Part shown: positions 1 through 64,000 of the stretch, in pieces
How the letters are laid out: each line of letters begins with the position of its first letter
How positions within the stretch are numbered: position 1 is the stretch's first letter
Origin: a virus
Lineage: Duplodnaviria; Heunggongvirae; Uroviricota; Caudoviricetes
Direction: 5' to 3' (one strand)
Virus record (IMG/VR): IMGVR_UViG_2778261223_000007
Span: 1 to 64,000 of that record
DNA length: 64,000 nt
Notes under the pieces: model-generated
What the model saw: only the letters and a program-made list of their open reading frames with translations
Database searches by the model: none
Told to the model about the DNA's origin: nothing
Position numbers and translations under genes: made by a program

Positions 1-37
1 ATGCTTCCATCGGAAACGATGATCTGGCAGCCTGAGT

Positions 38-271
38 TCACAGATAAAACACTCTCCAGGAAACCCGGGGCGGTTCAATACAGTGAAGAATACCTGCCTT
101 ACATAACTGCTTGAGCGCTTTTGACTGGCTCAGGATGTCTTCTCCGTAATACTGAAAACAATCATCAACAACAGCGGGATAGCCTGCCGGGGGATTCAGG
201 CTGGTTGGTATAGCTGACGCGATCGCCAGCATTAAGCGATATTGTGTTTTTGATGGGTTAACGTGACTCAT
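38..271 (-). CDS. hypothetical protein (77 aa)
   Basis: ORF from six-frame track; no recognisable motif; at window edge. Confidence 0.25.
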   Translation of the reverse strand: MSHVNPSKTQYRLMLAIASAIPTSLNPPAGYPAVVDDCFQYYGEDILSQSKALKQLCKAGILHCIEPPRVSWRVFYL

Positions 272-287
272 TTTGTCCCTTGTTTAC

Positions 288-680
288 TCATTGTCGCCAT
301 GCATTTTTTAACTCAGGAATATCTGCCATTTCAATTAACTTGCGAAGTCCAGCACTGACTTTCCCATTACCAACCATAGCAAGCCAATCTCTTACTGCTT
401 TCGGCATGTAGAGCGTTGCTGTTACCGGCTCTTCAACCCTGGCAGGACATCCGCATACAGGCCATTTAATTGATTCCATAACTTCGGAGGCCGGAGTGAG
501 GGCGGGGGCATTGAGTATATCTCTACCAGAAAACTGGATAACGATCCGTTCAGCGAGCGAGAGTATCTCACTTTCGGCAAGAATTGATGCCAACTGCGCC
601 TCAACAAGAAAGCGACTTGTTGTGTTCAGAGAGTGGCTCTTAGCGCCATTTTTATACGAAACAAAGATTCGATACGCCAT
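288..680 (-). CDS. hypothetical protein (130 aa)
   Basis: ORF divergent from the head gene; no confident motif. Confidence 0.3.
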   Translation of the reverse strand: MAYRIFVSYKNGAKSHSLNTTSRFLVEAQLASILAESEILSLAERIVIQFSGRDILNAPALTPASEVMESIKWPVCGCPARVEEPVTATLYMPKAVRDWLAMVGNGKVSAGLRKLIEMADIPELKNAWRQ

Positions 681-838
681 AACTCTAATGATTTGTGTTA
701 GAAAACCAAAATTAAATCACATAACAACATGAGTGTTAATAGATTTTATTTTACTAAACCTATTGACTAAATCACAAAGTAGGTATTGTTAGCCCGTCAA
801 AAGAACCTTCACGCCGCGCCCGAATATAGGGCTTAACC

Positions 839-2536
839 GTGAATAAAAACATTCAGCCAGCTCGTGATCGCGAGCGCGAGATTATGAATCGGGCGGCAAG
901 CGTCATGGCTATGACCGTCGATCCGACCACCGATGCAGCAGGAAACATGATTGCTGACCAGGCAGTAATGATGGAAAACCTGGATAAAGCAATCCAGAAA
1001 GTGCCTATGTTTGAAGGCGTAAATCCAGAGGTCGCTCGTCAGATCACTGGTGGGTGGGCTATGTCTCTGCATGAGTATAAACGTCAACATGGTCATTACC
1101 CGGCAAGTGACATCCTGGCGAACGCACACATGGCTCTTGAACGCTTGATGACTGAATGTGCCAGTGATACCCATGAAGGCACGGGTAAGGCAATGTTTGA
1201 GTCTGTCGCGCAATCAATGCGTAGCTCTGACGGCGTAATGAAAGTTGCTCAATATGCTGCTCTAATTCTGCCTGCCTCTCTGGGCGCTGCTACCAGTGAT
1301 GCCTGTACTTTTGTTCCTTGTGATCGTGACGAGTCAAATATTTATGAACTGGTCAACGTAGCAGGCACAAAATTCGGCACCTTCAAACAAGGTGACGAAC
1401 TGAATATGCAGTCAGCTGGTGTTTATTCTCAAATGAAGCGCCTGTATACCCTTTCCACTAAAGGGGATGGCAGCACCAAAACCTTCCAGTTCGACATCCA
1501 AAATTTTGAGGGACAATCCTGCCCGCTTCGCGCTGGTTATAACAAACTGCTGATCAACCGCAAACCGTCCAAAGTTGACGACGGCGATGGCAACCTTTAT
1601 TTCAATGCTAAAGACAGCAAAGGTAATGCTTTCTCAGCGACTGCCAAAGTTGCCTATGACACTGGTGTCATTGACATTACATTTACCCAGGCTCCGCCAG
1701 AAGGTACTGAAATTGCTGTTCAGGTCGAAATTAACATCGAGCGCAATCCAAGCCTGATTCCGGTGATCAACCAGGCTATGCGTAAGTACGAAGTTCGTCC
1801 GTCCCAGTACGTAATTGCTTCCGAACACACGGTAATGTCCGCATCCGATTTAAGCCGTGAGCACGGCCTTGAATTAGCGGCACTTCAGTTCTCCGCGATG
1901 CGTAACTGGATCTCCCATGAAACCGACATCATGCGTCTGCGCACCCTGGTATTCCATACCGTTTATGGTCGTGAATTTGATGTGGCTCTGCCGGAAGCTC
2001 AAAACTATGAGTCCTGGGTCGGCCTCCTGCGTCACGTAGTAAACGCTCTGTCTCAAGAAATGGCAAATCGTACCCTGACAACGGGTATTCGTGGCGGCTT
2101 TGCTGGTGGTGACGCCGCGAACTTCCTGCGCTCTCTGCCTCCACAGCACTTCCAGATCGCACCAGGTTACGTTCAGTCGCCGTATGTACAGTACATCGGC
2201 ACCCTGTTTGGCACGATTCGTATTTACGAAGTGCCGCAACCTGTCTGTGAGCAATTCCAGGCACAGGGATATGACTTCGGGCTGGATGACATCTTCTTCT
2301 ATGGGCGTGGCGAAGGCATCGGTAAAGCCGGTCTGATTGCTGGTGATGCAGTCCCAGCAATCCCTTACGTGCACGAAACCAATCCGTCTCTCGTTAACCG
2401 TACCACTCTCTGGGGCAGTGCCATCAACGAAGTACATCCTCGCAACGGTGAAAACTACTTCACCCGCCTGCGTCTGACTCGTGCCAAAGAAGGTGCTATC
2501 GACATGCTGACAGGCAAGGTTAACGAAAAAAAGTGA
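839..2536 (+). CDS. large virion structural protein, likely major head protein precursor (P1 gp23-like by size and position)
   Basis: 565-aa ORF heading the structural block, followed by Ig-like and sheath genes; assignment from size and context only. Confidence 0.35.
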   Translation: MNKNIQPARDREREIMNRAASVMAMTVDPTTDAAGNMIADQAVMMENLDKAIQKVPMFEGVNPEVARQITGGWAMSLHEYKRQHGHYPASDILANAHMALERLMTECASDTHEGTGKAMFESVAQSMRSSDGVMKVAQYAALILPASLGAATSDACTFVPCDRDESNIYELVNVAGTKFGTFKQGDELNMQSAGVYSQMKRLYTLSTKGDGSTKTFQFDIQNFEGQSCPLRAGYNKLLINRKPSKVDDGDGNLYFNAKDSKGNAFSATAKVAYDTGVIDITFTQAPPEGTEIAVQVEINIERNPSLIPVINQAMRKYEVRPSQYVIASEHTVMSASDLSREHGLELAALQFSAMRNWISHETDIMRLRTLVFHTVYGREFDVALPEAQNYESWVGLLRHVVNALSQEMANRTLTTGIRGGFAGGDAANFLRSLPPQHFQIAPGYVQSPYVQYIGTLFGTIRIYEVPQPVCEQFQAQGYDFGLDDIFFYGRGEGIGKAGLIAGDAVPAIPYVHETNPSLVNRTTLWGSAINEVHPRNGENYFTRLRLTRAKEGAIDMLTGKVNEKK

Positions 2537-2683
2537 TGGTGGCGAACGTGTCGGTATCACCAACGTCACTTGACGTAGATGAAGGTGAAACTATCGCCGC
2601 GAACACTTCAAAGGCACAGAAAAAAACAAAGCAGAAGTAAGGCAAAAACACGCCCCTGAATAAGGGGCGTTCAGGAGAAAAGA

Positions 2684-2962
2684 ATGGCAAACATTCAAGT
2701 AACTATCACGCCATCTGACGCAACAGACAAATCTTTCACTGTTGAGTCAGATCACCCTGAAATTGTCCAGGTTGATGGCACTACATGTACCGCTCTTAAG
2801 GCCGGGCAGGCAGTGCTGACAATCAAAACAAATGACGGCAATAAAACCGCACAGTGCACAGTCACTGTTAGGGAGGCACCTAAAAGCGTAAGCGCCGTCA
2901 GTGTTGAACCAACTACGAAAGAAGTAACCGTAGGCGACAACTTCACGGTAAGCGAATCCTGA
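2684..2962 (+). CDS. Ig-like (Big_2-type) domain protein, possible head decoration/accessory protein
   Basis: 92-aa all-beta Ig-like sequence (..TVTVREAPKSVSAVSVEPTTKEVTVGDNFTV); a similar motif recurs inside the next ORF. Confidence 0.4.
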   Translation: MANIQVTITPSDATDKSFTVESDHPEIVQVDGTTCTALKAGQAVLTIKTNDGNKTAQCTVTVREAPKSVSAVSVEPTTKEVTVGDNFTVSES

Positions 2963-3029
2963 TCAGAGGCTGCCCATTAACCGTGGGTAGCCTTGCCTCG
3001 TTCTCTCGCTTTAGAGGATAAGAACCAGC

Positions 3030-4688
3030 ATGAATAAGATTAGTTTTTCGGTAGGGCAGGCAGCTGGCGTTGCTGTAATGTCAGTAAATGCTGACGCTAC
3101 CCTCACCAATACCAGCGGTGGCGCATCCGTCTTTGCTGGGCTTGTAATATCGCGTCGTGGCGCACCGGGTAAGGTACTGAAAGTTGACGATACGACTTAT
3201 CAAAGCGTATTAGGTTCACCGATTCACCCTCGCCAGGGCGCGGCATTTGAACCATATCGCCACGTGGAGCGTGCAGTAAAAGGCGGATCTGGATATGTCG
3301 TTCGAGTTTGCGCTAAAGACATGAAGGTGCCGGGTATTTCTGTTTCCGTTGTGGGCAAAGCAAAAGCGGCAAAGGCGAGCAAAGAACTTTCCGTTGAACC
3401 TACTGAAACCACAGTAAATCCAGGTGACACATTAAGCGTTGGTGTTGCTTCAACTGCAACGACTCAATCAGTGTCCTTCACACCCAAAGAGACGCCCCAG
3501 ATTAAAGGTGAAGAGAAGGCATTATTCTTCATCAAAGATGGTGATGCATCTCAAAATCGCACGTTATCACTAACTCGCGATGATGAAGAAAGCGAACTCT
3601 TTACGCTGACGCTGAAAGAAAAACAAACCGATGGGTCCATTGAGGTGCTGGAAAGCCACCAAGTGTCTTTCAATCCAGAAGGCACTAACGACATGGGCCA
3701 ACCAGCATGGATTCCGACACTGCTTGAAAGCCAGTCCACTCGCATTGGTGCCGTACTGGCAGATAATGCAGAAGCATCCGCTGCTCAACTCATTTTTGAG
3801 GATGTAGCTTTTGAAGGTGGTACTGATGGAGATCTGTCCGAAATTGACACTGAAGACTATCTGGAAGCATTAAAGGTTCTCGAAGCTTCAGAGGTTAATT
3901 ACACCGCATTGCTGTCACTGGGTTGTTATGACGCATCCGCCTTAGCCGCAATCAAAAAGCTGGCTGAAGATGTTCGCGTAGACATGTTCTATGACCTGAA
4001 GGGCAACCAGACACCTGAAAACGCTATTTCAGAAGCGAAAAGCCATAGTTTTGGCGGCTCACATCAACCAAGCCGTTACTACTTCCCGCTCTCCTGCCGA
4101 GATACTTTCACTGGAATGAATGTCGTCTATGGCATTAGCTGCGACGCATTCGTAGCGAAAGCAAAAGGAGTGGCGCTGGTACCGGATGTTGGTGGTTGGC
4201 ATTACGCACCGGCAGGTATATCACGCGCGATTATTGATCGACAGAACATTGCCCGAATTCCAAATATCGGTGCAGTTGATCGTGAAGCGTTCGTTCTTGC
4301 GCGCATTAATCCAGTTTCAGTTGCTGCTGACGGGTCCGTTTACATTGACGACTCTTTAACAACTTACAGCAAAAACAACTATCTGCGATTCCAGCATGTG
4401 TCTTCCTTGATGAACGCCATCGCCAGAGATTTCTATGAAGTAGCTCAGGCGATTAAGCACGAACCGGATGGCATTACCAAAGAAACGCTAATGAAAGCAA
4501 TGACTGAATTGCTTGACCGTTACGTTGCAGCCGGTGCGCTGGTTACTCCACGTGACAAGTCCCAGGGTGAAGATCCATATGTTGTTCAGGTTGTCCAAAA
4601 GGACATCGATCTGTGGGAAGTGTCCTGGTCTGTTTGTCCGACCGGTACAGCTCGCCGAATCGTCGGTAAGCCAATTCTGATGCGCTGA
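3030..4688 (+). CDS. contractile tail sheath protein
   Basis: 552 aa; C-terminal GWHYAPAGISRAI resembles the conserved sheath W-x-S-PAG motif (T4 gp18 / P2 FI); position upstream of tube-sized ORFs. Confidence 0.5.
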   Translation: MNKISFSVGQAAGVAVMSVNADATLTNTSGGASVFAGLVISRRGAPGKVLKVDDTTYQSVLGSPIHPRQGAAFEPYRHVERAVKGGSGYVVRVCAKDMKVPGISVSVVGKAKAAKASKELSVEPTETTVNPGDTLSVGVASTATTQSVSFTPKETPQIKGEEKALFFIKDGDASQNRTLSLTRDDEESELFTLTLKEKQTDGSIEVLESHQVSFNPEGTNDMGQPAWIPTLLESQSTRIGAVLADNAEASAAQLIFEDVAFEGGTDGDLSEIDTEDYLEALKVLEASEVNYTALLSLGCYDASALAAIKKLAEDVRVDMFYDLKGNQTPENAISEAKSHSFGGSHQPSRYYFPLSCRDTFTGMNVVYGISCDAFVAKAKGVALVPDVGGWHYAPAGISRAIIDRQNIARIPNIGAVDREAFVLARINPVSVAADGSVYIDDSLTTYSKNNYLRFQHVSSLMNAIARDFYEVAQAIKHEPDGITKETLMKAMTELLDRYVAAGALVTPRDKSQGEDPYVVQVVQKDIDLWEVSWSVCPTGTARRIVGKPILMR

Positions 4689-4725
4689 TTTATAACCCCC
4701 GCTAAATGATGCGGGGGAGAGAGGT

Positions 4726-5466
4726 TTGAATATGAAAAATTATACTGCTGATCCTTTTATGCGTGCGATTTTCGGTTCTGGCTGCTTTGAAAGCGGTGAT
4801 AAATCCACGCAGGACAATAATGATAACGCCATGCTGGAAAGCGCAGGACAGAAAGGAAAGGACACTCAACCAAAGCCCAAAGACGACATTGAAACCGCGA
4901 TGATGGAAGCGGTTGAATCCCGTGCACAAGGTGATATGCGCAGCCTGGCAGCTTCCATGCTTGCTGGTTGGGTTGAAGATGGTGATCCGGAGGCTGACTC
5001 ATTTGATGCATTAGCAATCACTATGGCTGGCCTGGCTGATATCGATGAAGACACCGATTTCACCGATGAGCAAATCGATGCTTATAACGATGCTCTCGCA
5101 GCTCTTGCTGATGCAGCTGTTGCGCTTGGCGCTGATCAGGACGATGTAACCGAAATGATCGACGATGAAGATGACTCAGCTGCCGAACGTGTTTATGACG
5201 CTCTTTCCGAAAGCGACACCGACATGATGGAAACAGCTATTGCCATTTACACCGTTGCTGGTGGTGATAGCGCAATGCTGGAAGCGGTACGTAAAAAAGT
5301 GGTTCGTGATGGCAAGGTTACCATCATCCGTAAACGCCCGCGTCCTCGCCGCATGACGTCATTGCAAAAACAGGCGCTGAAAAAAGCACGCCGCAAAGCA
5401 CATACATCCGTAGCGAATATCAACCGCAAAAAATCAATGCGCATTCGCAAAAAACGCGGTTTGTAA
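4726..5466 (+). CDS. hypothetical virion-associated protein (acidic N-terminus, basic C-terminus)
   Basis: 246 aa, D/E-rich core and K/R-rich tail; composition typical of scaffold or internal/DNA-associated proteins. Confidence 0.3.
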   Translation: MNMKNYTADPFMRAIFGSGCFESGDKSTQDNNDNAMLESAGQKGKDTQPKPKDDIETAMMEAVESRAQGDMRSLAASMLAGWVEDGDPEADSFDALAITMAGLADIDEDTDFTDEQIDAYNDALAALADAAVALGADQDDVTEMIDDEDDSAAERVYDALSESDTDMMETAIAIYTVAGGDSAMLEAVRKKVVRDGKVTIIRKRPRPRRMTSLQKQALKKARRKAHTSVANINRKKSMRIRKKRGL

Positions 5467-5515
5467 GTGACACAGGCCGCCTGCAAAGGTGGCCTCTACC
5501 TGGGAGAAATAGCGT

Positions 5516-6106
5516 TTGATTTGCGGCGCGATAATGCCTGACGGAATAAGTCCGTTAATGAAGGTTTATATCCTCTCTTCAGAGGATATGGTCGTCGGTT
5601 ATATCGGTGAAGGATCTACCGCAGAACTGTCATCAATGTGGCAATCACCATTTGAAAACCAGTCAGTAGGAGGTTTGCTTGGCGGTATTAGCGCTGCGGC
5701 TGGCTCTCTTGCAGATACGCTTCAGACCGCAACCGGCGTAACAACAAAAACCCTCTTCAACTCAATGCTTGTTTGGGAAGGTCAGCAACCGCCTGAATTT
5801 AATCTGGTAATTGATTTCATGGCGACAGTGAATGCGCAACTTGAAGTGAACGCAGCCATTACAGCATTGCTGAAGATGGAATCGCCGGAACTGAACAATG
5901 TAGCGCCATTCGGTCGTCGCCCGGAGACAGTAACGTTAAACATAGGTAGGAACATAGCCCTTACCGACGTTGTTATCAAAAGCGTGAGTTACCAACTGGA
6001 CGCCCCGCGCACACCGGAAGGCTATTTCACTCATAACACGGTAACCCTGCAATGCAGCGGTAACACATCGATCAACCGTAGCAATATCTCATCTGTTTTT
6101 GTGTAG
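5516..6106 (+). CDS. putative tail tube / structural protein
   Basis: 196-aa ORF directly after the sheath region in a myovirus-like order; no specific motif. Confidence 0.3.
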   Translation: MICGAIMPDGISPLMKVYILSSEDMVVGYIGEGSTAELSSMWQSPFENQSVGGLLGGISAAAGSLADTLQTATGVTTKTLFNSMLVWEGQQPPEFNLVIDFMATVNAQLEVNAAITALLKMESPELNNVAPFGRRPETVTLNIGRNIALTDVVIKSVSYQLDAPRTPEGYFTHNTVTLQCSGNTSINRSNISSVFV

Positions 6107-6114
6107 GAGTATTT

Positions 6115-6606
6115 ATGTCCGGTTTTGCAAATACAAAAGCCGATATGGCCTTTCTAAAATCCCGGTTTAATAAAAACCTGGCTGCAGGCGAAAAACTTAT
6201 TGGTTCTGAATATTGGATGACCATTAAGGGTTACGAACATCTGTCTGTACTAGTTCGTACAGCTCAGTTACCAGAAATGACACGTGAAGATGTGGAGGAT
6301 TACGCCCCTGGTGGCATGAAATTCAACCAGCACGGACCATTACGCAACTCTGGTGAATTTCAGGTCACATGCGCGGAAACTATCGAAGGCGCAGTTCTCG
6401 CCGCTGTAAAACAGATGGTATACGGAAAAGAATATCTGGAAATTACCTTACAGGCGGCGGCTGAATCGAATAGCGGTAACCATAAAGGTCTGATCCGCAC
6501 ATATTCTCATTGCAAAGTGTATTCCGACGCCGTGGACTTCTCATCCGAAGACGTAACGGCGGTCGTTAAACCTTCCCTGCGCATTGTTTACAACTGGGCG
6601 GAATAA
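6115..6606 (+). CDS. putative tail structural protein
   Basis: 163-aa ORF, tightly packed in the tail operon. Confidence 0.3.
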   Translation: MSGFANTKADMAFLKSRFNKNLAAGEKLIGSEYWMTIKGYEHLSVLVRTAQLPEMTREDVEDYAPGGMKFNQHGPLRNSGEFQVTCAETIEGAVLAAVKQMVYGKEYLEITLQAAAESNSGNHKGLIRTYSHCKVYSDAVDFSSEDVTAVVKPSLRIVYNWAE

Positions 6607-6660
6607 TCCCTATCCCGCCCTTGTGGCGGGAACATCCTTGTTATTGAGTTGTAGGCAACA

Positions 6661-7212
6661 ATGACACCAATTGAATTATTAGAAAGCGTTAAAGAGCGAT
6701 TTAATCCGCTGCTTGTGCGTGAAGAAGAAACGTTGAAAGCATTCCTGATCAAAGCTCTGACCACGTATCAGGACAGGGCAGGGGTAGTGAAAACGTTAAA
6801 ACTTGAAAGAGCTGGTGGTACTGCAATCCCGTTGCCAGAAGATTATCTCTCTCTGGTTCATGTTACCGACAACAACGGCCTGTTGGTCTATTCGGATGAA
6901 TTATCCGGCTTTATTGAATTAGAGCTAACAGGTTCAGAACGCTGGCCTTTTCGAATGCTGTATCTGGTTAATCTACGCGACAGAAAGCTGGATGAATGGC
7001 AAGTGCCTCCTGCAATCATTGGAATGCTGGAGGAATATCTGGAGGCGCTTATCAACGTAAGAAATGTCGCCCGGCAGCGTAGAGCATCCATCGACGGGAA
7101 ATTTGACTACTCCGATCTGCCCGATGAAGCCACGCTATATGCCCGCGTGCAGGAGATTGAGGAAAAAATGTCCTCAAACCGGGCCATTATTCCGGGGGCT
7201 ACCATTTTTTAA
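6661..7212 (+). CDS. hypothetical tail-module protein
   Basis: 183-aa ORF in structural operon. Confidence 0.3.
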   Translation: MTPIELLESVKERFNPLLVREEETLKAFLIKALTTYQDRAGVVKTLKLERAGGTAIPLPEDYLSLVHVTDNNGLLVYSDELSGFIELELTGSERWPFRMLYLVNLRDRKLDEWQVPPAIIGMLEEYLEALINVRNVARQRRASIDGKFDYSDLPDEATLYARVQEIEEKMSSNRAIIPGATIF

Positions 7213-7227
7213 CGCTGGAGGCGCAGA

Positions 7228-7935
7228 GTGAGTATTTTCAGCAGCGTTGGTAGAACGTTGACCACCGCATTGTCATTTAACACGAAATCATTCACCAGCA
7301 ACCTCATTAGCGACATTCTTGATAAAGCCATATCAGGCGGCGGGGTAAGCGGGAATTACAGTAGCGATATTGCCTACGGGAAAAATATTGTTGCTGCCGC
7401 TATGCGTATCCGTTACGCCCAGGGGTGGCAGTGGACCGTTGAAGTGGATGGTCTGAACGGCTTCGATATGTTCGTGAAGGATATCACCTACAGCAGTGGG
7501 AACATCGAGACAGAAAGCAAGGTGATCGGCAGCGTAGAATTCAGCAAGCCAACCTATGTTAGCGCCGGACCGGTCACTATGACCGTGAGGGATACCGAAG
7601 ATGGCAAGATCATGGACTGGTTCAAAGAGCGTCGTTCTCGTGTAACAAATCCTGATGGAACAATAAACCTTCCTCCGGAATATCTGATGAAAATCCGTGT
7701 CTACCGGGTAACTCAGGACGGCGGAAAAGAACTGGAAGAAGAAATGCGCGTATTTCCTACACAACTTGGGGAAATCACTCGCTCACGTGATCAGGTGTCA
7801 GAGTTCTTGTCATACCCAATCACTTTCCAGAAATACACATCCGCAGGCTCAGGTGTTTCTGCTTTGGTCAACGGTGCCGCAGGCATGGCTACAAGTGCGT
7901 TAAAGGGAGCTGTGAGTGGAGTGATTAAATTCTGA
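7228..7935 (+). CDS. hypothetical tail-module protein
   Basis: 235-aa ORF in structural operon, Gly/Ser-rich ends. Confidence 0.3.
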   Translation: MSIFSSVGRTLTTALSFNTKSFTSNLISDILDKAISGGGVSGNYSSDIAYGKNIVAAAMRIRYAQGWQWTVEVDGLNGFDMFVKDITYSSGNIETESKVIGSVEFSKPTYVSAGPVTMTVRDTEDGKIMDWFKERRSRVTNPDGTINLPPEYLMKIRVYRVTQDGGKELEEEMRVFPTQLGEITRSRDQVSEFLSYPITFQKYTSAGSGVSALVNGAAGMATSALKGAVSGVIKF

Positions 7936-8015
7936 AGCGCTTTAATTATGTGTGCTGGAGGGTTGCTCATTTCCCGTCAGCACCCACGCCCTCAACGATA
8001 GCGGGTAGGGAAGGT

Positions 8016-8320
8016 AGCGCAATTTTGAGGGCATTTTTTACATCATCAATTCATCTGTAATGAAGGCATTCTTTACACATTTCAATAATATCAATCAGTT
8101 AACACAGTGAATGATAATAAAAAAGCGCAATAAGAATGCACGATACGCACGATATTGGTTGAGGGTGATTTTTACATAACCCTTATATATCAATGCGTTA
8201 TATAAAAACACAACTTGCTAATAACAAGATACATGCAATTAAGATGTAAAAATTGCCCTCAATTGCCGATCGTTAAGGGCAAATTCTACACCTTGAGAAG
8301 GGTGTAAAAATTGCCCTTAA
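8016..8320. repeat. iteron cluster downstream of rep (incA-like copy-control iterons)
   Basis: ~19-bp iterons TGAGGG(C/T)(A/G)nTTTTACA(T/C)C at 8016-8034, 8160-8178, 8243-8261 (inverted), 8274-8292, 8301-8320 (inverted). Confidence 0.6.
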
Positions 8321-9072
8321 GATTGCTGATAGGTAAATTTTATCCTGGTAACTTTGCCGCCTTCCGTCACCTCTGAGAAGACTATTTTCATTTTTGTATT
8401 TTTTTCAATCTCTGCTACAGCCTTCGTTAAAAAACTTCTCTTAAATTCGGCATACCGCTGATAGCTTTTTGGTAACCCATAACGCTCCCGCATCCATTCG
8501 ACGCCAAGTATGGCAAAGCCGCTTCCATCATCCTTCCTGTACTGGCATAAGGACTCATAAAGCCGCATAGAATAAGGATTTGTAAGGCGAGATACTTCGG
8601 TAAAATTCAGCCTTGTGAATCTCTTATCAAGCAGAGTAAAAAACGGCATGAGATATGGATTAAGATGAATAATGTAAGTCCCGCGCCGTGGTGAATAGGC
8701 ATCCTTAATCATCCAAGGATAAGACTCATAACTGTCTTCTGATTCGGTCGATTCATCAGGGTTATATATCGTAACTTTCTTCTCGCTAAGACCTGAAATG
8801 GCCTTACGAATATCCTTGCTGGCTTCAGCAGAGGGCAAATTATACATCTCTGCATATTCGTTGACCGTCAACTCACAGGCACCTGAACCAAGAACGCCAT
8901 CCTTAGAAGCATAGCGAAGTCTTCCCACCACAATAAACAACAGTCGCTTTTGGTCGCGAGTCAGGTGATAAGCAGCCTCCGTGATCTCATTGGCTTGTGC
9001 CAAACTACGACTAATAGGTGTCGCTGACTCAATCAGGCTGACGGCTTTTGCTGTTAATTCCGCTCTGTTCAT
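8317..9072 (-). CDS. iteron-type plasmid replication initiator (RepA/Rep_3-like)
   Basis: Flanked on both sides by iterons; sequence has the feel of Rep_3 initiators (..NPYSMRLYESL..). Track ORF starts at TTG 9105 inside the first iteron; ATG at 9072 (MNRAELTAKA) is the more likely start. Confidence 0.6.
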   Translation of the reverse strand: MNRAELTAKAVSLIESATPISRSLAQANEITEAAYHLTRDQKRLLFIVVGRLRYASKDGVLGSGACELTVNEYAEMYNLPSAEASKDIRKAISGLSEKKVTIYNPDESTESEDSYESYPWMIKDAYSPRRGTYIIHLNPYLMPFFTLLDKRFTRLNFTEVSRLTNPYSMRLYESLCQYRKDDGSGFAILGVEWMRERYGLPKSYQRYAEFKRSFLTKAVAEIEKNTKMKIVFSEVTEGGKVTRIKFTYQQS

Positions 9073-9096
9073 AACCCTGTGTGATCCTTCAAATGG

Positions 9097-9355
9097 TGAG
9101 GGCAATTTTTACATCACTTTGAGGGCAATTACTACACCTTTTGAGGGCAAATCTTACACCTTTTGAGGGCAAATCTTACACCGATCGTATTTAATTGAGG
9201 GCAAATCTTACACCAGCCTCCTCTACAGCCCGCGCCACTACTGGCTCCAGCGACGCCTAAAAAGGATCTAAAAAGGATTAAAAATGGAAAAAGGTTTATA
9301 AAAATACTCTGTGGATATGTGAGTAGCGTCACTTAAGGTGTAAAAATCACCCTCA
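9097..9355. other. plasmid-type origin: 5 direct iterons at ~22-bp spacing, A-rich stretch, DnaA-box-like site, one inverted iteron
   Basis: Iterons TGAGGGCAA(A/T)T(C/T)TTACA(C/T)C at 9097, 9119, 9142, 9164, 9196; A-rich region 9250-9300; ATATCCACAG (DnaA-box-like, reverse strand) ~9308-9317; inverted iteron 9337-9355. Confidence 0.55.
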
Positions 9356-9460
9356 ATAATCGCTTCTCGACCGGCAAAGATCTTCATTCAATCCCCATCG
9401 CAAATCACACACTCCCTATCCTCTGGAAAATGAACAGATACCTGCTTTTCGGAGGAATAA

Positions 9461-10282
9461 TTGAACATTCCAAAATTCCCATTGCCTTCCCGTCCTGAGA
9501 CAGAAATTCAGTTCCACGCCCCTACCGTGAAGGATGCGCTGAAATATTCTGACCTGAACCCGGCAGAAGATGAGGCAACTACTACAGAGTACCTTAACTC
9601 TATGCAGGATGGTGAAATTAACGACAGTGCTAACTGGACAGTTCAGGATCGCAGAACTGCTCTTTGGTGGATATTTGTTAATTCGCGCCCCGATGCAGTA
9701 ATGACCTACTCCTATGAGTGCAGTCACTGCGGTAATACGCATCATGCAGATATTAACCTGAGCGACCTGGCCCAAACAGTAGAAATACTCACTGTACCTC
9801 CTTACGTGAAAACCAACGTACCAGTAAATGGAATACCAACTGACTGGATACTTAAACCATTAACCGGGAAAGGCGCGGAACTCCTTGAACGAATGCGAGC
9901 GTCACTTCCTGATATGAAAAGCCCCGAATACAGTGCTGGCGTGGCACGGATGCGAATTGCTGAACTCGCTTTATGCACGGCGCTTGAAGACGATCCGGAG
10001 GACTTCACGCAGGCCGCTAACCGACGCTTTGACATCATTGAAAGCATGGCGCTTGAAACCGAATTTACTCCGCTTGTGGCTCGCATACAGCTTATGCAAA
10101 AAGACCTACGCCACGGCCTGAAAATGTCTATTGAGAGAGGCACAAGCCGACTGATCCTGCCTCCGCAACATTGCAAAAACGCTAAGGAGGGTGCAGATGT
10201 GACAACCACACTGTACGTCCCCTTTCTCAATAGAGAGTTTATCCCATCAATTAGATCTGAATGGATGGCTAACCATTATTAA
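9461..10282 (+). CDS. hypothetical tail-associated protein
   Basis: 273-aa ORF immediately upstream of the tape-measure-like gene. Confidence 0.3.
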   Translation: MNIPKFPLPSRPETEIQFHAPTVKDALKYSDLNPAEDEATTTEYLNSMQDGEINDSANWTVQDRRTALWWIFVNSRPDAVMTYSYECSHCGNTHHADINLSDLAQTVEILTVPPYVKTNVPVNGIPTDWILKPLTGKGAELLERMRASLPDMKSPEYSAGVARMRIAELALCTALEDDPEDFTQAANRRFDIIESMALETEFTPLVARIQLMQKDLRHGLKMSIERGTSRLILPPQHCKNAKEGADVTTTLYVPFLNREFIPSIRSEWMANHY

Positions 10283-10296
10283 CAACCTGACTCTAT

Positions 10297-13200
10297 ATGG
10301 ATATCAGCCCGTTAGCGACGTTGAACAATTACCGCAATGGCGAGCACTCCATATGTCAAAAGCCCTGGAAGAAAAATACAAAGCTCAAGCCGGGAAACGT
10401 TGATCGCGCTGGTAAAAGAGAGGTTATTTTGAAAGAGAATAAAGACCGTATCGCAATAATTGACGCTATTCAGGAGGCGAGCACAAACGAACTTAAAGCT
10501 CTTGCTGAGGTAAAAGACGCCATTCTTTCTGGGGTAGGCACCATAACTCAACAGGACGAAAAGCAAGGCAGAGTTAGCAACAGACTATCACGCAGGCGTA
10601 AAGACTACGAGCAAAGTACATCTGATAGCGTTAGAGATGCCCAAACTAACCCATATAAAAAACGTCTCCCTGCTAAAAAGGAAAGGGCACCGATAAACCA
10701 AACCGTGGACCGCGCTATCGTTGCAACGAACACACCAGAAAGTGTTCGCTCCGTGCAATCACGTCAGACCATCCGAAAATCGGACGGTTTTATACCGGTA
10801 GCGGCTAATTCAGCCCCTCTTGAACCACAATCCCCCCAAAGTCTAAAAGGCCCGCTGCGGGATAGTAATGGACGTTTTGTATCCCAAAAAAGCAATGAGG
10901 ATATAGCCAGAAAAAAAGAATTGCAGAACGCACGTAAAGCCGACGCAAAATTACAAGCTGGCTTTCTCAGAAAGCTAGGTTCCATTATGGGGGTAGATGG
11001 CAATCAGTCTTCCAGTGAAGAGTCTTTAACAAATGCAGCTGGTGTCGGTGCTGGTGGGCCGTTATGGATGGCGGCTCGAGGCATGTACGACATAACTAAA
11101 GAGATCACAGGTAAAGCAGAATCTCTTAAAGAATGGGTAGAAAAGGGGAAAAAAGAAACATCAACCTCGAAAGCGATATCACCAGTAATTACTTATCCGG
11201 CGGCGGTGAATTCTCAAAAAGCAACATCTGCAAAAGCGTTCAATAACGCTGTTGAGACAAAATCCGCACAAGCAGTAGAAGAGCAAACCAAAATCCTTCA
11301 GACCAATGACAACAAAATAATTGATGGTCTGGAAAATGTTTCTGACGAGATAGTTAAGCTTCGGAAATCAGTGTCTTCTGGAAATAAGTTCGGCTTAAGT
11401 GATCTCTGGAAAAATCGAGCAAGCAGAAGAAATAAAATCAATATTGGTGATCAAACGGGAAAAAATAAACGGAATAAATCGAAAAGGAAAGGCCGCAATC
11501 TTGGGAAAAAAGCACTCTCCGTTGGCGAAAAAGTTGCTGCCGGTAGCGCTGCAGCTGGCACTGGTGTCGGAGCAGCAAAAGTAGTTAAAAATAAGATCAG
11601 CAAACCCAAAGATGTAAGCACTATCAGCGATACATCAAAGGGGATTGCAAAGGAAACAAAAAATACTGCTAAGGCCGTGAAGTCAGCTGGTGTTGTGGCT
11701 GAAGATGCCACCATTAAAACCGGCGAAGCCATTGCAAAGAAAAAAACTGAATCTGTAGCCCTCAAAAGTGCTGCAAAAATAGGAGTTAAATCAGCAGCAT
11801 CCACTGCGGCAAGAGCGGTCCCTATCATCGGTTCGCTGGCAATGGCTGGATATGACGCCATAGATGGTTACACAGATACAGAGGCGCAAAAGGCAGCCTT
11901 TGGTTTAAGTGACGATGATGCTGTATCCGAACAGCAAAAAACGGCTTACGCAACAGCTAATGTGCTCGATATGGGGGGCTTGGTGTCGGGCGCAACAAAC
12001 TTGATAGGGAAAGGAATTTCTGCGCTAGGATTTGAAAGAGCAGGTGAAAAACTTCAGAATTTTGATACCGGAGATATTGCTCGTGGTGTTAACGGCGCGG
12101 TAGATATCACAAAATCTGTTTTTGGTAGCCTTAAGGATACATTTTTATCCACTGACGAAAACACAAAACAAGTAAAAAAAGCTGTTGAAGACGGCACCAA
12201 AAAAACTGTCGATGCGATTCATTCTTTAGGTGAGCAGCTACAAGGCGGGCGTGATGGTGAAGATGGTGTTGGTGAGCACGGGTATACTTCCCCGGCTGAA
12301 TTTAATGCCCCTACCAGCAACACCATTGCAGCGGATCTGAATATTGGTGGCAGCAACGCCAAAAACCGCAATTACCGGAATAATAATCTCGGCAACCTTG
12401 TTTTCGCTAATCAGGAAGGGGCGACGCTGGAAGCACCAAATGCAAAAGGTGAACAACGTTTTGCGCGATTTAACACGCCTGAAGAAGGGATCAGGGCGCT
12501 GGCAAACCAGGTGTCAAGCTATTACAACGGCACCAGCGCCGCTGCTGGGTATCAGAAGCTACAGACGGTATCCAGTATTATTTCCAAATGGGCACCCCCA
12601 AAGGAGAACAATACTAATCAATATATTGATAACGTCAGCAAATATCTTGGCGTCTCGCCTAATGAAAAAATAGACGTCAGCAACCCAGAGGTTATGACGC
12701 AATTAGTTCGTGCAATAGCGACGAAAGAAGGTGGAAACCCGGCGGTTAACAATGAGTTCATAAAGAATGCTCTTGGGGCATTTAACACAAATACTGGTCG
12801 ATGGGAGGGACAATTCTCTGACGAAACATTGGCGCGGATTAATAAAATTCAGAAAGAAAATGGTGGTCAGCTAATTGCCCGCGATTCGCAATATAGTGTT
12901 GGTCGCAAGATAAAATATGTTAATGGAAAATCTCCAGCTCAACCAGTTTTGAATGCCGTTCCGACAGCAACACAACAGCCAATTGAGGTTGCACAACATG
13001 CCCAGGCAGTCAAAAAGCCACAAAAAACAGGCAATCAATCGCAACCGATTAATCCAGAGAACGTTGATGTTAATACTGGCTCTCCATCAAGTCTGCTTGA
13101 GAGATTAATCGCTATAAATGACAGCGGGGTAGGTAATTTATTTGGAGGTGCGGCTACCAGCCTTGCTGGTACAAGCCTTGGCCTGATTAAGGATTTTGCG

Positions 13201-14079
13201 TCGGCGACTTCGTTTGGTTCTATATCTTCGCTTTCCGAAAAAGCGAAAGGAATGGATCAGGCTCTTACTGAAAAGATATCCAGCTTAACCGGTAAATCTT
13301 TTGGATTTCAAAAAGCAAGCCAGGTAACTGATATAAGAGACGCTTTACAAAAAAGACCAAAAGCTGAACGCGATATGCCTTCAGTGGATCTTCTTTCCGG
13401 TGTTTCTTCGGCAAGTGAGAGTGAAAAAATCCCTGTAAACTCAAGGGGGATTCCAGTTTATGACAATGGATACAAGGTAATTGATGGTGAAGATAAGGGG
13501 GTGCTTGGCTCTTTGTTTGACTCGTCATTAACAGGTCTGAAACGTATTAGCTCTGCTGTGTTACCTGCAATTGGCGATAACGTTTCACGACTTATTGGTG
13601 GGGTAGATGGCACTGGCATTGTTAATGATTTGGTTTATCAGGCTACTGGGCAGAACTCAACAATTGCTAGGGCTATTAGCCCGCTTACCAGGAGCGCCGG
13701 TAGTTGGCTGAATAATGGTATTCAACAAACCGCAGATAGCATTAGAGGTATATCAAACGAAGCCAATAATGCCATATTTGGCTCTGCGTCAGCCGTGCAA
13801 GAACCTTTTCTTGCTATGCCACCACAGCTTCCTACTGTAACAGATCTCGCACGAAGCGGAATAAGACAACCATTAACTACTGACACTATAAATAACGATC
13901 CTGCTATGTTGAAGGCGCTGGATAACATCTGCTCTATCCTGAACGATCTTCTGAATGTGAACAAGAACAATACAAAAGGCGATCCGGATAAGGTTGTCAA
14001 AACATCGCAGCCGCAACCGCGACCACGTGCTAGCACAACTATTAATGACCCGTCGCTGGATGCTCTGCTTGAGGATTAA
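10297..14079 (+). CDS. tape-measure / Sit-like virion protein (1260 aa)
   Basis: Very long ORF with low-complexity Ala/Gly/Lys-rich segments and a central globular region, placed between tube-like and baseplate genes as P1 sit is. Confidence 0.55.
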   Translation: MDISPLATLNNYRNGEHSICQKPWKKNTKLKPGNVDRAGKREVILKENKDRIAIIDAIQEASTNELKALAEVKDAILSGVGTITQQDEKQGRVSNRLSRRRKDYEQSTSDSVRDAQTNPYKKRLPAKKERAPINQTVDRAIVATNTPESVRSVQSRQTIRKSDGFIPVAANSAPLEPQSPQSLKGPLRDSNGRFVSQKSNEDIARKKELQNARKADAKLQAGFLRKLGSIMGVDGNQSSSEESLTNAAGVGAGGPLWMAARGMYDITKEITGKAESLKEWVEKGKKETSTSKAISPVITYPAAVNSQKATSAKAFNNAVETKSAQAVEEQTKILQTNDNKIIDGLENVSDEIVKLRKSVSSGNKFGLSDLWKNRASRRNKINIGDQTGKNKRNKSKRKGRNLGKKALSVGEKVAAGSAAAGTGVGAAKVVKNKISKPKDVSTISDTSKGIAKETKNTAKAVKSAGVVAEDATIKTGEAIAKKKTESVALKSAAKIGVKSAASTAARAVPIIGSLAMAGYDAIDGYTDTEAQKAAFGLSDDDAVSEQQKTAYATANVLDMGGLVSGATNLIGKGISALGFERAGEKLQNFDTGDIARGVNGAVDITKSVFGSLKDTFLSTDENTKQVKKAVEDGTKKTVDAIHSLGEQLQGGRDGEDGVGEHGYTSPAEFNAPTSNTIAADLNIGGSNAKNRNYRNNNLGNLVFANQEGATLEAPNAKGEQRFARFNTPEEGIRALANQVSSYYNGTSAAAGYQKLQTVSSIISKWAPPKENNTNQYIDNVSKYLGVSPNEKIDVSNPEVMTQLVRAIATKEGGNPAVNNEFIKNALGAFNTNTGRWEGQFSDETLARINKIQKENGGQLIARDSQYSVGRKIKYVNGKSPAQPVLNAVPTATQQPIEVAQHAQAVKKPQKTGNQSQPINPENVDVNTGSPSSLLERLIAINDSGVGNLFGGAATSLAGTSLGLIKDFASATSFGSISSLSEKAKGMDQALTEKISSLTGKSFGFQKASQVTDIRDALQKRPKAERDMPSVDLLSGVSSASESEKIPVNSRGIPVYDNGYKVIDGEDKGVLGSLFDSSLTGLKRISSAVLPAIGDNVSRLIGGVDGTGIVNDLVYQATGQNSTIARAISPLTRSAGSWLNNGIQQTADSIRGISNEANNAIFGSASAVQEPFLAMPPQLPTVTDLARSGIRQPLTTDTINNDPAMLKALDNICSILNDLLNVNKNNTKGDPDKVVKTSQPQPRPRASTTINDPSLDALLED

Positions 14080-14084
14080 TAAAG

Positions 14085-14459
14085 ATGCTTTATGAAATAG
14101 ACGCAAGACTTCAAACGAATGAGAGCGGTGTCATTATTGCAGAAGGAAGTTCCGCAGCATGGATGGCCCGACTTGACGAGTGGCTACGAACCCCTGAAGG
14201 GAGTGTTTATGGTTTACCCTCTTGGGGGAATCCAATGGAAGAATTTAAGCATGAACCATTCGGCTCTGAAACTTCGCACATAGTTGAAGTGGCTATTGAA
14301 GGGAGAATGATGAAAAAACTACGACAAGACTTGCCAGGTTTGGATGTGCAGGGGATTCGTTGCACATCAATTTCTGAAGATTCTTTATTAATTAGTTTTT
14401 ATGCGAAAGGTGGGAGCATGGATATTGTTATGCAGAAATCAAGTGGGGTGGGCGCGTGA
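14085..14459 (+). CDS. putative baseplate protein (gpW/gp25-like size class)
   Basis: 124-aa ORF at the start of a W-J-I-like baseplate series; positional inference. Confidence 0.35.
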   Translation: MLYEIDARLQTNESGVIIAEGSSAAWMARLDEWLRTPEGSVYGLPSWGNPMEEFKHEPFGSETSHIVEVAIEGRMMKKLRQDLPGLDVQGIRCTSISEDSLLISFYAKGGSMDIVMQKSSGVGA

Positions 14460-15886
14460 CGATTACAGAATTACTGGACAAATTTAACGCCAAGTTAAAT
14501 GAAAACACATGGTGGTCACGATTTGTAAATAGTCAGTTTGTGCAGATGCACGCTATATTCGGATCACAGCTTATTTATATTGCCCGTACATTTGCAAGCC
14601 GCGGCCTCACTGAGGGACTTATTTCAACGGCTACGCGCCGCTCAAGTATTTTAGCGGTTGCTGAAGACCGTAGCTACGTAGGGCGATTTGTTAGTGCTTC
14701 ATACGGAACAACGTCTATAACCAATAAAACTGATCGGGATATTACGTTACCAGCCGGGGCTGAATTGCTTGCCAATGACCAAACACCTTTGGCAATTATT
14801 AACAGTGTTGTAATTCCTGCTGGAGGAACTGTTTCTGGCGTAGAAACTAAACAGCATGAAGCTGTTAGCGTTACATTTGATATTGAGAAGGAAACTTTAT
14901 TTCTGACATTGTTGCTTTCCAGAGAATTAACAAAAGAAGTCTCTAGCCTGGATGTTTATGTTATTACAGATGGCGTAGAAGAAAAATGGACATATAACCC
15001 ATTATTTAGAATGTCCAGAGACAAGAGTAAGCACTATTCATTGGCATATAAACCTACAGAACAACTTGGAGTCAAGTTTGGTGATGGTTCTATGGGTATG
15101 ATGCCTCCAGCAGGCTGTCAGGTTCGAATCGATGTTATGGCTAGCCTTGGCGACTATACTTTGGCTGAAGGACAAAAGTTAGAACCGGCTGGAAATATCG
15201 CTCAATATGTGGAGTCACTAGAGTTTAAAACTGATTCGATCATTACCGGTGGTAGTGGTATGGAAACTACAGAAGAAACTCGAAATCGTGCTCAGTATTA
15301 TGTTGCATACGATGAACAAGTGGTATGGGGCGGTGATTATCGCCAATTCATTCAGAATGTTGTTCATGGAACTTCATGGTTGAACGTTTGGGGCGAAGCG
15401 TTGCAAGAGAAAATAACTGGGTTTGACGTTCGAAACATCAACAAGATTTTCTTTTGCGGACATAAGCCAGGTGTAAGCCAGGCTCAGCTAAAATCAGAAA
15501 TACTGAAAGCTCTAGAGAATGTTCCAAATGAGTTGAACAAGCGGTTTGAGTATGTAGATACAAATGAACAACCATTTACTATAATATTTACAGGTATTGC
15601 ACGTAAAAATGTTCTGATAGACGACGCTCAAAATGCTATTAAAGCAGCGTTGGAAGAAAATTTTGGTCGTGATTCGTCATCATTCAGTTTATTACTACAG
15701 AGTGATGATGATTCTCAGCAATGTTATGCACAGGTAAAAGTTAAAGATATTTGGCGAGTAATAGAGTCGCTGGATATGTTTCTCTCTTATGACATAACAA
15801 TACAAAATATGAAAGATGCAGTTTACTTTAATGACTTCATTTATCTTGACGTGAAATCTTCAACGTTCAGCATTTCTTACCCGTAA
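14456..15886 (+). CDS. putative baseplate protein (gpJ-like)
   Basis: 476-aa ORF overlapping neighbours by 4 nt (translational coupling); position preceding the tail fibre. Confidence 0.4.
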   Translation: MTITELLDKFNAKLNENTWWSRFVNSQFVQMHAIFGSQLIYIARTFASRGLTEGLISTATRRSSILAVAEDRSYVGRFVSASYGTTSITNKTDRDITLPAGAELLANDQTPLAIINSVVIPAGGTVSGVETKQHEAVSVTFDIEKETLFLTLLLSRELTKEVSSLDVYVITDGVEEKWTYNPLFRMSRDKSKHYSLAYKPTEQLGVKFGDGSMGMMPPAGCQVRIDVMASLGDYTLAEGQKLEPAGNIAQYVESLEFKTDSIITGGSGMETTEETRNRAQYYVAYDEQVVWGGDYRQFIQNVVHGTSWLNVWGEALQEKITGFDVRNINKIFFCGHKPGVSQAQLKSEILKALENVPNELNKRFEYVDTNEQPFTIIFTGIARKNVLIDDAQNAIKAALEENFGRDSSSFSLLLQSDDDSQQCYAQVKVKDIWRVIESLDMFLSYDITIQNMKDAVYFNDFIYLDVKSSTFSISYP

Positions 15887-15896
15887 TGAGGTTAGC

Positions 15897-16742
15897 ATGA
15901 AAGATAATTGGCTTAAGGAACGATTAACTAAAGTAAAACAGGATTCACATCTCTGGAGTGCATTTATAGACGCTTTACAGGATGTCTGGAATGAGGCAGT
16001 AGAACCAATATTAACAAGAATAAGTAACAGAAAATCCTTCTTCACTATGGACAGTGAGGACATGGATGCCCGCATTGCTGAATACGGGCGTTTTTTCGTT
16101 ATCACTGAAAAAGATAAGGCTCGTAGGCCAATGCTGCTGGCACAACGTTTAGATGAAGTGCACTTTAAAGGCACTATCTTGCCAATTGAGCAGACATTCT
16201 GGCGTGAATTCGGTTGTATTCCTGTTAGTTGGGAACCGCTGTATGCACCTGTAAATATAGAAAAACACCCCTATGGTTCATATTTTGCGACCGAAATAGA
16301 AATACCTACGGCACAGGCTCAATTCGGTGAGTTCTTCCTGACATCAAGGGGGCTGGTCGTTGTTGATCAGAACAAGCTATATCGCTCATATGGAGAGCAG
16401 GATAAAGAAGCCGCTGTACAGAAATTGTTATCTGACTTCGAAACAGTAATAGCCCCTTTATTGCCATTGCATATTGTTTTTGATGGCGTCTCGTTTCGGC
16501 TTAGTGCTGTATTCCCTGAAGTGGCAGAAATACTAAATTGCTTGTCTACGGATGTTTCGGTAATTGAAGGTGTTTATGTTACTGAGAGTATGGCTGATAT
16601 GCTATCCCGTAGTGATACCTCCTGCCAGGTAGACAATATTTCTCTTAACGCCATACCGAACCGAACGGCAGAAAAGCAATTACATCTTGATGTAACCCCA
16701 CTCGATGCGTGGCCTTTGGATTACCACCTTCAACCTGTTTAA
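15897..16742 (+). CDS. putative baseplate/tail protein (gpI-like)
   Basis: 281-aa ORF in the baseplate series. Confidence 0.35.
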   Translation: MKDNWLKERLTKVKQDSHLWSAFIDALQDVWNEAVEPILTRISNRKSFFTMDSEDMDARIAEYGRFFVITEKDKARRPMLLAQRLDEVHFKGTILPIEQTFWREFGCIPVSWEPLYAPVNIEKHPYGSYFATEIEIPTAQAQFGEFFLTSRGLVVVDQNKLYRSYGEQDKEAAVQKLLSDFETVIAPLLPLHIVFDGVSFRLSAVFPEVAEILNCLSTDVSVIEGVYVTESMADMLSRSDTSCQVDNISLNAIPNRTAEKQLHLDVTPLDAWPLDYHLQPV

Positions 16743-16836
16743 TAATTCCTCCCCCGCATTTGGGGGAAGAACAACGGAAATCACAAACTGAGCATACTCT
16801 CCTTTGGTTCATTGCTTATGAAGGAGCTATGTTCGT

Positions 16837-17283
16837 ATGGCTGAAAATTTAAAGGCAAGAGATGGTAACCGCCTGTATAAGGCACAATTGCTTTCCTACT
16901 ATTATTCACGCCGCGCTGAGTCGGCGATCGGCAAAGGTGCGCGTTTTGTTATCTCTAAGGCGTATTGGTGCAAATCTAGTCTGGTAACTGCTAATGGTGC
17001 AGGAGGCTGGAATATAGCGGACATTCCACTCGATTTTAAATTGAGTGACGCTCAACAGTTTGCTGTGTCCGATCTGATATTGTCCAGCGTGGATGGGATT
17101 ATCACTATCAATGCAGCCTTCCCACAAGAAAGAATGCCGGATAACACGCCTTACGATTTTAACACGCTTGTGCTTGTTGATGCTGAGGAACGGGCTTTTG
17201 GTGTGCTTTGCACCCAGCAAGATACCCTCTATAAAGGTAAACGTTACAGTATTCTCATGACAATCGAGCAAGTTGAGGGTTGA
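16837..17283 (+). CDS. tail-fibre-associated protein (P1 R-like position)
   Basis: 148-aa ORF overlapping the start of the tail fibre gene by 4 nt. Confidence 0.4.
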   Translation: MAENLKARDGNRLYKAQLLSYYYSRRAESAIGKGARFVISKAYWCKSSLVTANGAGGWNIADIPLDFKLSDAQQFAVSDLILSSVDGIITINAAFPQERMPDNTPYDFNTLVLVDAEERAFGVLCTQQDTLYKGKRYSILMTIEQVEG

Positions 17284-20200
17284 TTATGGGGGCTGATAAA
17301 ACGAACAACATAATGACACTATCCTCTGGTGTCTCACAGCCTTTGCTTGCTGATGTTCAATATTTCGAACTCTATAGTAGTTCGGCTCTTAACAGAAAAC
17401 TTAAAAATATTGTTTTGCCTGGCTTTTACTGTGGATTTGAACCAGTTCCCGGCACAGGGTTGAGTGTTCGTATAACTTCTGAAAACTCAGAAGGTAAAGG
17501 GGCTGCTTCAGTAGATGTAAATAATGTTCAGATATCCGTTCAGCAAATAGAAGATGTGACTGTCTCGGTAAAGGCTGGGGCTACCAACATTATTGTGCTG
17601 GAAGCCAATTTTGAACATGGTGTAAAAACGACACAGGTAGATAGCGCATCTTCTGTCAGTGCTGCAAGAATTTACGCGCGTACGGACAATACTATTGGGC
17701 AGAATCAAATTGAATTATGTCGAGTTATCGTGCCTAACGGCGCAACGGCTGTGACTAAAGAAATGATTGTGCTTAAATACCGGGTTAACCGTGCTGTTGG
17801 TGTCGAATTCTCTAATGAAATAAGCAGTACAGAAGAAAGAAAAGCGGCTACACCTCTGGCTGTCAAAACTCTCCATGATTTGGTTGATACAAAAGCTCCG
17901 CTCGATAGTCCGCATCTGTCAGGTACGCCGACTTCGCCGACACCTGAACCCGGTACAAACAACACACAGATCGCAAATGCGGCCTTTGTCTATGCTGCTA
18001 TAAATGCGCTTATCAATGGTGCTCCGGGAACGATGGACACGCTGAAAGAAATAGCGGCTGCGATCAATAACGACCCGAATTTCAGCACAACTATCAACAA
18101 TGCCCTGGCTCTTAAAGCTCCTTTGGCAAGCCCGGCGTTCACAGGTACGCCGACAGCACCTACGGCCTCACAAGGCACAAATAGCACGCAGATTGCAAAT
18201 ACAGCCTTTGTTAAGGCAGCTATAACGGCACTTATCAACGGTGCGCCTGGCACACTGGATACGCTGAAAGAAATAGCGGCTGCGATCAATAACGACCCGA
18301 ATTTCAGCACAACTATCAACAATGCCCTGGCTCTCAAAGCGCCTTTGGCAAGCCCTGCATTAACGGGTGTCCCTACTGCGCCGACCGCCGCACAGGGCAC
18401 AAATAATACGCAGATTGCTACGACCGCTTATGTAAGAGCTGCCATATCCGCATTGGTTGGTTCATCACCAGAAGCTCTTGATACCCTGAATGAGCTTGCC
18501 GCAGCACTTGGCAATGACCCGAACTTTGCGACAACAATGACAAATGCGCTGGCAGGCAAACAGCCTCTGGATGCAACTTTAACCGCGCTCGCTGGCCTTG
18601 CGACTGGTGCAAACAAACTGCCTTATTTCACCGGTAAGGATACGGTAGCGCAGACTGATTTAACGTCAGTCGGTCGCGATATTCTGGCTAAAACAAGCAC
18701 ACTGGCCGTTATCCAATACCTTGGTTTAAGAGAACTCGGTACCAGTGGTGAAAAGATCCCCCTGTTGAGTACGGCTAACACATGGAGTGCGCGCCAGACT
18801 TTCAATGGCGGGATCACCGGGGCGCTGACAGGGAACGCCGACACCGCGACGAAATTGAAAACAGCCATAAACATTAATGGCGTCAGGTTCGATGGTTCGG
18901 CTGACATTAATATCAATACTCTGGTATCGCGTGGTCGCGTAACGGCTCTGGGGGCGAATGCACAGGGGACATCCGGGATTCAGCTGTATGAGGCATACAA
19001 CAATGGCTATCCTTCCCCCTATGGCAATGTGCTTCACCTTAAAGGTGCCACCGCTGCTGGCGAAGGTGAATTATTCATTGGCTGGAGTGGCTCGAGCGGT
19101 GACCATGCGCCCGTACATATCCGTTCGCGGCGTGATACTGATTCTGCCAACTGGTCTGAATGGGCACAGGTCTATACGTCAAAAGATTCAGTTCCCGGCG
19201 TTAATGCCAAAGGGAATCAGGATACCTCTGGTAATGCGGCTACAGCGACCAAATTGCAGACGGCGTGTACTATCAACGGTGTCTCGTTTGATGGTTCTAA
19301 AAACATTGAGCTAACGGCGGAAGATTTAAATCTTGAGCAAACCGTAGAATTAGCCGCAGGAGCATTGCAGAAAAACCAGAACGGTGCAGATATTCCGAAT
19401 AAAGATAAATTCATACAAAACACAGGGGCCTGTCGTGCATTTAGCGGTCAGACTGATATCGATGGTTCACAAGGTGAATGGTCGACAGTTGCATTTATCT
19501 CGTGGCTGGAGAATAACGGAGCTTTCCGACATCCATACTGGATGTGTAAAGGGTCATGGTCCTATGCCAGAAACAGGGTTATTACGGATACCGGTTGTGG
19601 AAATATCTGCCTTGCCGGAGCCGTGATTGAGGTTATGGGAACCCGCGGCGCAATGACCATACGCGTTACCACGCCGAGCACGTCCAGCGGTGGCGGAATC
19701 ACTAACGCTCAATTCACTTATATTAATCATGGTGATGCTTACGCTCCTGGCTGGCGACGAGACTACAACACGAAAAACCAGCAGCCTGCATTTGCTTTAG
19801 GGCAAACAGGACGCAGGGTCGCAAATGATAAAGCTGTTGGCTGGAACTGGAATAGCGGCGTTTATGATGCAGATATCAGTGGCGCATCGACATTAATCCT
19901 CCACTTTAATATGAATGCGGGGAGTTGCCCTGCTGTACAGTTCCGCGTGAATTACAGAAATGGCGGTATCTTTTATCGTTCAGCGCGTGATGGTTATGGC
20001 TTTGAAGCTAACTGGTCAGAGTTTTACACCACAACACGCAAACCCTCTGCGGGAGATGTTGGTGCATATACGCAGGCAGAATGTAACTCAAGGTTTATTA
20101 CAGGTATTCGCCTTGGCGGTCTGTCATCTGTTAAGACATGGAATGGTCCTGGCTGGTCTGACAGGTCAGGTTATGTCGTTACTGGTTCAGTTAACGGAAA

Positions 20201-20285
20201 CCGTGATGAATTAATTGATACAACTCAGGCAAGGCCAATTCAGTATTGCATTAATGGAACGTGGTATAACGCGGGGAGTATTTAA
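17280..20285 (+). CDS. S: tail fibre protein S (constant part Sc fused to variable part Sv in the current orientation)
   Basis: 1001 aa; three tandem ~73-aa fibre repeats (..APLASPAFTGTPTAPTA..QIANTAFV..); coding sequence crosses the crossover site at 18709-18734; the STANTWSARQTFNGGITGALTGNADTATKL segment recurs in the inverted cassette. Confidence 0.8.
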   Translation: MIMGADKTNNIMTLSSGVSQPLLADVQYFELYSSSALNRKLKNIVLPGFYCGFEPVPGTGLSVRITSENSEGKGAASVDVNNVQISVQQIEDVTVSVKAGATNIIVLEANFEHGVKTTQVDSASSVSAARIYARTDNTIGQNQIELCRVIVPNGATAVTKEMIVLKYRVNRAVGVEFSNEISSTEERKAATPLAVKTLHDLVDTKAPLDSPHLSGTPTSPTPEPGTNNTQIANAAFVYAAINALINGAPGTMDTLKEIAAAINNDPNFSTTINNALALKAPLASPAFTGTPTAPTASQGTNSTQIANTAFVKAAITALINGAPGTLDTLKEIAAAINNDPNFSTTINNALALKAPLASPALTGVPTAPTAAQGTNNTQIATTAYVRAAISALVGSSPEALDTLNELAAALGNDPNFATTMTNALAGKQPLDATLTALAGLATGANKLPYFTGKDTVAQTDLTSVGRDILAKTSTLAVIQYLGLRELGTSGEKIPLLSTANTWSARQTFNGGITGALTGNADTATKLKTAININGVRFDGSADININTLVSRGRVTALGANAQGTSGIQLYEAYNNGYPSPYGNVLHLKGATAAGEGELFIGWSGSSGDHAPVHIRSRRDTDSANWSEWAQVYTSKDSVPGVNAKGNQDTSGNAATATKLQTACTINGVSFDGSKNIELTAEDLNLEQTVELAAGALQKNQNGADIPNKDKFIQNTGACRAFSGQTDIDGSQGEWSTVAFISWLENNGAFRHPYWMCKGSWSYARNRVITDTGCGNICLAGAVIEVMGTRGAMTIRVTTPSTSSGGGITNAQFTYINHGDAYAPGWRRDYNTKNQQPAFALGQTGRRVANDKAVGWNWNSGVYDADISGASTLILHFNMNAGSCPAVQFRVNYRNGGIFYRSARDGYGFEANWSEFYTTTRKPSAGDVGAYTQAECNSRFITGIRLGGLSSVKTWNGPGWSDRSGYVVTGSVNGNRDELIDTTQARPIQYCINGTWYNAGSI
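18709..18734 (+). promoter_or_regulatory. left crossover site (cixL/gixL-like) of the invertible tail-fibre segment
   Basis: TTATCCAATACCTTGGTTTAAGAGAA, a close match to the 26-bp hix/gix/cix consensus as recalled; at the outer edge of the left inverted repeat. Confidence 0.7.
18716..18898. repeat. left inverted repeat of the invertible segment (~183 bp)
   Basis: Reverse-complement near-identical to 22810-22992. Confidence 0.8.
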
Positions 20286-20287
20286 TT

Positions 20288-20821
20288 ATGATGCACTTAA
20301 AAAATATTACTGCTGGCAACCCTAAAACAAAAGAGCAATACCAGCTAACAAAGCAATTTAACATCAAATGGCTTTATTCAGATGATGGAAAAAACTGGTA
20401 TGAGGAACAAAAGAATTTCCAGCCAGACACTTTGAAAATGGTCTATGACCATAACGGCGTTATTATTTGTATTGAAAAGGATGTTTCAGCAATTAATCCG
20501 GAAGGCGCAAGCGTCGTTGAATTACCTGATATTACAGCAAATCGCCGGGCTGATATTTCGGGTAAATGGATGTTCAAAGATGGCGTAGTGATAAAGCGAA
20601 CTTATACCGAGGAGGAACAGAGGCAGCAGGCAGAGAATGAAAAGCAAAGCCTGTTGCAACTTGTCAGGGATAAAACCCAGCTATGGGACTCACAGCTACG
20701 GCTGGGTATCATTTCCGACGAGAATAAACAAAAATTAACCGAGTGGATGCTCTATGCGCAGAAGGTCGAATCCACAGACACCTCCAGCCTGCCAGTAACG
20801 TTTCCAGAACAACCAGAATGA
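20288..20821 (+). CDS. U: tail fibre assembly protein U
   Basis: 177 aa; paralogous to the inverted ORF 20850-21380 ([22 protein letters not shown].. vs [23 protein letters not shown]..). Confidence 0.75.
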   Translation: MMHLKNITAGNPKTKEQYQLTKQFNIKWLYSDDGKNWYEEQKNFQPDTLKMVYDHNGVIICIEKDVSAINPEGASVVELPDITANRRADISGKWMFKDGVVIKRTYTEEEQRQQAENEKQSLLQLVRDKTQLWDSQLRLGIISDENKQKLTEWMLYAQKVESTDTSSLPVTFPEQPE

Positions 20822-20826
20822 AACAA

Positions 20827-20852
20827 GGCCCGCTATCGGGCCTTAATTTTTA
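20827..20852. terminator. bidirectional hairpin terminator between U and U'
   Basis: GGCCCGCTATCGGGCC stem followed by a T/A-rich run, between convergent genes. Confidence 0.5.
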
Positions 20853-21380
20853 TTCAGGCTTTTGTGGCCATTCAGGATTTGCCGTATCCACACGGCTGAC
20901 CAGAACACTATAGCGTTCCCATGACTCCAGTCGTGCGCGTTCCTCATCCGTCGCCATATTCAGCCTGACAGCGCGTTCCAGTGGCTGAATAACGTTTTCT
21001 GCTTCGGAAAGTAACGCGGCCTTTTGTGATTCGGCCTGTTGTTGTTGCTCGTCTGCCGTATAAATCCGTTTAACCACAGCTCCGTCCTTAAACATCCACT
21101 TCCCTGAATCATCGGCACGACGATTGGCTGTTATATCTGGAATCTCAACGACGCTAAAGCCTTCGGGATTAAGCGTTGAGGCATCTTTGGTTATGGCAAC
21201 AATAATATTATTTTCGTCGTATACAATCTTTATGGTGTCGTCCTGAAAGTTATTTACTTCTTCATACCAGTTTTTACCGTCTTCGGACCATAACCAGATA
21301 ACATCAAAATTCTTTGTTAGCTGATATTGTTCTTTCGTTTTAGGATTTCCAGACTTAATATTTTTTAAATGCTGCATCAT
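20850..21380 (-). CDS. alternate tail fibre assembly protein U'
   Basis: 176-aa paralogue of U on the opposite strand inside the invertible segment. Confidence 0.75.
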
Positions 21381-22943
21381 TTACACCTGTGCGACGTTAT
21401 ACCATGTGCCATTGATGTATTTTTGTATTGGCCTGAAGATGGCTTCATCATCGCCATCTACTTCACCAATGATTCTTAATCCGGTAATTGCGTGTCCGGC
21501 TTTTTCATAACGACCACCACGCGCCATCAATTGAACAACACGTGTGCCAAGTCGGACATCTCTCACATAGCGTGAGTCAAAATTGCCATAATTGCCGGGA
21601 ATAACTTGCGCACCACAAAGCCAGTTACCGTTATTATCCATGTACGCCTGACCATCGGTGCCATTGGCTGTCCTTGAGTTATTAATCATGTAGATGCCAA
21701 ATTGCTTGTTCCCCAGTCCACCTATCATGAACTTTCGGTCGGCGTGATTCTGGCGAAGTAACGCCTGAGCGCTATCAGTGTTAACTATATTTTTCCCAAA
21801 GATAGCGTTGTTATCGCGCATCTGAATCCACATACCATTACTGCTGTTAATAGCAAAACGGTCTGAAAGTGTCTCCCCTGAAACATTAAGACCACGTCCC
21901 ATCGAAACAGCGCCAGTAGCGTTATTAATCCATAATGGCCTTAATCCGTTATAAGTCCCCATGTTGTCACCGGAGTTTGTCAACATGAAGTATGTATTTG
22001 AACCATCATTACGAATAAAGAATCCGTAATTACCATAAGCAATACGTAGGCCGTTTGCTGATTTTGATATGACTTCGCCATTTACAATGGCATTGACAAG
22101 AACATACAAAGCATCCCATTTAAGATTCATCAGGTCTTTTGTTGTGGTACTTTGTTTGCTTCTCCATTTGAAATATTCATTGCCGTTGTCGCCTGTCTCA
22201 AACCACATGTATGAATCAGTATCGCTGTCGGCATCATTTTTAAAACCAATCTTCGCCCAGTCAGTATTCCGAATCCAGGCAAGGATTGAGTCGTTTTCAA
22301 AAGTAAGTCCACCGGACAAGGTATCGCCTGTCTTTTGAACCGCGTTATCAGCCTTGTTTACCGTTTCCTGTAGATTTAAATCTTCCGCCGTTAGCTCAAT
22401 ATTTTTAGAACCGTCAAACGAGACGCCGTTGATAGTACATGCTATCTGCAATTTGGTCGCTGTAGCCGCATTACCAGAGGTGTCCTGATTCCCTTTAGCA
22501 TTGACGCCGGGAACTGAATCTTTTGACGTATAGATCTGTGCCCACTCGGACCATGCCGCAGCAGTGCTATCTCTTTTGGATCGAATGAAAGCAGGTGCAT
22601 GAGCGCCATTTGTGCCACTCCAGCCAATGAATAACTCACCTTCGCCAGCAGCGGTGGCACCTTTAAGGTGAAGCACATTGCCATAGGGGGAAGGGTAGCC
22701 ATTGTTGTATGCCTCATACATCTGCAATCCAGTAGCAGCACCTTGCGTTGTACCGGTAAGCGCAGTAACGCGTCCTCTAGACGTAATTGTTGGTATCGAA
22801 ATGTTCGTAGAACCATCGAACCTGACGCCATTAATGTTTATGGCTGTTTTTAATTTCGTCGCGGTATCGGCGTTCCCTGTCAGCGCCCCGGTGATCCCGC
22901 CGTTGAAAGTCTGGCGTGCACTCCACGTGTTAGCCGTGCTCAA
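21381..22943 (-). CDS. alternate tail fibre variable segment Sv' (fused to Sc only after inversion)
   Basis: ORF begins with the shared STANTWSARQTFNGGITGALTGNADTATKL block, then diverges from Sv; lies between the inverted repeats on the opposite strand. Confidence 0.75.
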   Translation of the reverse strand: MSTANTWSARQTFNGGITGALTGNADTATKLKTAININGVRFDGSTNISIPTITSRGRVTALTGTTQGAATGLQMYEAYNNGYPSPYGNVLHLKGATAAGEGELFIGWSGTNGAHAPAFIRSKRDSTAAAWSEWAQIYTSKDSVPGVNAKGNQDTSGNAATATKLQIACTINGVSFDGSKNIELTAEDLNLQETVNKADNAVQKTGDTLSGGLTFENDSILAWIRNTDWAKIGFKNDADSDTDSYMWFETGDNGNEYFKWRSKQSTTTKDLMNLKWDALYVLVNAIVNGEVISKSANGLRIAYGNYGFFIRNDGSNTYFMLTNSGDNMGTYNGLRPLWINNATGAVSMGRGLNVSGETLSDRFAINSSNGMWIQMRDNNAIFGKNIVNTDSAQALLRQNHADRKFMIGGLGNKQFGIYMINNSRTANGTDGQAYMDNNGNWLCGAQVIPGNYGNFDSRYVRDVRLGTRVVQLMARGGRYEKAGHAITGLRIIGEVDGDDEAIFRPIQKYINGTWYNVAQV

Positions 22944-22992
22944 CAGGGGGATCTTTTCACCGCTGGTACCGAGTTCTCTTAAACCAAGGTTT
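22810..22992. repeat. right inverted repeat of the invertible segment
   Basis: Reverse complement of 18716-18898 with a few mismatches. Confidence 0.8.
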
Positions 22993-22999
22993 AGGATTG
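22974..22999 (-). promoter_or_regulatory. right crossover site (cixR-like)
   Basis: TTCTCTTAAACCAAGGTTTAGGATTG (plus strand); shares the AAACCAAGGTTT core with hixL as recalled; overlaps the 3' end of the invertase gene. Confidence 0.7.
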
Positions 23000-23551
23000 A
23001 AATGATGATGCCGGAAACTTCTTATAAAGCGTGGAAACAGCCACATCATAGATGATTGCAACCTGCTTACGAGGGATGCCCTTCTCCAGCAATCGCCGCA
23101 TTTGCTGCCATGTTTCTTCTTGGTATTTAGGCCGACGCCCACCTATACGACCTTCTGCGCGAGCTGCATCAAGTCCAGCGCGTGTACGTTCAATGATAAG
23201 CTCACGTTCCATTTCTGCCAGCGCACCCATTACGTGAAAGAAAAAGCGCCCCATTGGTGTACTGGTGTCGATGGAGTCAGTGAGACTCCGGAAGTTAATG
23301 CCTCTGTCACGCAGCTCTTCCACCAGCACAACCAAGTGACGCATGCTGCGCCCAAGGCGATCTAACTTCCATACGACCAGGGTGTCACCTCTGGAAAGAA
23401 TACGCAGAACCTTTTTTAACCCTGGGCGTTCAGCCTTTTTGCCGCTCGCCTTATCCTCAAAAATTAGCTCACATCCTGCGCTTTCAAGGGCGTTTCGTTG
23501 TAAAGCGGTGTTTTGGTCATTAGTTGATACGCGAATGTATCCAATAAGCAT
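22991..23551 (-). CDS. cin: serine DNA invertase (Cin/Gin/Hin/Pin family)
   Basis: 186 aa; N-terminal MLIGYIRVSTNDQNTALQRNAL with catalytic Ser, TLVVWKLDRLGRS, GRFFFHVMGALAEMERELIIERT, C-terminal HTH; directly abuts the invertible segment. Confidence 0.9.
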   Translation of the reverse strand: MLIGYIRVSTNDQNTALQRNALESAGCELIFEDKASGKKAERPGLKKVLRILSRGDTLVVWKLDRLGRSMRHLVVLVEELRDRGINFRSLTDSIDTSTPMGRFFFHVMGALAEMERELIIERTRAGLDAARAEGRIGGRRPKYQEETWQQMRRLLEKGIPRKQVAIIYDVAVSTLYKKFPASSFQS

Positions 23552-23656
23552 ATGTCCCCCCTTGTATGTTAAGGGGGGAGATTCTAGAAGATGTCCTGTA
23601 AGGAAATAACAAACTGACTAAGTTAGTGGCGCATTAGATGTTATTTCTGGAGGGGT

Positions 23657-23983
23657 ATGTTTGCAGATTATGAAAATCTGGCTGTAGTAGTCATAACATC
23701 CCTACTAAGTGGAACCGGCGTATTCCTTCTCGGAGTTAGAGACGGGCGCATTTCTGCGTCCCTGCTCAATCTTGCGAGTGAATTGTTTACTGCGGTAACA
23801 GCCGGGCTTGCGGGGTATGGGGTGGCGGTTAGCCAAGAATGGCCTGAAGGTATCATTTTCTGCGTTGTTCTGATTGCCAGTAACAACGGTAGTGAAATTT
23901 TACAGGGCTTGAAGTCCAGAGCTAGTAACGTCTTGAATCTCTTAAGCGTAATAGCGAATGGGGGAAAAGGTGGAGAGAAATAA
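23657..23983 (+). CDS. small membrane protein, holin-like (LydA-like position)
   Basis: 108 aa, hydrophobic helices and charged C-terminus (..GGKGGEK); first gene of the operon containing the DarA-like gene. Confidence 0.4.
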   Translation: MFADYENLAVVVITSLLSGTGVFLLGVRDGRISASLLNLASELFTAVTAGLAGYGVAVSQEWPEGIIFCVVLIASNNGSEILQGLKSRASNVLNLLSVIANGGKGGEK

Positions 23984-24429
23984 TGGGTAACTTTGGAAAT
24001 TATTTCATTTTTATCATGGCATTTGTTGCCATCATTGACCGTTTCATTTTTCGTCGCAAGAGTGTTGAGATTTTGAGTATTGGTGACGCTGTAGTGAAAG
24101 AATCCGCTATAGCATTTCCTGTTTCGCTACGTGTTAAGCGAAGCTGGGTGAGCAATGCTCAAATCGAATATTGGTTGCAAGACCTGAAAAATCCATCTGT
24201 GGTTATTTCAGGGAAAACGCGACCAGTTGACGCCTCAAAACGCGGTGAGAGAGAAGAGTATTTGCTCATCGATACGAAATATCTTGAGCCAACGAAGTGG
24301 GATCTGAAAGTCACATTGACTAACGGTAACTGCCGACTGAATCCGCTTTATCGCATTTTCCCTATCAATGACTGCATAGAGCGCCAATTTACGATCGAAA
24401 AGCGTGAAGGAGACTGGGATGTCAAATAA
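23983..24429 (+). CDS. membrane-anchored protein (LydB-like position)
   Basis: 148 aa with N-terminal TM helix; start overlaps the stop of the upstream gene. Confidence 0.3.
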   Translation: MGNFGNYFIFIMAFVAIIDRFIFRRKSVEILSIGDAVVKESAIAFPVSLRVKRSWVSNAQIEYWLQDLKNPSVVISGKTRPVDASKRGEREEYLLIDTKYLEPTKWDLKVTLTNGNCRLNPLYRIFPINDCIERQFTIEKREGDWDVK

Positions 24430-25039
24430 AAATAATTATGTTCTTCTTAATTATGATGAGTTAAACGAAAAGGGGCTGTCAAAACTCGTCAAAGAAATCA
24501 GCAAAGGTGGTTACAAGATAGCGAGGGTGATCCCTGCAAGTAATGGCAGGAAGAAAGATGGGATCATGACGCGCACGTTTACCCTTATTGGTATTGATGA
24601 ACAGACAATGGAAGTTCAGGTTAACGATACCGGTGATATATCTGGGATCAAACTGAATGGTAAAACAGTACCGTTCAAGCCAGTAAAAACAATGTCGGCT
24701 TTGGGGCAATCTCTTGCGGCTTTATTTAATCGTGGAGCAACTTCTTTCCAGAAGTCACTAGCTCGAAAACTTGCTCGTGCAGCAAAAAATATTGATGACG
24801 GAAATAAGAAGCGGCAGGGAGTTAAATCTAACGCTCAGAAATTAGCTGAAGCGAAAGAATCACGTGATGCACTCCGTGAAGATATCGCTAATGCTAACGA
24901 CAAACTGTCTAAACTCCAGAGCAAGTCAGACAAAGTAATGCAAGATACGGGTAATGTTAAAGCTGCCTTGTCTCAGGAAGTAGCTAAGACACGTGCTCTT
25001 AAAGAAGAAATCGCGCGCCTGGAGGATGAGCATGATTAA
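24419..25039 (+). CDS. hypothetical coiled-coil protein (Hdf-like?)
   Basis: ATG at 24419 preceded by AAGGAG; the track's GTG 24404 start is less likely; C-terminal heptad-rich region. Confidence 0.3.
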   Translation: MSNKNNYVLLNYDELNEKGLSKLVKEISKGGYKIARVIPASNGRKKDGIMTRTFTLIGIDEQTMEVQVNDTGDISGIKLNGKTVPFKPVKTMSALGQSLAALFNRGATSFQKSLARKLARAAKNIDDGNKKRQGVKSNAQKLAEAKESRDALREDIANANDKLSKLQSKSDKVMQDTGNVKAALSQEVAKTRALKEEIARLEDEHD

Positions 25040-26969
25040 CAATCCTTTACGAATTAATATTCAGTCTACTTTTGCTGATACGATCCCCGGCTATATGCCA
25101 AGTCGCTGGTCTTCAGAAGAATTAAGCGAAGATGACCTGATTTTTGAGGCGGCGACCTTAGAAGATATTGAGCTTGCCTATATGGGCAATGAAATTCTGG
25201 TTGTGTCTGACGAAGCTATGTTTGAGTCCATAACTACAACCAGAATTCGGTTAGCTCAAACAATGCGAGCTTTCGTCCGTGCGCTGAATCGTGGCCTGAA
25301 TGGTACGAATATTATGGCAGGGACTGATGAAGCTGGGACCGATGAAAATGGACGTAATTGTATTGGTGGTGCGATTATCGGTCGTGTACGTCGGGTAGCT
25401 AATATCCCCGTTTTGACCGCGCAGATACCGCTTACTGACGGGCAGAGTACAAGCATAATTTTCCACTCTCCAACAGCTGACGGGGCAAAAATAAAGAGTA
25501 ACGACGAGCTTGTTGCATTTCAGTTTTTACTTAATAAGCGTAACGTAACTCACGTTGTCGCCCCGATTGGTGGGAGAGATGTTTCTTTAAACCAGGTATG
25601 CCAGGCGCTATCTAATTTGATTGAGCGTAACAGCGAAAAATTTAAGAAAGCAAAAGAGCGCCAGGACAAAATGAAGGCAGATATTGAGAGTTATCTCAAT
25701 GAAGCAGATAAACTGGCAGAAGAACGGTCAATAATGATTGATCAGGTGGAAGTTGCGCAACGAGGGCTGACTGAAAAGCGTGCTGCTCTTACGGAGATGC
25801 AAAAAAAACTTGATTCCCAGAAAGCCATCAACGAGGAATTACAAGCAAAACGCGATAAATTGTTGTCTGCTAAAGGTGAAAAAACGAAAGAACGAGCGTT
25901 TAGTGACCAGCTGCGACATGTAAAACATAATCTTGCCATTGACGGAAAAACAGTGCTGGATAATGGCGCTGAAGTTAATTATGTCACGTCCGGCAGTGAT
26001 AATTTCGTTACGATAGTAGCACCTGAAGGTAAATTCAGTATTGATGCCAGTGCTGTCAAAGGAGGCAGTTTGGCAGATGCTGCAACCAAATTACTTAAAG
26101 CCTACCGAGAGCATAACGCAGATAAATATAAAGTTGATGTGTTACCAGGCCAGCAGGAAGACCCCGAACCACCACAGACAGACCCCGAGACGAACCCAGT
26201 ATCACAACCAGAGAGCCAGGATGTAGGTAAATACCACTATGCACTTCAATCTCGCCCGGCTGGTGTTGGTGCTGTGCCGGATGGAAATAAAGCCGTGCTT
26301 GATCGTCCTGACCAGGCTGATCAGTATTACGAATATGCTCGTCACGGTATCATTACGTATGACCGTAAACTGACAGATGAAGAAGTCAGCCAGTACGAGT
26401 TGCTCTATCTTCCTGATGAAGATGAGCTGAAAGATTTTGCAGGCCAATTGGTTGTGTCCAGCATGTCGAAACATATTGATGGCTATGTAGACCTGTTTGG
26501 CAGTGACCTGAAAACATTCAAGGCGCAAGTGAAAATTCTTTTCCGCAAAGCGTTTCCAAACGTGGCGTATCCACTTGGTGATGGGGAGAACCTTTTCATT
26601 ATGGACGTATATAACGCCCTTCAAAATCATTCAAACGAAGTAACGCCAGAGCCTGAATTAGCACCTGTAGTTGAGCCAGAATCACACCCACAAACAGCAC
26701 CAGAGCAACAGCCAACGCCGGAAGACGCTGAAGAAGCGGCAACTGAAGCTGATCAGGAAGCAGATAAAGCGTTGGAGTACCTTAAATCCGTCCCGGTGCA
26801 GTTTACATCTCGCGATCTGACGGTAATCAGTGCCGAACTTGACCATGTGCAGGAAGCTGCAAACGCTCTTATCAGTGCTGGTCGATACGACGAGAACGAA
26901 TCAACGGTTGGCGCAGCAGTTGACTACCTGATCAACATTCTGGCTGAAATTCAGCAGGGAGGTGCTTAA
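25032..26969 (+). CDS. DarA-like antirestriction / head-internal protein candidate
   Basis: ~645 aa with central coiled-coil and acidic Pro/Glu-rich linker; ATG 25032 has GGAGG 6 nt upstream; follows the lydA/lydB-like genes as in the P1 operon order recalled from memory; no sequence confirmation possible. Confidence 0.35.
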   Translation: MINNPLRINIQSTFADTIPGYMPSRWSSEELSEDDLIFEAATLEDIELAYMGNEILVVSDEAMFESITTTRIRLAQTMRAFVRALNRGLNGTNIMAGTDEAGTDENGRNCIGGAIIGRVRRVANIPVLTAQIPLTDGQSTSIIFHSPTADGAKIKSNDELVAFQFLLNKRNVTHVVAPIGGRDVSLNQVCQALSNLIERNSEKFKKAKERQDKMKADIESYLNEADKLAEERSIMIDQVEVAQRGLTEKRAALTEMQKKLDSQKAINEELQAKRDKLLSAKGEKTKERAFSDQLRHVKHNLAIDGKTVLDNGAEVNYVTSGSDNFVTIVAPEGKFSIDASAVKGGSLADAATKLLKAYREHNADKYKVDVLPGQQEDPEPPQTDPETNPVSQPESQDVGKYHYALQSRPAGVGAVPDGNKAVLDRPDQADQYYEYARHGIITYDRKLTDEEVSQYELLYLPDEDELKDFAGQLVVSSMSKHIDGYVDLFGSDLKTFKAQVKILFRKAFPNVAYPLGDGENLFIMDVYNALQNHSNEVTPEPELAPVVEPESHPQTAPEQQPTPEDAEEAATEADQEADKALEYLKSVPVQFTSRDLTVISAELDHVQEAANALISAGRYDENESTVGAAVDYLINILAEIQQGGA

Positions 26970-27343
26970 TGACTATCTCTGTTTTAGACCGTCTGAAATT
27001 GGGTAAAGAGCTATCAGATTTAATGCAGGCGCAGAAAACCGCGCCAGTATTACAACGCGTCGCCATTGGTAAGCAGATTGTCGATCTGATGCTTAAACTG
27101 GGGTTGGGTACTGCCGCTCAACCGATGTCGGAACCGCAACCACAACCACAGTCTGATCCTGTTGCAGATGAAGTTCCTAAGATAGTGACTGACTTCCTGG
27201 GCGGCGTGTTCACAAAGTCCACACAAATGGAATTTATTGATGCGCTGCGTGGGATCTCAAACTATGTTGGTGAGTTCCTTACGTTGGAGCAGGCTAAAGA
27301 GCAGACCATAAGCTGGGTGAAAGCCAACGGTTATGCCGGGTAA
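26969..27343 (+). CDS. hypothetical protein (DdrA-like position)
   Basis: 124-aa ORF translationally coupled to upstream gene (ATGA overlap). Confidence 0.3.
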   Translation: MTISVLDRLKLGKELSDLMQAQKTAPVLQRVAIGKQIVDLMLKLGLGTAAQPMSEPQPQPQSDPVADEVPKIVTDFLGGVFTKSTQMEFIDALRGISNYVGEFLTLEQAKEQTISWVKANGYAG

Positions 27344-27425
27344 TCAAAAGGGGGTGAAATGCCCCTTTCACTTCTCTGTTCTCACATAAATCACACTCTT
27401 TTTACACTCACAGCTTTCTCTATAG

Positions 27426-28802
27426 TTGGAGTGTATTTTGAACAAATCAGTTACTTCTGCGCTTTCCGAGGCCGCAGATATTAACAGCGTCATTGCTCTG
27501 GTTTCTTCATTAGAGAGGAAAGAAACACGCCTGGGGCGAAGTAGCTACGTAGTCACCAGCAAAGGTGCAGAGGTAAAGACGGCTTTTAAGGTCGTTGATG
27601 CCAGCAGTCTGATCATTTCGAACAACCTTGACGGTACGATTAACCCGGCCTTCCCGGAAGAACTCCAACCACGAGATCGTACCCGGCTATCCAGCAAACT
27701 CCAGGTTAACCGTATTGCCTCCGATTTACGCCCGGCACAATTAACGGATTCCGGTATGAGCAGCCACGGAGCGCCGATAGTTGGTCCGGACAACGTTGTT
27801 GAATCCGGCAACGGAAGGAGTATGGGTATCTGGCGTGCCTATGAGCAAGGACAGGCGGATGAGTATCGCCAGTACCTGATCGACCATGCGAAAGAGTTTG
27901 GTCTGAATCCTGACGAAATTTCGCAAATGTCTATGCCCGTACTGGTGCGAGAAAGACTCACAGATGTAGACCGCGCTCAATTTGCCCGCGATTCAAACAT
28001 TAGCGATCTGCAAGAGATGGCAGCAAGTGAAAAAGCGTATGCGGATGCGCAATTTCTCACTGAGAGCGTCATGGCGCTATTTAATCCTTCAGATGATGGA
28101 AATCTGCTGGCGCGGTCCAATGATGCGTTTATTCGTGCGTTTTTGCGCGAAATTGGCGATACAGCGACGGCAGGCTTGCTTACTGCCGATGGGCGTCCCA
28201 CGAAACAGCTTATCGATCGCATCCAGAATGCAATTTTTGCCAAAGCGTACAAGGATGAAAGGCTTGTTCGGCTGGTGTCGGAAGAGCCAGATCCGGAAAT
28301 GCGTAATATCCTGATCGCATTAAATACGGCAGCCAGCGATTTTGCGCAAATGCAGTCGCTGTCTGGCGATGTTCACCATGACACGGTAACCGGACTGGTA
28401 GACGGTATAGAGCAATTGAATGGTCTGGATAAACAGGCTATTGCAGCGCTACAGGAAGCAATTAACCTTGTTCGTGAAGCAAAAGATAACGGTCAGGCAG
28501 TAGAAGAGGTGATCGCACAGCGTGGATTGTTTGGAGATAGCACTCCGGAAGCAGAAGCGCTTGCTCTGTTTATTGTTGCCAACAACCGAAGCGCTAAGCG
28601 AATGGGGGCCGCTTTCAAGAAACTGGCGCAAAAAATTAACGATGAACTTATTCACCAACAACAAGCGTTAGGCGATATGTTCGGCGGCGGAGATGTCGAT
28701 CTGCGTAGCATTTTATCTGCCGTTTCTGATGAAATTGAGACTGAGTTTGGCGAAGGTAAAGGGTTAATTTTTTCTATGTTTGAGCCAACCTCTGTTGGGT
28801 AA
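27426..28802 (+). CDS. hypothetical protein (DdrB-like position)
   Basis: 458-aa ORF; start codon uncertain (TTG in track). Confidence 0.3.
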   Translation: MECILNKSVTSALSEAADINSVIALVSSLERKETRLGRSSYVVTSKGAEVKTAFKVVDASSLIISNNLDGTINPAFPEELQPRDRTRLSSKLQVNRIASDLRPAQLTDSGMSSHGAPIVGPDNVVESGNGRSMGIWRAYEQGQADEYRQYLIDHAKEFGLNPDEISQMSMPVLVRERLTDVDRAQFARDSNISDLQEMAASEKAYADAQFLTESVMALFNPSDDGNLLARSNDAFIRAFLREIGDTATAGLLTADGRPTKQLIDRIQNAIFAKAYKDERLVRLVSEEPDPEMRNILIALNTAASDFAQMQSLSGDVHHDTVTGLVDGIEQLNGLDKQAIAALQEAINLVREAKDNGQAVEEVIAQRGLFGDSTPEAEALALFIVANNRSAKRMGAAFKKLAQKINDELIHQQQALGDMFGGGDVDLRSILSAVSDEIETEFGEGKGLIFSMFEPTSVG

Positions 28803-28927
28803 CATCAATGTAACTTAATGCTCTTTCTGTGCGTTCATCACATATCTGAAGATGGGCGCATAATTCATTTTTGTTCCTGTTTAATAATATGTAAACTAGC
28901 TGAAAATATAATGAATGAGGATAACCG

Positions 28928-29485
28928 ATGTCATCATTTACAGATTTGGTTTCAGCTCTTGCATGGCCATTGGTGTTTGTGTGGTTTGTTAATAAGTATG
29001 GGGTTGATATTAAGGAGTTAATAGTACGTCTGAGTAGATTCAAGATTGGAGTAGCTGAAGCTGAGTTTAATGCGGGACTAACCGCAGCAGAAGTATTAGC
29101 AACAGATGCATCAGTTGGGAATAGAAATATTAACAATGGTAATAATAACTCTGAATATATAAATAAAATCGCACAATTAGAGAGAATTGCTGATTTTTCA
29201 CCTAGAGCTGCTATTATGGAGTCATGGTTGATGGTAGAGGAGGCTGCCGGGCGCTCTGGTTTTATACAGGGAGGGTTAAAGCCGAAACGGAATCCAGAAC
29301 TATTCATTGACTGGTTGATTCAAGAAGGAAAACTTGAAGATTCCGCTGCTTTGCTGTTAAAACGGCTTCGCTCGCTAAGAAATGAAGCCGCGCACTTTCT
29401 GGATTTTGAAATCACCAGAAATGAAGCTGAACGCTATATAAGACTTGCAGCGAAGGTTTCACAACTTATTGTTGATCCAGATTAG
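28928..29485 (+). CDS. membrane-anchored protein with C-terminal HEPN-like (Rx4H) domain
   Basis: 185 aa; N-terminal hydrophobic helix (LVSALAWPLVFVWFV); C-terminal ..LKRLRSLRNEAAHFLDFE.. carries an R-x4-H motif; gene lies in a visibly AT-rich island. Confidence 0.4.
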   Translation: MSSFTDLVSALAWPLVFVWFVNKYGVDIKELIVRLSRFKIGVAEAEFNAGLTAAEVLATDASVGNRNINNGNNNSEYINKIAQLERIADFSPRAAIMESWLMVEEAAGRSGFIQGGLKPKRNPELFIDWLIQEGKLEDSAALLLKRLRSLRNEAAHFLDFEITRNEAERYIRLAAKVSQLIVDPD

Positions 29486-29529
29486 TTTTACTTACTTAGC
29501 TTTGATAATTTATAACATGGAGTATAGTT

Positions 29530-29862
29530 ATGAGAAATATAATCCTGGTTTGTGCTTTATTAGCTTCTGCATCAGTTTGTGCTGCGCCCTATAAGATAAA
29601 AATCCCTTCTGATCCAAAAGCTACTTATACAGTGCTGGATATTGGTCGTGAAGGTGAATATAAAACTATCATTACAAAAAGGGAAGGCCCATCTGGGACA
29701 GCATATTCGAAGAGAATATATAATTGCATGACAAATGAAGTGAAGTATCTTGGTTCTGGGGAGACGCTTGAACAGATGAAAAATTCAAAACCTGATCCCA
29801 AAATGGGGGGGATTGTAAGTGGTTCCATCGCTGACTATGTGGGCAGGGAAGCGTGTAAGTAA
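29530..29862 (+). CDS. small secreted/periplasmic protein
   Basis: 110 aa with signal-peptide-like N-terminus (MRNIILVCALLASASVCAAP); AT-rich codon usage like its neighbour. Confidence 0.4.
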   Translation: MRNIILVCALLASASVCAAPYKIKIPSDPKATYTVLDIGREGEYKTIITKREGPSGTAYSKRIYNCMTNEVKYLGSGETLEQMKNSKPDPKMGGIVSGSIADYVGREACK

Positions 29863-29946
29863 TCATTAACAGCACCAATAAAACTCTCCTATCAAATCAC
29901 ATACTGATTATGCTGCCGCAAAACTGGAAACAATTTGCGGTGATTC

Positions 29947-31629
29947 ATGGCAACGAAAGACAAAAACAAAGGCTTTCTGTCAGCATTGAAGAAAGCCTTC
30001 AACGGTGGTGATGTTACGCCCGCCGATCCGGTCGTTTTTACGAGCGGGCATAGTGTCGTTGCTCGTTCCGGCCTGTCTGCTTTACGTCCAGGTATACTGG
30101 GGAGCAACAGCGATGGCATGACGAGTGCAGCAGATTCAATTTCTTTATCCGCTGAACTGCCCGGCGAGCGCCTGCAAAAGTACAACATCCTGGAAACGAT
30201 GGCTAAAAGCCCGACTATCTCGACGGCTTTAAACATTCACATTGCACATGCGCTTGCGCCTTCAAAAAAAACCGGACAAGCATTCATCCTTTCGCCAAAG
30301 GATGGTTCCGATGCTGAGGCAGTAAGTAGATGTGAAGAGTTAACCGCTGATTTGGGGGCGATGATTAATGACGGACTTCCTTCATGGGCCATGATTATGG
30401 CTATCTTTGGGGTGTCTTATGTCCGACCTTATGCTGAACAGGGCAGGGGGATAACAGGCATTGAGTCCAGTTATTACACTCTGCCACACTTCGTCCAGGA
30501 GTTTTATCGTGGTAGCCAGCTGGTAGGTTTCAGTGGTGATTACATTCTGGATACGCATAGTTTGCGCAGAGTAATAACCGAACCGTGGAATCTGGTTTCC
30601 ATGAAAAATCCCTATTGGACGCCACAGCATAAAGTTATTCCGGTTAGCTACGGCACAAAAGGGTACTCACTGTTAAGTGATCAGGCTGATAAGCCGTTAA
30701 TGGAGACGCAGAATTACGGAACTTCATTCCTGGAATACAGCTATGAACCTTACCTTAATTTATGTGCTTCGCTCGCCGCGCTGAAATCAACGCGAAATAA
30801 TGCAGCCAAAATTGACCGCCTGATTGCTCTTACGACGAACACACTGGACCCGGTTAATGCGGCGAACTATACGCGTGGCGTCAGCCAGGCATTGAAGCGT
30901 CATAGTGACCTGGTGGCGCAAAGGTCGATTAATGCCAACGCTATTCCGACTGTGCTTAACCATCTGATACCTGTTATGGGAGACGGGAAGAACGGCATCA
31001 CCATTGATACGCAATCCATACCCGCAGATATCAGTGGTATCGAAGACGTTATGTTTCACCTCCGGCAGCTTGCTGCAAGCCTCGGCATTGACGCAACAAT
31101 GCTTGGCTGGGCTGATCAGATGAGCGGAGGGCTTGGAGAAGGCGGCTGGCAGCAAACTGCTATCCAGGCTGCATTGCGTGCGAACTGGATCAGACAGGCC
31201 GCCCAGCGAACTATTTATCGGCTTCTGGACATTCACCTCGCTTATAAATACGGCAAGGTTTACACCGAAACAAACCGCCCTTATGACGTGCAATTCAACT
31301 CAATGAACACTGCTATCCAGGAAGAGGAAAACCGAGAACTGGATGCACGCGCCAACTTTGTTGCTGTCATCTCCCAAATTATGGACCAGATCCAGAACAA
31401 CCCGAAACTGGCTGGTAGCGACGCGTTTATGCGTTATCTGTTCACTGAGCAGTTGCACATCGACGATGACACTCTCAACACCATGATCAAAGAGTTTAAG
31501 GCGAATGAATCAGAGCAAAACAACGAGCATGGTATGTACGAATCCGCGCCGTTGTCGTCCGGTGACGATCCGGAAAACTGGACGCCAGAACAGTTAATAA
31601 ACTTTGCAAAATTTGTGATGAGCAATTAA
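29947..31629 (+). CDS. portal protein candidate
   Basis: 560-aa ORF followed directly by a protease/scaffold-like gene, the canonical head-module order; size fits portal proteins. Confidence 0.45.
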   Translation: MATKDKNKGFLSALKKAFNGGDVTPADPVVFTSGHSVVARSGLSALRPGILGSNSDGMTSAADSISLSAELPGERLQKYNILETMAKSPTISTALNIHIAHALAPSKKTGQAFILSPKDGSDAEAVSRCEELTADLGAMINDGLPSWAMIMAIFGVSYVRPYAEQGRGITGIESSYYTLPHFVQEFYRGSQLVGFSGDYILDTHSLRRVITEPWNLVSMKNPYWTPQHKVIPVSYGTKGYSLLSDQADKPLMETQNYGTSFLEYSYEPYLNLCASLAALKSTRNNAAKIDRLIALTTNTLDPVNAANYTRGVSQALKRHSDLVAQRSINANAIPTVLNHLIPVMGDGKNGITIDTQSIPADISGIEDVMFHLRQLAASLGIDATMLGWADQMSGGLGEGGWQQTAIQAALRANWIRQAAQRTIYRLLDIHLAYKYGKVYTETNRPYDVQFNSMNTAIQEEENRELDARANFVAVISQIMDQIQNNPKLAGSDAFMRYLFTEQLHIDDDTLNTMIKEFKANESEQNNEHGMYESAPLSSGDDPENWTPEQLINFAKFVMSN

Positions 31630-31642
31630 CCGGAGGGAAATA

Positions 31643-32641
31643 ATGCAATCACTGAATACTGTTACGGATCGCTTCTCCCTGGTAGAGAAAATCCGCAAAC
31701 ACACACCGCAGAACAACCGAAATTACGTCATTCAGTCGGTACGAGACACATTCAACTCGCCAGAAACAAAAGAGCGTATCGCGCTGGGTGAGATGTATGG
31801 TTATTACGGTCATGGTCGCCGGGCGATGCACTATAACAAAACGAAAAGCCTGAACTTGCCGGAAGTCTCTGTTGTGATGGTAGATGGGAAGCCTGTTGTA
31901 TTGGAGAACGTGCCGTCAAACAGGACTATCGACATTTCGATTGACGACAACGGCATTGTTACGCATACGCAGGAAATACTGGATACAGACACCGGGCGTA
32001 TTGTTCAGGGCATGATTAATTCTGGTGCTGGTGGTTGGTCGTGGGCTACATCTGGTCCAGATTCATCGGTATCCCTGGTAAAGTCTTTCCACGGCTTTGA
32101 TTACGTAACTGTGCCTAACTATATCAGCCTCGACAAGAAAAGCCTGATGCTTGAATCAGCAGAAGAGCGCGATGCGGCTATTCATGCAGCACTTATCGAA
32201 CAAGGTTTTACCGATAACGCTGCTACGGATCTGGTTCACCACTTTTCAGCAATGAAAAATCAGCAAGCCATGCTCGAATCTGCACATCGTGAAGCCCTGG
32301 AATCAGAATTGATGCTCCTTGAAGTGGAAAACATACAGCTTCGAGATAAGCTGCGCGCTCAAACAGCGATGATGGAAAGCCAGGGGGAAAATGCAAAGCA
32401 ATGCCGCCGGATTTTGCGTGACGCTATCCAGGAAATGCCTGTTTTTATCAGCGCAGAACAGCGCCGGGCGCTTTGCCGTATGCAGTCTGAAGATGATGCC
32501 CGCATAGTGGCTGCGATGCTTGAATCTCTTGGGGCAAATGCTACTTATGGCTTACCGGTATCAGGCAAGAAAGAACCAGAGTTATCACCGAAGGAGAACA
32601 AAAACACCACCCCGTTACTCTTCGTTTCTAGAAGGGGGTGA
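31643..32641 (+). CDS. prohead protease / scaffold fusion candidate
   Basis: 332 aa; globular N-terminal half with His/Ser candidates, coiled-coil C-terminal half; positional inference. Confidence 0.4.
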   Translation: MQSLNTVTDRFSLVEKIRKHTPQNNRNYVIQSVRDTFNSPETKERIALGEMYGYYGHGRRAMHYNKTKSLNLPEVSVVMVDGKPVVLENVPSNRTIDISIDDNGIVTHTQEILDTDTGRIVQGMINSGAGGWSWATSGPDSSVSLVKSFHGFDYVTVPNYISLDKKSLMLESAEERDAAIHAALIEQGFTDNAATDLVHHFSAMKNQQAMLESAHREALESELMLLEVENIQLRDKLRAQTAMMESQGENAKQCRRILRDAIQEMPVFISAEQRRALCRMQSEDDARIVAAMLESLGANATYGLPVSGKKEPELSPKENKNTTPLLFVSRRG

Positions 32642-32654
32642 TTGCCTTGTTAAG

Positions 32655-32670
32655 TTAAATTTCTAACATA
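32655..32670 (+). promoter_or_regulatory. operator-like motif (C1-type operator candidate)
   Basis: TTAAATTTCTAACATA upstream of the RepL-like gene; one of eight related sites. Confidence 0.45.
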
Positions 32671-32841
32671 GTGTATTTATATACACTGTTGATCCTGGTG
32701 GATGGGATCGAGTAGGATCGCGGTCACTGCTCCGGTAGCGACTGCCAAAAAAGCAAAAGCCGCTGAGAAGCGGCTTTTTGGGTGTATAAATCCACTGCCA
32801 TAGATTTATACGGTAGATAGATTTTTTCACGGAACTATCTG

Positions 32842-33804
32842 GTGAGTATTTTAAATTCAGTTTCAGTAACTTTCAACACTTCTGAGTATAAAAACAACAC
32901 TGAATACCACAAAAAAATCAAAGGTCATCAGTTGAGTTTTTTTGCTCGTCATAGCGGTCTTCTTTCCCCTTCACATAGCGCCATTATTGCCGAGTTCGCC
33001 AACCTGGCAGGGTCTACCGATGAATACATGATCCGTCGCTCATATGCTGATATGTCCGAGATTACAGGACGCAGTATTTCTACTGTGCGCCGGGCATTTG
33101 CTGAAGCGACGAAGTGCGGAATGCTTGTTAAGCAACATCAGGTAGCGAATAACAATGCCCAGGTGTGTAACGTATATCGGTTTACGACACAATTTCTCCA
33201 CTTCATTCATGTAGCAATGGAGATAGGGGGTAAGCAGGGCATCAAATTTGCCAACGCCACAAAACTGGTTAAGCAGTTGATTTCAAAGGTTCGTTATTTT
33301 TTTGAAACTGGGAACCCCCTGTTCAAATTGAACAAGTCCCCCCATGTTCAAAATGAACAGCCAATAGAAAATAAGAGTCACTCTATAGCCAAAAGAAGAG
33401 AAAGATCATACGCGGTTCAGCCAAAGGCTTCACCAGCAGATAGTTCTCAAACGGATAACGGTGTACTGGATAAAAAACCAGTAATCAGGGAAGAACATAC
33501 CAACCACTGCCTGGCGGCGGCAAAAGCGAGAGCTGCAAAGCGTCGTTCAGACGAGGGGCACGCAAAACGGCAGGCTCTGTATCGTACCGCTGAAAAGCTG
33601 GCAAAAAAATTTGCATGGATACGTAGTGCCGCTACCGCAGTGAATAAGCCTAAACAATCCAATGCCCTGGATTTCTCAATGGATTATTCTGGCTCCCAGG
33701 GGTGTGCAACCATTGGTGAAGCCTTTGACCTGATGAAACAGCGTGGCTATCGGTCTGAATTTGACCGGGAGGATTGGTCAATCCCTGCGGGATTTAGGGG
33801 ATGA
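32842..33804 (+). CDS. RepL-like lytic replication initiator candidate (or KilA-like)
   Basis: 320 aa with N-terminal HTH (..MSEITGRSISTVRRAFAEATKCGMLV..); operator-like motif upstream, echoing the C1-controlled kilA-repL arrangement of P1. Confidence 0.35.
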   Translation: MSILNSVSVTFNTSEYKNNTEYHKKIKGHQLSFFARHSGLLSPSHSAIIAEFANLAGSTDEYMIRRSYADMSEITGRSISTVRRAFAEATKCGMLVKQHQVANNNAQVCNVYRFTTQFLHFIHVAMEIGGKQGIKFANATKLVKQLISKVRYFFETGNPLFKLNKSPHVQNEQPIENKSHSIAKRRERSYAVQPKASPADSSQTDNGVLDKKPVIREEHTNHCLAAAKARAAKRRSDEGHAKRQALYRTAEKLAKKFAWIRSAATAVNKPKQSNALDFSMDYSGSQGCATIGEAFDLMKQRGYRSEFDREDWSIPAGFRG

Positions 33805-33856
33805 CCTGTGTGTCTACAAAGCATCCCAATGATCGGAAAATGCCCGCTCGATGATT

Positions 33857-33875
33857 TATGTTAGAAAATTAATTT
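33857..33875 (-). promoter_or_regulatory. operator-like motif upstream of the immI-like locus
   Basis: Reverse complement AAATTAATTTTCTAACATA. Confidence 0.45.
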
Positions 33876-34093
33876 GCTGTTTCTAAATCGGAATGTATGA
33901 TCTGCATCATCGACTGAAGTCATCCATTGCTGAAATTTTTAGTTGATCTTCCATGTTTTCAGGCTTATATTCATGCCGTCGTAGCAAATTCTGCGACCAG
34001 GTTTGACAGCCTGAATGTTAGTGCGGACAACCGCAGATTTCCGATATTGCGGTATTTTTGTGTCCGTAAACCGCGTTACGCCCGAATTATGGT

Positions 34094-34168
34094 GGGGCGT
34101 GATGGGGAGGCTTCGGCCTGCTGGTTTCACTAACGCCAGTCTGTCAACCCTGTCACGTCCTGCCACCT
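34094..34168 (+). ncRNA. c4-like antisense regulatory RNA candidate
   Basis: Structured segment with GGTGG...CCACC closing stem; contains CACTAAC (34128-34134) and CTGTCAA (34141-34147), complementary to the repeated GTTAGTG and TTGACAG target elements flanking it; ends are approximate. Confidence 0.45.
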
Positions 34169-34217
34169 GTTTGACAGCGGGTAGCAGGTTGTTAAACCTG
34201 TTAGTGAGGCCGTAACT

Positions 34218-34442
34218 ATGGTTAATGCCAATCCTTGCTCACGTCCAGAATTCATCTGGCGTTTCCACTCCCTGCAAAAACACTGCGATCACTTCGCAAT
34301 TGCCGCAACCGAAAAAGAAGCCCGTTCTCTGATCCCTGATCAGCATGGTGTTCTTACTGGTCGTTTCTCTACTTCCCCACAACCAAACACTAATCCCTGG
34401 TATCGCAATATTACCAATCCCGGCATTGCGGAGGCACACTGA
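34218..34442 (+). CDS. small protein in icd-like position
   Basis: 74-aa ORF whose ribosome-binding region overlaps the downstream target repeat (GTTAGTGAGG..ATG); ATGA-coupled to the antirepressor gene. Confidence 0.35.
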   Translation: MVNANPCSRPEFIWRFHSLQKHCDHFAIAATEKEARSLIPDQHGVLTGRFSTSPQPNTNPWYRNITNPGIAEAH

Positions 34443-35149
34443 TGGATATCTGCATTCTTGAAAAGCCATCAATGACCAGCATTGAGATCGCGGAGCTGGT
34501 GGGAAAACGTCATGACAATGTGAAGCGTACCATTGAAACATTAGCCGAATCCGGCGTTATTGTTCGTCCTCAAATTGAGGATGAACCAAAAATAGATGTA
34601 ATGGGGCGTTCTCGATTAATTCAGGTGTTCCGATTTAGCGACGAGCAAGGCAAACGAGACAGCATCATTGTAGTCGCACAGCTTTGTCCTGAGTTTACTG
34701 CCCGGCTGGTGGACCGCTGGCGCGAACTGGAAGAACAAGTACGCCAGCCGTTGACCGAAATAGAGATGATCGCCGCAATGGCTGCAAATGCAGTTCAGCA
34801 GCAAAAGCGGCTTCATGCTGTTGAGTCAAAGGTTAGCCAGGTCGCTGAAACCGTCGAGCAAATCAAGAAGGGCAATATGCCAGATGGCTACATTGGCTAC
34901 CGCCAGCTGGCGGCGAAATGTGGCCTGACCGAAGCCAAATGCCGTAACCTGGTTAACGCTTACCGGATTCCCACCGATACACATGAGTTTTTAACTCCAG
35001 AGGGGGTATTGTCGCGTCGTTCCATCGTGGCCTTATCTCCCTTCATGAATGCTTTTAACCGGATGATGTCGGAGGCTGAACACCGAGGAAAACGCTGGTA
35101 TCACCCCAAAATGGGGCAATTCCAGGTGATCGGTTGGGGAGGTGAGTGA
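34442..35149 (+). CDS. antirepressor-like protein (Rha/ORF6N-type N-terminal domain)
   Basis: N-terminal ..MTSIEIAELVGKRHDNVKRTIETLAESGVI.. typical of phage Rha/antirepressor N-domains; downstream of the c4/icd-like elements. Confidence 0.5.
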   Translation: MDICILEKPSMTSIEIAELVGKRHDNVKRTIETLAESGVIVRPQIEDEPKIDVMGRSRLIQVFRFSDEQGKRDSIIVVAQLCPEFTARLVDRWRELEEQVRQPLTEIEMIAAMAANAVQQQKRLHAVESKVSQVAETVEQIKKGNMPDGYIGYRQLAAKCGLTEAKCRNLVNAYRIPTDTHEFLTPEGVLSRRSIVALSPFMNAFNRMMSEAEHRGKRWYHPKMGQFQVIGWGGE

Positions 35150-35346
35150 TGGACATCATGCAGGCGGTAAAAAAAATCAGGGAAGGACAGGCTGAAGTGT
35201 GCCGCCGTAAAGCATGGAGTGTTGGTGTATGGGCCTGGCCTGATAATTACTCTACTACCGGATGGTTTTGTATTAATGGACTCCAGATCCGGGAAGTTGA
35301 TTTATCGACGGCTGATATAGTCGGTAATGATTGGATCGTGACTTGA
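35146..35346 (+). CDS. hypothetical protein (66 aa)
   Basis: Short ORF overlapping the antirepressor stop by 4 nt. Confidence 0.3.
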   Translation: MMDIMQAVKKIREGQAEVCRRKAWSVGVWAWPDNYSTTGWFCINGLQIREVDLSTADIVGNDWIVT

Positions 35347-35354
35347 AGCGTGAT

Positions 35355-35380
35355 GCCCCGGCCTGGCCGGGGCTTTTTTC
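35355..35380. terminator. bidirectional intrinsic terminator
   Basis: GCCCCGGCCTGGCCGGGGC hairpin followed by TTTTTTC; between convergent genes. Confidence 0.6.
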
Positions 35381-35864
35381 ATGCCTCATTAGTTGAGGTT
35401 GCTGCGTCTCCGACTGGTAACAGAGCGGTATTGCGTGGTTCGCCAGCAGGCCAGCGATAGCCAGACACTCTTGATGTTGGGAATGCGCGAATATTAACCG
35501 CATCCCCCTGGTTCCCACCCAGGACAAGCAGATCGCCATTGGCGCGGCGTCCGACAACGAAGCCTACGTGCCCACCGCCTACACGGGTAAATACAACGAT
35601 ACATCCGTATGCCGGTGTATCTAATTTCTCGCCCCAATCCAGATAGGATTTTGCCGACTCAAATCTTGTTGAGCGGATGCCTACACGTTCCAGCATTGCA
35701 CCGACAAATGCTGCGCACCACGGCGTTTCATCGTCTTTAATTCCGCCGCGCTTGATGTCGCGCCAGAACTGAACGATTTCAGGGTTGTGTTTAGCGCCTT
35801 TTATTTCAGTCAGGCCAATGTGCTTACGGGCTTCAATTAGCCAGCGAGGTTCAATGTTTGCCAT
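35379..35864 (-). CDS. putative cysteine-peptidase-type cell-wall hydrolase (CHAP/NlpC-P60-like)
   Basis: 161 aa; ..DETPWCAAFVGAML.. (Cys) and ..GGGHVGFVVG.. (His) arranged as in CHAP/NlpC-P60 folds; motif-level inference only. Confidence 0.4.
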   Translation of the reverse strand: MANIEPRWLIEARKHIGLTEIKGAKHNPEIVQFWRDIKRGGIKDDETPWCAAFVGAMLERVGIRSTRFESAKSYLDWGEKLDTPAYGCIVVFTRVGGGHVGFVVGRRANGDLLVLGGNQGDAVNIRAFPTSRVSGYRWPAGEPRNTALLPVGDAATSTNEA

Positions 35865-36015
35865 ATTTTTCTCCCGGTCATGGGTTAATAAGTAGGCAAA
35901 CTATGGGGAGTATGTGATTTTGACGGTAGTATCGTCCCCCTGAAAATAACATTCTCCATACCCTCTCAACCGTACCGCATAGCGGAATTTTTTACGGTTT
36001 AGAGGGGGAAATCCT

Positions 36016-39000
36016 TTGGACAAACTACTTCATTCAATCAGTGAAGCCTCCAGCTTAGGCGAACTGATTGAAATTGTTAGTCGGTTGCATAAATTACGTG
36101 CTGTTGCGACCTTTGGCGTCAGGAAAGCCGATGGCGTCAGTATTCAGAAAACACGCCGGGCAGCAAATAATGCCGCAGTAAATCTTCTTAATTCCCTTCC
36201 GCCCGGCTTCGATGGGGCGAAATTAACTGACGAACAACGTCAGATTCTTGCCGGGTATACCGGTGAAGGCGGCCTGACAGATGGTGAGGGCAGCCAATAC
36301 GAATACTACACGCCACAGTTTATGGCTGAAGGTATATGGGATCTGTTTGCTGACTACGGTATTGATGGCGGGCACGTACTGGAACCATCAGCGGGCACAG
36401 GTATTTTCCAGGAGACAAAACGGCAGGGCATGATAATGACCAGCGCGGAACTGTCTCCGATTTCTGGTCGAATAAACCAGCTTTTGCACCCGGAAGACGA
36501 TGTGAATATCGGGGCGTTTGAGGCGCTGGCGGCGAAAGATGCAATGTATGACCACGCTGTTGGTAACGTACCGTTTGGTGAAGGGCGTTCCGGCGTTGCC
36601 GGGCTTGATCCGGCATATGCAAACGAGAAGAACGTTGGCAATTACTTTGTGCTGCGCACGATCGACAAGGTTAAGCCTGGTGGGCTTATCGTATTGGTGG
36701 TGCCAAATGGCATGACCGATGGTACGAAATATAAAAAATTGCGCGATAAAGTCAGCCGTAAAGCGGAATTTTTGGGCGCACATCGTATGCCTTCCGGTAC
36801 GTTCAGCGAATCCGGTACAGATACCGTGGTGGACGTATGGGTATTGCGTAAACACCCGGAAACCTTCCTGGAGATGATCCCCGACACGGATGATTCAACA
36901 CTCAAATCGGCAAACGTCCTTTGGGATACCTTCCTCAAAGGAAAATGGTTTACAACCGAAGGGAAGCGATTTGTTTACGGCGACATGGAACGTGCCAGCT
37001 TCCGCAATACCCTGGTGGTGAAAAAAGACGGTCGTGTATCCAATGAGTCGATGAAAACCGCGCTATCTCGTCGCTTTGATAGTCGCATCAATTGGGATTT
37101 GCTCGGCGTAACTACTCAGGCATGGCAGGGCGCGAAAGTGGGCGATAAACGCCTTGTAGGCGGTATCTGGCATGAGTTTGATGGTCTGAAATGGGTTAAG
37201 GACACGACAACCAAATCCTCCGCGCTTGATGTAAGTCGATATGGTGTTTCGACGTTTGGCGATCTGCAGATCGCGTTCCAGTCAACAAACGGGATTCTGG
37301 CTTTGTCATGGGACCAGATATCGGCGATCGCGTCCGACTATCCATCGGTTGTCAGTGATGAAGTGGCAGCAATGATTCGCTTTGCTGGCAAGCAGCGAGA
37401 AAAAGATAGAGAGCGCGTTATGCGCGGTGCGCTGATAGGGCAGTTGATCAACAAGGCACTTGATTTGCGTAACCTGGGGGTGAACGTTGATGACAAACTG
37501 GCAGATGCATCCCGCCTGGCGGCAGCAGAAGTTGCGAAGTATGGACCACCACACGCCATTAAGCTGAATGGGCTTGCTGAAGCTGGCGCTAAAAACTGGA
37601 TGACGTTCACTGGCAATGTGAAACAGGATGGTTCCACTTCTGACCTTCTGGCAGGGCGACTTGATGTAACGGATGGTGCTGCCGGTATTGACTTTACACG
37701 TCCTGAACAAGTGATAGCACATCTTTTCAGTGATGTAGCCCTTAATCCTATAACGCTGGGAGACTTTCGTGAGGCGTTTGCTGGTGAACTGCCAGAGGAC
37801 GACGACGCGGCCCTTGAATACCTGGCGAAATTTGATGATATCGCTATTGATGGGTATGGCTGTCTGCTGCCGATGGACCGCGCCACCAGCGGCGATGTTG
37901 CAACCAAAACAGCACTGCTGGTGGGCTGGCGTGATGCGTCAACAGGTGAGCAGAAAGCGAACTTTGAGCGTCAGTTGGCGAAAATCGAAGAGAAACGCAT
38001 TTTCACGCCACTAAATAAAGTCACCGTTAATCTGAATGCCCGCTGGCTGGATCGCCGCTTGATAAAAGAGTTCTTGGCAGAGCAGGGCTATGACGAGTTT
38101 AAGTACACTGAACCTGATCTGAAGGTCGTCGATGGCATTCTGGTATCTCCGGACGATTACGAAGGTAAGGACGGGGTATTTACCGGCTATCAGCTACGAA
38201 CCGTAAACGGCAAAAACGGGAATGAGTTCAAGAAGGCCAACAATAAAGACGGCTTCCTGAACCAGTTAGAAAACTACCTGAACGGTGTTAAACCGCGTGG
38301 GCAGAACGCTAACGAGTACCTGGATAAAATTGCTCAACTGGAAGTTAGCTTTAACGACTGGTTACGCACCCACCCGCAGGCGGATCAGATAGCCCGTGAC
38401 TATAACGACGCATTCAATGGTTTCATTCCGTTCACACATTCTGACGCACCGCTTGGCCTGGAAGGGATTAGTGGAAAGCGCATTCCTCTGACTTATCAGA
38501 ATGAAGAAGTTCGGCGCTTGTCAGAAGATGGGCGTGGCATCATGGGATTTGGTACCGGGCTGGGTAAAACCACGACCGCGCTTGCGCTTGAGGCGTATAA
38601 CTTCGAAACAGGTCGCACTAAACGCACGTGTATTGTTGTTCCGAAGGCGGTTTATCAGAACTGGTATCACGAGGCACAGAGTTTCTACAGTGCTGATGCC
38701 TTCGCCAATATGATGTTTATCGGTTTGGATGAAGTTCGTGATGACAGCGGAAATATTCTGACCGCGCCGGTGCTTGATGAAAATGGCGAACCACGCCTCG
38801 ACAGTAACGGGCAGCCTCTTACCAGAAATGTTGTGAAAGAGTCCTCCAGCGCCGTTATCGTTCAGCGTATGAACATGATCCCGTCGTCAAATTGGCGAAC
38901 GGTCATCATGACAAAAGAACAATTCGCGTCTATCCCGCTACGAGAAAAAACCATCGAGGAGAACTCACAGCAAGCTGTCTTTAATGCTGTGGAAATGGGG

Positions 39001-42000
39001 CGTCTTGACCTGGCGTCCGGTAAACACCGTGATGCGCAGAAGAAGAACAAGATTAAGGATCAGGCCGCGAATACCGGTACAACGAAGAAGCAAAATATCC
39101 CGTACTTTGAGGATATGAACTTCGATAGCGTGATTGCCGACGAGGGGCATAACTACCGCAACTCCTTTAATGCCGGGCGTGAAGCGGGACAACTGGCATA
39201 TTTGCCTAACCCGGCAGTATCCAAGATGGCCCGCGACATGGCTGTAAAAGCTGCGTACATGATGAAACGCAACAACGGGCGTGGTGTAGTCATGCTGACG
39301 GCAACACCGCTGGTGAACAGTCCGATTGATGCCTTCAACATGCTGTCTACTGTCATTCCGCAGGAAGAGTGGATGCGTATGGGCATCATTACGCCTGATG
39401 ATTTCGTTCGTGTGTTTGGCAAAACAGCCACAGTTCAGGTCCAGAAAATTTCCGGGGAAGTGGAAGAGAAGCAGGGGCTGGTGGGCTTCCAGAACCTTGA
39501 CGGCCTGCGTGGTATTTTCCATCGTTGGGCCACTCTGAAGACTGCTGCAGATGTCGGAGCGACGGTTAAAATTCCCGACATCATCGAGAACACCTTGCAG
39601 ATCCCGATGACAGGGGAGCAGGAGACTGCTTATGAAGAGCTTCGTAAGCGTGCTCAGGAGTTAAGTCGCAATGATGAGCTGACAGTCGATGAAAACGGGC
39701 ATATCACTAACGACAAACCGGATGATTTCATCTTCTCCATCATCCGTGACATGGATAAGGTTGCTATAGACCCGGATCTGTATGCCAGTGCGATTACATT
39801 CCAGTTCCCCGTTGAGCTTGCAGACCAGGTAAAAGCTATTGCTGATGCCTTGCCAAAAGTAGCTGGCGGTAAAGTGGCAGATGATGTTGATGAGGCCGAG
39901 GAAGACGGCGCTGGCGGGCTGGTCAGTACGCGTACCAGCAAGGTAGTGAAGACCGCTTTTAGTGAACATCCGACGCATGTTGAAATACGTGCCAGCATTG
40001 AACTGGAAGCTGAAATACTGAAGGCCATTGCGGCTGCCGGCATTGATATGCAGCAGGTATCGCACCCCATCCCGCCGAAGTATGCCGCGCTGATCGAAAA
40101 TCTTCGTGAAGGTCTGAAGAACGGTAAGCAGATCGTCTTTATTGATGAAAAAGCCCAGCACCAGAAGCTGCGCCGTATTATCGCCAGTGCACTGCAAATG
40201 CCGGAGCAGGAGATTGGCATTATCAATGCGACGACAGTTAGCCAGGCTGGTGGCATCAAACTGAAGAAGGTGAATAAGCCGACCGAACCTACTCCAAACA
40301 AAAACGGTGAATACAAAGAAGGGGCATGGGAAACCTACTACAGCAAACTTGCCCAATATGAGGATTATCTCTCCGCTAAAAATGATGCTGGCCTTGAGGG
40401 CATGGAAGGTATTGCCGCCGACTATAACGAAGGTCGCACGCGCATCATAATCTGTAACAAGAAGGCTGAAGTAGGTATTAACCTGCACATCGGGACAACC
40501 GATATCCACCACCTGACACTACCCTGGACACCAGCCAGTATCGACCAACGAAATGGGCGCGGTGCGCGCGTAGGTTCACCGCAAGAAAAGGTCAATGTTC
40601 ACTACTATTGTGGCAAAGGCACATTCGATGACTTCCGTCTGGATACGCTTAAACGTAAGAAAGACTGGATCAAGATGGTGATGACCTCCGACATGTCAGA
40701 GATCGCCAATGGTGATGCGGATGATGCTGATGAACGCGCCATTATGCTGGCGGCAAACCCGGAAGAACGCCGCGCAATCATGGCTCGCCAGGCGCAAGAG
40801 CGTGAAGAACGTCTGAAACTGAAAGCACAGCGCGAGGCCAACAATGCTCTCGATATCTACCTGAAAGCGGCAAACGCCGCCGGAAAAGATATCGGCATGA
40901 TGGAGACAGAACTGAAAAGCGCGATGGAACAGATAGAGTATTACCAGCGAAATCTTGACGACCTGATAAAAGCGGGTACGAACAGGAATGGGCAAAAATA
41001 CGCGCTTGAGCAGTTGAGTAGCTACAGAAAACGTGCGCGGGTGCTGCGGTTTGCGATCACCAGGGCAAAAGACGCGGATACCATAATGAAACGCTCTCGT
41101 GGTGATGTGGAGCGCGCTATTAAGTCTGGTGTGCTGGATATCAGTATCGATGTTATTCAGAACCCACAGGAATATATGCGCACTGACAAGAATATCCTGT
41201 TGCATAAAGGTAGTTATTACCGTGCAGTCATTGATGATCGCGAAACAACAGCGATTGTCCGGGTGGAAAAAATTGACGGTGAAAAAGCACAATACCTCTG
41301 CCGTATCGCCTGGCTGGATAGAGCAAGTCGTTACGCTCGAGCACCGGGGTCAATCGTTACATTGCCGTTTGACTCTGTGATTGAAGCGGTAACTTTTGAA
41401 GAGGGGGTAGCTGAATCGCGCGCAACGGCTGCGCGAGGTGTTCAGTGCCACCAGCTATCAACAATACTTACTCGCGATCAGTTCTATGATGCTATTCGCA
41501 ATGGGGTAATGAATGTTATTGCTGGTAAACCTGGTAATGCATGGGGCGGTGGGTCAGCTATTAAATACTGGGCATATCGCACAGATGATGGTCAGATCGC
41601 GCTGTCATCGGCCTATGATGGCGTGATAGGCCAAAAAATCGGGCGAGCATCGGATATAGCACCTGAGCGATGGATATATCCTGATGGCAACGACGAGGCG
41701 CTGAAGCGTGAAGTGGCAAAAATACAAGCCAGTGATAACCCGCTGAATATCGTGGACGGCGAGGGATTCCTCCAGGCATTGTATGGGTATGATTACATCC
41801 AGGGAATGCAGGCATGGGGCGCACAGGCAACGATGGATGATGTTGCCCAGGAGTTCGAAAACTGGATGGCTGGGCGTGGTCTGTCAGGTCGTTCGCTTAA
41901 TAAAGTCACTTCTGAAGATATTCTTAGCTTGTTCCGCAAACCGTCCGGAGAAGGTCTGGAATCATTCTGGAGGACCGTGCTGGCATACCGTTTATTCCAG

Positions 42001-42852
42001 GGCAGGATGAAAGCCTTTAGCAATATCGATGATATTGAACGGATGTTTAATCAGGTCAAGATCGCGAAAATTAAGGCGAAGATCGAAAAAACACGTTCTG
42101 CGCTGGTGGCCTGGCGCGATGCATTGTTTGAGCAATATAAATCACTCAGTGATGCAGATGGATGGGCGGCATTGGAACAGCTGGCGAATAATGGGGTAGA
42201 TGGAGCGAAACTCGCCATTGTTCAGGCTGATAACCCCCTGGAATCACCGGCAGCACAGTGGATTAAGGTGGGGGCTGTCATCAATGCATTTGATGAAAAA
42301 CACATTAGTAAGGACGATTTTGCTGATGCTGTTTCTGTTAATCGCCTGGTAGAAATGGCTACCCGCCGCGCCCGTGAGTTGAAAGACGGCGACTATGTGA
42401 ATGAGTTGCCGGATACGCTCAAATCGGCAACGTGGCAGGACTATGTATCGCTGAAAAACGGCGGGGCCACTGAATCAGAGATCGCGGAAAGGCTTGAGCA
42501 GGCTGAAAGCAAAAGAGAAGAGCAGGCGGCAGTGGCTGAAGCCAGAGCTGATGAAGCGGCGAATGATGACTATATCATTGTGGTTAATGATAAGCCGATT
42601 CGCGCTAAGGCGCGTGTTCGCGGGCGCTGGTGGAGCGTCAGCGAGGACGTTGGCGCGGTTTATCTCATTGCCGACCAACCAGGTTCCTCGACAATACGGA
42701 ACGCCAAAGACGCGATTAAGAAGATTGGCGGGCGTTTCTGGAATTTTGAAGCAAACCCGGTTGCTGATGTGAACTTTGACCGTCCTGCATGGATGGTATC
42801 TACGCGTTACTCGGTAGATGAACTGCGTAAAATAATCGCCGATGCGGCCTAA
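36016..42852 (+). CDS. darB: DarB-like antirestriction protein: N6-adenine methyltransferase domain fused to SF2 helicase domain
   Basis: 2278 aa; SAM-binding LEPSAGTGIF and NVPF (motif IV-like) near the N-terminus; helicase Walker A GFGTGLGKTTTALAL and DEGH box VIADEGHNY; size and architecture match P1 DarB as recalled. Confidence 0.75.
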   Translation: MDKLLHSISEASSLGELIEIVSRLHKLRAVATFGVRKADGVSIQKTRRAANNAAVNLLNSLPPGFDGAKLTDEQRQILAGYTGEGGLTDGEGSQYEYYTPQFMAEGIWDLFADYGIDGGHVLEPSAGTGIFQETKRQGMIMTSAELSPISGRINQLLHPEDDVNIGAFEALAAKDAMYDHAVGNVPFGEGRSGVAGLDPAYANEKNVGNYFVLRTIDKVKPGGLIVLVVPNGMTDGTKYKKLRDKVSRKAEFLGAHRMPSGTFSESGTDTVVDVWVLRKHPETFLEMIPDTDDSTLKSANVLWDTFLKGKWFTTEGKRFVYGDMERASFRNTLVVKKDGRVSNESMKTALSRRFDSRINWDLLGVTTQAWQGAKVGDKRLVGGIWHEFDGLKWVKDTTTKSSALDVSRYGVSTFGDLQIAFQSTNGILALSWDQISAIASDYPSVVSDEVAAMIRFAGKQREKDRERVMRGALIGQLINKALDLRNLGVNVDDKLADASRLAAAEVAKYGPPHAIKLNGLAEAGAKNWMTFTGNVKQDGSTSDLLAGRLDVTDGAAGIDFTRPEQVIAHLFSDVALNPITLGDFREAFAGELPEDDDAALEYLAKFDDIAIDGYGCLLPMDRATSGDVATKTALLVGWRDASTGEQKANFERQLAKIEEKRIFTPLNKVTVNLNARWLDRRLIKEFLAEQGYDEFKYTEPDLKVVDGILVSPDDYEGKDGVFTGYQLRTVNGKNGNEFKKANNKDGFLNQLENYLNGVKPRGQNANEYLDKIAQLEVSFNDWLRTHPQADQIARDYNDAFNGFIPFTHSDAPLGLEGISGKRIPLTYQNEEVRRLSEDGRGIMGFGTGLGKTTTALALEAYNFETGRTKRTCIVVPKAVYQNWYHEAQSFYSADAFANMMFIGLDEVRDDSGNILTAPVLDENGEPRLDSNGQPLTRNVVKESSSAVIVQRMNMIPSSNWRTVIMTKEQFASIPLREKTIEENSQQAVFNAVEMGRLDLASGKHRDAQKKNKIKDQAANTGTTKKQNIPYFEDMNFDSVIADEGHNYRNSFNAGREAGQLAYLPNPAVSKMARDMAVKAAYMMKRNNGRGVVMLTATPLVNSPIDAFNMLSTVIPQEEWMRMGIITPDDFVRVFGKTATVQVQKISGEVEEKQGLVGFQNLDGLRGIFHRWATLKTAADVGATVKIPDIIENTLQIPMTGEQETAYEELRKRAQELSRNDELTVDENGHITNDKPDDFIFSIIRDMDKVAIDPDLYASAITFQFPVELADQVKAIADALPKVAGGKVADDVDEAEEDGAGGLVSTRTSKVVKTAFSEHPTHVEIRASIELEAEILKAIAAAGIDMQQVSHPIPPKYAALIENLREGLKNGKQIVFIDEKAQHQKLRRIIASALQMPEQEIGIINATTVSQAGGIKLKKVNKPTEPTPNKNGEYKEGAWETYYSKLAQYEDYLSAKNDAGLEGMEGIAADYNEGRTRIIICNKKAEVGINLHIGTTDIHHLTLPWTPASIDQRNGRGARVGSPQEKVNVHYYCGKGTFDDFRLDTLKRKKDWIKMVMTSDMSEIANGDADDADERAIMLAANPEERRAIMARQAQEREERLKLKAQREANNALDIYLKAANAAGKDIGMMETELKSAMEQIEYYQRNLDDLIKAGTNRNGQKYALEQLSSYRKRARVLRFAITRAKDADTIMKRSRGDVERAIKSGVLDISIDVIQNPQEYMRTDKNILLHKGSYYRAVIDDRETTAIVRVEKIDGEKAQYLCRIAWLDRASRYARAPGSIVTLPFDSVIEAVTFEEGVAESRATAARGVQCHQLSTILTRDQFYDAIRNGVMNVIAGKPGNAWGGGSAIKYWAYRTDDGQIALSSAYDGVIGQKIGRASDIAPERWIYPDGNDEALKREVAKIQASDNPLNIVDGEGFLQALYGYDYIQGMQAWGAQATMDDVAQEFENWMAGRGLSGRSLNKVTSEDILSLFRKPSGEGLESFWRTVLAYRLFQGRMKAFSNIDDIERMFNQVKIAKIKAKIEKTRSALVAWRDALFEQYKSLSDADGWAALEQLANNGVDGAKLAIVQADNPLESPAAQWIKVGAVINAFDEKHISKDDFADAVSVNRLVEMATRRARELKDGDYVNELPDTLKSATWQDYVSLKNGGATESEIAERLEQAESKREEQAAVAEARADEAANDDYIIVVNDKPIRAKARVRGRWWSVSEDVGAVYLIADQPGSSTIRNAKDAIKKIGGRFWNFEANPVADVNFDRPAWMVSTRYSVDELRKIIADAA

Positions 42853-42888
42853 CAGATAAGGAGCGGCCCCAACTGGGGCCGAATTTGA

Positions 42889-43323
42889 ATGACGACATTA
42901 ATTGACACTGTAAAACCGACGGAATCCTACCTTGAGGACATTTTGCCGCAGGCGCTCAATGGCAGGAGTGAAGAGGCGTTTCTGGATGCATATCTGAATG
43001 GCATGGTGGAAAGGCTGAAACGAGATCCACAGCTTTATCACCTTTATGGGCCGTGGTGGCCTGCGCTTAAAACGTTATTGCTGGAGCGCGGCGACATATC
43101 ATTTGGACAAGTGGTAGATAGTGATGTGGCAGAGATCTACAAAATGAGTCGCCCGGCGCTTACGGTTTTGGCTGGGCATCTGTATTCGAGCGATCGCCTG
43201 GAAAATGACGCGGTATACAATCCTGTTCATGCTCTGGAAGTCGCACCTTATGCCGATGATACAGAGCCATACGTGTACACAAGTTACGACGAGTCTATAG
43301 AGAAATATCGAATTATGGGGTAG
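42889..43323 (+). CDS. hypothetical protein co-transcribed with darB-like gene
   Basis: 144-aa ORF 37 bp downstream of darB, no terminator between. Confidence 0.4.
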   Translation: MTTLIDTVKPTESYLEDILPQALNGRSEEAFLDAYLNGMVERLKRDPQLYHLYGPWWPALKTLLLERGDISFGQVVDSDVAEIYKMSRPALTVLAGHLYSSDRLENDAVYNPVHALEVAPYADDTEPYVYTSYDESIEKYRIMG

Positions 43324-43325
43324 CC

Positions 43326-43586
43326 ATGCGAAAGAATCGTAGGTTTACGGTCGAAGACCTAAAGGAATATTCCATATCGAAGGGGTATATCCTTGAGTTC
43401 CACCGATACAAGAAGGTTTTTACGCTGCGAAAAGCAGAAAACCCTGCGAACTGGAGCTGGATATACTTTCCTCACACCGATGATAAGTTGGTAGAACTTG
43501 TTGATGATTTAACCTATGAAGGTTGGTTGATCGCAATCGACAAGACAATCAAAGAATTATCCGAACAGGATAAAATAACCCTTTAA
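43326..43586 (+). CDS. hypothetical protein (86 aa)
   Basis: Tightly linked (3-bp gap) to upstream ORF. Confidence 0.35.
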   Translation: MRKNRRFTVEDLKEYSISKGYILEFHRYKKVFTLRKAENPANWSWIYFPHTDDKLVELVDDLTYEGWLIAIDKTIKELSEQDKITL

Positions 43587-43722
43587 AAATAACAGGTTGG
43601 GTAAATGCCATGCGATTTACCCTCCTTGTTGATTAAGGTCGCTCTTTACTCTAAAAGCAAATCCGACCTGTTGCATATAGACCATCCTTGAGTAGTATCT
43701 CTCTTGTTTTACAAATCTAACG

Positions 43723-44217
43723 TTGTTGTTATTATTTCGCATATTTACTATCAATTGGTGTGTTAGAAAAATAGCGCGAAAGAGAAGGCGTCGCAGTGAA
43801 TATTCTGAAACATCCCCACATGCCGCAGCTCTTAGAGAACTGGAGAAAAACCCAGATCTAATCAAAAGGAACCATGAGCATTACGAGCAGGTTCGCGTCC
43901 TGGACTGGATGTATCGCAATATGCGTTATGTGTATGAGCATACTCACGCCACTCCAAACGGTGGCCTGCGAGGCATAAGGACGGCAATAAAAATGGTGGC
44001 AGAGGGCCAAAAGAAGGGATATCCCGATCTTTCTATAGACCTTGCTTGTGGGGGATACCACGGAATGCGCATTGAGATGAAACATGGGAGAAATCGCCTG
44101 ACTCCCGAACAACTCGTCTGGATGACTCGCCTCACAGAAGCCGGTTACTACTGCTTTGAGGCGCGCAGTGCCGCTGAAGCCATAAAAGCTATCACGGAGT
44201 ATGTTTGTCTTGATTAA
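43723..44217 (+). CDS. VRR-NUC domain nuclease candidate (start uncertain)
   Basis: C-terminal ~100 aa show the VRR-NUC pattern (..KKGYPDLSIDL...IEMKHGRNRLTPEQLVWMTRL..); true start probably downstream of the operator-like site at 43758 (GTG 43797 or a later ATG). Confidence 0.45.
   Translation: MLLLFRIFTINWCVRKIARKRRRRSEYSETSPHAAALRELEKNPDLIKRNHEHYEQVRVLDWMYRNMRYVYEHTHATPNGGLRGIRTAIKMVAEGQKKGYPDLSIDLACGGYHGMRIEMKHGRNRLTPEQLVWMTRLTEAGYYCFEARSAAEAIKAITEYVCLD
43758..43773 (-). promoter_or_regulatory. operator-like motif
   Basis: Reverse complement TATTTTTCTAACACAC, upstream of the VRR-NUC coding region. Confidence 0.4.
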
Positions 44218-44231
44218 ACGGAGAAATCGTT

Positions 44232-44432
44232 TTGCGTTTACATAACGTGGCAGAACTTATCCCTGCAGGAACTAATGCTATCGCTCGTCGTCGCTCATGG
44301 CAGCAGGCTCTATGTATTGAGATCTCGAAACGTATCAATGGAAGTTTTGAAGCTCGCAATATTGTTACTGGCGATAAGGTTCACATAACCCCGGAAAGTG
44401 CAAGCGCTGATGATTGGGAGTTTGTACATTGA
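44232..44432 (+). CDS. hypothetical protein (66 aa)
   Basis: ORF only. Confidence 0.3.
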   Translation: MRLHNVAELIPAGTNAIARRRSWQQALCIEISKRINGSFEARNIVTGDKVHITPESASADDWEFVH

Positions 44433-44728
44433 GCAAAAAATATTATGTGAGTCTGGCGTTCGCTGACGATGCGGGGAGGACGCGGAGTATCACGTTGAGC
44501 ACACCGGTTCAGGCTGTGACAGCGCCGTTAATCCGTGAAGCTCTCAGAGAGCTGGAATTGGGTGAAAACTCGGCACTGTTGTCGGTTAGTTGGTTAGGGA
44601 AAATGTCAGAGAAACAATACGTGGATGGAGTTACCCCAATAACAGTAATGAGGCTACTTTCATTGCTGCAATGGGCCATCGTACCTGTATTTATCGCGTA
44701 TCTTATTTATCAGGCTGCAACACAGTAA
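44414..44728 (+). CDS. hypothetical membrane protein (104 aa)
   Basis: C-terminal hydrophobic helix (LLSLLQWAIVPVFIAYLIY); followed by a terminator. Confidence 0.35.
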   Translation: MGVCTLSKKYYVSLAFADDAGRTRSITLSTPVQAVTAPLIREALRELELGENSALLSVSWLGKMSEKQYVDGVTPITVMRLLSLLQWAIVPVFIAYLIYQAATQ

Positions 44729-44734
44729 TTGCAT

Positions 44735-44761
44735 AAAAACCCGCCAATTAGCGGGTTTTTT
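44735..44761 (+). terminator. intrinsic terminator
   Basis: AAAAACCCGCCAATTAGCGGGTTTTTTG. Confidence 0.65.
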
Positions 44762-44801
44762 GTTTATTGCATCTTCCGATACCGTCATCAAACTAATAAA
44801 A

Positions 44802-44822
44802 TATGTTAGAAAACTAATTTAA
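44802..44822 (-). promoter_or_regulatory. operator-like motif
   Basis: Reverse complement TTAAATTAGTTTTCTAACATA immediately upstream of the 44842 gene. Confidence 0.45.
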
Positions 44823-44841
44823 CAAAGTGACGGGAACAGCA

Positions 44842-46050
44842 ATGAGTCAACACACTGATACTTCTAATCTGGAAATTATCTCGACAGCAATTGAAACGCT
44901 GCGCACACAAATCGCTCTTATACAGAAACGGAATCCTGGTGATGACCTGTCAAAGCGACTGCACGAGAGTGTCATTGCCACTACAGATAACCTGGTGGCG
45001 GAAATCAACAAGCTGCTTGATGATGGGGCAGTTGATTACAATAAGCTGGTGGATCAGTTTGAGGAATACCAACAAGCCGTTAATGATGGCTTGATCCGTT
45101 TTTCACAAGTCACAGGCGTATCAGCGACAGTTGAAAGCCTGGGTGATGCAGTTAATCAATTTGCCACGAATATGCGTAATGAGATCGGCAATCTGGAAGC
45201 GCGTCTTGAACAGGCAAATACACTGCGTAAATCTGCTGAAGCCGATTTGAACCGTTACAAAAAAGACTATCCGCCCACCCTGACAAAGCGGCTGGATGTT
45301 GCGGAGAAGGATAACCGCACGCTGAAAAGAGAGCGCCGGGAACTAAAAGAGCGTTTAACCAAGCTCAATCAGCAATGCATTGATTATCAAGGCGAAGGCG
45401 TCACACTGCGTAAAAAGTTGGCTACAGCGCAGAGCATTATCGAAACATTAAAGCGAGAGTGCTCACAGCTTGGTCACGATCTGAACCGTGCTTGTGGCAT
45501 GGGACAAAGACCAGAGACATTTCCACTTATGTATGACGGAAGGGATGCCATTGCCTACATCCATGAGTATCCGCACGGCCTGGTTGCGGAAACTGGGCAG
45601 CGTGGCGAAGCACTGCTGACGGCTAATTACCATCAACAAATCAGAACCAATCGCCTGTTAACGATGGATGTGATCCCATCGGTATGGGGAACGCCGCTTT
45701 ACTATCGCCTGCCGGGCTTCGAAAAGGACTGGAATACCGACATAGACGAATGTCTCGCAGATAAAATTATGGCGTACCTGGAGACGGATTTTCCGCGCTT
45801 ATATCGCCGGATTATGGACTCAAAGGATGCGCCAATCGATGAATTAAAAATGCGTCCGGAGACGCTGGAGGCAATCAAGCAGACGGAGTTTGATACTGTA
45901 TTCAGTGTGGCCTGCATTCCAAGCTGTTTCCATGAAAGCATTCCGTTCATGCAAGGAGATCGTCGTCAGGAAATCATTGACGCTTGCCGGGTATGGGCGA
46001 ACGAATGGGATAAGAAGAATGGGGGTGTAGAAGATCTTTACGGGAAGTAA
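44842..46050 (+). CDS. hypothetical coiled-coil protein, operator-flanked
   Basis: ~402 aa from ATG 44842 (track uses GTG 44827); N-terminal coiled-coil; operator-like motifs at both ends of the gene. Confidence 0.45.
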   Translation: MSQHTDTSNLEIISTAIETLRTQIALIQKRNPGDDLSKRLHESVIATTDNLVAEINKLLDDGAVDYNKLVDQFEEYQQAVNDGLIRFSQVTGVSATVESLGDAVNQFATNMRNEIGNLEARLEQANTLRKSAEADLNRYKKDYPPTLTKRLDVAEKDNRTLKRERRELKERLTKLNQQCIDYQGEGVTLRKKLATAQSIIETLKRECSQLGHDLNRACGMGQRPETFPLMYDGRDAIAYIHEYPHGLVAETGQRGEALLTANYHQQIRTNRLLTMDVIPSVWGTPLYYRLPGFEKDWNTDIDECLADKIMAYLETDFPRLYRRIMDSKDAPIDELKMRPETLEAIKQTEFDTVFSVACIPSCFHESIPFMQGDRRQEIIDACRVWANEWDKKNGGVEDLYGK

Positions 46051-46068
46051 TGTGTTAGAAATCTAAAA
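46050..46068 (-). promoter_or_regulatory. operator-like motif
   Basis: Reverse complement TTTTAGATTTCTAACACAT overlapping the stop codon of the upstream gene. Confidence 0.4.
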
Positions 46069-46800
46069 TCACAATTCGAATGTGTTGATTGTGAAGGTAA
46101 CTTAACATAGAATTTTCCTTGCTGGTGGGCGGTACCCACGTTTCGCTTGCTGGGCTTGATAGTCACTTATTGGTTATTGTTCGCCCACCAGCATTTAACA
46201 AATTAAAGCGTTAGAAAAGTATAGTAACGCAAGAGCACGCTTTGGCACTGTGCAGGCAAAAGTTCAGCAGGTTTAGTGCGGAAAGTGGTTTCAGAGAGAG
46301 CACTTTGCGGAGTAAACGACAATACATGTTGAGCCACGGAAGGTCTTTTTAAGGTGTTCATTGATGATGGTCCGGCAGAGAGTAACGGTACATGCTGCAT
46401 CTAATCATCAATGCACATCTTCAACATTAAGGAGGCATAGGGATTTTTGTGGCGGTTACCTTTTGCCCTGAGTCTCCTTAATGTTGCAGTAATGCACCTA
46501 TGCGGATGTGGCCTTGCATTGTGTCTTGAAAGAATGGGGTAAGGCCGGGGATATCCCCAGGGGGAGGCACTCCCGCTGCAACGAACAGCCACAGACGGCA
46601 GTCGAGTGATGGGAACGTGAAAAGACTTTAAACCTCGTTATGGCTGGCGTGGCAAACGCGACAACCGAGACAGAGCGGTGACGGGCGGAGAGAGTGCCGC
46701 ATCAAGAAAGAAGCCGACTTGTGATCCCTTTCAGCGGGCATTTGAAAGTGAATCCAACTCAGGCAGTCGGCTTCTTTCTTGTGTGAGATGTAGCGTATTT

Positions 46801-46824
46801 GCCCATCTTCGGGTGGGCTTTTTT
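46801..46824 (+). terminator. intrinsic terminator within the noncoding region
   Basis: GCCCATCTTCGGGTGGGC hairpin followed by TTTTTT; preceded by a 15-bp perfect-stem hairpin (46705-46779). Confidence 0.55.
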
Positions 46825-47284
46825 AGGGTTTTCGTCATGGTTAGCGACTTTGCGGCGGTTTAGAAACCGACCATTAAAGTAAATGCAAACGATGATCTGA
46901 TGATGGTAGCGGCCTAAGAAGCCAGACGCCACGGGGTATGAGTCGTCCCCCGTCAAAAAATCGACCGCAGAGTGTCCCCGTCTGTGTATTAGGGAACGGG
47001 GAGGCATAACAGGCAAGGGCGCTGGTGTGATTAACCAGATGAATGAGAAGGGTCAGGTCTTTCTGGTCAGCGCCCTTACCTGTTACGTCCCTCCCGCGTA
47101 ACAGCCATTGCTTAATGGCATCCTGGGGGAATTTCTTGTAACGGGTATATCCCGTCATGCTGAAGGCGCTAATCACGCTGGAAGCCAGGGTTGTGCATCC
47201 CCTGTTACCGAATTGCAGCCAGGGCGCGGTGCGCCGAAAAGCATACGGAGGTGGAAGCCCTCGCCGGAGACGTACCCGGCAAGT

Positions 47285-47360
47285 GATGGTGTAGCTCAGC
47301 GGTTAGAGCGGTTGACTGTTAATCAACGGGTCGATGGTTCAAATCCATCCACCATCGCCA
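47285..47360 (+). tRNA. tRNA-Asn (anticodon GTT)
   Basis: Cloverleaf read by hand: acceptor GATGGTG/CACCATC, D-stem GCTC/GAGC, anticodon loop CTGTTAA, T-loop TTCAAAT, discriminator G + CCA encoded. Confidence 0.85.
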
Positions 47361-47362
47361 AT

Positions 47363-47438
47363 GCCGGTTTAGCTCAGTTGGTAGAGCGCCTGCCTTGTAA
47401 GCAGGATGTCAGCGGTTCGAGTCCGTTAATCGGCACCA
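47363..47438 (+). tRNA. tRNA-Thr (anticodon TGT)
   Basis: Acceptor GCCGGTT, D-arm GCTCAGTTGGTAGAGC, anticodon loop CTTGTAA, T-loop TTCGAGT, CCA encoded; close to E. coli tRNA-Thr as recalled. Confidence 0.85.
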
Positions 47439-47903
47439 GCACAACAGGTAAGGGTATTTTGCGACGTCGGAGATCGCCGAGCTTGGCAGAGGGTTCGAAT
47501 CCCTACGAAGTACCCTTACCGTTGTGATGAAGTGCAGCTCTTTGAAGCAACCAGAAGATAAGCATCTGGCTTCACAACATAAACCGCAGGAACGACCAAT
47601 AAACGGTAGTCCGTACGGAGAACACCCCGTTGAGGAAGAGGCCTGGCCGGAACCGTAACCGGCACTACAACGTTGAGAACACTGGCGTAACGGGGTCATA
47701 TCCCAATCTACGAATAAATGTTGCGTTGCAGCGTGACAACCAGTGTTCTCAACGTTGTGGTGGATTCGCAGGCTGATGCGATAGCTTTCTTGGATGTTAG
47801 GGAAATGCGGCCGCAAATCTTCCCTTTCGCGAGCGGTGATCGTCCGTAGTCCTAATTGGCTGCACCGTATGCCGGAGATTCAGTACCGGCCACCACAACG
47901 GCC

Positions 47904-47990
47904 GGAGAGTAGGGCGCATGGTGCTCAAGCGGTCTTGAAAACCGTCCCATTGCGCAAGCGATGATGGTTCGATTCCATTACTCTCCGCCA
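47904..47990 (+). tRNA. class II tRNA-like element, anticodon TGA (Ser-like), non-canonical D-arm
   Basis: Acceptor GGAGAGT/ACTCTCC + G + CCA; anticodon stem-loop GCGGT-CTTGAAA-ACCGT like tRNA-Ser(UGA); T-loop TTCGATT; long variable arm; D-arm does not fold cleanly, so possibly a pseudo-tRNA. Confidence 0.4.
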
Positions 47991-48257
47991 GCGCAACGTT
48001 AAGAGTATTTGGCTAATTAAGCGAATGCCGGAAGCAGAACCGGATCACCAAATGCGTACAGGCGTCATCGCCGCCCAGCCAGCCAAGTGCTCTTACCATT
48101 GCGGTGAATGCGGCTAAGCGCACGCGGAACAGTTAAAACAATCCTCCTTAGTGGTTAAGTCAAAAATCCCGGCGTTAATTGTTAACTGGTTAACGTCACC
48201 TGGAGGCACCAGGCACCGCAACCTAATAAATACGTCATGTTTATTGAGGGATAACCA

Positions 48258-48692
48258 ATGTTCGGTAAATTTTTCGGTAAGAAAGTCGCTTCAGCAAAAG
48301 TAGAGCTGAAAAGGGTTGAGAATCGCGATCTGATGGAGGCCATTATCGGTGGCTGTTTGTTGGTGTCTGCCGCAGATGGTGAAATCGAAAAGGAAGAAAC
48401 AGCGAAACTTGATCAGCTTGTCCGCTCTAATCCTCGCTTAAGTCATTTTGGCAACGAAATTACCGCAACAATCACCCGTTTTACTGAGCAACTGGAAGCT
48501 GGTTTCCGTGTTGGTCGCATGAATATCCTTCGCGAAATTGAAGATATCAAAAATGATCCAAAAGAAGCGGAAGAAGTATTCGTTAACATGCTGACGATTG
48601 CAGAAGCGGACGGTGAAATCGAGCCAGCAGAACACAAAGTACTGGAAGAAGTAGGCCGTCGTTTGGGCCTTCGTGTGGAAGATTATCTGTAA
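48258..48692 (+). CDS. TerB-like protein (tciA-like)
   Basis: 144 aa with two ..AADGEIE..E.. / ..EADGEIE..E.. TerB-type repeats; sits between tRNA genes as the tci genes do in P1 (recalled). Confidence 0.55.
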   Translation: MFGKFFGKKVASAKVELKRVENRDLMEAIIGGCLLVSAADGEIEKEETAKLDQLVRSNPRLSHFGNEITATITRFTEQLEAGFRVGRMNILREIEDIKNDPKEAEEVFVNMLTIAEADGEIEPAEHKVLEEVGRRLGLRVEDYL

Positions 48693-48856
48693 TGATTGGC
48701 AAGGCGCGTATTGCGTGCGCCATTGGTTTTCTCGTTTTGTCCGTGCTGGTGGATTTCACCAGCAAAGTGATGTCGGTGTTGGCTGATGGGGCACTGGTTT
48801 CAGTAGCTGTGGTATTGCTATTGCCGATTATTAAAGCTGCGTTCAGGAACTCATGA
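48692..48856 (+). CDS. small membrane protein (tciB-like position)
   Basis: 54-aa hydrophobic ORF (MIGKARIACAIGFLVLSVLVDF..) starting at a TAATG overlap with the TerB-like gene; not in the supplied track (below size cutoff). Confidence 0.4.
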   Translation: MIGKARIACAIGFLVLSVLVDFTSKVMSVLADGALVSVAVVLLLPIIKAAFRNS

Positions 48857-48966
48857 TGGATTTTTGGACGTATATTGATAAGAACCCTGGATGGTCTTTG
48901 CTATTTCTGCTTGTGATCGTATACGGAGTAGAACAAGTAGCGAAGAATCTCAGGCGTCGAAAATAA
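48853..48966 (+). CDS. small membrane protein (tciC-like position)
   Basis: 37-aa ORF MMDFWTYIDKNPGWSLLFLLVIVYGVEQVAKNLRRRK, overlapping the previous stop; hand-translated. Confidence 0.35.
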   Translation: MMDFWTYIDKNPGWSLLFLLVIVYGVEQVAKNLRRRK

Positions 48967-48975
48967 AAACTAATT

Positions 48976-49051
48976 GGCCCCTTAGCTCAGTGGTTAGAGC
49001 TGGCGACTCATAATCGCACGGTCACCGGTTCAAGTCCGGTAGGGGCCACCA
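48976..49051 (+). tRNA. tRNA-Ile2 (anticodon CAT, ileX-like)
   Basis: GGCCCCTTAGCTCAGTGGTTAGAGC...CTCATAA...GGTTCAAGTCC...AGGGGCCACCA; near-identical in outline to E. coli ileX as recalled; CAT anticodon could also read Met. Confidence 0.8.
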
Positions 49052-49505
49052 TATTTGGTTGTAACACGGCGTCTGGCACATGCGTCGTTAGCGGTCTGGT
49101 GACGTTAAAGGGGTTACCTTTTCCCCTAGCTCAGGCAACAAACCAGGTAGCCGGAATGTGCAAGCCCCGTTCATATCGTCGGACCGAGGATTCACCATCC
49201 TGGCGATTCGGTGTGACAGCCGGAAGAGCACGGCGCACAACAGGAAAAGGCGTTTAATTAGCGTGAGCGCCGTTTCCGTTGTGGTAATTGCGGCTATGCG
49301 CTCGTGACGAAGCCATTTTCATTCACTACGTTCTGATAAGTGACGTCGCCAGGAGTGGCTAACCTGGCAGGTGGAGGCACCACCGCCACAACTCCTTTCA
49401 ATTCATCATATAGCCGCTCAGGCTGTACCCCTTAATTAATACGAAGTTACGACATCACTACCGGCACTTCCGGGGGATAGTCGCGCGTGTAAAAAAGGAG
49501 ACGTT

Positions 49506-50081
49506 ATGTTAATGGCGAACGATAACGCATATGCAGAAGAAGATCTCATTTTGAGTGACTTCATAGGGAAGCGTGAACGCTGGACCCAAAAGCGAGAGGA
49601 ACTTTACGCCTCATTAGTTCGCAAAGGCGTCAATATCGAAACCGCACAGAGCGGCGATATGACAGTGGTAAGCGTTGGATTGCACGGTGTAAGCGTGTCA
49701 GCAATCAATCATGAGCCATACGTTGCGTTATCCGAGTCAATGGTAAGGTTAGTTAAGTTCCTGAAGTACACAGAAGCGAATAATGTAATCATTGGCAAAA
49801 AGAATATCCCTTTTTCCTCGGCTTTTTACTGGATGATGAAAGGGCTTGATGCCCGGCGGACATCATGGCCTAAAGGGAGCTATATATCGATGTTCCGTGG
49901 CAGCATTGGCAGCAAAGAAAAGCTCTTCGAATTCTTGCCGGAAGAGGCATTCGATATTGTGGAAGGGTGCGATGTGATGGTGATGCCTCGCCTGGTAATG
50001 ATGAATGGTGATTTACAGGCGCAGACAGACTGGTTTGCAACTGGTGTGGATATTATCGCGACTGACTGGGAGGCTTTCTGA
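49506..50081 (+). CDS. hypothetical protein with C-terminal DUF2829-like region
   Basis: 191 aa; ..PFSSAFYWMMKGLDARRTSWPKGSYISMF.. resembles the DUF2829 signature; weaker than ORF 57728. Confidence 0.35.
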   Translation: MLMANDNAYAEEDLILSDFIGKRERWTQKREELYASLVRKGVNIETAQSGDMTVVSVGLHGVSVSAINHEPYVALSESMVRLVKFLKYTEANNVIIGKKNIPFSSAFYWMMKGLDARRTSWPKGSYISMFRGSIGSKEKLFEFLPEEAFDIVEGCDVMVMPRLVMMNGDLQAQTDWFATGVDIIATDWEAF

Positions 50082-50473
50082 TGTACGGGACTACCAAATT
50101 AAGCACTCAACAGGCCACCAATATTGAGTGGTCTATCGCTAACTGTAAGATCGTGTCATGCAATGCCACGCGTACTGATGTGGGCCATAAAAGCACTATA
50201 ACAGGCTATCTAGTAATGACCACCAGGGGGATGAGGGTTAGATTTCGTTGGAAAGCAGAGCAAGTAACGCCATTCAGAGAGCCATCAATGCCGCTGCAGG
50301 TTGAGCAGGATTATCTATGTTTACCAGAAATAGATGGCGGAATGCTGGTGGAGTCTGATGGTAGTAAGGCTGATTTTGAAGCCAATTTGAAGCTGGCACA
50401 GGCCGTAATCAATAGTTATCGCGGACAGTGGATCGCAAAAGTGAAACATGTTGTTCGTTTGTCTCGCTGGTAG
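50081..50473 (+). CDS. hypothetical protein (130 aa)
   Basis: ATGA-coupled to upstream ORF. Confidence 0.35.
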   Translation: MYGTTKLSTQQATNIEWSIANCKIVSCNATRTDVGHKSTITGYLVMTTRGMRVRFRWKAEQVTPFREPSMPLQVEQDYLCLPEIDGGMLVESDGSKADFEANLKLAQAVINSYRGQWIAKVKHVVRLSRW

Positions 50474-50491
50474 TATTAGATATTTGGTATT

Positions 50492-50506
50492 AATTTTCTA
50501 ATACAA
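50492..50506 (+). promoter_or_regulatory. operator-like motif (variant)
   Basis: TTAATTTTCTAATACA upstream of the gene preceding pacA. Confidence 0.35.
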
Positions 50507-50581
50507 TCATCTTTTTGCCAGTCTATACAGTTTTAACATTCTCATTATCATCCCCTCGGTCATTTCCTGCCCGGGGGATTA

Positions 50582-50974
50582 ATGGAACAAATCAGCAGCG
50601 CAGAAATTGCGGATATCATGATCAGGGCTGACTGCTATCTGACAGTCACTGAAATTACCACTCTCGCCAAAGAAAAATACCCTCATCTCCATGTTTCACG
50701 AGTAAGTGTAACTAACATCATTCGTCATTTTGTTCGTTCAAGCAGGGCAATCTGTGAGCTTGATGATCGTGTGTATCCACGAAAATACTGGTTGCATGGC
50801 CTGAACGGATATCAGTTCAAGGTGCGTGGGCGAACCCCGGAATACGGCAGTTTACTGGTTAAAAACTGTAGCAGGAAATCAGTCGAACAGGCGCGAAAAG
50901 AGCAACGAGAGCTGGTGGACATGGCGAATAAGCTGTGGAATGCCGCCGTTAAAAAGCGTGGTGTTGCTTTATGA
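50582..50974 (+). CDS. hypothetical protein in lpa-like position (possible late regulator)
   Basis: 130-aa basic protein immediately upstream of and overlapping pacA-like gene; positional inference only. Confidence 0.3.
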   Translation: MEQISSAEIADIMIRADCYLTVTEITTLAKEKYPHLHVSRVSVTNIIRHFVRSSRAICELDDRVYPRKYWLHGLNGYQFKVRGRTPEYGSLLVKNCSRKSVEQARKEQRELVDMANKLWNAAVKKRGVAL

Positions 50975-52335
50975 GTCTGGTTAATTGGGAGGAGCACCGC
51001 GCCCGCTTTATGGCGTTGCGTGAAGAAAAAGGGATCACTGTAAAGGAATACTGTGAGGAGCATGGCCTTAGCTTCAATACAGCCAGAAAGCATCTCAATA
51101 TGAAAAAAAATGAGGTGCGGTCGCAGGTAAAGACAACAAAAAAAAGCACCAAATCACCTGAAAAAAAACGGGCGGGAAGAGCAACAAAAAAGCTGGAAGA
51201 GGGTGCAGAAAAAACAAAATTTACAGAAATTGACAATTCGCAGGGCGCAGGTTCTTTCCGAAGTATGCCGAGAAAGAAAACTTCGGATCATGAAAATAAT
51301 TCAAATAATAACAATGAGATAAAAGAATCCGTCAGGAGATCATTGCGCGAAAAAATGGCGAAAATGATCCCCGAAGAAGATAAAAGCGCCCCAAAAATTG
51401 AGGGATCTTCTGCAATGATCCCTGACGGTGCTGTGCAGCGTGCCACATTGCCAACTACGAATGTGGCTCGCGATATGATGAAGAACGGCGCAGAAGAACA
51501 CCTGCGGTTAGCAATTCAAATGGCGCAAGAGCGCGCACTTCAGTATCAAAGCATTGTTGATCAGGAGGCCGAACGTCTACAGGCGGAAATAGACGCCTTG
51601 GGCGATAAAGAGCCAGAAGGAATGCACCCTGGGCAGCGCCTTCTCGGTCTAATCAGTGACGCGGCCTACTACATGAATGATTTTATCAGTAGGTTGGCAG
51701 CTATATATCAGTCCGAACAAAAGCTGCGACAGGGGGATGAAAAGCTTCGTCAGAGCGCTCGCCAGCAAGCATTCAAAGAGGCTGAGGCCAGAGAAAAACT
51801 CGAATTAGCACGCCTACAGGCCGAACAGCGTGGCAAAGAGATTGAATATCGCATTGGCGCTGACGCACGCGCAGCCAGAGTTATCGCCGCCGCTATACGT
51901 ATGCGTGAGCGCGAGGAACTGGATGATATCGGTGTTGCTGAATACATCGAGCGCCAGGGTGTCAGCGTCCCGGCTATCCTCGCGGCGCGCGCGGCGAAAG
52001 CTATCACTCTTCTCGAACCACCTGTTTCTGACGTCAATGATGTTGATGATGAACAGCTGGACAAAGAGGCAAGGGAGTTTGCAACGCTTCAGGCTAACCA
52101 TCCGCAATGGCTGGCAGAGCGCCGGGCGGATGTGGCAACCATTGTTGAAGAATTGGGGTGCGGAGATTACGACCGCAATGGCGAGCGTAAAGCAGGAGAA
52201 TTCGAGGCCAACGACGAAGAGCTGGATATTGACCCTTCGGCAACGGCTGAAATTTACGGTGATTATGATGCATCTGATGCAGGGTATGACGCCGGAGATG
52301 ATGATATCGCGATAGAACCGCCGGAGGATGATTAA
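50971..52335 (+). CDS. terminase small subunit candidate (PacA-like)
   Basis: 454 aa; N-terminal HTH-like region, Lys-rich linker, acidic C-terminus; contains a GATC cluster (51286-51420); overlaps the large-subunit gene start. Confidence 0.5.
   Translation: MSLVNWEEHRARFMALREEKGITVKEYCEEHGLSFNTARKHLNMKKNEVRSQVKTTKKSTKSPEKKRAGRATKKLEEGAEKTKFTEIDNSQGAGSFRSMPRKKTSDHENNSNNNNEIKESVRRSLREKMAKMIPEEDKSAPKIEGSSAMIPDGAVQRATLPTTNVARDMMKNGAEEHLRLAIQMAQERALQYQSIVDQEAERLQAEIDALGDKEPEGMHPGQRLLGLISDAAYYMNDFISRLAAIYQSEQKLRQGDEKLRQSARQQAFKEAEAREKLELARLQAEQRGKEIEYRIGADARAARVIAAAIRMREREELDDIGVAEYIERQGVSVPAILAARAAKAITLLEPPVSDVNDVDDEQLDKEAREFATLQANHPQWLAERRADVATIVEELGCGDYDRNGERKAGEFEANDEELDIDPSATAEIYGDYDASDAGYDAGDDDIAIEPPEDD
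51286..51420 (+). other. candidate pac site (GATC / TGATC(A/C) cluster)
   Basis: Five GATC within 135 bp (51286, 51338, 51366, 51404, 51417), several as (T/G)GATC(A/C), inside the small-terminase gene. Confidence 0.4.
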
Positions 52336-53843
52336 TGGCTGGAGGGCGCAAGATTAAATGCGTCACCAGCGATCCACGCTGGCGCGATATGGTAATCAAA
52401 TACCGCTACAACTTTACCCAAGCTGTTGTCGATATTTTTGGGATGTTCCCCTCCCACCAGCAGCAGCAGATCATTCAGTCCGTGCAGGAAACGGGGAGTA
52501 GGACGACCGTCACGTCCGGACACGGAACGGGGAAGTCGTCCCTTACCGCGATGTTGCTGTTGATTTTCATGATCCTGTTCCCCGATGCCCGTGTCATCAT
52601 TGTTGCTAACAAGATAGGCCAGGTAAAAACAGGCGTATTCAAATACGTTAAACAGTATTGGGCGAATGCAGTTAAGCGTCATGGGTGGTTGCAGACCTAT
52701 TTTGTCCTCTCTGACACCATGTTTTATGAGCGCTCCCGTAAGGGGATTTGGGAAGTTCTCTGCAAAGGTTATCGACTCGGCAACGAAGAAGCGCTGGCGG
52801 GGGAACACGCGGCACATTTGCTTCTAATTCTGGATGAAGCATCTGGTATATCTGATAAGGCGATCGGCGTAATGACCGGTGCTCTTACTGAAGAAGATAA
52901 CCGGATGTTGATGCTATCCCAGCCAACAAGGCCAAGTGGTTATTTCTACGATTCGCACCATTCTCAAGCAAAAACCCCAGACAACCCGAAAGGGATCTGG
53001 ACAGCAATTGTTCTTAACTCGGAAGAATCACCGTTCGTCACACCACAATTCATCAAGCAGAAGCTTCTGGAATATGGCGGGCGCGATTCTATTGAGTACA
53101 TGGTCAAGGTGCTTGGTCAGTTCCCACGAGAAATTAACGGCTATTTGCTTGGTCGTGATGAATGCGATCGCGCTGCTCGCCGCAAGGTGTTGTTGGAGAA
53201 AAACTGGGGATGGGTGGCAACGGCTGACGTTGGTAATGGGCGAGATAAGTCGGTCCTCAACATCTGCAAGGTATCAGGTCACAGGGATAAGCGGCGCGTT
53301 GTTAACTTTAAGGTAATGGAGATGCCTGGCACTATGGACCCATTGGCCTTTGCTGACTTCATATATAACGAATGTACGCCGGAAAAATACCCGAATATAA
53401 CAATCGCGGTTGATGCTGATGGTTTTGGTTCTGATACGTGTGCGCAGTTGGTGCGTCGTGGTGCGAACCCGGTACGTATTCGGTGGGGAAAACCCATGTT
53501 TGCGAACAAAGACAGGGAGCGATTTGTTAATCAGCGTGCCTACGCAAATATTATGGCGCGTGATGCCATAAAGTCAGGGCGTATGCGGATAGACAGTGAC
53601 CCTAAAACGGCAGAGCAAGCGTCAAAAATCCCCTTTTTACTGAATGAAGAAGGGAAAATGGCGATGATGCGCAAAGAGCACATGCGGCAAAAGCTAAACA
53701 TCAAATCGCCTGACCGATGGGATACCTACTGCTTCACTATGCTGGTGGACTATGTGCCTGCTAATGAAGATATTGGTGCCGAAATGGCAACTTTCCGAGA
53801 TCAGGTTCTGGCGGATATCGAAATGCCGGATCTGGATATATAA
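52335..53843 (+). CDS. terminase large subunit (PacB-like)
   Basis: 502 aa; Walker A VTSGHGTGKSS and Walker B LLLILDEASG; C-terminal nuclease-like region. Confidence 0.6.
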   Translation: MAGGRKIKCVTSDPRWRDMVIKYRYNFTQAVVDIFGMFPSHQQQQIIQSVQETGSRTTVTSGHGTGKSSLTAMLLLIFMILFPDARVIIVANKIGQVKTGVFKYVKQYWANAVKRHGWLQTYFVLSDTMFYERSRKGIWEVLCKGYRLGNEEALAGEHAAHLLLILDEASGISDKAIGVMTGALTEEDNRMLMLSQPTRPSGYFYDSHHSQAKTPDNPKGIWTAIVLNSEESPFVTPQFIKQKLLEYGGRDSIEYMVKVLGQFPREINGYLLGRDECDRAARRKVLLEKNWGWVATADVGNGRDKSVLNICKVSGHRDKRRVVNFKVMEMPGTMDPLAFADFIYNECTPEKYPNITIAVDADGFGSDTCAQLVRRGANPVRIRWGKPMFANKDRERFVNQRAYANIMARDAIKSGRMRIDSDPKTAEQASKIPFLLNEEGKMAMMRKEHMRQKLNIKSPDRWDTYCFTMLVDYVPANEDIGAEMATFRDQVLADIEMPDLDI

Positions 53844-53844
53844 A

Positions 53845-53861
53845 GCCCCGCGATGCGGGGC
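53845..53861. terminator. hairpin between convergent genes (putative terminator)
   Basis: GCCCCGCGATGCGGGGC perfect hairpin between convergent genes; weak T-run. Confidence 0.35.
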
Positions 53862-53870
53862 CGGTTGTGA

Positions 53871-54908
53871 TTACCAGAGCTTCGCGGCGTACTGCGTTTG
53901 GGGGAATGTGTATCCGTAACGTTCTTCGATTGCTTTGCCGTATTTTTTACGAGCTTCATTCAGTTTAATGCCGGTCAGGTCGTCTCCAGAGGCCATCATT
54001 ACGTCTAACAATTCCAGATCCATTTTATCCAGCCTTGCCATTGCTTCACGTGATGTACGTATCTTACGCTCAATGATATGGCGAATAGCCGGATCGGCAT
54101 CCTCCAGCATCTTAGCGGATTTCTGCTTAAGGCTTTCATTGCGAATATCGATGTTCCTTAAGATGTACGACTTCGCAACGTAGCTTGGCTGGTGTTTTTC
54201 CAGGTCACGAACACGATATAAGTTAAAATCGCCGAGAAGGCTGCAAGGTACCGATTCGACGCCAGAATAAATTGTAATGCTCCGGCGTTCACCAACATTA
54301 TTGACAACGGGGATCGTTGTCTTCGGTTGTCTTGCGAAAACCAATGCGCCATGTGCGCCAACTCTAAAGCGAGAAAGGGCATTGCTGCCTTCGATGTTTG
54401 TTGTCAGCACAACATCTGTATATGCCTCTTTACGCGCCCGGTAGATCTCGCCTTCAGGCTCAGCTTCAAAGAAGCGCTGTTCTTCTTCAAGAGCACCTAC
54501 GATTTGAGAAAAAACCCTATTTTTCAGGCTTTTCTTTATGATTTTGTCGTATTTTTTTAGCAATTGTTCACGTGTAAATGTACGTGTTGTTGTAGCGCTT
54601 TGCACAACGACATGCGTGCTTTGATTGGTGTCCTCAATGATGAATGGGATCGGAGAATATACAGACTCAACAATGTTCGACGCTTTGCCGTCGGCATCGC
54701 GGCACATGTCAACGAAGGCTTTCCATTCAGCAAGACATTTTTCAGCTTCTTCTAATATGTTTTGGTCATGCGTTAATGCAACATGGCGGAATTCCTCGCC
54801 AGCATAACTGGTATCATGGAAAACAGAGTTTGCGACCACCAGCTCTTTCCACCGTTCAGCGGTTTGCAGGAACCGTTTGTACTCTTTCTCGATCGACTTC
54901 TTACTCAT
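53871..54908 (-). CDS. hypothetical protein at the c1-like position (candidate regulator)
   Basis: 345-aa ORF between terminase genes and the lox-like site, with an operator-like motif 15 bp upstream of its start; function not supported by any motif. Confidence 0.35.
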   Translation of the reverse strand: MSKKSIEKEYKRFLQTAERWKELVVANSVFHDTSYAGEEFRHVALTHDQNILEEAEKCLAEWKAFVDMCRDADGKASNIVESVYSPIPFIIEDTNQSTHVVVQSATTTRTFTREQLLKKYDKIIKKSLKNRVFSQIVGALEEEQRFFEAEPEGEIYRARKEAYTDVVLTTNIEGSNALSRFRVGAHGALVFARQPKTTIPVVNNVGERRSITIYSGVESVPCSLLGDFNLYRVRDLEKHQPSYVAKSYILRNIDIRNESLKQKSAKMLEDADPAIRHIIERKIRTSREAMARLDKMDLELLDVMMASGDDLTGIKLNEARKKYGKAIEERYGYTFPQTQYAAKLW

Positions 54909-54922
54909 TATTCCTACTCGAT

Positions 54923-54937
54923 TTAGTTTTCTAACAT
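54923..54937 (+). promoter_or_regulatory. operator-like motif
   Basis: TTTAGTTTTCTAACATA in the promoter region of the minus-strand gene starting at 54908. Confidence 0.45.
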
Positions 54938-55117
54938 AAAATTACTATGACAAATTTATGTCGAATAACAGAGTGAGTAAAGGATCGAACTGTGATTTTT
55001 TGTCATCAATTTTAGAAAACCAACCGTAGAAACCACACTTCGCTAATTAAAGACCATGAAGGCAACGTGTTACTGGTCATCATCAATCTATGATGGATTA
55101 AAAAAAATCGGCATTTT

Positions 55118-55151
55118 ATAACTTTAAATAATTGGCATTATTTAAAGTTAG
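55118..55151 (+). promoter_or_regulatory. lox-family recombination site (rox-like): 13/14-bp inverted arms around a short spacer
   Basis: ATAACTTTAAATA-ATTGGCAT-TATTTAAAGTTAG; core TAACTTTAAATAAT-TGGC-ATTATTTAAAGTTA equals the rox site of phage D6 Dre (reverse orientation) as recalled; 150 bp upstream of the Cre-like gene. Confidence 0.8.
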
Positions 55152-55302
55152 GCTATAATCATGTGTAGATGAACAGTATTGACATCACTGAAAATACGTG
55201 CATCCAATCAAAGGCTTGTATTTTGAAAATTAACTTATAGCTACCCTGTCATTTTTATATTTTTCGCGTAGCTTCATCTGTATATAGAGGTGAAATGGTT
55301 TC

Positions 55303-56331
55303 ATGAGTGAATTAATTATCTCTGGCAGTTCCGGTGGTTTTCTGCGCAACATTGGCAAAGAGTACCAGGAAGCCGCAGAAAACTTTATGCGGTTCATGAA
55401 TGATCAGGGTGCTTATGCGCCGAATACTCTGCGCGACCTCCGGTTGGTGTTTCATTCCTGGGCGCGCTGGTGTCACGCTCGCCAGCTTGCCTGGTTTCCG
55501 ATCTCACCAGAAATGGCCCGCGAGTATTTTCTTCAGTTGCATGATGCCGATCTGGCTTCGACCACCATTGATAAGCACTACGCCATGCTTAACATGCTGC
55601 TTTCTCATTGTGGCCTTCCGCCACTTTCGGATGATAAAAGTGTTTCTCTGGCTATGCGGCGTATCCGGCGCGAAGCGGCAACGGAAAAAGGCGAACGAAC
55701 AGGCCAGGCTATACCGCTGCGATGGGACGACCTGAAACTGCTCGACGTCCTGTTGTCCAGGTCAGAACGGCTGGTGGACCTGCGCAACCGGGCTTTTCTC
55801 TTTGTTGCATACAATACGCTGATGCGTATGTCGGAAATCTCGCGTATTCGTGTAGGAGATCTGGACCAAACAGGTGACACTGTCACGCTACATATTTCAC
55901 ACACGAAGACAATAACGACCGCCGCCGGGCTTGATAAGGTGCTTTCCCGTCGCACTACTGCTGTGCTGAATGACTGGCTGGATGTTTCCGGGCTTCGTGA
56001 ACATCCTGACGCGGTGCTGTTCCCGCCGATACACCGTAGCAATAAGGCCAGGATTACGACAACGCCCCTTACTGCACCTGCAATGGAGAAAATATTCAGC
56101 GACGCCTGGGTGTTGCTGAATAAAAGGGATGCCACGCCAAACAAAGGGAGATACCGGACGTGGACCGGGCATAGTGCTCGTGTCGGGGCCGCTATCGATA
56201 TGGCTGAAAAGCAGGTGTCTATGGTGGAGATTATGCAGGAAGGAACCTGGAAGAAACCGGAAACACTTATGCGGTATCTGCGCCGTGGCGGTGTGTCTGT
56301 GGGGGCTAATAGCCGCTTGATGGATTCATAA
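55303..56331 (+). CDS. dre: Cre-family tyrosine recombinase (Dre-like)
   Basis: 342 aa; aligns along its length with P1 Cre from memory at roughly 40-45% identity (..VSLAMRRIRRE.., ..LRNRAFLFVAYNTLMRMSEISRIRV.., ..WTGHSARVGAAIDMA.., ..WKKPETLMRYLRRG with catalytic Tyr). Confidence 0.85.
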   Translation: MSELIISGSSGGFLRNIGKEYQEAAENFMRFMNDQGAYAPNTLRDLRLVFHSWARWCHARQLAWFPISPEMAREYFLQLHDADLASTTIDKHYAMLNMLLSHCGLPPLSDDKSVSLAMRRIRREAATEKGERTGQAIPLRWDDLKLLDVLLSRSERLVDLRNRAFLFVAYNTLMRMSEISRIRVGDLDQTGDTVTLHISHTKTITTAAGLDKVLSRRTTAVLNDWLDVSGLREHPDAVLFPPIHRSNKARITTTPLTAPAMEKIFSDAWVLLNKRDATPNKGRYRTWTGHSARVGAAIDMAEKQVSMVEIMQEGTWKKPETLMRYLRRGGVSVGANSRLMDS

Positions 56332-56332
56332 A

Positions 56333-56348
56333 TTAAATTTCTAACACA
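56333..56348 (+). promoter_or_regulatory. operator-like motif
   Basis: TTAAATTTCTAACACA two bp after the recombinase stop codon. Confidence 0.45.
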
Positions 56349-56392
56349 TCTTTTTAGATTGATATCTTTGCTGTAAAGTACCCTCGCCTATT

Positions 56393-56749
56393 TTGGAGGG
56401 TGCTTTGCAGAGTCAAATCACGGAATCAAGACGCTTCACGGTGGATGGTTACACCGTAACCTTCGCCGCTGGTGTTAAGAACAGTCATGCTGTCGTTGTA
56501 TTCGGCATCATGACCGGGCTTGAGGCCGTCCCTGTGTTTACCCTCGAAAAAAACTGGCGAAATCTGGAGGAAGCAGAAAGCTACGTCCGGAAAGTAACCA
56601 TCATTGCCGCCGAAAAACTCCTGGCCCACTATCAGGAAAATTATCGCACTATGGTCGAGAAGATTAATCTCGCTTTCACTCGCCCCACTACCGGCTTTAT
56701 TGCACCGGATACTAATGCAGGTCGATATCCGGCAAGGGGGCGTCGGTGA
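56393..56749 (+). CDS. hypothetical protein (118 aa; start uncertain)
   Basis: ORF only. Confidence 0.3.
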   Translation: MEGALQSQITESRRFTVDGYTVTFAAGVKNSHAVVVFGIMTGLEAVPVFTLEKNWRNLEEAESYVRKVTIIAAEKLLAHYQENYRTMVEKINLAFTRPTTGFIAPDTNAGRYPARGRR

Positions 56750-57222
56750 AAACTTATTACCCATCTCTGAATTGTTACCCGTCTTCCTATCCAGGATTGT
56801 CCGGGAAGCTGTTAGCTCTATTAGCTAAAGCACCTACGGAATGGTTTAAGCCAGTCGTTATCAATCCACACTTCCTGGATTACGGATCTGTTCGCACTCG
56901 TAACGAACTCAAAAACCTACTGGCGCATGGATTCATTCGACACCGTGCCGGTAAAGGCTATCAGTTATCGATTGCGCCAGAAGAGGCCGTGCGGCTATTC
57001 GCATATCGTGACAGCCAGACAAAAGCTCGGGTAATAGCTCAAATACTTCATAACGGCAGCACCTATGCCCGCCAGTTTGGCGGCGACACGTCGCAGTTCT
57101 TGCGGGCGGTGCGATCGCTGGAGGAGCAAGGAGTTATTGAAAGTTCCTGTCTTCCTGTTCCAACCGTTCCACATATCAAACGTCGGGTTTACACCTTCAC
57201 GCAGAGAGCTAAAAAACAATGA
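56746..57222 (+). CDS. hypothetical protein with winged-helix-like segments
   Basis: 158 aa; two wHTH-like stretches (..SVRTRNELKNLLAHGFIRHRAGKGYQLS.., ..FLRAVRSLEEQGVIE..). Confidence 0.35.
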   Translation: MKTYYPSLNCYPSSYPGLSGKLLALLAKAPTEWFKPVVINPHFLDYGSVRTRNELKNLLAHGFIRHRAGKGYQLSIAPEEAVRLFAYRDSQTKARVIAQILHNGSTYARQFGGDTSQFLRAVRSLEEQGVIESSCLPVPTVPHIKRRVYTFTQRAKKQ

Positions 57223-57713
57223 TTTACGTAAAAGTGAAACGCCTACATCCGGCAGCAAAACTTCCAGCTTATGCCACCTCCGGATCGGCGGCGATGGATT
57301 TTGAGGCTGTTGAAATAAAACCATGTGTCGATAGCAATGGTGCAATTTCCTCAAGCTGGTGGGTGTACACCGGATTGGCTATGGAGATCCCGCCCGGCTG
57401 GTGTCTGAAACTCTATCCGCGATCCGGATTGGGCTGCAAAAAACATACTCGCCTGGCTAACTGCGTAGGAATTATCGACTCCGATTATCGCGGCGAAATC
57501 ATGGCAAAACTGATTACTGATCCCGGCGGGGAAGGCGTTTGTCTCAAGCCTGGAATGGCTGTCATGCAAGGAATTTTTGAGCGTGTTGAACAAGTCTCAC
57601 TAGTCGAGGTTGAGGAACTCAACGAAACGGAACGTGGTGATGGTGGCTTTGGTAGCACATCGGAAGGCCACTTTGAAATTAAGCGTTCACCGCTTCAGTA
57701 CGAAAAGTTATAA
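57219..57713 (+). CDS. dut: dUTPase
   Basis: 164 aa; conserved dUTPase motifs AMDFEA, YPRSGLG, GIIDSDYRGEIM. Confidence 0.7.
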   Translation: MIYVKVKRLHPAAKLPAYATSGSAAMDFEAVEIKPCVDSNGAISSSWWVYTGLAMEIPPGWCLKLYPRSGLGCKKHTRLANCVGIIDSDYRGEIMAKLITDPGGEGVCLKPGMAVMQGIFERVEQVSLVEVEELNETERGDGGFGSTSEGHFEIKRSPLQYEKL

Positions 57714-57727
57714 GCAGAGAAAAGACT

Positions 57728-58168
57728 ATGAATAACATGGCAACGAAAGAGCTTTTTAAGTTCCTTCCAAAATACAAAGCTCACAAAAAAAATGGAACCA
57801 CGGTCATCATTACGGATGACAACGGCGTGATGATTAATCTTACCGGGAGCGTAACTATTTCTGCTGGTGGCATCACCACCCAGCAAGAAGAAATCGACCT
57901 TGAAGCAGCCGACTTTTCTGACGCGCTGATGTGGCTGAAGGATGGCAAGAAAGTTGCTCGACGCGGGTGGAACGGCGAAAACCAATTCTGCTGGCTGGTT
58001 CCTGAAGGACAGTACCCGGCACGAATGGAAGCCATTAAGGGATATTTCCCCGGCGACCTCGTTCCGTATGGTGCTTATTTCGCCTTAAAAAATGCACAAG
58101 GTGTAGTTGTTCCGTGGGTTCCTTCTGTAGGCGACTTACTGGCATGTGACTGGTTTGTGGTGGAGTGA
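57728..58168 (+). CDS. DUF2829-domain protein (Tad2-like fold family)
   Basis: 146 aa; ..FSDALMWLKDGKKVARRGWNGENQFCWLV.. matches the DUF2829 signature as recalled. Confidence 0.5.
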   Translation: MNNMATKELFKFLPKYKAHKKNGTTVIITDDNGVMINLTGSVTISAGGITTQQEEIDLEAADFSDALMWLKDGKKVARRGWNGENQFCWLVPEGQYPARMEAIKGYFPGDLVPYGAYFALKNAQGVVVPWVPSVGDLLACDWFVVE

Positions 58169-58174
58169 TTTAAC

Positions 58175-58951
58175 GTGGAAAATACTAAAGCAATTCAATA
58201 CCGCTTGCGTAATGGCCTGCTGGTGGCTGTTAACGCCGACATGTCACTGCCGTTTGACACGATTGAACGCACTATCATGACATATCTCGGCTTTAATGAA
58301 GAACTGAATGAAGAGCATGGCGTAGCTATATGGAGCGATGCAGAAAGCGGCGTTCATCGTTACATCACCGCCAGGGGCAAAGACTACTCTCTGGAAGAAC
58401 TGTTTACCCTTGCACAGTCTTTCGAATGTGTAGCATTAGACATGTTTAATGATCCTGCTATAGCGCAACGACTTATACGCGAGCTTGGGCTATCCGTTAC
58501 ACCAATTATCTTTAAGAATGGCAGCCTGACTGGCACATGGCGCGTAGAACGCATCTCAAACTACCTTCCATATAACCGACAGTTAAATGGAGTAATCTCC
58601 GGCGTTAATCAGCCCGTAGCGTGTGAAAATGTAAACCTGGTTGTCGCTGTTTTGGCAACCGCATGTCGTGTTATCGGTTTGGCTAAACAGGCATTTATTC
58701 ATTTCCCAAATGGTGCAGAAGGTAGCGCAGAGATTATCGCGTGTGATTTCGAATTTACCTGGATGCTACGCGAATATCTGGACCAAACAGTATTCCGTGC
58801 CGAAGAACTGGATATGTATATCACGTCAACGATTCCAGACGATGTGCGAGCAGAAGCAATCGCTACAGCCAGGGCGAAATGCCGTGCGGCGATTGCAGAA
58901 CGGGCCAAAGAAGAACAGTCCAATGATACAGCGGCAGAAGAGGTGGAATAA
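58175..58951 (+). CDS. hypothetical protein (258 aa)
   Basis: ORF followed by a strong bidirectional terminator. Confidence 0.4.
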   Translation: MENTKAIQYRLRNGLLVAVNADMSLPFDTIERTIMTYLGFNEELNEEHGVAIWSDAESGVHRYITARGKDYSLEELFTLAQSFECVALDMFNDPAIAQRLIRELGLSVTPIIFKNGSLTGTWRVERISNYLPYNRQLNGVISGVNQPVACENVNLVVAVLATACRVIGLAKQAFIHFPNGAEGSAEIIACDFEFTWMLREYLDQTVFRAEELDMYITSTIPDDVRAEAIATARAKCRAAIAERAKEEQSNDTAAEEVE

Positions 58952-58985
58952 CAAAAAGCCCGCTTGGTATGGCGGGCTTCTTTTC
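58952..58985. terminator. bidirectional intrinsic terminator
   Basis: AAAAAGCCCGCTTGGTATGGCGGGCTTCTTTTC between convergent transcription units. Confidence 0.65.
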
Positions 58986-59202
58986 AAATACTGGAAGCAC
59001 TTTGTCTGCTACCAAGCATTCTCTGTTTAAGCACAACCATTTCCTGACGGCATAACACAGCAATAGCGGTCCTGGCACCAATTTGCTTACCAACCAGGTA
59101 TTGCTTTACCTCGCGGCGACTCACGCCATCAAGAAGCATCTTTAACGCTTCACGGGACAACTTGTTGTATTTACGTGCCATTAATCTACTCCGCAGAACC
59201 AT
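58984..59202 (-). CDS. small hypothetical protein downstream of doc (possible HTH)
   Basis: 72-aa ORF overlapping the doc stop; basic, helix-rich. Confidence 0.25.
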
Positions 59203-59566
59203 ACAATCTACGTAACGTGTCGGCGACAGAAGATACAGATATCTCGCCAGTCGCAGCGCCTACAGTAAGGTCTGCCAGTTCAGGTGAATCAAATACCTGA
59301 ACCCCGTTACGGCGTAGAAATAGCAGCGCACTGTTTAGCGCGGTACGCTTATTGGCATCATTGAATATATGCCCTCTCGCTGTAGCCACCAGGTAGGTGG
59401 CGGAGACTTCGAAAAGGTCGCTGATCTCTTCGTAGGCAACTCTGGCCTGAACTCTCCCGATAATGGCCTCTGCCCTACCCGGATCTGACATTCCCGGCAG
59501 GCCACCGTAGCGGCTTATATTCGCATCATGAAGCGCAATAAGTTCTTCCGGTGATATATGCCTCAT
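59186..59566 (-). CDS. doc: Doc toxin (Fic-fold kinase)
   Basis: 126 aa, [22 protein letters not shown]...[19 protein letters not shown]...; recalled as essentially the P1 Doc sequence, including the Fic-type motif. Confidence 0.95.
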
Positions 59567-59787
59567 TATCGGTTAACCAGTTCCTTGTTGGTGGAGTCCA
59601 GGGTGTCAAACAGGGATGCAAATTCGGCATCCAGCGCCGCTTTTTTGTAGGCTTCAAAAGTAGCCTTGCTAACAATTACTGCTGGCTCACGGCCTCTGCG
59701 GGTGATTTCAACCTCTTCCCCGGCTTCAACATTGTTGAGCACTTCAGAAAGGTTGCCGCGCGCGGTACGGAAGTTAATGGATTGCAT
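59566..59787 (-). CDS. phd: Phd antitoxin
   Basis: 73 aa from [56 protein letters not shown].. (track ORF starts 2 codons earlier); stop overlaps doc start by 1 nt. Confidence 0.95.
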
Positions 59788-59895
59788 AAACACCTCGTGT
59801 GCTCGTTATGTGTACGCAATTATAGGTTTTAATGATGCTGAATACCACTTCTTGGTGCCTTAAATCCTCGAGATGCAGTCTTGCAATTGCTGGGA

Positions 59896-60318
59896 TTAAG
59901 CAGAATAAGTGGTTGGAATTCTGAGCAGTAATCCAATCTTGGCTATGTGCTCATATGGCAGCTCTCCGGTTTTACCGTCATGTATCGAGGCTATCAGATT
60001 CAATTCTTGCGCCGCTTTACGAATTTCAGTTTCTGATGGAACAAGGCGAAAACCGATGTGTAACATTTTGATATAGAAAGGTAATAGTTCGTACTTCACC
60101 CGTAACTGTGCTGCCGCATCTTTCAAATCATGGATGATTTCTTGTTTTAAGTCAGAGCGGGGATTCGATAGCTTTGCTTGGTTAGACAATAACAGATGCG
60201 ATATTTCCCCCAACTGTTCCTTGAATGAAATGTAAGACTCAACCCCCTTGATGATGAGTCGACCTAGGACAAAAACGCTTACTCCAGTGACAACAGTGAC
60301 AAAAGCAGACGAACTCAT
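59896..60318 (-). CDS. hypothetical membrane-anchored protein (140 aa)
   Basis: N-terminal TM helix (AFVTVVTGVSVFVLGRLII); AT-rich gene between phd and humD. Confidence 0.4.
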   Translation of the reverse strand: MSSSAFVTVVTGVSVFVLGRLIIKGVESYISFKEQLGEISHLLLSNQAKLSNPRSDLKQEIIHDLKDAAAQLRVKYELLPFYIKMLHIGFRLVPSETEIRKAAQELNLIASIHDGKTGELPYEHIAKIGLLLRIPTTYSA

Positions 60319-60452
60319 TCGCGTACCTAAAAAGAGAATTATAACCTCATCTTATCTTCAAGTGAGTAACCGCGTCTAATGGGAGGAATCATTTAAATGG
60401 CCAGGGCGATATAGATCCAGTCATGCCTCTCTATGGTTTCTCTGAAAACAAA

Positions 60453-60842
60453 TCATATAGCAGGACTATCATCAAATTCACCGCCCCTGGCGTCATTGAT
60501 AATGTGGGTGATCACACCAAAAACAGCATTACTACCCGTGTAACCATCGTCATCTACTGGTAACGCCTCTTTCTTCCCGGTGCTTAAATCCTCCAGGTGC
60601 TGGCGCGGATACTTCCGGTATCTTTTTACGCGATATTCCCCCTCCATAGCGCATATAAGCAGTGAGCCATCAACCGGAGTAAGTGAGGAATCAACCACCA
60701 GCAAAGCACCCTGCAATATTCCCTCACGGTGATGGCTATCAGCTGCCCGCATGAAGTAGGTTGCTGATGGATGTCTAATTAGTTGCTGATCAAGAGAAAT
60801 TCGGCTTTCAACATAATCCGCCGCAGGAGAAGGGAAGCCCAT
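60453..60842 (-). CDS. humD: HumD (UmuD'-like SOS mutagenesis protein)
   Basis: 129 aa starting MGFPSPAADYVESRISLDQQLIRHPSATYF, collinear with E. coli UmuD' (post-cleavage form) as recalled; LexA box upstream. Confidence 0.8.
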   Translation of the reverse strand: MGFPSPAADYVESRISLDQQLIRHPSATYFMRAADSHHREGILQGALLVVDSSLTPVDGSLLICAMEGEYRVKRYRKYPRQHLEDLSTGKKEALPVDDDGYTGSNAVFGVITHIINDARGGEFDDSPAI

Positions 60843-60860
60843 AGCGTTTTACCTCAATGA

Positions 60861-60880
60861 TACTGTTTATTCATACAGTA
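60861..60880. promoter_or_regulatory. LexA (SOS) box
   Basis: TACTGTTTATTCATACAGTA, perfect CTGT-N8-ACAG palindrome ~20 bp upstream of humD start. Confidence 0.75.
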
Positions 60881-61032
60881 TACATTGAAAAGGCATAGTT
60901 TGTGAAAGCGGGGTTTGTAAGCAACGCCGCTGGCGGCAAGGTCTACGTTCACCTTGTCTCGCTCTTCCTGGCTTTTAGCTGCTATATTTCGATCTGACAC
61001 AAGAAACCTCCAGGAGTTAGTGGATCAGGCAC

Positions 61033-61383
61033 ATGCACAATAACGTTCTCAATGTTAGCCGTTCAATTCAGACAATCAGAGACTGCACCAGTGTGGTGGC
61101 ATCAATCCCATTGCGAAACAGCATAGACGAACTGCAAATTCGTGTATTGAATCTGAATCAGGCTAATAAGCAATTGCGCTTTATTTTGACGCTGAAAAGT
61201 GAAACAGAGGGGATAAAGCACAGCGTAAAAGTGTTTTCTGAGGCCATTCTGCTTAATGGGAAGCTCCGGCATCTAGTAAGGCCAGAACGTCAATATCCTG
61301 ACGTCCTGGCGCGTGAAAAAGACCTTCTTTCTGAAGTTCAGGATAGGGTGATCGATTTCGTCAAATGCTATCCCCTGCATTGA
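61033..61383 (+). CDS. hypothetical protein (116 aa)
   Basis: ORF divergent from humD. Confidence 0.35.
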   Translation: MHNNVLNVSRSIQTIRDCTSVVASIPLRNSIDELQIRVLNLNQANKQLRFILTLKSETEGIKHSVKVFSEAILLNGKLRHLVRPERQYPDVLAREKDLLSEVQDRVIDFVKCYPLH

Positions 61384-61625
61384 GGGCAGGTGTTCCCTTC
61401 CGCAAAGTAGGGAAAACTGCTATCAAGTTCATCACACCATCTGCGATGGTCGTAGCACCAAAACGCCTCCCACGGTGCACGGAAATACTTCATCCACCAG
61501 GACACTCGATCAGGTATATCTGCTGGTGGCAGTTCTTCTGGCAATAATTTGCCTGATAATCCCGCGACAGCATTTTTTTGAGGCTCGCGTTCTCTTTTTC
61601 AAGCTCATCTACGCGCACCTGTAAT

Positions 61626-62708
61626 TCAGCTTTCGTTGGCATGGTCCGCCTCATGCTTTTCAGCCACCAGCGGCAATAAAGCCCTGGCCATCTTATGAAC
61701 CAATAGTGCATCAATAATGCCAAGCGTATGCCCCGGCTTAATGTTTAATGCCGCCTCAAGGTGACACCTTTCCAAGCCACTTTTCTCGGCTTGTTTATGA
61801 TGATCTGGTGTAATAACGTCGCCCAAAACACGGCTAATTCTTTCTCGTAATTGCTGGGTGCCCGCACTCTTGATCGCTGTATCGTGGAGACGGTTAACCA
61901 GTTCGCGATAAACATGCGGCTTAATTCGGATACGTTCACCGGTGACGCCCTTTCCTGGCGCTGGCACCGAACTATCCGGAATATCCGGATAGTTGCCAGC
62001 CAGTCTACGCAAAACGGCCTTAACAGCCTCAATACGGTCATCATCGCAATTTTCCAGCGTATCTATGCGATCGAGCATGATGATGGCGTTATCAATATCA
62101 GGATTGCCGGTCCACTCATTACCGCGATTGGATTCGGCAGCCTGGTTGCCGCGTACTGGTTGATTATCGGCTTTACCCAGTCTGTCGTTGCTGCATGAAT
62201 GCCCTTCCAGCCAGGCCAATGCTTGTCGCATGAAATACGCAATATGTTTGCCGTGGTAATCGTCTTCATCGATGTGAAAAGCGATACTGCGGATGTATTC
62301 AATTGCGTTTTCAATGGCCTCCGGCGTTATCGGCGCTGACATATTTTGATTTTGGAGTGCCAAGACGCGGCTGGCATCCTCAACACCTTTAACGGCATCT
62401 GCGCAGTAGTTATAGCGATTGCATTCCACTAACTTCTGCTTGAGATTTTCAATTGCTTGCGCGACATCAGCCTGCAATTCCCGAACTGGCGGAGTAGCAT
62501 ATAACGGCACCCACTTTGGTGCTTTATCCCCGACCGAACGCTGATACCAGTCACCCGGTTTGTATTCATAAAACTCACCAACAGGCTCTGCTTCCAGCGA
62601 TGCCAGCGCAATTTCATAAGCACGGCGCTCAATATTGTCTCGAACGTCCAGACTGCCTATGCGCTCTTTGATTTCTTTAATCAGTTCTTTGTCGGTTAAA
62701 ACGGTCAT
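61626..62708 (-). CDS. hypothetical protein (360 aa)
   Basis: Long ORF, no recognisable motif. Confidence 0.4.
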   Translation of the reverse strand: MTVLTDKELIKEIKERIGSLDVRDNIERRAYEIALASLEAEPVGEFYEYKPGDWYQRSVGDKAPKWVPLYATPPVRELQADVAQAIENLKQKLVECNRYNYCADAVKGVEDASRVLALQNQNMSAPITPEAIENAIEYIRSIAFHIDEDDYHGKHIAYFMRQALAWLEGHSCSNDRLGKADNQPVRGNQAAESNRGNEWTGNPDIDNAIIMLDRIDTLENCDDDRIEAVKAVLRRLAGNYPDIPDSSVPAPGKGVTGERIRIKPHVYRELVNRLHDTAIKSAGTQQLRERISRVLGDVITPDHHKQAEKSGLERCHLEAALNIKPGHTLGIIDALLVHKMARALLPLVAEKHEADHANES

Positions 62709-62718
62709 AATTTATGCC

Positions 62719-63174
62719 TCAGTTGTAGCCAATCGGATTAACAGCAACAAGAACGCCGTCGGCGAATAAGTCTTTAATGAGGTGTTCGCTCGGCTTGCCT
62801 TTTTCGTACTCTTCAATAAGGTAAGTGTCGCCATTTTCATTGATATAAACAGGAAGGATGGAGCCGTTGATAAAGTAGGTTCCGTTATTGTCGAGGATTT
62901 TTGCCTCGGCGATTTGTTTTTTGGTAAAACTCTCTTCTTTTGTCAAAGTTGCCATATCAGTTTCCTTGTATGGGTTAATTTTATTGTGTAGTGCCCCGAA
63001 TGGTTTACACACTATATCGATATACAGGTCAACTAACGGTTCAAATGCTTTCCCCACTAGAACAGTCACTAATATTGAGGATATCGGTATCAGCAGCACG
63101 ATAAACAGAATGAGAAACAAGAGTTCTATAGCCCTGCTTCTTCGCGGATATTCTTTTCTGAATAATGTCGGCAC
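62719..63174 (-). CDS. hypothetical protein (start uncertain)
   Basis: 151-aa ORF with N-terminal hydrophobic stretch; an internal Met (MATLTKEE..) is an alternative start. Confidence 0.3.
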   Translation of the reverse strand: MPTLFRKEYPRRSRAIELLFLILFIVLLIPISSILVTVLVGKAFEPLVDLYIDIVCKPFGALHNKINPYKETDMATLTKEESFTKKQIAEAKILDNNGTYFINGSILPVYINENGDTYLIEEYEKGKPSEHLIKDLFADGVLVAVNPIGYN

Positions 63175-63175
63175 A

Positions 63176-63499
63176 TCACTCTCCTTTGTTGATCCTCAAA
63201 ATTTTATGACCTGGCGCAAAAGCACGCGTTTTGTCGGCGCTTATTCGCCAGCCATCCTTACGCGCCTCTTTTGCACAGCCAGCCCATGACGTACCGATAT
63301 ACTCACCGAAGTCTGGCGTTTGATATTTACCATTTGTACACTGGCGACAATCACAGTAGAGATGCATGGTGTAACTTGCGGCAATAGCCATATCAGTCTC
63401 CTTTAGTGCGCAGGTGGTTTTTCCAGCGGTTTTGCGCCGCGCTGCCCTTATCTCGGACTCCCTCTCTGGCAATTCCAGAAAATGAAAACAACACCACAC
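63176..63499 (-). CDS. hypothetical Cys-rich small protein
   Basis: 107-aa ORF; ..HLYCDCRQC.. cluster. Confidence 0.3.
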   Translation of the reverse strand: MWCCFHFLELPERESEIRAARRKTAGKTTCALKETDMAIAASYTMHLYCDCRQCTNGKYQTPDFGEYIGTSWAGCAKEARKDGWRISADKTRAFAPGHKILRINKGE

Positions 63500-63570
63500 G
63501 ACGATTGCTAACTCTCAACCACTGGCTGGGATAGCAAAGTCTGTATACACGGGAGATAAGCATCTTAGCT

Positions 63571-64000
63571 TTACGGTTTTTCATCGTTTTGCTCTCCTGC
63601 GTCTCCTTTGATGCAAATGCCAGCGACGCGTGGCACATTAACTTCCACGATGCGCACTGTTGGTTTGTACATCTCAATCGCTGTCAGCCAGTCAGCGCCA
63701 GTCATGCGCTTTTCTGCATCGCCATTAGTCCACTTAACCGGTACACCAATAGCCTTCATCGCGATTTCTATTTCCCCGGCGATGGCGCTTTTTCCGCAAC
63801 CAGTAAAACCAGAAACAACGACAAGAACTTCACCTTTGGCTGGTTTTATTTCCCGTGCTTCCAGTTCTGCTATGCGCTTTTCTGATGCTTCAAGTAACGC
63901 CTGCTTATCGCGTAGCGCTTCTTCCAGTTCAGCAACATGGCATTCACTATCAATAAGGTTGTTCTCTGCTGCTTCCAGCTCAACACGCAGCTTCCCTACC
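63571..64000 (-). CDS. P-loop protein, partial (N-terminus beyond window end)
   Basis: Reading frame continues open to the window edge; Walker A-like VVVSGFTGCGKSAIAGE preceded by coiled-coil sequence. Confidence 0.35.
   Translation of the reverse strand, partial: VGKLRVELEAAENNLIDSECHVAELEEALRDKQALLEASEKRIAELEAREIKPAKGEVLVVVSGFTGCGKSAIAGEIEIAMKAIGVPVKWTNGDAEKRMTGADWLTAIEMYKPTVRIVEVNVPRVAGICIKGDAGEQNDEKP

Follow-up and report, generated by a model that had tools for sequence, protein, structure and literature searches.

A dispersed asymmetric motif in a D6-type phage-plasmid as the predicted operator set of its C1 repressor

The 64,000-nucleotide stretch of viral DNA analyzed here (IMG/VR record IMGVR_UViG_2778261223_000007; hereafter the window) carries near-identical copies of a short motif scattered between its genes, which raises the question of what recognizes them. 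The window is ~99.5% identical to Escherichia phage D6, and by its sequence the host element is a D6-type phage-plasmid, i.e., a plasmid prophage distantly related to P1. In the latter, C1 binds 22 scattered operators, asymmetric and 17 bp long, and has RepL and Lpa under its control (PMC8546580). The D6 reference records were AY753669 (immC region) and MF356679/NC_050154 (genome); c1, dre, rox, lpa, and pacAB are already named in the published D6 records, and no operators are annotated in either AY753669 or MF356679. No description of D6 operators was found in the literature searched, a set without the two D6 papers and the P1 genome paper, and a text search with the motif letters returned only unrelated primer matches. 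A sequence-only reading of the window had proposed a C1-type regulon with a specificity unlike that of P1. On the evidence below, the motif, with the core TTTCTAACA, very likely marks the operators of a C1 repressor of the D6 type.

Form and enrichment of the motif

The window contains eight exact copies of TTTCTAACA against 0.53 expected, at 32660(+), 33859(−), 43761(−), 44804(−), 46053(−), 54928(+), 56338(+), and 696-704(−), and none of 100 dinucleotide shuffles of the window attained that number. With up to three mismatches allowed, the 16-mer gave 10 matches (1.31 expected). The motif proposed by the sequence-only reading at ~16 bp is real, but its conserved block is longer, about 19 bp (−8 to +10 around the core), with an asymmetric information content and the form A-w-w-TTA-r-T-TTTCTAACA-y-A. 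In this form the window has nine strong sites plus three to four weak ones. All eight positions originally proposed contain the motif, seven as the exact core and one, 50495(+), as the variant core TTTCTAATA; the ninth strong site, at 694-712, had been overlooked.

Across the whole D6 genome, 11 of the 12 exact cores are intergenic (binomial P = 1.4e-10), with intergenic DNA making up 10% of the genome (9.3 kb). Composition-matched simulation predicts 0.125 exact cores for this DNA (maximum of 2 in 2,000 simulations), an enrichment of roughly 90-fold, versus a single exact core in coding DNA, where 0.8 are expected and the motif is thus at chance level. The intergenic enrichment anticipated by the sequence-only reading is therefore borne out, the motif being far from similarly frequent in coding or shuffled DNA, while its description as always intergenic has one exception in the window, the site at 43759-43777, which lies inside the first codons of an annotated pmgM-like open reading frame (ORF). 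A scan of the D6 genome with the D6 matrix yielded 15 matches of at least 14 bits (0.4 expected). In an unbiased ranking of D6 intergenic 8-mers, TTTCTAAC and TTCTAACA came out at the top beside the late-promoter box and the repA iterons. Relative to their adjacent genes, the sites point in either direction.

Site positions and the P1 operator map

The positions were compared with those of the P1 C1 operators, which are annotated from experiment in the P1 GenBank record. The candidate repressor gene and the predicted operators of the window are as follows.

694..712, minus strand: candidate orf52-like operator, 27.1 bits; absent from the range covered by the sequence-only reading
32652..32670, plus strand: candidate repL operator, 26.7 bits, 172 bp upstream of repL; P1 OrepL/Op53 equivalent
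33857..33875, minus strand: candidate c4-icd-ant operator, 29.9 bits; P1 Oc4/Op51 (or Orlf/Op55) equivalent
43705..43723, minus strand: weak site near the pmgM-like gene, 13.3 bits, overlapping the −35 of the promoter-like site at 43708-43735
43759..43777, minus strand: candidate operator of the pmgM-like (VRR-NUC) gene, 19.4 bits, at the 5′ end of the gene; P1 O26/Op82 equivalent
44802..44820, minus strand: candidate pmgS operator, 30.0 bits, the best site; P1 OpmgRb/Op86 equivalent
46051..46069, minus strand: candidate post-pmgS operator, 27.5 bits; positional match of P1 Oban/Op72 (or OpmgT/Op88)
46207..46225, minus strand: weak site, 8.1 bits in the window and an exact core in D6, ~155 bp downstream of 46051..46069
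50472..50490, minus strand: weak site, 7.1 bits, inverted partner to the lpa operator at 50487..50505, the two forming a bivalent, palindromic arrangement of roughly 34 bp
50487..50505, plus strand: candidate lpa operator, GTATTAATTTTCTAATACA, 24.8 bits, 77 bp upstream of lpa; P1 Olpa/Op94 equivalent
53871..54908, minus strand: c1, candidate repressor gene, 345 amino acids (aa), annotated c1 in AY753669 and MF356679
54920..54938, plus strand: candidate c1 operator, GATTTAGTTTTCTAACATA, 27.8 bits, 12 bp upstream of the c1 start codon; P1 Oc1/Op99 equivalent
55008..55026, minus strand: weak second c1-upstream site, core TTTCTAAAA, 7.4 bits, in the opposite orientation to 54920..54938 at a distance of ~88 bp
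56330..56348, plus strand: candidate post-dre operator, 28.6 bits; position comparable to P1 Oref (downstream of cre/c8)

C1 relatives were taken from PLSDB and Logan contigs, a scan of the genome contig collection having returned none; the plasmid collection has 149 records with a gene for a D6-type C1. Three elements with C1 proteins 70% (L012), 51% (L007), and 44% (L008) identical to that of D6 keep the core at orthologous sites, in intergenic DNA that otherwise has a mean column identity of only 59 to 64%. All three have the c1 operator at the same place, presumably an autoregulatory site, together with a counterpart of the weak second site upstream of it, and all three have the post-dre operator, which overlaps the dre stop codon and precedes the following operon (orf117 to dut) by 45 bp. 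Upstream of lpa, TCTAA(C/T)A is invariant in a four-genome alignment of the intergenic region. Some sites are bivalent, with a second, inverted partner, and the offset-15 geometry of the lpa pair recurs in D6 (at hrdC and ppp|pdcB) and in L012. The repL operator has its ortholog in L012 at 40380-40398. After repL, the site at 33857..33875 lies 90 bp upstream of the c4-a1b1/C4 RNA/icd/ant locus, where Rfam matches identify the immI RNAs (c4-a1b1 at 33965-34017 and C4 RNA at 34085-34170).

The pmgM-like and pmgS operators both have orthologs in L012 and L007. The former falls within coding sequence as annotated in D6 from a TTG start, while the pmgM-like gene called in L007 begins 15 nucleotides (nt) downstream of the equivalent site; in the window, the pmgM-like site follows the −10 of the promoter-like TTTACA-16-TATTAT (43708-43735) by 24 nt. 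The site at 44802..44820 is 7 bp upstream of the annotated pmgS start, directly past a terminator-like hairpin. That at 46051..46069 begins 1 bp past the pmgS stop, upstream of a promoter-like TTGATT-17-TAGAAT (46085-46113) and of the tRNA-tciA operon. This site past the 407-aa gene (pmgS) would more likely govern the downstream tRNA/tciA operon, as P1 Oban does. Finally, 694..712 precedes the orf52-like gene (288-680, minus strand) by 14 bp, in the region from which that gene and the major capsid gene diverge; D6 has further sites beyond the window at ref, hrdC-dmt, and a second icd-ant locus.

Taken over the element, the D6-type sites fall in the neighborhoods of P1 OrepL, Oc4/Orlf, O26, OpmgR, Oban or OpmgT, Olpa, Oc1, and Oref. 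The syntenic loci in common with the P1 operators are c1, lpa, repL, c4-icd-ant, pmgM, pmgS, the tRNA/tciA operon, and the position downstream of the recombinase, plus ref and hrdC-dmt outside the window. The sequences themselves do not cross-match: the P1 consensus ATTGCTCTAATAAATTT is absent from the window even when three mismatches are tolerated, and the top score of the D6 matrix in the P1 genome, 13.5 bits, falls short of operator strength. This points to a different operator specificity, as originally suggested, and therefore to a different immunity type within the C1 family rather than the P1/P7 specificity. D6-type and P1-type elements would thus be heteroimmune, and the combined evidence supports the D6-type element as a heteroimmune member of the P1-type C1 regulon.

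The candidate repressor and competing explanations

The protein put forward as the repressor, encoded at 53871-54908, is annotated in D6 as C1 and shares its Pfam family with the C1 proteins of P1 and P7. Encoded between pacB and the Cre-like recombinase gene, as in P1, it is on sequence criteria a remote homolog of P1 C1 (20% identity over 242 aa; E = 9e-8 in pairwise BLASTP); its homologs carry Pfam PF27008 (Phage_P7_repressor_C1), and D6 C1 itself gave no match in a search against a local Pfam copy. The C1 family has no solved structure and no PDB relative, and an AlphaFold2 model of D6 C1 built from eight sequences was of low confidence (pLDDT, 66.5; pTM, 0.42). A D6-like element with a c1 homolog and sites in the P1 operator neighborhoods thus favors the predicted C1-type regulon.

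A P1-type network is one in which a C1 monomer occupies each operator, with repression of transcription as the result. With the sites, their enrichment, positions, and conservation and the repressor homology established here, we infer C1 as the binder, repression by binding, and the stoichiometry. C1 of the plasmid prophage would occupy each asymmetric ~19-bp site, some of them with an inverted partner 15 bp away that sets two TCTAA cores 21 bp apart, and so hold down transcription of units that either initiate lytic growth or counteract repression. These would comprise repL (lytic replication), the c4-icd-ant immunity locus, lpa (the late-promoter activator), the pmgM and pmgS units, the tRNA/tciA operon, the post-dre operon, and orf52-53, with c1 being autoregulated through its own operator; in D6 outside the window, ref, hrdC-dcm-dmt, and the second icd-ant locus would also be repressed. 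At lpa and the tRNA operon, the site is 16 to 19 bp upstream of the best −35, not overlapping it as in P1; σ70-like hexamer pairs by the sites are weak and unenriched (12 versus 18 expected; 3 versus 3.2), a relaxed scan giving only 8-of-12 matches.

In P1, Coi, encoded upstream of c1, is an antirepressor and Lxc a corepressor. In tblastn searches of the window and all of D6, neither had a match better than E = 0.48; there is no ORF of at least 60 aa between c1 and dre, and the ORF at the lxc-syntenic position bears no similarity to Lxc. Because neither protein has a detectable homolog, the circuit does not appear to be a simple copy of that of P1, and analogs of Coi and Lxc without sequence similarity may exist.

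Could the sites be bound by another regulator of the element, either Lpa, the motif then being a late-promoter element, or an unrecognized second repressor? The sites at 694-712 and 46051-46069 do directly adjoin late-promoter-like boxes, several neighboring genes (pmgM, pmgS) bear "morphogenetic" names, and motif variation across clades cannot separate regulators that diverge together. A late-promoter role for the motif itself was rejected, though: D6 has its own separate late-promoter motif, AAATCACA-N7-(−10), distinct from the operator, and the P1 late box ACAAGTGACTT is unenriched in the window (14 copies versus 17 expected). It is the AAATCACA box that marks the late operons (portal, ddrB, tail fiber R, pmgB/sit, capsid 23, gene 7, mat, and peptidoglycan hydrolase), whereas the TTTCTAACA sites accompany early genes and immunity genes (c1, lpa itself, repL, and c4-icd-ant among them), face either way with respect to the neighboring gene, and coincide in position with the P1 C1 operators, all of which makes recognition by another phage regulator improbable.

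Still less probable is a promoter element (−10/−35 or UP-like) or a site for a host factor, such as host RNA polymerase or a nucleoid protein. The motif is AT rich, lies in promoter-bearing intergenic DNA, and contains TAACAT, which resembles a weak −10 hexamer; however, in half of the sites C replaces the final T that is essential to a −10 hexamer, orientation is inconsistent (43759, 44802, and 33857 are antisense to the downstream genes), the motif differs between phage clades with common enterobacterial hosts, and P1, in the same host, lacks it. That the repeats are nonfunctional, through chance similarity or as recombination relics or mobile-element ends, is barely credible, nothing but the short length of the core speaking for it against the enrichment of some 90-fold, which is limited to intergenic DNA, the retention of the core at orthologous positions where C1 is 44 to 70% identical, and the lack of flanking repeats and transposase genes.

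The predicted D6-type operator within the C1 family

The predicted D6 regulon shares with P1/P7 a homologous repressor (PF27008), many (>10) scattered asymmetric operators of about 17 to 19 bp in either orientation, some of them bivalent, and sites at c1, lpa, repL, c4-icd-ant, pmgM/pmgL, pmgR/pmgS, a tRNA/ban-type operon, ref, and hrdC-dmt; a common TCTAA core is possible. It differs in the operator (TTTTCTAACAyA versus ATTGCTCTAATAAATTT, with no cross-matches), in the length of C1 (345 versus 283 aa, at only 20% identity), and in its bivalent sites, which meet at their 5′ ends with a core spacing of 21 bp, in contrast to P1 Obanab, with overlapping 3′ ends and a core spacing of 12 bp. D6 also lacks detectable Coi, Lxc, Ant1/2, KilA, and C8 homologs; its antirepressor candidates are Roi/Rha-like, and it has two icd-ant loci. 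As with the lambdoid phages, a prophage repressor on DNA sites would silence lytic genes and autoregulate. Lambdoid CI/Cro operators are palindromic, clustered at two control regions, and bound by helix-turn-helix dimers, whereas the D6 sites are asymmetric and spread genome-wide over at least a dozen transcription units.

E. coli, Salmonella, Shigella, Citrobacter, and Pantoea commonly carry phage-plasmids of the D6-like and P1-like kinds. An operator consensus would allow sequence-based immunity groups that predict which elements superinfect or coexist, and it would supply a parts list of prophage-repressed transcription units and an orthogonal repressor/operator pair to stand beside Dre/rox, the recombinase system from the same region that is already in use. 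This is an ordinary yet useful extension of a well-known system and leaves the picture of how such phages are controlled unchanged.

A resemblance between the D6 motif and the P1 operator, as diverged relatives sharing TCTAA, is suggestive: the common core is seen only in the cross-clade comparison, direct comparison of the P1 and D6 operator matrices was not significant (P = 0.27; best alignment in the reverse orientation), and alignment of P1 and D6 sites by operator orientation relative to the syntenic genes gave mixed results. We tentatively entertain, as somewhat short of probable, a C1 family with a common (T/C)TCTAA core in which the following two or three bases define the immunity group and the D6 branch has no Coi/Lxc and a different bivalent geometry. 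The defining bases would then be CA in D6, GG in Citrobacter/Leclercia, AA in Pantoea, and TA in P1, with differences at further flanking positions as well. Were this the case, the immunity type of members of this large plasmid-prophage family could be assigned from sequence. Since all proteins of these elements diverge in parallel, the clade variants do not single out C1 among the phage-encoded regulators. The D6 matrix has no match of at least 11 bits in the elements L009 to L011. At the same syntenic spots, the remoter clades have variant motifs instead, TTCTAAGG (Citrobacter and Leclercia), TTCTAAA (Pantoea), and AAATTCTAA (Xenorhabdus); among recurrent intergenic words, TTCTAAGG ranks first in Citrobacter and the other variants are among the top words.

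The dispersed motif and its genomic setting

Eight dispersed operator-like motifs at 32655-56348 had been attributed by the sequence-only reading to a C1-type repressor regulon with a specificity unlike that of P1. Our analysis confirms the observation and extends it a little, to nine strong sites in the window plus weak ones, and we consider it very likely that these predicted sites are the operators of such a regulon, a view supported by their enrichment, their synteny with P1 operators, the homology of the candidate repressor, and their conservation in relatives.

By megablast, the 43000-56500 stretch shares 99.5% identity with Escherichia phage D6 (MF356679 / NC_050154) and 99.9% with several ~90-kb plasmids from Salmonella and E. 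coli. D6, a distant relative of P1, is a plasmid prophage. Its records supplied the gene names and, on inspection of their feature tables, annotate no operators. The neighbors recognized earlier as a RepL-like gene, immI-like locus, VRR-NUC, 407-aa gene, pre-pacA gene, c1-position gene, and recombinase correspond to repL, c4-icd-ant, pmgM, pmgS, lpa, c1, and dre, respectively.

Genes in the 32655-56348 range, named from D6 records
32842-33804: repL
34218-35149: icd and Roi-like antirepressor
43723-44217: pmgM-like gene, VRR-NUC
44827-46050: pmgS
50582-50974: lpa, followed by pacA and pacB
53871-54908, minus: c1
55303-56331: dre, Cre-like recombinase, with rox site
Also named: darB and ulx; pmgR

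The exact core TTTCTAACA is present at seven of the eight positions first noted, the lpa site having TTTCTAATA instead, and an eighth exact core lies outside that range at 696-704. These eight copies in the window compare with 0.53 expected, and none of 100 dinucleotide shuffles reached eight. Alignment of the nine window sites with four D6 sites from beyond the window delimited a conserved block of ~19 bp, from -8 to +10 about the core (A-w-w-T-T-A-r-T-TTTCTAACA-y-A), with clearly asymmetric information content.

Operator-like sites (strong window matches to the site matrix score 19-30 bits)
694-712, minus: strong
32652-32670, plus: strong, upstream of repL
33857-33875, minus: strong, between repL and the immI locus
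43759-43777, minus: strong, 5' end of pmgM, with weak site 43705-43723
44802-44820, minus: strong, immediately 5' of pmgS
46051-46069, minus: strong, immediately 3' of pmgS, with weak site 46207-46225
50487-50505, plus: strong, upstream of lpa
50472-50490: weak
54920-54938, plus: strong, 12 bp upstream of c1; a second site, weak and inverted, ~88 bp further up (55008-55026)
56330-56348, plus: strong, end of the recombinase gene
D6, beyond the window: upstream of hrdC-dcm-dmt, as P1 Odmt
D6, beyond the window: upstream of ref, as P1 Oref
D6, beyond the window: upstream of a second icd-antirepressor locus
D6, beyond the window: between ppp and pdcB

In the full, annotated 91,159-bp D6 genome, 11 of 12 exact cores are intergenic, intergenic DNA making up 10.2% of the genome (binomial P = 1.4e-10). 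Composition-matched simulation of this DNA predicted 0.125 cores, with a maximum of 2 in 2000 simulations; coding DNA holds one core against 0.8 expected. The motif is neither at coding-level frequency nor accounted for by shuffled controls. Operator words also top an unbiased 8-mer ranking of D6 intergenic DNA, where the repA iterons and one other dispersed motif alone rank as high. Single-base differences from D6 occur at two sites: the repL core is TTGCTAACA in D6 (22465-22483) and TTTCTAACA in the window (32652-32670), and the second post-pmgS site has an exact core in D6 (8910-8928) and TTTCTAACG in the window (46207-46225).

Synteny with P1 operators and the candidate repressor

The comparison used the experimentally defined C1 operators entered as protein_bind features in the P1 reference record. 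Among those listed are Oref, Omat, Ossb, Oc4 (Op51), OrepL (Op53), Orlf (Op55), Odmt (Op68), Obanab (Op72), O26 (Op82), Oppp (Op83), OpmgRa/b (Op86), OpmgT (Op88), and Olpa (Op94); a consensus scan places Op99-like sites next to P1 c1. The D6-type sites occupy corresponding neighborhoods. Rfam matches to c4-a1b1 targets (33965-34017, plus) and C4 antisense RNA (34085-34170, plus) identify the locus after 33857 as a true immI locus. The element therefore has the P1-type antisense control of icd-ant, but with a Roi-like antirepressor where P1 has Ant1/2. The second icd-antirepressor locus of D6 carries its own predicted operator.

ARAGORN and Rfam place four tRNA genes at 47285-49051, on the same strand as tciA.

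tRNA genes in the window
47285-47360, plus: Asn
47363-47438, plus: Thr
47904-47990, plus: Ser-UGA
48976-49051, plus: Met/CAT

Given this orientation and a promoter-like TTGATT-17-TAGAAT (46085-46113), the 46051 site with that sequence resembles P1 Oban, which precedes the tRNA-tciA-ban operon. In the D6 GenBank table, three of the four tRNAs are assigned to the other strand and the fourth is missing, apparently through an annotation slip.

The 345-aa protein encoded at 53871-54908 is 20% identical to P1 C1 (283 aa) over 242 residues (pairwise E = 9e-8), and Pfam PF27008 (Phage_P7_repressor_C1) is present in its homologues from a large protein collection. On this sequence evidence it is a remote but genuine member of the C1 family, at the syntenic position. 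The family has no solved structure, and an AlphaFold2 model from an eight-sequence input (pLDDT 66.5) was too poor to interpret.

The element departs from P1 in several respects. The P1 consensus has no match in the window. Icd is 61% identical to P1 Icd, and tblastn detected no homologue of P1 Coi, Lxc, Ant1, KilA, or C8 in the window or D6. There is no coi-sized ORF between c1 and dre (54909-55302), and the ORF at the lxc-syntenic position (43326-43586) is unrelated to Lxc. P1-type C1 modulators thus appear to be missing or replaced in D6. Since C1 activity in P1 is set jointly by C1, Coi, and Lxc (PMC8546580), the modulators of the D6 switch are probably different.

Promoter readings and site architecture

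Could the motif be a promoter element instead? Its occurrence in both orientations relative to genes, the lack of the final T of a -10 hexamer at half of the sites, and its absence from P1, which has the same host, all make this very unlikely. A late-promoter element is ruled out because the likely late box is a different motif. This box, dispersed and intergenic, reads AAATCACA towards the gene, followed after 7 nt by a -10-like hexamer, and precedes late operons (portal, ddrB, tail-fiber R, pmgB/sit, capsid gene 23, gene 7, mat, and peptidoglycan hydrolase).

Copies of the second motif in the window
Minus, as TGTGATTT: 714-721, 769-776, 9402-9409, 16778-16785, 27388-27395, 29894-29901, 46066-46073
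Plus: 35913-35920, 54991-54998

It is probably the D6-type Lpa-dependent late-promoter box, related to, yet distinct from, the P1 box AAGTGACTT; two copies directly adjoin operator sites.

Most of the predicted operators are single. Some are bivalent, consisting of a pair of 19-mers in inverted orientation that share 4 bp at their 5' ends and so form a 34-bp near-palindrome (e.g., TGTGTTAGAAATTCAAAATTGAATTTCTAACACA) with TCTAA cores 21 bp apart. This arrangement is strong at D6 hrdC, D6 ppp|pdcB, and three loci of a Shigella dysenteriae plasmid, and weak in the window, where the partner scores 7.1 bits at the lpa site and -3.9 bits at the immI site (background mean, -34). P1 Obanab is also bivalent but built otherwise, its 3' ends overlapping and its cores 12 bp apart.

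As to promoters, the pmgS site is preceded by a terminator-like hairpin and adjoins a weak -10, the pmgM pair flanks a 10-of-12 promoter-like match, the c1 site has a weak promoter-like match on one side and the start codon on the other, and the lpa and tRNA operon sites are 16-19 bp upstream of the best -35. These placements are tentative, as promoter-like matches show no overall enrichment. Separately, a conserved hairpin at 50553-50581 (CCCCTCGG...CCGGGGG) encloses the lpa ribosome-binding site; its paired positions vary among relatives, apparently in compensatory fashion (CCCTCCGG...CCGGAGG in the metagenomic contigs L007 and L008), which suggests that the late activator is controlled translationally or by attenuation.

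Conservation and variation in relatives

TTTCTAACA is kept at orthologous places in three D6-clade elements, the S. dysenteriae plasmid and the contigs L007 and L008 (C1 identity 70%, 51%, and 44%, respectively). Among these places are c1 and lpa, the two flanks of pmgS, and pmgM, the end of the recombinase gene, repL, ref, and ppp|pdcB. The lpa-upstream and dre-c1 intergenic alignments average 59-64% column identity; despite this, the lpa-upstream region holds an invariant TCTAA(C/T)A block, and the dre-c1 region conserves the c1-proximal site.

In the more distant syntenic elements from Leclercia, Pantoea, and Citrobacter (C1 28-30% and PacB 74-79% identical), the D6 matrix has no match of at least 11 bits. 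De novo ranking of intergenic words recovered related motifs at matching syntenic locations: the highest-ranked Citrobacter word is TTCTAAGG (eight of nine copies intergenic, in seven segments), which recurs in Leclercia, and TTCTAAA recurs among Pantoea words. In a Xenorhabdus element (C1 24.5% identical), AAATTCTAA-N4-TTTTTTAT precedes c1, lpa, and the VRR-NUC gene. The sequence (T/C)TCTAA is common to all five clades, including P1 with ATTGCTCTAATAAATTT, and the bases after it differ; a common core with clade-specific flanking positions is a reasonable inference. This variation fits C1 as the binder but falls short of proof, because a formal comparison of the P1 and D6 matrices was not significant (P = 0.27) and all proteins of these elements diverge together.

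Upstream of c1, between it and the recombinase gene, the Leclercia (~9400-9440) and Citrobacter (~19800-19850) relatives carry repeated GTGATCAC palindromes, each holding a GATC Dam site. Chi sites (GCTGGTGG; e.g., at 2102, 5257, 34495, 46121, and 50344) number 31 in the window, where 1.6 would be expected, and 23 are plus-strand copies. They are equally abundant in relatives, the Citrobacter plasmid having 50 in 40.7 kb.

Follow-up and report, generated by a model that had tools for sequence, protein, structure and literature searches.

The segment between positions 33857 and 34442 of the stretch of 64,000 nucleotides analysed here, which is referred to in the following as the window, raises the question of what kind of immunity circuit it encodes and whether the specificity of that circuit is a new one. 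From its letters, an earlier note had read the segment as an immI-like antisense circuit which reproduces the architecture of the P1/P7 immunity I region but has different seed sequences, and had suggested a distinct immunity specificity on these grounds. As to its kind, the feature is already known, as it is the textbook c4 antisense-RNA switch of P1 and ordinary for these phage-plasmids. Both c4 and c4-a1b1 have curated families in Rfam, which trace back to Weinberg et al. 2010 (PMC2864571), a summary of how c4 works in P1 is given in PMC8198154 with reference to Citron & Schuster 1990 and Riedel et al. 1993, and for the D6-like prophage pYU39_89 an ImmI-related region with homologues of c4, icd and the antirepressor is described together with a second c4/icd region (PMC6799933).

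With respect to the origin of the window, its genes follow the order found in Escherichia phage D6, i.e., portal, pro-like gene, repL, immI, CHAP-domain hydrolase and darB-like gene. An 801-bp query comprising the immI module and its flanks is 96.3% identical to D6 (NC_050154 / MF356679), which is also the closest whole-genome relative of the window among the deposited phage records searched, and over 1.5 kb the module and its flanks are 99.2% identical to pE2863-2, an E. coli plasmid of 92.9 kb. It is this gene order together with the identity to D6 and pE2863-2 that places the window, on sequence grounds, within a D6-like plasmid prophage of E. coli of about 92 kb.

As for the neighbouring genes, a gene for a CHAP-domain protein of 161 aa (35379-35864, minus strand; Pfam PF05257, E 2.7e-7; TIGR02594 family in RefSeq) follows directly after the immI operon, on the opposite strand, and the CHAP-domain neighbour of ImmI is referred to as a putative peptidoglycan hydrolase in the corresponding part of PMC6799933. 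An open reading frame of 2278 aa (36016-42852, plus strand) is described in the D6 annotation as similar to darB of P1 (DEAD/DEAH helicase / SNF2-related), and three tRNA genes (47285-47357, 47363-47435 and 48976-49048, plus strand; Rfam RF00005, 66-75 bits) are present as well. Outside the window, a glutamine--tRNA ligase gene (glnS), an unusual cargo for a phage-plasmid, is annotated on pE2863-2 (L005 23566-25227).

The antisense part of the locus consists of the following elements:

33965-34017, plus strand: c4-a1b1 leader element (Rfam RF03163, 54.4 bits against a gathering score of 46.7, E 2e-12)
34003-34009, plus strand: a1 target TTGACAG, exact complement of a', aligning to the annotated a1 of P1
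34017-34023, plus strand: b1 target GTTAGTG, exact complement of b', aligning to the annotated b1 of P1
34091-34167, plus strand: c4 antisense RNA of 77 nt, identical at 77/77 positions to the annotated c4 misc_RNA of P1
34128-34134, plus strand: b' seed CACTAAC in the loop of the second hairpin, unpaired in the MFE and centroid structures
34141-34147, plus strand: a' seed CTGTCAA in the single-stranded joint from hairpin 2 to the closing stem, unpaired in the MFE and centroid structures
34171-34177, plus strand: a2 target TTGACAG, exact complement of a' (7/7), aligning to the annotated a2 of P1
34200-34209, plus strand: b2 target GTTAGTG(A), complement of b' at 7/7 positions (8/8 with the next base), overlapping the icd Shine-Dalgarno sequence

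The pair of targets that had been noticed is indeed present twice, as TTTGACAGC-CTGAAT-GTTAGTG at 34002-34023 and as TTTGACAGC-N21-GTTAGTG at 34170-34206, the start of the second copy having been set to 34169 in the earlier note and being offset by 1 nt. These are the only two matches to TTTGACAGC-N-GTTAGTG in the 64 kb of the window, and 100 dinucleotide-preserving shuffles yielded 0 matches. The exactly complementary arrangement CACTAAC-N6-CTGTCAA, said to lie between the targets, was recovered as CACTAAC-GCCAGT-CTGTCAA, which occurs once in the window, at 34128-34147 between both target copies. Folding, which had been proposed as a check, bears out that the segment between the target copies is structured: its predicted energy is -42.5 kcal/mol (z = -4.66), with 0 of 200 shuffles being as stable, and the c4 fold, a long closing stem around two hairpins for which the MFE and centroid structures are identical, leaves the two seeds as the only unpaired stretches within it. 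The Rfam model C4 (RF01695) is matched over its full length (1-87) at 34085-34170 with 68.8 bits as compared to a gathering score of 45, and the matches to RF03163 and RF01695 were both recovered in an Rfam scan of the whole window. The Rfam matches to rnk_pseudo (27.8 bits) and 5.8S rRNA (15.7 bits) fall well short of threshold and were taken to be due to chance. No second c4/icd module came up within the window, either in blastn and tblastn searches with the module or in the full Rfam scan. The predicted duplexes of the seeds with their own targets amount to -9.2 kcal/mol for a'/a2 and -11.8 kcal/mol for b'/b2. In view of the identity to P1 c4, it is likely that RNase P sets free a stable 77-nt RNA from the transcript of the operon and that this RNA acts in trans.

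Downstream of these elements lie two protein-coding genes:

34218-34442, plus strand: icd-like gene, 74 aa (NCBIfam NF033153 'host cell division inhibitor Icd-like', E 2.3e-10; PHROG 1426)
34442-35149, plus strand: antirepressor gene of the Rha family, 235 aa (PHROG 63 'anti-repressor Ant', E 6e-47; Pfam Phage_pRha, E 4.5e-9)

The claim that the downstream GTTAGTG is situated at the ribosome-binding site of the icd-like gene was found to be correct, as the Shine-Dalgarno sequence GAGG (34206-34209) overlaps b2 (GTTAGTG, 34200-34206) and stands 8 nt before the icd ATG at 34218. The Icd-like protein is 61% identical to Icd of P1. The icd-like gene is followed, again as had been stated, by an antirepressor gene, whose start overlaps the icd stop (TGATG, 34440-34444), and this overlap points to a translational coupling of the antirepressor to icd. 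Homologues of P1 Ant1 (tblastn) and of Coi were not found within the window.

The region as a whole is 90% identical to the annotated immI region of P1, and the stretch from 34002 to 34238, which spans a1, b1, c4, a2, b2 and the first icd codons, is 100% identical to it. While the immI-like reading therefore stands as far as the P1/P7 architecture is concerned, being upheld by RF01695, RF03163 and the alignment to P1, the part of it that invoked different seeds, and with them a specificity of its own, is refuted by the alignment: each of the six elements (a1, b1, b', a', a2 and b2) is identical to its counterpart in P1, and so is every one of the 77 positions of c4. Since this stretch including all six seed and target elements is the same as in P1, the specificity of the c4 of the window is, to judge from its sequence, P1's own, set in a D6 backbone, and it is unlike that of P7 and D6. 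P7 is the classical heteroimmune partner of P1; it has the same c4 scaffold and architecture as the window, but both of its seeds differ (a' CTGCTAA, b' CACAATC), with a1/a2 and b1/b2 changed to match. D6, in turn, shares with the window repL, the promoter region, the 3' part of icd, the Rha-type ant and the neighbouring genes, but has CGTAAGT as b' and ACTTACG as b1/b2 where the window has CACTAAC and GTTAGTG, and shows four isolated differences within 34017-34205, at each of which the window agrees with P1. In predicted duplexes, the seeds of the window reach -9.2 kcal/mol with a2 of D6, which is identical, and -0.9 kcal/mol with b2 of D6; with the P7 targets the values are -4.1 kcal/mol for a2 and -4.9 kcal/mol for b2.

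That new specificities do arise in this family can be seen from D6, the closest phage relative, which has a b seed of its own with matching b1 and b2, and from the at least seven b-types among the relatives listed (see below). However, a circuit with seeds unlike those of P1 and P7, and thus a new immunity specificity, is extremely unlikely for the window itself, given that its six elements and the whole of 34002-34238 are identical to P1 and that the same type recurs in 16 of the 120 loci listed.

Outside this stretch the relationships are reversed. The identity to D6 amounts to 100% upstream of 33999, where that to P1 is roughly 45-80%, and to 96-100% downstream of 34244, where that to P1 drops to about 40-70%. 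The mosaic junctions fall into 33999-34017 and 34205-34244, with 100% identity to P1 between them and D6-type sequence on either side, a pattern suggesting that P1-like and D6-like phage-plasmids have exchanged sequence by recombination or gene conversion. In its organisation the locus accordingly combines likenesses to P1 immI with differences from it. The order a1-b1-c4-a2-b2-icd-ant, all members of which are annotated in the P1 record, is shared, and so are the hexamers of the P51b-type promoter, the position of b2 over the icd ribosome-binding site and the overlap of icd stop and ant start. Unlike P1, the window lacks the P1 C1 operator, its control region, as far as 33998, does not resemble that of P1, and its antirepressor is the 235-aa protein of the Rha family instead of Ant1/Ant2, which are two in-frame products in P1. 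Furthermore, the operon comes after repL, whereas in P1 it comes after the sim genes, and it comes before the CHAP-domain hydrolase and the darB-like gene instead of before kilA-repL.

The control region and its candidate regulator comprise the following features:

33857-33872, plus strand: operator-like 16-mer TATGTTAGAAAATTAA, a copy of the repeated TRTGTTAGAAAWYTAA, upstream of the immI promoter
33943-33971, plus strand: sigma-70 promoter (TTGATC, 17 nt spacer, TATATT), the sole promoter-like site in 33750-34300
694-709 (plus), 32655-32670 (minus), 33857-33872 (plus), 44802-44817 (plus), 46051-46066 (plus), 50490-50505 (minus), 54923-54938 (minus) and 56333-56348 (minus strand): copies of TRTGTTAGAAAWYTAA
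53871-54908, minus strand: distant homologue of the C1 repressor, 345 aa (tblastn with P1 C1: 20% identity over 242 aa, E 1e-5)

The promoter aligns with the annotated P1 promoter P1c4 (P51b; -35 TTGACC, -10 TATAGT) and is its positional equivalent. The P1-type C1 operator consensus ATTGCTCTAATAAATTT has no match anywhere in the window with up to 3 mismatches. The asymmetric 16-mer TRTGTTAGAAAWYTAA, with at most 1 mismatch, is present in 8 copies in the window versus 0.02 expected. One of these copies (33857-33872), which coincides with the start of the interval singled out in the earlier note, is located 70 nt upstream of the -35 hexamer, another (54923-54938, minus strand) sits directly upstream of the C1-like gene, and a third (32655-32670, minus strand) lies between the pro-like gene and repL. 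The 345-aa C1-like reading frame belongs to PHROG 1678 (function unknown). The 16-mer TRTGTTAGAAAWYTAA is probably the operator of a D6-type C1 repressor, in place of Oc4/Op51 of P1, and the C1-like protein is presumed to be both its partner and the target of the antirepressor. If TRTGTTAGAAAWYTAA is such an operator, the operon would be repressor-controlled as in P1, but by another repressor-operator pair.

Between b1 and c4 lies one further feature:

34030-34061, plus strand: terminator-like hairpin with UAUUUUUG in the predicted fold, forming the 3' end of the a1b1 unit; IsrK-like, with a putative role

The a1b1 leader together with this hairpin and its U-run (33978-34059, plus strand) resembles IsrK, an Hfq-binding sRNA of Salmonella, although with 43.5 bits the window stays below the gathering score of 50 of the Rfam family isrK (RF01394). 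By its position, the hairpin could limit transcription read-through into c4. One might therefore ask whether the c4 cassette has been recombined in and is by now an inactive remnant, unexpressed or unneeded, for instance if transcription came to a stop at 34030-34061 and only a short IsrK-like a1b1 RNA were made. Besides the hairpin with UAUUUUUG and the sub-threshold isrK match, it would speak for such a remnant that neither the promoter-proximal flank nor the antirepressor is of the P1 type. P1, however, has the identical hairpin and yet makes c4. The hexamers of the promoter are conserved, and although the seeds have diversified, 119 of the 120 loci listed show a perfect match between them and their targets. 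Moreover, the chimera has been conserved, as 47 plasmid records share its 401-bp core (33900-34300) with an identity of 99% or more. Loss of function is thus very unlikely. Of 5426 complete E. coli genomes, 536 contain a match to the 601-bp module (33850-34450), nearly always on a plasmid, and the D6-like element carrying the P1 c4 cassette is a common phage-plasmid of E. coli and Salmonella.

A further alternative would replace the RNA by a small repressor protein, encoded either by 34015-34215 (66 aa) or by 33927-34133 (68 aa). Both of these reading frames exist, and c4 is still entered as a CDS in X15639, an old record of P1. Yet RNA pairing, and not a reading frame, accounts for the match to a covariance model, for the stability of the fold and for the way in which the nucleotides of seeds and targets co-vary at three sites, and according to PMC8198154, where it is cited, Citron & Schuster 1990 was the point after which the hypothesis of a c4 protein was dropped; a protein repressor is hardly conceivable here.

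With high confidence, the region can be considered as the immI (secondary immunity) operon of a D6-like plasmid prophage which is equipped with a P1-type c4 cassette. Transcription would start from the sigma-70 promoter at 33943-33971, probably under the control of the D6-type C1 operator at 33857-33872, and would give rise to one transcript comprising a1/b1, c4, a2/b2, icd and ant, from which the 77-nt c4 (34091-34167) would be excised. In P1, c4 is reportedly processed by RNase P, and untranslated icd is said to lead to premature transcription termination. The excised RNA would display its two 7-nt seeds, b' in the hairpin loop and a' in the single-stranded joint, for pairing in trans with b2 and a2, and because b2 overlaps the icd Shine-Dalgarno sequence the translation of icd would be blocked. 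Translation of ant would drop with that of icd, because ant starts on the icd stop (TGATG). In the lysogen, the antirepressor would consequently stay silent, and the silencing would extend to an incoming phage that shares its c4 type. Expression, processing, translational repression, polarity on ant and operator control are all extrapolated here from the genetics of P1. An inactivation of C1 by Ant in the D6-type element may be assumed by analogy only, because the antirepressor family differs from Ant1/2 and the C1 homologue is just 20% identical.

The element of which the window is part appears to carry this type of switch twice. In pE2863-2, a second complete C4 module is found outside the window at L005 9196-9470 (C4 77.1 bits, isrK 62.7 bits); it precedes a second icd-like gene and has unrelated seeds, its targets being TTGGAAC and GTCAAAGG, the latter of which overlaps the Shine-Dalgarno sequence. 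By way of pE2863-2, the second c4/icd region mentioned in PMC6799933 can thus be placed in the approximately 29 kb of the plasmid that lie outside the window. About 500 bp upstream of the second module there is a third, weak C4-like match (L005 8781-8860) which at 40.2 bits is below threshold. The RefSeq annotation of pE2863-2 includes icd and the gene of the Rha family, whereas c4 is missing from it; on such plasmids, c4 RNA is under-annotated.

As to the range of specificities in the family, IMG/VR was scanned with the conserved scaffold of c4, the seeds being left free, which yielded at least 119 stretches, and 120 loci with enough flank, made up of the matches listed from IMG/VR plus the window, P1, P7, D6 and pE2863-2, were aligned. 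Among the loci listed there are at least two a-types (CTGTCAA, CTGCTAA), at least seven b-types (CACTAAC, CACAATC, CGTAAGT, CATTCGT, CATGTAC, CACAAGT, CTTGAAC) and at least 12 combinations of the two. In 119 of the 120 loci among the matches listed, a1 and a2 are identical to each other and to the reverse complement of a', and the same holds for b1, b2 and b'; the sole mismatch among the loci listed is found in L046, where b' CATTCGT is accompanied by b2 GTTAGTG. Among these loci the seeds differ at up to most of their 7 positions while the scaffold is near-constant: at the 180 non-seed positions, all but one of the 120 loci listed are 0-11 nt away from the window, the exception being 48 nt away. 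As the seeds diversify and nevertheless match in 119 of the 120 loci listed, selection must be acting on the pairing, and the co-variation at three sites provides strong support for the model of seed-target pairing. The seed type of the window accounts for 16 of the 120 loci listed, 10 of which are on D6-type and 5 on P1-type backbones. Contigs with two modules (e.g., L017/L079 and L058/L066) carry differing specificities.

Given the interleaved order a1-b1-b'-a'-a2-b2, the swap of a single seed would need several exchange tracts or independent compensatory mutations. It is about an even call whether the P1-identical tract of 237 bp represents a recently exchanged specificity cassette, such that P1-like and D6-like elements share a combinatorial repertoire (at least two by at least seven types) in which the seeds diversify under selection while the sites stay matched, and such that the window would cross-react with P1 at immI despite its other repressor and operators. 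In the literature searched, nothing relevant was found on an earlier description of multiple c4 specificities. The family offers a clean natural example of an RNA-RNA specificity evolving via coordinated changes at three sites, and from the seed types it can be predicted which P1-like and D6-like plasmids, when resident in the same cell, should mutually silence their antirepressors.

Follow-up and report, generated by a model that had tools for sequence, protein, structure and literature searches.

The interval from position 42,889 to position 44,728 of the 64,000-nt stretch of viral DNA analyzed here (the window) is probably the junction of two transcription units, darB-ulx-orf13 and a C1-controlled pmgM-orf11-pmgR, in a D6-type phage-plasmid. 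Comparison of the window showed 99.9% identity to phage D6 (MF356679/NC_050154) and 100% identity to a Salmonella plasmid, and 113 plasmid records match the interval; on these identities, the window represents D6 or a D6-like phage-plasmid of the P1-like kind. Every element that a first-pass annotation had described in the interval is present. That annotation had regarded two of the ORFs as unannotated and none of the genes as assignable to a named function, both of which are corrected by the D6 record: all five ORFs after darB appear there as orf14 to orf10, and the homologies to Ulx, PmgM and PmgR are already given. Since the dN/dS values of all five ORFs lie between 0.03 and 0.20 in comparisons with relatives of 62–93% identity, the five ORFs are real genes under purifying selection. 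NCBIfam and PADLOC yielded no credible match for any of the five proteins. The order darB-ulx-lxc-like-pmgM-X-pmgR-pmgS was also found in two related lineages, L009 and L013. All features described below lie on the plus strand, and their coordinates are those of the window.

Results

The pmgM, orf11 and pmgR-like genes

The gene at 43723..44217, in which a VRR-NUC signature had been noticed and no named function given, is a homolog of P1 pmgM (57% protein identity, E 1e-47). The signature itself was borne out by the Pfam VRR_NUC model (PF08774), which scored 27.0 bits (cutoff, 23.8; E 5e-6), and the protein matched psNUC (PDB 4QBL) at E 8.9e-14. In the alignment with psNUC, GYPD102...IE118MK120 of PmgM is paired with GYPDL...RIEIK, placing the PD-(D/E)xK residues at D102, E118 and K120 (annotated numbering), and the GYPDL...RIExK active-site motif is shared with psNUC, stNUC and saNUC (PDB 4QBL, 4QBN and 4QBO). 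PmgM is a standalone VRR-Nuc protein with an intact PD..ExK site. The prokaryotic standalone VRR-Nuc proteins psNUC, stNUC and saNUC are dimeric Holliday-junction resolvases (PMC4103454), and D6 PmgM would be a dimeric resolvase of Holliday junctions or branched DNA, tidying replicating or recombining phage DNA. In P1, deletion or knock-down of pmgM has no phenotype (PMC10695390).

Unlike these three nucleases, D6 PmgM is extended at its N-terminus by about 50 aa of basic character. This N-terminus is shorter than that of P1 PmgM and poorly constrained, with a dN/dS of 0.74–0.89 over aa 1–28, as compared with 0.03–0.06 in the conserved core, which starts at 43807. The start codons of pmgM differ among relatives, and the canonical in-frame starts in D6 are limited to TTG at 43723 and 43726, both inside the best-scoring promoter of the region. 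A programmed frameshift from an out-of-frame GTG at 43796, which is preceded by an AGAAGG Shine-Dalgarno sequence, was considered and rejected: there is no slippery heptamer, and the relatives have in-frame ATGs elsewhere.

The next gene, orf11 (66 aa; 44232..44432), had been counted among small membrane ORFs, which does not hold, as its maximum hydropathy is 0.34 and the protein is soluble, with no membrane segment. Its fold is probably Tad2/AcrIIA7-like (DUF2829-like). The protein in the orf11 slot of L009 (187 aa) was recognized by PF11195 at 4.6e-7 (30.7 bits; cutoff, 25) and that of L013 (172 aa) at E 0.028, and orf11 therefore occupies a slot orthologous to that of a gene with a recognized Tad2-like domain. 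In addition, the orf11 profile scored 8.8 bits against the L013 domain, a value reached by 2 of 3000 shuffles. None of the nine orf11-family members matched the PF11195 (DUF2829) model, even at E 10, and no significant similarity to Tad2 emerged for orf11 from a PDB profile search, Pfam or hhalign; relative to Tad2, DUF2829 and AcrIIA7, orf11 is only 66 aa long and lacks a central insert of about 20–35 aa. In relatives, the Tad2-like domain forms the C-terminus of products of 172–187 aa.

It is conceivable, if doubtful, that the 66-aa protein is instead a small lineage-specific partner of PmgM or PmgR, for example a regulator of the nuclease or a factor in morphogenesis, with a compact beta-rich fold that resembles Tad2 superficially. 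We favor a probable Tad2-like anti-defence-fold protein. SPO1 Tad2 and its homologs sequester the immune signal gcADPR (bioRxiv 10.1101/2023.05.01.538930), and orf11 would be a counter-defence protein that binds a small molecule or a nucleic acid.

The last gene of the interval starts at TTG 44429 in the public annotation (99 aa; 44429..44728), overlapping the orf11 stop; the first-pass annotation had read it as 104 aa, from 44414. Residues 7–67 of P1 PmgR are matched at 31% identity over 61 aa (E 3e-6), phrog_9115 and phrog_3177 are matched as well, the dN/dS is 0.10, and pmgS starts 99 nt downstream, so that both similarity and position mark the gene as pmgR-like. The description as a membrane ORF, which failed for orf11, stands here: the C-terminal segment reaches a Kyte-Doolittle 19-residue mean of 1.99 at aa 76–94, versus 0.88 in P1 PmgR, and the transmembrane-like helix is encoded at 44654–44710. 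The product therefore appears to be a PmgR-like protein with an added C-terminal membrane helix, which P1 PmgR does not have and which would serve as a membrane anchor. A phenotype of pmgR in P1 is described in PMC9024508.

When the region is set against pmgL-pmgM and pmgR-pmgS of P1, PmgM and PmgR are both recognizable, PmgS follows, and C1-type operators precede the genes in both phages. D6 differs in having neither pmgL nor the P1 block pmgN-pmgO-pmgP-ppp-pmgQ; the 66-aa gene alone stands between pmgM and pmgR.

The distal end of the darB unit

The 2278-aa darB-like gene (36016..42852) was found in the ORF list, is annotated in D6 as 'similar to P1 gene darB', and is the first gene of the antirestriction unit. 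It is followed by the ulx homolog (144 aa; 42889..43323; dN/dS 0.10–0.15), whose product is 47% identical to P1 Ulx over 96% of the latter (E 8e-35) and matches phrog_1629, 'Ulx-like anti-restriction', at E 2.3e-59. The gene directly follows darB, and homologs of hdf, darA, ddrA and ddrB are also annotated in the genome, as expected of a member of the Dar system. In P1, Ulx resides in the head of the virion and assists DarB (PMC9024508; PMC12810830); its packaging into the capsid and the need for it in DarB-dependent protection from EcoB and EcoK are known for P1 alone (PMC9024508, PMC12810830). The earlier suggestion that the 144-aa product is a packaged or anti-restriction component agrees with this homology, and the D6 protein is predicted to share the packaging and DarB-helper role. 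Packaged in the head as in P1, it would help DarB to shield injected DNA from type I (EcoB/EcoK) restriction.

The 36-nt gap that separates darB from the ATG of ulx contains a GC-rich hairpin, CGGCCCC-AACT-GGGGCCG (42864..42881; dG -16.4, z -4.3), with GGAG directly on its 5' side. The first-pass annotation had seen no terminator after darB, which is strictly correct in that the hairpin has no U-tract, but it had passed over this stable structure. Equivalent 6–8-bp GC hairpins of different sequence occupy the same place between darB and ulx in P1, JK004, pHX138, L009, L011 and L013. The order and spacing of P1 darB-ulx-lxc are thus kept in D6: darB, a gap of about 35 nt with a GC hairpin, ulx, and an abutting gene for 82–86 aa. 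Beyond this third gene, P1 has the EcoP1 mod/res genes, whereas D6, JK004, L009 and L013 have pmgM.

A remote Lxc homolog after ulx

The third gene, orf13 (86 aa; 43326..43586; dN/dS 0.10–0.20), is best read as a diverged Lxc/Bof-family gene, the D6 counterpart of P1 lxc/bof (the gene of the ImmT co-repressor), encoding a putative C1 co-repressor. It starts 2 nt after ulx, in the lxc/bof slot of P1; the order darB-ulx-lxc is found in P1 and JK004, and a gene of about 82–94 aa directly after ulx is common to P1, JK004, D6 and the relatives. The darB-ulx-X arrangement was observed in seven lineages (D6, pHX138, pPSS08, L009, L011, L012 and L013).

The relationship escapes pairwise comparison. 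BLASTP of D6 orf13 with P1 Lxc produced no alignment, tblastn of Lxc across the window produced no match, the D6-clade profile and P1 Lxc were aligned by hhalign with a probability of 0.2%, and the Lxc HMM scored a non-significant 3.6 bits on D6 orf13. A 2019 study of the D6-like plasmid pYU39_89 likewise reported that it detected no Lxc gene (PMC6799933). The Lxc homologs recovered by a word-indexed search consisted largely of frameshifted copies, of no use for building a profile. An exhaustive HMMER search of 1.84 billion proteins with the D6-clade profile retrieved relatives of 85–94 aa (E 2.5e-7 to 3e-4), and all four whose context was checked are encoded directly after DarB-like and Ulx-like genes.

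With a 13-sequence profile of the orf13 family, the link to Lxc emerged at the profile level: hhalign gave a probability of 77.8% (E 1.9e-5, 65 columns), and hmmsearch scored JK004 Lxc at 18.1 bits and P1 Lxc at 11.3 bits, values reached by 0 and 3 of 5000 shuffled Lxc sequences, respectively. When 1710 six-frame ORFs were scanned blind, nothing rose above the noise except the two Lxc ORFs (17.6 and 11.0 bits, versus at most 5.9). The link is also reciprocal, as a reverse Lxc profile matched the orf13-family member P0035 at 23.7 bits (E 3.5e-6), a member that the D6-clade profile had itself picked out of the 1.84 billion proteins (E 2.1e-5). Taken together, orf13 falls outside Lxc by pairwise similarity to the P1 protein and inside it by profile-level and transitive homology. 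A structure model of orf13 was of moderate quality (pLDDT 68), and a fold search with it gave no significant match.

The 86-aa product had been proposed in the first-pass annotation as a further packaged component, and it is quite improbable that it is a Dar accessory, such as a factor that packages or assembles DarB and Ulx, in place of a C1 co-repressor. The family is linked to darB-ulx in every lineage examined, as expected of functional partners, and lxc itself takes that slot in P1 and JK004. Expression together with darB is plausible, as no strong promoter of its own was found for orf13: P1 lxc has three constitutive promoters inside ulx (P1lxc to P3lxc), whereas the best candidate in D6 ulx is one weak promoter-like site, TCGCCT-16-TACAAT (43194–43221; 8/12). 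Against an accessory role, the protein is homologous to Lxc, whose biochemical role in P1 is C1 co-repression (PMC8546580); the name Lxc has no occurrence in the P1 virion-proteome paper, and the six listed P1 Dar components exclude it (PMC12810830). A diverged Lxc/Bof co-repressor homolog accounts for the 86-aa ORF better than a packaged Dar component does.

A putative D6-type operator and the probable boundaries of the two units

A search of the whole window for the P1 C1-operator consensus ATTGCTCTAATAAATTT with up to three mismatches gave no match, so the D6 motif was derived de novo. The resulting D6 consensus, ATGTTAGAAAAYTAAWTT, is different from that of P1. Its 13-nt core pattern, TGTTAGAAAWNTA, has seven exact matches in the window, versus 0.01 expected, and the 18-mer family has eight members at three mismatches or fewer; about nine D6-type sites are present, the pmgM-associated one among them. 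One site is 12 nt ahead of c1 and one 78 nt ahead of lpa; others precede repL, icd, pmgS (by 7 nt) and pmgM. In P1, C1 controls RepL and Lpa (PMC8546580), and operators also precede pmgL-pmgM and pmgR-pmgS. We accordingly define this recurrent, asymmetric motif of about 18 bp, found ahead of genes that are C1-controlled in P1, as the putative D6 C1 operator. A consensus copy with no mismatch to the 18-mer, ATGTTAGAAAACTAATTT, is located at 44803..44820, ahead of pmgS (44827–46050) in the downstream context.

The operator-like site of pmgM, GTGTTAGAAAAATAGCGC, occupies 43760..43777, and the core enrichment is in line with the earlier proposal that such a site controls the VRR-NUC gene. Two promoter candidates lie upstream of it. 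One is a promoter-like pair, TTGCAT-16-TAGTAT (43671..43698), detected by alignment and a relaxed promoter scan, both hexamers of which are unchanged in four relatives, the most distant at 74% identity. The other, TTTACA-16-TG-n-TATTAT (43708..43735), is the best sigma-70 match of the region (10/12 plus an extended -10) and overlaps the annotated TTG start of pmgM. Searches for a P1-style late promoter (-22 box) and for further copies of a conserved element, CTTGAGTAGTAT, found nothing recurrent.

Downstream of orf13, a weak terminator-like hairpin (43590..43631; dG -17.7, z -3.25), detected by the terminator scan, probably marks the 3' end of the darB-ulx-orf13 unit; its sequence is kept in relatives, in which a covariation test found no compensatory changes. 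At the far end, the strong terminator expected from the first-pass annotation was confirmed as a canonical intrinsic terminator at 44735..44760 (dG -19.7, z about -5.6), with a 10-bp stem, an upstream A-run and a downstream T-run; 0 of 200 shuffles were as stable, and Rfam returned sub-threshold leader or terminator look-alikes alone at this position.

That the 43760 site is a non-functional remnant, with pmgM-orf11-pmgR read through from the late darB operon past a weak hairpin lacking a good U-tract, is decidedly unlikely: only the core fits the consensus, as the 3' part diverges to give 5 mismatches in the 18-mer, and the site lies downstream of both candidate promoters and within the annotated pmgM reading frame, but four relatives (74–93% identity) all retain the core TGTGTTAGAAA unchanged while its nominally coding flanks diverge at the high dN/dS of the PmgM N-terminus, a signature of DNA-level constraint, and in pPSS08 the core is upstream of the sole possible pmgM start codon, as the C1 operator of P1 is ahead of pmgL-pmgM.

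Under the two-unit arrangement that we prefer, darB-ulx-orf13 would make up the 3'-terminal part of the antirestriction operon of darB and would end at the hairpin after orf13. The second unit would start at one or both sigma-70-type promoters, followed by the D6-type C1 operator, and would be closed by the strong terminator. Its expression is expected to be off in the prophage and to begin upon derepression.

Discussion

Homology, synteny, motif enrichment and purifying selection are shown by the sequences, and the biochemical activities and transcript boundaries are inferred. The functions predicted here are of known kinds, comprising a virion-packaged anti-restriction helper, a repressor-controlled junction-cutting nuclease and a head-completion protein. 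The gain beyond public annotation is modest and consists of placing two small genes, one as a remote Lxc homolog and the other as a probable Tad2-like-fold protein; in other respects, the locus is an ordinary one, in a phage that is known and already sequenced.

A wider reading, which we regard as unlikely, is that the Lxc-like protein is the obligatory third gene of all darB-ulx cassettes in P1-like phage-plasmids and that the C1-controlled cassette is an early counter-defence/DNA-processing module. If true, a repressor co-factor would be tied to the antirestriction operon through the Lxc-like third gene, and the VRR-Nuc nuclease, the Tad2-like protein and the membrane-anchored PmgR would not be 'morphogenetic'. 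The 66-aa protein would then be a minimal Tad2-type sponge or an RNA binder directed against enterobacterial Thoeris, CBASS or CRISPR.

Phage-plasmids of the D6-like kind are frequent among E. coli and Salmonella. The Tad2-like assignment offers a candidate anti-defence gene beside the Dar system. The results also favor regarding the 'pmg' labels of pmgM and its neighbors as misnomers. That the canonical slot holds a cryptic Lxc homolog suggests conservation of the three-part immunity logic of P1, with C1, antirepressor and co-repressor, and orf13 and the D6 operator provide a concrete protein and sequence with which D6 immunity may be tested.

Identity and coding potential of the interval

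The 2.3-kb interval (42889-44728 and its edges) shares 99.9% identity with Escherichia phage D6 (MF356679/NC_050154), which is a P1-like phage-plasmid, and 100% with a Salmonella plasmid; it matches 113 plasmid records, which come from Escherichia, Salmonella and Shigella. The ORF positions in the first-pass annotation were all confirmed. That annotation had described the ORFs as unannotated and none as assignable; the D6 GenBank record lists all of them, flanked by orf15 (darB) and orf9 (pmgS), as orf14 ("similar to P1 ulx"), orf13 (hypothetical), orf12 ("similar to P1 pmgM"), orf11 (hypothetical) and orf10 ("similar to P1 pmgR"), so that three of the five were already named. Nei-Gojobori dN/dS ratios against the relatives pF801-4, pPSS-08-1_2 and pHX138.33gt_1 (93%, 79% and 74% identity) were low in all of the ORFs (ulx, 0.10-0.15; the 86-aa ORF, 0.10-0.20; the VRR-NUC core, 0.03-0.06; the 66-aa ORF, 0.18; the pmgR-like ORF, about 0.10), indicating that the five are genuine protein-coding genes. 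An Rfam search returned nothing above threshold.

Ulx and the darB-ulx spacer

The 144-aa ORF is, by homology, Ulx, a packaged antirestriction component: it shares 47% identity with P1 Ulx over 96% of the length (E 8e-35) and matches phrog_1629, "Ulx-like anti-restriction" (2e-59). The P1 gene order is darB-ulx-lxc, and homologs of hdf, darA, ddrA and ddrB are also encoded by D6. Purified P1 virions contain Ulx, which "aids DarB localization" (PMC9024508), and Ulx is one of six Dar internal proteins involved in EcoB/EcoK protection (PMC12810830). The proposal that the 144- and 86-aa products could be packaged or antirestriction components therefore holds, by homology, for the former, whereas a diverged Lxc/Bof is likelier for the latter.

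The absence of a terminator after darB was borne out in that the 36-nt darB-ulx spacer contains no intrinsic terminator, but a stable GC hairpin is present (42864-42881, dG -16.4); the hairpin was rejected as a terminator. A perfect 6-8 bp GC hairpin with a lineage-specific sequence occupies this spacer in every lineage examined: 42858-42891 in the window, L004 1465-1503 (P1), L008 1028-1066 (Cronobacter phage JK004), L006 1351-1392 (pHX138), and, in distant P1-like elements, L009 5530-5566, L013 4535-4566 and the corresponding L011 site. The stem arms (CGGCCCC, CGGCCTC, CGCCCGG, GCGCCC and others) co-vary, and in 6/7 lineages GGAG lies directly 5' of the stem with 6-9 nt between the stem and the ATG. 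Its appearance suggests either a split Shine-Dalgarno, with the SD moved next to the start codon once the stem folds, or a stem that stabilises the mRNA.

A probable diverged Lxc in the lxc slot

The 86-aa orf13 occupies the exact lxc slot of P1 and JK004 and is similar in size to Lxc, the P1 C1 co-repressor (82-83 aa). Pairwise methods found no similarity between orf13 and Lxc, and a word-indexed search yielded a tiny orf13 family of 6 clusters. Exhaustive HMMER searching of 1.84 billion representatives with a D6-clade profile recovered eleven proteins, seven of them distant (85-94 aa, E 2.5e-7 to 3e-4). The four relatives whose contexts were looked up (L009, L011, L012 and L013) were alike, each having a DarB-like gene (N6-methylase plus SNF2 helicase; >2100 aa where intact, broken into three ORFs in L012), a Ulx homolog with 49-63% identity to D6 Ulx, and the orf13-family protein.

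A 13-sequence profile of the orf13 family aligned end-to-end with Lxc of P1 and JK004 (hhalign probability 77.8%, E 1.9e-5, 65 columns). In hmmsearch, this profile scored JK004 Lxc at 18.1 bits and P1 Lxc at 11.3 bits, scores matched by 0/5000 and 3/5000 shuffles, respectively. In a blind scan of 1710 six-frame ORFs of at least 40 aa from every locus examined, only the two lxc ORFs, besides family members, rose above noise (17.6 and 11.0 bits; noise at most 5.9). In the reverse direction, the Lxc profile detected the distant family members P0035 (23.7 bits, E 3.5e-6) and P0036 (13 bits), and scored D6 orf13 itself at only 3.6 bits. The C-termini are also alike ("...RLNAD" in P0035, "...LLNAD" in Lxc). 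The AF2 model of orf13 is of moderate quality (pLDDT 68), with alpha1, beta1, beta2, beta3 and a long C-terminal helix, and no significant structural neighbour was found for it. Judging from the profiles, orf13 is very likely a homolog of Lxc. Lxc raises the operator affinity of C1 via a ternary complex and blocks the antirepressor Coi (PMC8546580); by analogy, we lean towards a co-repressor role for orf13. No convincing orf13 promoter was found inside ulx, in contrast to P1 lxc, which has three there. A hairpin 3' of orf13 (43590-43631, dG -17.7) has a poor U-tract; its sequence is kept in relatives, among which no compensatory changes were found.

Candidate C1 operators

The window contains no match to the P1 operator consensus. 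Seeding with intergenic sequence revealed a recurrent motif to which the operator-like site noticed in the first-pass annotation belongs: TGTTAGAAAWNTA has 7 exact occurrences in the window, versus 0.01 expected, and the 18-mer RTGTTAGAAAAYTAAWTT is matched 8 times when up to 3 mismatches are allowed, versus 0.6 expected. The candidates, with the consensus ATGTTAGAAAAYTAAWTT, are located at 695-712, 32652-32669, 33858-33875, 44803-44820, 46052-46069, 50487-50504, 54920-54937 and 56330-56347. Candidate sites lie 12 nt 5' of the c1 ATG, 78 nt 5' of lpa, about 170 nt 5' of repL, between repL and icd (icd/ant), 7 nt 5' of pmgS and directly 3' of pmgS. Because of these positions, the C1 control of RepL and Lpa in P1 (PMC8546580), and the C1 operators that the P1 record places ahead of pmgL-pmgM (O26) and pmgR-pmgS (OpmgRa/b), we read the motif as a putative D6 C1 operator. 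Compared with the P1 operator ATTGCTCTAATAAATTT, it has only the AT-rich 3' end in common. The site within the interval (43760-43777) has the invariant core and a divergent 3' part; its core, TGTGTTAGAAA, is unchanged in four of four relatives, while the surroundings diverge.

The pmgM start region and nuclease

The 43760 site is downstream of two candidate promoters. TTTACA-16-TGtTATTAT at 43708-43735, which scores best against sigma-70 (10/12), runs across the annotated TTG start (43723); the second, TTGCAT-16-TAGTAT (43671-43698), scores lower, with both hexamers invariant in all relatives. D6 pmgM has only TTG 43723 and 43726 as starts, whereas the ATG lies just 3' of the operator core in pPSS-08-1_2, with an in-frame stop upstream, and just 5' of it in pHX138. 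The annotated TTG is thus only a candidate start: the starts of the relatives differ, similarity to P1 PmgM is seen from residue 29 onwards, and the annotated codons 1-28 are weakly constrained (dN/dS 0.74-0.89). For pPSS-08-1_2, the RefSeq annotation is limited to a 74-aa "VRR-NUC" fragment (L005 2196-2420). The complete frame is uninterrupted and strongly constrained by purifying selection (dN/dS 0.03), and the short annotation is an artefact produced by the unusual start region. A 21-codon out-of-frame ORF with a GTG start and a good AGAAGG Shine-Dalgarno (43796-43861) overlaps the conserved N-terminal pmgM coding region, and may be due to chance or be a small upstream/overlapping ORF affecting pmgM translation.

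The VRR-NUC signature was upheld, as PmgM exceeds the Pfam VRR_NUC threshold. The protein shares 57% identity with P1 PmgM (E 1e-47), matches the solved psNUC structure 4QBL (E 8.9e-14) and retains in its sequence an intact PD-(D/E)xK site (E55, D102, E118, K120). Prokaryotic VRR-Nuc proteins of the standalone type form dimers and make symmetrical cuts in four-way junctions (PMC4103454), and PmgM most likely would resolve branched replication or recombination intermediates. P1 pmgM was dispensable upon CRISPRi knock-down and in a deletion survey (PMC10695390), and, according to the P1 authors, infectious virions form without many of these "head" genes (PMC9024508).

A Tad2-like candidate and a PmgR-like protein

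The L009 and L013 elements share the module darB-ulx-lxc-like-(small TM ORF in some)-pmgM-Tad2-like gene-pmgR-pmgS, and JK004 has the darB-through-pmgM stretch with pmgL. The D6 module is compact, lacking pmgL and the small TM ORF and having the C-terminal domain only of the putative Tad2-like gene. Between the lxc-like gene and pmgL/pmgM, an ORF of 54-61 aa whose C-terminus is hydrophobic is present at L008 1825-2010, L009 6447-6614 and L013 5441-5605; the D6 counterpart of this gap is just 136 nt long and non-coding.

Family-library searches with the 66-aa orf11 gave no match except PHROG 7206 (unknown function), and direct profile comparisons with Tad2 were not significant. By eye, its motifs ARRRSW and ADDWEFV resemble DUF2829, and its AF2 model is good (pLDDT 84.7, pTM 0.69). 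Synteny provides independent support: in L009, the protein encoded between pmgM and pmgR has 187 aa, and its last 60 residues score above threshold for Pfam Tad2-like (E 4.6e-7, 30.7 bits). Its 172-aa L013 homolog is below threshold for that model (E 0.028), and the orf11 profile scores the L013 C-terminal domain at 8.8 bits, which 2/3000 shuffles reach. Thus, orf11 probably shares the fold or the ancestry of Tad2-like proteins; a role in counter-defence is far less certain. The fold alone does not fix the target, since Tad2 sequesters gcADPR (bioRxiv 10.1101/2023.05.01.538930) and tracrRNA binding is reported for AcrIIA7 (PMC13133391). None of P1 pmgN, pmgO, pmgP and pmgQ matches Pfam Tad2-like. 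P1 PmgO and PmgP (L003 5132-6318) have sub-threshold matches to Pfam MptE-like (6-hydroxymethylpterin diphosphokinase-like; E 6e-5 and 3e-4).

The PmgR-like ORF (99/104 aa), whose start TTG 44429 overlaps the orf11 stop, shares from that TTG 31% identity with P1 PmgR, which is essential, over 61 residues (E 3e-6). The expectation of small membrane ORFs was correct for this protein, which has a hydrophobic C-terminal helix (44654-44710), but not for orf11, in which hydropathy revealed no membrane segment. The helix is found in PmgR of D6, pHX138 (L006 2996-3235) and L013 (6893-7147), with hydropathy 2.0-2.3 and no sequence conservation, and is missing from PmgR of P1, L009 and L011. Anchoring in the membrane would be unexpected for a protein linked to head completion. 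The strong terminator predicted at the end is a canonical intrinsic one (44735-44760, dG -19.7, z -5.6).

Taken together, all components of the interval belong to known kinds, and they would represent the end of an antirestriction operon that includes a cryptic co-repressor gene, followed by a C1-controlled cassette ending at a strong terminator. What is new is the probable Lxc assignment, the putative D6 operator consensus as derived here, which may already have been published elsewhere, and the Tad2-like candidate.

Follow-up and report, generated by a model that had tools for sequence, protein, structure and literature searches.

The analysed window, a 64,000-nt stretch of a phage D6-like phage-plasmid of the P1/D6 type (99.3% identity to phage D6), contains an interval at 46050-47284 that, on comparison with related genomes, consists of two units of different ancestry with an intrinsic terminator as the boundary between them. 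Part A (46050-46824) occurs in the D6 lineage only and comprises an operator-like site, a sigma-70-like promoter, a structured leader of about 700 nt and the terminator. Part B (46825-47284) is about 95% identical to P1 and begins with a tmRNA-like core of about 175 nt. As a whole, the interval is probably the untranslated 5' part of a tRNA operon that a D6-type phage-plasmid would express early and under repressor control; the start of the P1 ban operon would be its counterpart.

The first-pass annotation had read the interval as regulated noncoding RNA rather than spacer DNA. All six features on which it relied are present within a few bases of where they had been placed, and the operator, the promoter, the covarying hairpins and a terminator kept as far as P1 suggest that this reading is right in kind. 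Both the two-unit ancestry and the tmRNA-like tag module at 46828-47001, which is the most informative content, had been missed. As had been noted, no credible ORF spans the interval: the longest frames encode 100 and 85 amino acids, both on the minus strand, and none of the nine candidate ORFs had a Pfam or NCBIfam match. The annotation of D6 has no feature between pmgS and tRNA-Asn, and PGAP annotated nothing under 46220-46800 in the sampled RefSeq rows; this stretch is present in 99 E. coli genomes. The Rfam covariance scan that had been proposed as a check did not assign the interval to a family. Over 44000-50000 (4227 models, E <= 1), thresholds were reached by tRNAs only, and the full Rfam scan gave no match to known large or phage RNAs (GOLLD, ROOL, C4, riboswitches, ribozymes).

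Predicted control elements and leader RNA of Part A

A BLAST comparison against all fetched loci confined Part A to D6-like elements. Its features are as follows.

46049-46069, plus strand: operator-like site O1, AATGTGTTAGAAATCTAAAAT, core 46053-46067, overlapping the stop codon of the pmgS-like gene
46085-46113, plus strand: sigma-70-like promoter from a consensus scan, TTGATT - 17 nt - TAGAAT, predicted start near 46120
46120-46193, no strand assigned: 12-nt perfect inverted repeat whose arms are opposed Chi octamers, 46121-46128 (plus) and 46185-46192 (minus)
46205-46224, plus strand: weaker operator-like site O2, AAAGCGTTAGAAAAGTATAG, about 155 bp 3' of O1, with one mismatch to GTGTTAGAAA
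46277-46314, plus strand: leader hairpin, helix 1 of alignment A3, 17 pairs, 93% of cells paired
46353-46419, plus strand: leader hairpin GGTGTTCATTGATGATGG...CATCATCAATGCACATC, 13 + 4 pairs, 96% and 91% paired
46420-46488, plus strand: hairpin of 22 pairs burying AAGGAGG (46429-46435)
46447-46542, plus strand: candidate hydrophobic 31-codon ORF, MWRLPFALSLLNVAVMHLCGCGLALCLERMG, with a TTG start 11 nt after AAGGAGG
46685-46781, plus strand: small GC hairpin (46685-46700), then a 17-bp perfect hairpin (46703-46719 / 46765-46781)
46801-46824, plus strand: predicted intrinsic terminator GCCCATC-TTCG-GGTGGGC-TTTTTT, with a 7-bp stem including 5 G-C pairs, a TTCG loop and T6

The presence of an operator-like site at the 5' edge, already recognised earlier, was supported by the count of its motif: the core of O1 is one of seven matches to TRTTAGAAAWNYWAW in the window, where 0.05 would be expected. 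The sites of this family that could be placed are located just before ORFs (pmgS-like, lpa-like, and those starting at 54908(-) and 56393(+)), and the P1 counterpart of lpa is C1-controlled. P1-type C1 operators are asymmetric sites of about 17 bp that recur at early promoters genome-wide, and the TRTTAGAAAWNYWAW family fits this pattern, with a motif unlike the P1 consensus seen at Op72. O1 is unchanged in every relative and is probably the operator of a D6-type C1 repressor. At the O2 position relatives carry GTGTTAGAAA or ATGTTAGAAA with variable flanks. Both promoter hexamers are conserved in every lineage (TAAAAT in one) while the spacer varies, and their position is equivalent to that of P1ban/P2ban with operator Op72 in P1. 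It counts against the proposed control that O1 is situated upstream of the -35 hexamer and not over the promoter.

The GCTGGTGGGCG inverted repeat described earlier could be confirmed, with perfect 12-nt arms at 46120-46131 and 46182-46193, but its reading as an RNA hairpin is weakened by the finding that the arms are Chi octamers. The octamer GCTGGTGG, the recognition site of RecBCD, occurs 31 times in the window against 1.6 expected. The intervening 50 nt are strongly divergent between lineages; because the arms are invariant and do not covary, a role at the DNA level would explain them no less well than an RNA hairpin.

For the plus strand of 46118-46826 a fold of -266 kcal/mol was obtained (z = -6.9, 20 shuffles). 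The minus strand of the leader also folds well (z = -5.4), which is a point against the preferred explanation; G-U pairs in the leader favour the plus strand. The leader helices comprise 65 pairs with 95.8% of the alignment cells paired, and five pairs were changed on both sides, compared with 2.0 +/- 1.1 after shuffling and none in any of the slid controls. A comparison across relatives for compensatory changes had also been suggested as a check, and three of the four hairpins named earlier do stay paired through such changes. The hairpin at 46277-46314 has one double-sided change (U-A / G-C) and several changes of G-C to G-U, while those at 46353-46419 are one-sided (G-U to A-U or G-C) and consistent with the plus strand. 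The 3' arm of the latter hairpin overlaps the base of the AAGGAGG stem, and therefore the two can compete for pairing. The hairpin reported over AAGGAGG was found with arms at 46412-46442 and 46466-46496; its 22-bp core helix is 100% paired in all eight distinct relatives, four pairs showing compensatory double changes, and a scan of the genome collection for this hairpin gave three unrelated matches only. The perfect stem previously given as 15 bp is indeed perfect and has a length of 17 bp. Two of its pairs are compensated in one lineage (A-U to U-A and G-C to A-U), and a manual reading of alignment A1 gave swaps at three pairs in the plasmids of Shigella dysenteriae and E. fergusonii as well, where a G-U pair in the stem favours the plus strand. 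It is possibly a processing stem of the RNase III type.

Part A could instead be the mRNA of a small toxic membrane peptide, similar to type I toxins, with the 31-codon ORF silent while AAGGAGG and the start codon are locked in the hairpin and translated only after processing or refolding of the RNA; we regard this as unlikely. The strong Shine-Dalgarno sequence 11 nt from the TTG start, the covariation that supports its burial, a predicted product consisting of a single hydrophobic helix, and the persistence of frame and hydrophobicity through three divergent versions of the 5' codons all speak for it. Of the five substitutions that we counted in the conserved portion of the ORF, four are synonymous, but these changes fall on paired positions of the hairpin. 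A +1 insertion in several distinct sequences also removes the stop codon and adds about 32 residues, one further sequence has a frameshift in the middle of the ORF, a scan of the minus strand gave no antisense promoter, and the searches yielded no Pfam or NCBIfam family and one related protein among 5.8 billion.

The canonical terminator at the end of Part A, which had been identified before, is conserved in P1 and in all relatives. In P1 the same hairpin ends the 'dicF-like region', and identity to P1 begins at 46798. Identity to P1 is 95% across the shared block 46798-47778, in contrast to neighbouring genes, which are at most 78% identical or unalignable. The start of the P1 ban operon (P1ban/P2ban, Op72, 'dicF-like region', trnA, trnT) has the same gene order and terminator hairpin, a repressor operator at its promoter, and a following block of about 980 nt that includes both tRNAs. 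The two differ in their leaders: that of P1 has about 160 nt with the 'dicF-like' module, whereas that of the window has about 700 nt of unrelated sequence behind a different operator motif. The 'dicF-like' module is deleted in the window, where only its terminator is left, and is present in the related loci L003, L004 and L005. The DicF-like sRNA of the P1 annotation was rejected as an identity, since RF00039 had no match at E <= 1 in the window, P1, L003 or L004 and the segment is deleted here.

The tmRNA-like core of Part B

The P1 annotation has nothing at the position of the core. Part B contains the following features.

46828-47001, plus strand: tmRNA-like core with GGTTTTCGTC, GCGACTTTGCGG, TTTAGAAACCGACCA, the resume context AAAGTAAAT, tag ORF, stop-codon hairpin, H5 and pseudoknot
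46885-46917, plus strand: tag-like frame without start codon, GCA AAC GAT GAT CTG ATG ATG GTA GCG GCC TAA = ANDDLMMVAA-stop
46931-46953, plus strand: hairpin H5 just 3' of the tag, stem ACGGGG/CCCCGT
46967-47001, plus strand: H-type pseudoknot, S1 46967-46971 / 46981-46985, S2 46976-46980 / 46997-47001
47003-47089, plus strand: long 'X'-type hairpin ACAGGCAAGGGC...GCCCTTACCTGT, directly 3' of the pseudoknot
47090-47284, plus strand: rest of the P1-shared block, with a hypervariable hairpin patch at about 47100-47140 and small GC hairpins at 47246-47280; the 5' end of tRNA-Asn is at 47285

Kinship to permuted tmRNAs is most evident around the resume codon. The resume context, AGTAAAT followed by GCAAACGATGA (46878-46895), is an exact 18-mer of the ARAGORN resume consensus in genuine permuted tmRNAs and aligns to the consensus of RF04321 and RF01850, so that the GCA resume codon of tmRNAs is found here with its upstream context. 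Sub-threshold Rfam matches align the tag region (RF04321, 24.2 bits with a gathering score of 47; RF01850, 11.8 bits), and independent Rfam tmRNA models agree on the corresponding position of this region in the window, in P1 and in two plasmids. Further upstream, GGTTTTCGTC is comparable to GGTTTCGAC of tmRNA 5' domains. Among viral contigs retrieved with the resume-codon 19-mer of the window, ARAGORN called full permuted tmRNAs in 25 of the 53 loci that have a tag other than ANDDLMMVAA. Direct descent from E. coli ssrA was rejected, the matches being limited to the resume region and one 11-mer.

The tag frame is conserved at the codon level. With a retrieval pattern that leaves the tag unconstrained, 20 variants were found in 152 loci, 19 of them with exactly 10 codons and a stop, and nearly all ending in AA or VA; the repertoire includes ANDDLMMVAA, ANDDVVLMAA, ANEEMYLAVA and ANDEQFLAVA. 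Synonymous variants affect the terminal Ala codons, Leu and the stop codon. As in tmRNAs, a short frame with hydrophobic residues ends in Ala-Ala-stop, and its substitution pattern points to selection at the protein level. The tag frame, the hairpin and the pseudoknot persist in lineages that belong to unrelated phage families and have about half of their tag nucleotides changed relative to one another.

The stems of the core were checked lineage by lineage; the MAFFT alignment A2 of the core was out of register. The stop codon of the tag lies in a hairpin loop. H5 is replaced by CACGGGA/TCCCTG, GTGAGG/CCTCAT or CGAGG/CCTCG in other lineages and is deleted in one. Both pseudoknot stems form standard pairs in all seven lineages tested, with differing sequences (S1: GCAGA/TCTGT, GCAGT/ACTGT, GCAC/GTGT, GCAT/ATGT; S2: CCCCG/CGGGG, GCCC/GGGC, ATCC/GGAT, GCCCTGA/TCAGGGC, TCCCG/CGGGA). 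A helix and a pseudoknot flanking the message domain, as in tmRNAs, are therefore present 3' of the tag. In its 5' half the core hardly varies across phage families, and covariation is therefore uninformative about the fold of that half or any upstream pseudoknot. An 'X'-type stem after the pseudoknot recurs in many unrelated phages and may be a processing site. The strand 47169-47186 is predicted to pair with 46827-46844, in a helix almost without variation.

Conservation of the core extends over 98 distinct sequences, which represent many types of phage, and the same element was found in hundreds of other enterobacterial phages. Its carriers are P1-, D6- and SSU5-like phage-plasmids, lambdoid prophages, N4-like phages, Ackermannviridae and several enterobacterial siphophages. 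Part B (460 nt) matches 670 of 5,426 complete E. coli genomes (about 12%), 545 of them over most of its length, with the core alone covered in weaker partial matches; a related query for the core had matches in about 1% of the phage genomes deposited. In the sampled records the core is unannotated or labelled "hypothetical protein" only. None of seven tag strings of the element occurred in the literature searched, and the element is absent from the tmRNA surveys examined (PMC4131195, PMC11915505): in the 2014 survey of RefSeq viruses and plasmids ssrA was recorded in mycobacteriophages only, and the supplement of the 2025 tmRNA database paper has nothing on enterobacterial phages. Pipelines based on ARAGORN or Rfam would not keep such an element because it has no recognised tRNA-like domain.

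The search for this domain did not find one. ARAGORN at default settings found four tRNAs and no tmRNA in the window, and at relaxed thresholds (90-60%) it gave tmRNA calls only amid many false positives. The tRNA-domain helices of RF04321, which models that domain, were unmatched. No G3-U70 acceptor stem, encoded CCA or canonical T-arm was found in the conserved core, and a strand complementary to GATAGTT followed by N-CC was absent from all 44 distinct loci searched. A strong promoter lies 7-8 nt before the core in several phages and therefore leaves no room for the 5' strand of an acceptor. Candidates for the missing part were also rejected: the 'dicF-like' module of P1 as acceptor piece showed no covarying acceptor pairing, and the terminator as a closed acceptor stem has a G-U pair at 2:71 that becomes C-G in some lineages. 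Because no tRNA-like domain was found, the element is not a canonical tmRNA. We know of no route by which the tag frame could enter the ribosome without charging.

Proposed function and its alternatives

From the sequence we infer a course of events that runs from repressor binding through transcription start, termination efficiency and RNA processing to a role in trans-translation. A D6-type C1 repressor bound to O1, and probably to O2, on both sides of the sigma-70 promoter would keep the unit silent in the lysogen. Upon derepression, transcription from about 46120 would produce a lineage-specific leader of about 700 nt with stable hairpins. Most transcripts would probably stop at 46801-46824, which would make the leader both an RNA product and an attenuator. 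The RNA of read-through transcripts would contain the tmRNA-derived module, processing-type hairpins and the tRNAs, and cleavage by RNase P at tRNA-Asn would set the 3' end of the upstream RNA. What a tag template needs appears to be retained in the module (resume context, ANDDLMMVAA-stop, the stop in a hairpin loop, hairpin and pseudoknot), without an alanine-accepting domain. Most likely it would take part in host trans-translation during phage growth and supply, or compete for, the tag-template step. The position of the terminator, between the sole predicted promoter and the tmRNA-like module, counts against this explanation.

A similar arrangement is found in lambdoid prophages, where the same core is located between antiterminator and holin genes, just after a terminator-like hairpin. 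In the lambdoid late leader a terminator separates the Q gene from the lysis genes, in the slot that holds tRNAs in Stx phages. The order promoter, leader, terminator and module in this late operon is the same as here, although no Q-type antiterminator is known in D6. Permuted tmRNAs, including that of methylophage Melnitz (PMC9004378), share the resume context, the 10-codon tag AND...Ala-Ala-stop with its stop in a hairpin loop, a post-tag hairpin like that of the beta-type Rfam model, the motif GGTTT(T)CG before the message domain, an early promoter just upstream and adjoining phage tRNA genes. The present element differs in having no G3-U70, encoded CCA or canonical T-arm in its conserved core, in scoring below the Rfam gathering score with no default ARAGORN call, and in that its transcript must begin at the core itself in some phages. 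Truncation of a phage-borne tmRNA to one half is likewise seen in mycobacteriophage DS6A and in the 'no CDS' forms of the database (PMC4131195, PMC11915505); in DS6A the tRNA-like domain is kept and the tag is missing, whereas here the opposite half is present.

One alternative is that the module is half of a complete two-piece tmRNA whose acceptor piece is encoded separately, so that the two RNAs pair, are charged and tag normally. That the tag is conserved codon by codon implies that it is translated, the nearest relatives of the element are tmRNAs of the permuted, two-piece kind from environmental phages, and in lineage L121 the only call of relaxed ARAGORN is permuted and joins a T-arm-like hairpin, a closed acceptor-like stem and the core. 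In the window, a tRNA-like element with a canonical GGGTTCGAATCCC T-arm (47441-47527) could be the acceptor; its T-loop is perfect, and 7 nt, one base and then CC come after the T-arm. This element and the core occur together only in P1/D6-type loci, however, and it is missing in all 18 ANDDVVLMAA and all 11 ANEEMYLAVA loci with at least 1.5 kb on both sides. Given this, the absence of a candidate acceptor stem with G3-U70 or encoded CCA, and the failure to find a complementary strand with N-CC, we attach little probability to a separate acceptor. About the same small chance is given to an uncharged tmRNA mimic that would titrate or redirect a host factor, e.g. ribosomal protein S1, RNase R or SmpB, and modulate ribosome rescue or RNA decay during phage growth with no tagging of proteins. 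No tRNA-like domain was found, the near invariance of the core in its 5' half across phage families is more in keeping with recognition by a factor than with pairing alone, and there is a converse precedent in a phage tmRNA reduced to its tRNA-like domain, a similar molecule inhibiting tmRNA (PMC4131195, PMC11915505). A pure decoy, however, needs no intact 10-codon frame ending in Ala-Ala-stop, and the pattern at synonymous sites argues that the frame is read. Least probable, and very unlikely in our view, is that the interval is regulatory DNA with a decaying tmRNA pseudogene and tRNA fragments carried along with the tRNA genes, having no RNA function beyond spacer, and that its conservation reflects recent spread and recombination. 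P1 and D6 are so nearly identical over the shared block that recent exchange is plausible, the variable patch is shuffled among lineages, and the lack of a tRNA-like domain would also agree with decay, but tag frame, hairpin and pseudoknot are kept in unrelated phage families and the leader hairpins show compensatory changes.

A further reading, put forward tentatively and with less than even confidence, is that of a widespread phage "half tmRNA" family which has lost the tRNA-like domain and consists of the message domain only, a translatable template for a proteolysis tag that would reprogram host ribosome rescue. This might be achieved by borrowing the charged tmRNA-SmpB of the host, through an unrecognised acceptor RNA, or by template-swap competition.

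P1 is among the most studied phages, and phage-plasmids of the P1/D6 type are common carriers of resistance genes. For the annotation of this group, the predicted D6-type operator motif, early promoter and conserved attenuator are of practical use. Should the module act as a decoy, it would mirror the known phage inhibitor that has the tRNA domain only. If the tag frame is read, phages would manipulate trans-translation with a template that is neither joined to nor paired with a charged tRNA-like domain, which would break an accepted rule and open the question of how the ribosome chooses its resume template. If the half-tmRNA reading is true, infection would alter which degradation tag, if any, stalled proteins receive.

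Composition and ancestry of the interval

Positions 45900-47500 of the window share 99.3% identity with Escherichia phage D6, a plasmid prophage related to P1. The interval lies ahead of the tRNA cluster as the first-pass annotation had placed it, and the claim that it holds no credible ORF was borne out: none exceeds 100 codons and none of the nine candidates gave a protein-family match. Its neighbours are:

44827-46050: pmgS-like gene, upstream
from 47285: tRNA-Asn, downstream, followed by tRNA-Thr, tRNA-Ser, a tciA-like gene and a tRNA with anticodon CAT

The D6 annotation carries no feature from pmgS to tRNA-Asn, and nothing is annotated for 46220-46800 in the sampled RefSeq records, a stretch present in 99 E. 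coli genomes. In phage P1 the ban operon begins at the equivalent position, with promoters P1ban and P2ban and the C1 operator Op72; there follow an annotated "dicF-like region", about 460 unannotated nucleotides, tRNA-Asn and tRNA-Thr.

Judged by sequence comparison, the interval joins two units that differ in ancestry. Resemblance to P1 starts exactly at the terminator, and 46798-47778 is 94.9% identical to P1, with flanks that are at most 78% identical or unalignable. The upstream unit (46050-46797) is confined to D6-like elements and was found in 121 plasmids of Escherichia, Salmonella, Shigella and one Pantoea. It is present in 99 of 5,426 complete E. coli genomes, always plasmid-borne and never chromosomal, and absent from all other, non-D6-like loci fetched. 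The downstream unit (46825-47284) occurs in 618 plasmids and 670 E. coli genomes. The "dicF-like" module of P1 was found in three relatives and is deleted in the window except for its terminator. Identity with DicF was rejected, as the Rfam model matched neither the window, nor P1, nor the relatives scanned.

The surroundings showed further variation. The tRNA-Asn slot (47285-47360) is occupied by tRNA-Arg (TCT) in two related loci (L005, 3523-3599; L006, 2749-2825) with identical flanks, a cassette-like exchange of tRNA genes. A 135-codon ORF (47409-47816, minus strand), the counterpart of the P1 lipoprotein gene plp, overlaps tRNA-Thr, has no family match and lies inside a structured block about 95% conserved with P1; the annotation of plp in P1, and perhaps also of upl, may be spurious. 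Just ahead of the tciA-like gene, 48100-48220 gave a sub-threshold Rfam match to the sRNA STnc100 (39.6 bits; gathering score 47). P1 and a related locus (L003) gave this match at the corresponding position.

Putative operators, predicted promoter and proposed leader RNA

The operator-like site noticed at the 5' edge belongs to a motif family, TRTTAGAAAWNYWAW, with seven copies in the window against 0.05 expected:

696, 33859, 44804 and 46053; minus strand 50489, 54922 and 56332: TRTTAGAAAWNYWAW motif
46085-46113: promoter-like TTGATT-17-TAGAAT, predicted start near 46120
46121 (plus strand) and 46185 (minus strand): Chi octamer GCTGGTGG, arms of the first inverted repeat
46447-46542: small ORF of 31 codons, hydrophobic, 3' of AAGGAGG

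Every site that was placed directly precedes an ORF, such as the pmgS-like ORF or an lpa-like ORF (50582), and lpa of P1 is a C1-controlled gene. On these grounds we read the motif as the putative operator to which a D6-type repressor would bind, and its seven copies as a candidate map of the promoters controlled by the D6 repressor. A second, weaker copy at 46208, about 155 bp downstream of the first, is kept in all lineages with variable flanks. Across lineages, the promoter-like element between the two copies retains its -35 and -10 hexamers and drifts in its spacer, as is typical of a real promoter.

The first of the proposed hairpins could be confirmed as a perfect repeat of 12 nt (46120-46131 / 46182-46193), its arms turning out to be Chi octamers. 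Chi is frequent in the window (31 sites against 1.6 expected, mostly on the plus strand) and forms two closely spaced inverted pairs, 37883 (minus)/37917 (plus) and 46121/46185. The Chi-bearing arms are invariant though the 50 nt between them differ greatly among lineages, which points to a sequence-specific constraint instead of, or besides, RNA pairing.

The other structures were all recovered, some at slightly different extents. The inverted repeat over AAGGAGG spans 46412-46442 / 46466-46496, the perfect stem described as 15 bp measures 17 nt (46703-46719 / 46765-46781), and the terminator GCCCATC-TTCG-GGTGGGC-T6 stands at 46801-46824. Plus-strand RNA of 46118-46826 folds far better than shuffled sequences (z = -6.9); the minus strand likewise folds well (z = -5.4), as expected for hairpins. 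The leader was compared across 24 distinct relatives, with a formal covariation test on eight distinct sequences of 46272-46500. Of the cells in their 65-pair consensus structure, 95.8% are paired. Pairs changed on both sides numbered five; shuffles gave 2.0 +/- 1.1, with a value of five attained in 6 of 500, and no slid control had any. The helix occluding AAGGAGG has 22 pairs, paired in every sequence, four of them compensatory. For the 17-bp stem, one lineage carries compensatory swaps at two pairs, and hand reading of the alignment of relatives showed three pairs swapped as well in plasmids of Shigella dysenteriae and E. fergusonii. The many one-sided changes between G-U and A-U or G-C fit a plus-strand RNA. 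Compensatory change thus upheld the structured-RNA reading for three of the four named hairpins.

Alternatively, the upstream unit could serve a toxin-type small ORF, namely the hydrophobic one of 31 codons. Its frame is kept across three divergent versions of the first codons; its stop is lost by a +1 insertion in several distinct sequences, one sequence is frameshifted, and it has essentially no relatives in a collection of 5.8 billion proteins.

The tmRNA-like core and its distribution

The downstream unit held unexpected content, pointed to by a sub-threshold match of the Rfam permuted-tmRNA model at 46744-46917 (24.2 bits; gathering score 47) and by corresponding matches in P1 and two plasmids. 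The sequence reads ...AAAGTAAAT GCA AAC GAT GAT CTG ATG ATG GTA GCG GCC TAA. The alignments identify a resume-codon context ahead of ANDDLMMVAA-stop (the E. coli tmRNA tag being ANDENYALAA) and, after it, a hairpin resembling the end of the beta-proteobacterial Rfam model. At least 120 loci were recovered when viral contigs were scanned with a 19-mer spanning the resume codon. ARAGORN called complete permuted tmRNAs in 25 of the 53 retrieved loci with another tag, and the "resume consensus" of these is an 18-mer identical to that of the window, which makes the kinship to two-piece tmRNAs real.

A second scan, anchored upstream of the tag and leaving it unconstrained, gave 152 loci with 20 tag variants, 19 of which have exactly 10 codons and a stop; the last two residues are AA or VA in nearly every variant. 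Among them are:

ANDDLMMVAA, ANDDVVLMAA, ANEEMYLAVA, ANDDLMLMAA, ANDEQFLAVA, ANDNTFLAVA

Synonymous variants affect the terminal Ala (GCC, GCG, GCT, GCA), Leu, Glu and Asn, and the stop is TAA or TAG. Such a pattern marks a translated frame. The stop codon lies in a small hairpin loop. Hairpin 46931-46953 (H5) and the H-type pseudoknot 46967-47001 differ in sequence among the seven lineages tested and retain standard pairs in all of them. The conserved core, which measures about 175 nt, starts at (GATAG)TTTTCG and closes with the pseudoknot.

The core is present in SSU5-like Klebsiella phage-plasmids and in lambdoid prophages, where it follows closely on a terminator-like hairpin, with the antiterminator gene on one side and the holin gene on the other. 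A related core query found it in 478 of 50,697 deposited phage genomes, including Ackermannviridae, N4-like phages and several siphophages. Usually it occupies a gene-free gap adjoining tRNA genes, unannotated or under tiny "hypothetical protein" calls. In many unrelated phages a long hairpin flanks the core and tRNA genes:

47003-47089, 47441-47527, 47668-47757 and about 48000-48112; also in loci L149, L153, L154, L163, L165 and others: recurring long hairpin

Its conserved stem, ACAACAGGTAAGRGCATT ... AGTGCTCTTWCCGTTGTGG, encloses a highly variable interior, and it looks like a cassette boundary or RNA-processing signal. Inside the near-invariant shared block, 47100-47140 contains a hypervariable patch of about 35 nt, whose variants have been reshuffled from lineage to lineage with no link to the sequence around it, suggesting recombination or diversifying selection. 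In the K. pneumoniae IncY plasmid pSCKLB684-mcr (L031, 1291-2460), a gene for TnpB, of the RNA-guided endonuclease family, lies immediately upstream of the core; its insertion replaces the 5' half of the core, and the plasmid also has no H5.

Search for a tRNA-like domain and the possible role of the core

ARAGORN at default settings called no tmRNA, the tRNA-domain helices of the Rfam permuted-tmRNA model were unmatched in the window, and relaxed ARAGORN thresholds gave calls only amid many false positives. With no tRNA-like domain found, the core lies outside the tmRNAs by a defining test; it is nonetheless clearly derived from tmRNA.

A separately encoded acceptor piece might complete the core. 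One compact lineage has, ahead of the core and in permuted order, a hairpin resembling a T-arm and a closed stem resembling an acceptor, with neither G3-U70 nor CCA. The window itself contains:

47441-47527: tRNA-like element closed by a long stem, with one arm (GCGA...TCGC) and a perfect T-arm AGGGTTCGAATCCCT; called as tRNA by no tool

After its T-arm come 7 nt, one base and CC, and the element accompanies the core only in elements of the P1/D6 type. Several phages have a TTGACA-17-TAGATT promoter 7-8 nt upstream of the core, so that the RNA must begin there, and no complementary acceptor strand followed by N-CC was found near 44 distinct cores. The core could also be an uncharged decoy, or the tmRNA-like content could consist of inert relics. 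The tag frame shows protein-level selection, and for this reason we think that the core RNA would have a role in trans-translation.

Other possible traces of tmRNA were seen. An 11-mer, GTGGAAGCCCT, at 47251-47261 equals positions 202-212 of E. coli ssrA (E = 0.035), and a 12/13 match lies in the T-arm-like hairpin of another lineage (L121, about 1247-1259); the stretch may likewise stem from a tmRNA ancestor. Two environmental viral contigs (L073 and L128) combine the tag ANDEVFALAA with a canonical 5' domain of tmRNA, GGGGGTGTCCTGGTTTCGACGGGG, and show no acceptor piece upstream and no ARAGORN call; they may be intermediate between full two-piece tmRNAs and forms without the tRNA-like domain. 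In phage IME11 (L148), a T-arm, TCTGG-TTCGAGT-CCAGA, followed by CGCCGGA-A-CCA lies at about 1985-2015, some 480 nt downstream of the core, with no tRNA call by ARAGORN.

The interval would form the untranslated beginning of an early tRNA operon under repressor control, making a long structured leader that mostly terminates at 46824. Read-through RNA would be processed by RNase P at 47285, possibly also by RNase III at the long stems, yielding a stable tmRNA-like RNA and the tRNAs. The former would have its part in trans-translation by providing the template for the tag or by competing for that step.

RefSeq viruses and plasmids were surveyed in 2014, with ssrA found in mycobacteriophages only, and the 2025 tmRNA database includes tRNA-domain-only ("no CDS") forms, has no message-only category and rejected candidates with tRNA-portion deletions or missing gene ends (PMC4131195, PMC11915505). 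The P1 annotation marks only the "dicF-like region", upstream of the core. Seven tag strings did not occur in the literature searched; prior mention is possible, for example in the P1 or D6 genome papers. On the evidence available, the core represents a new, message-domain-only derivative of tmRNA within an otherwise ordinary, well-organised regulatory leader.
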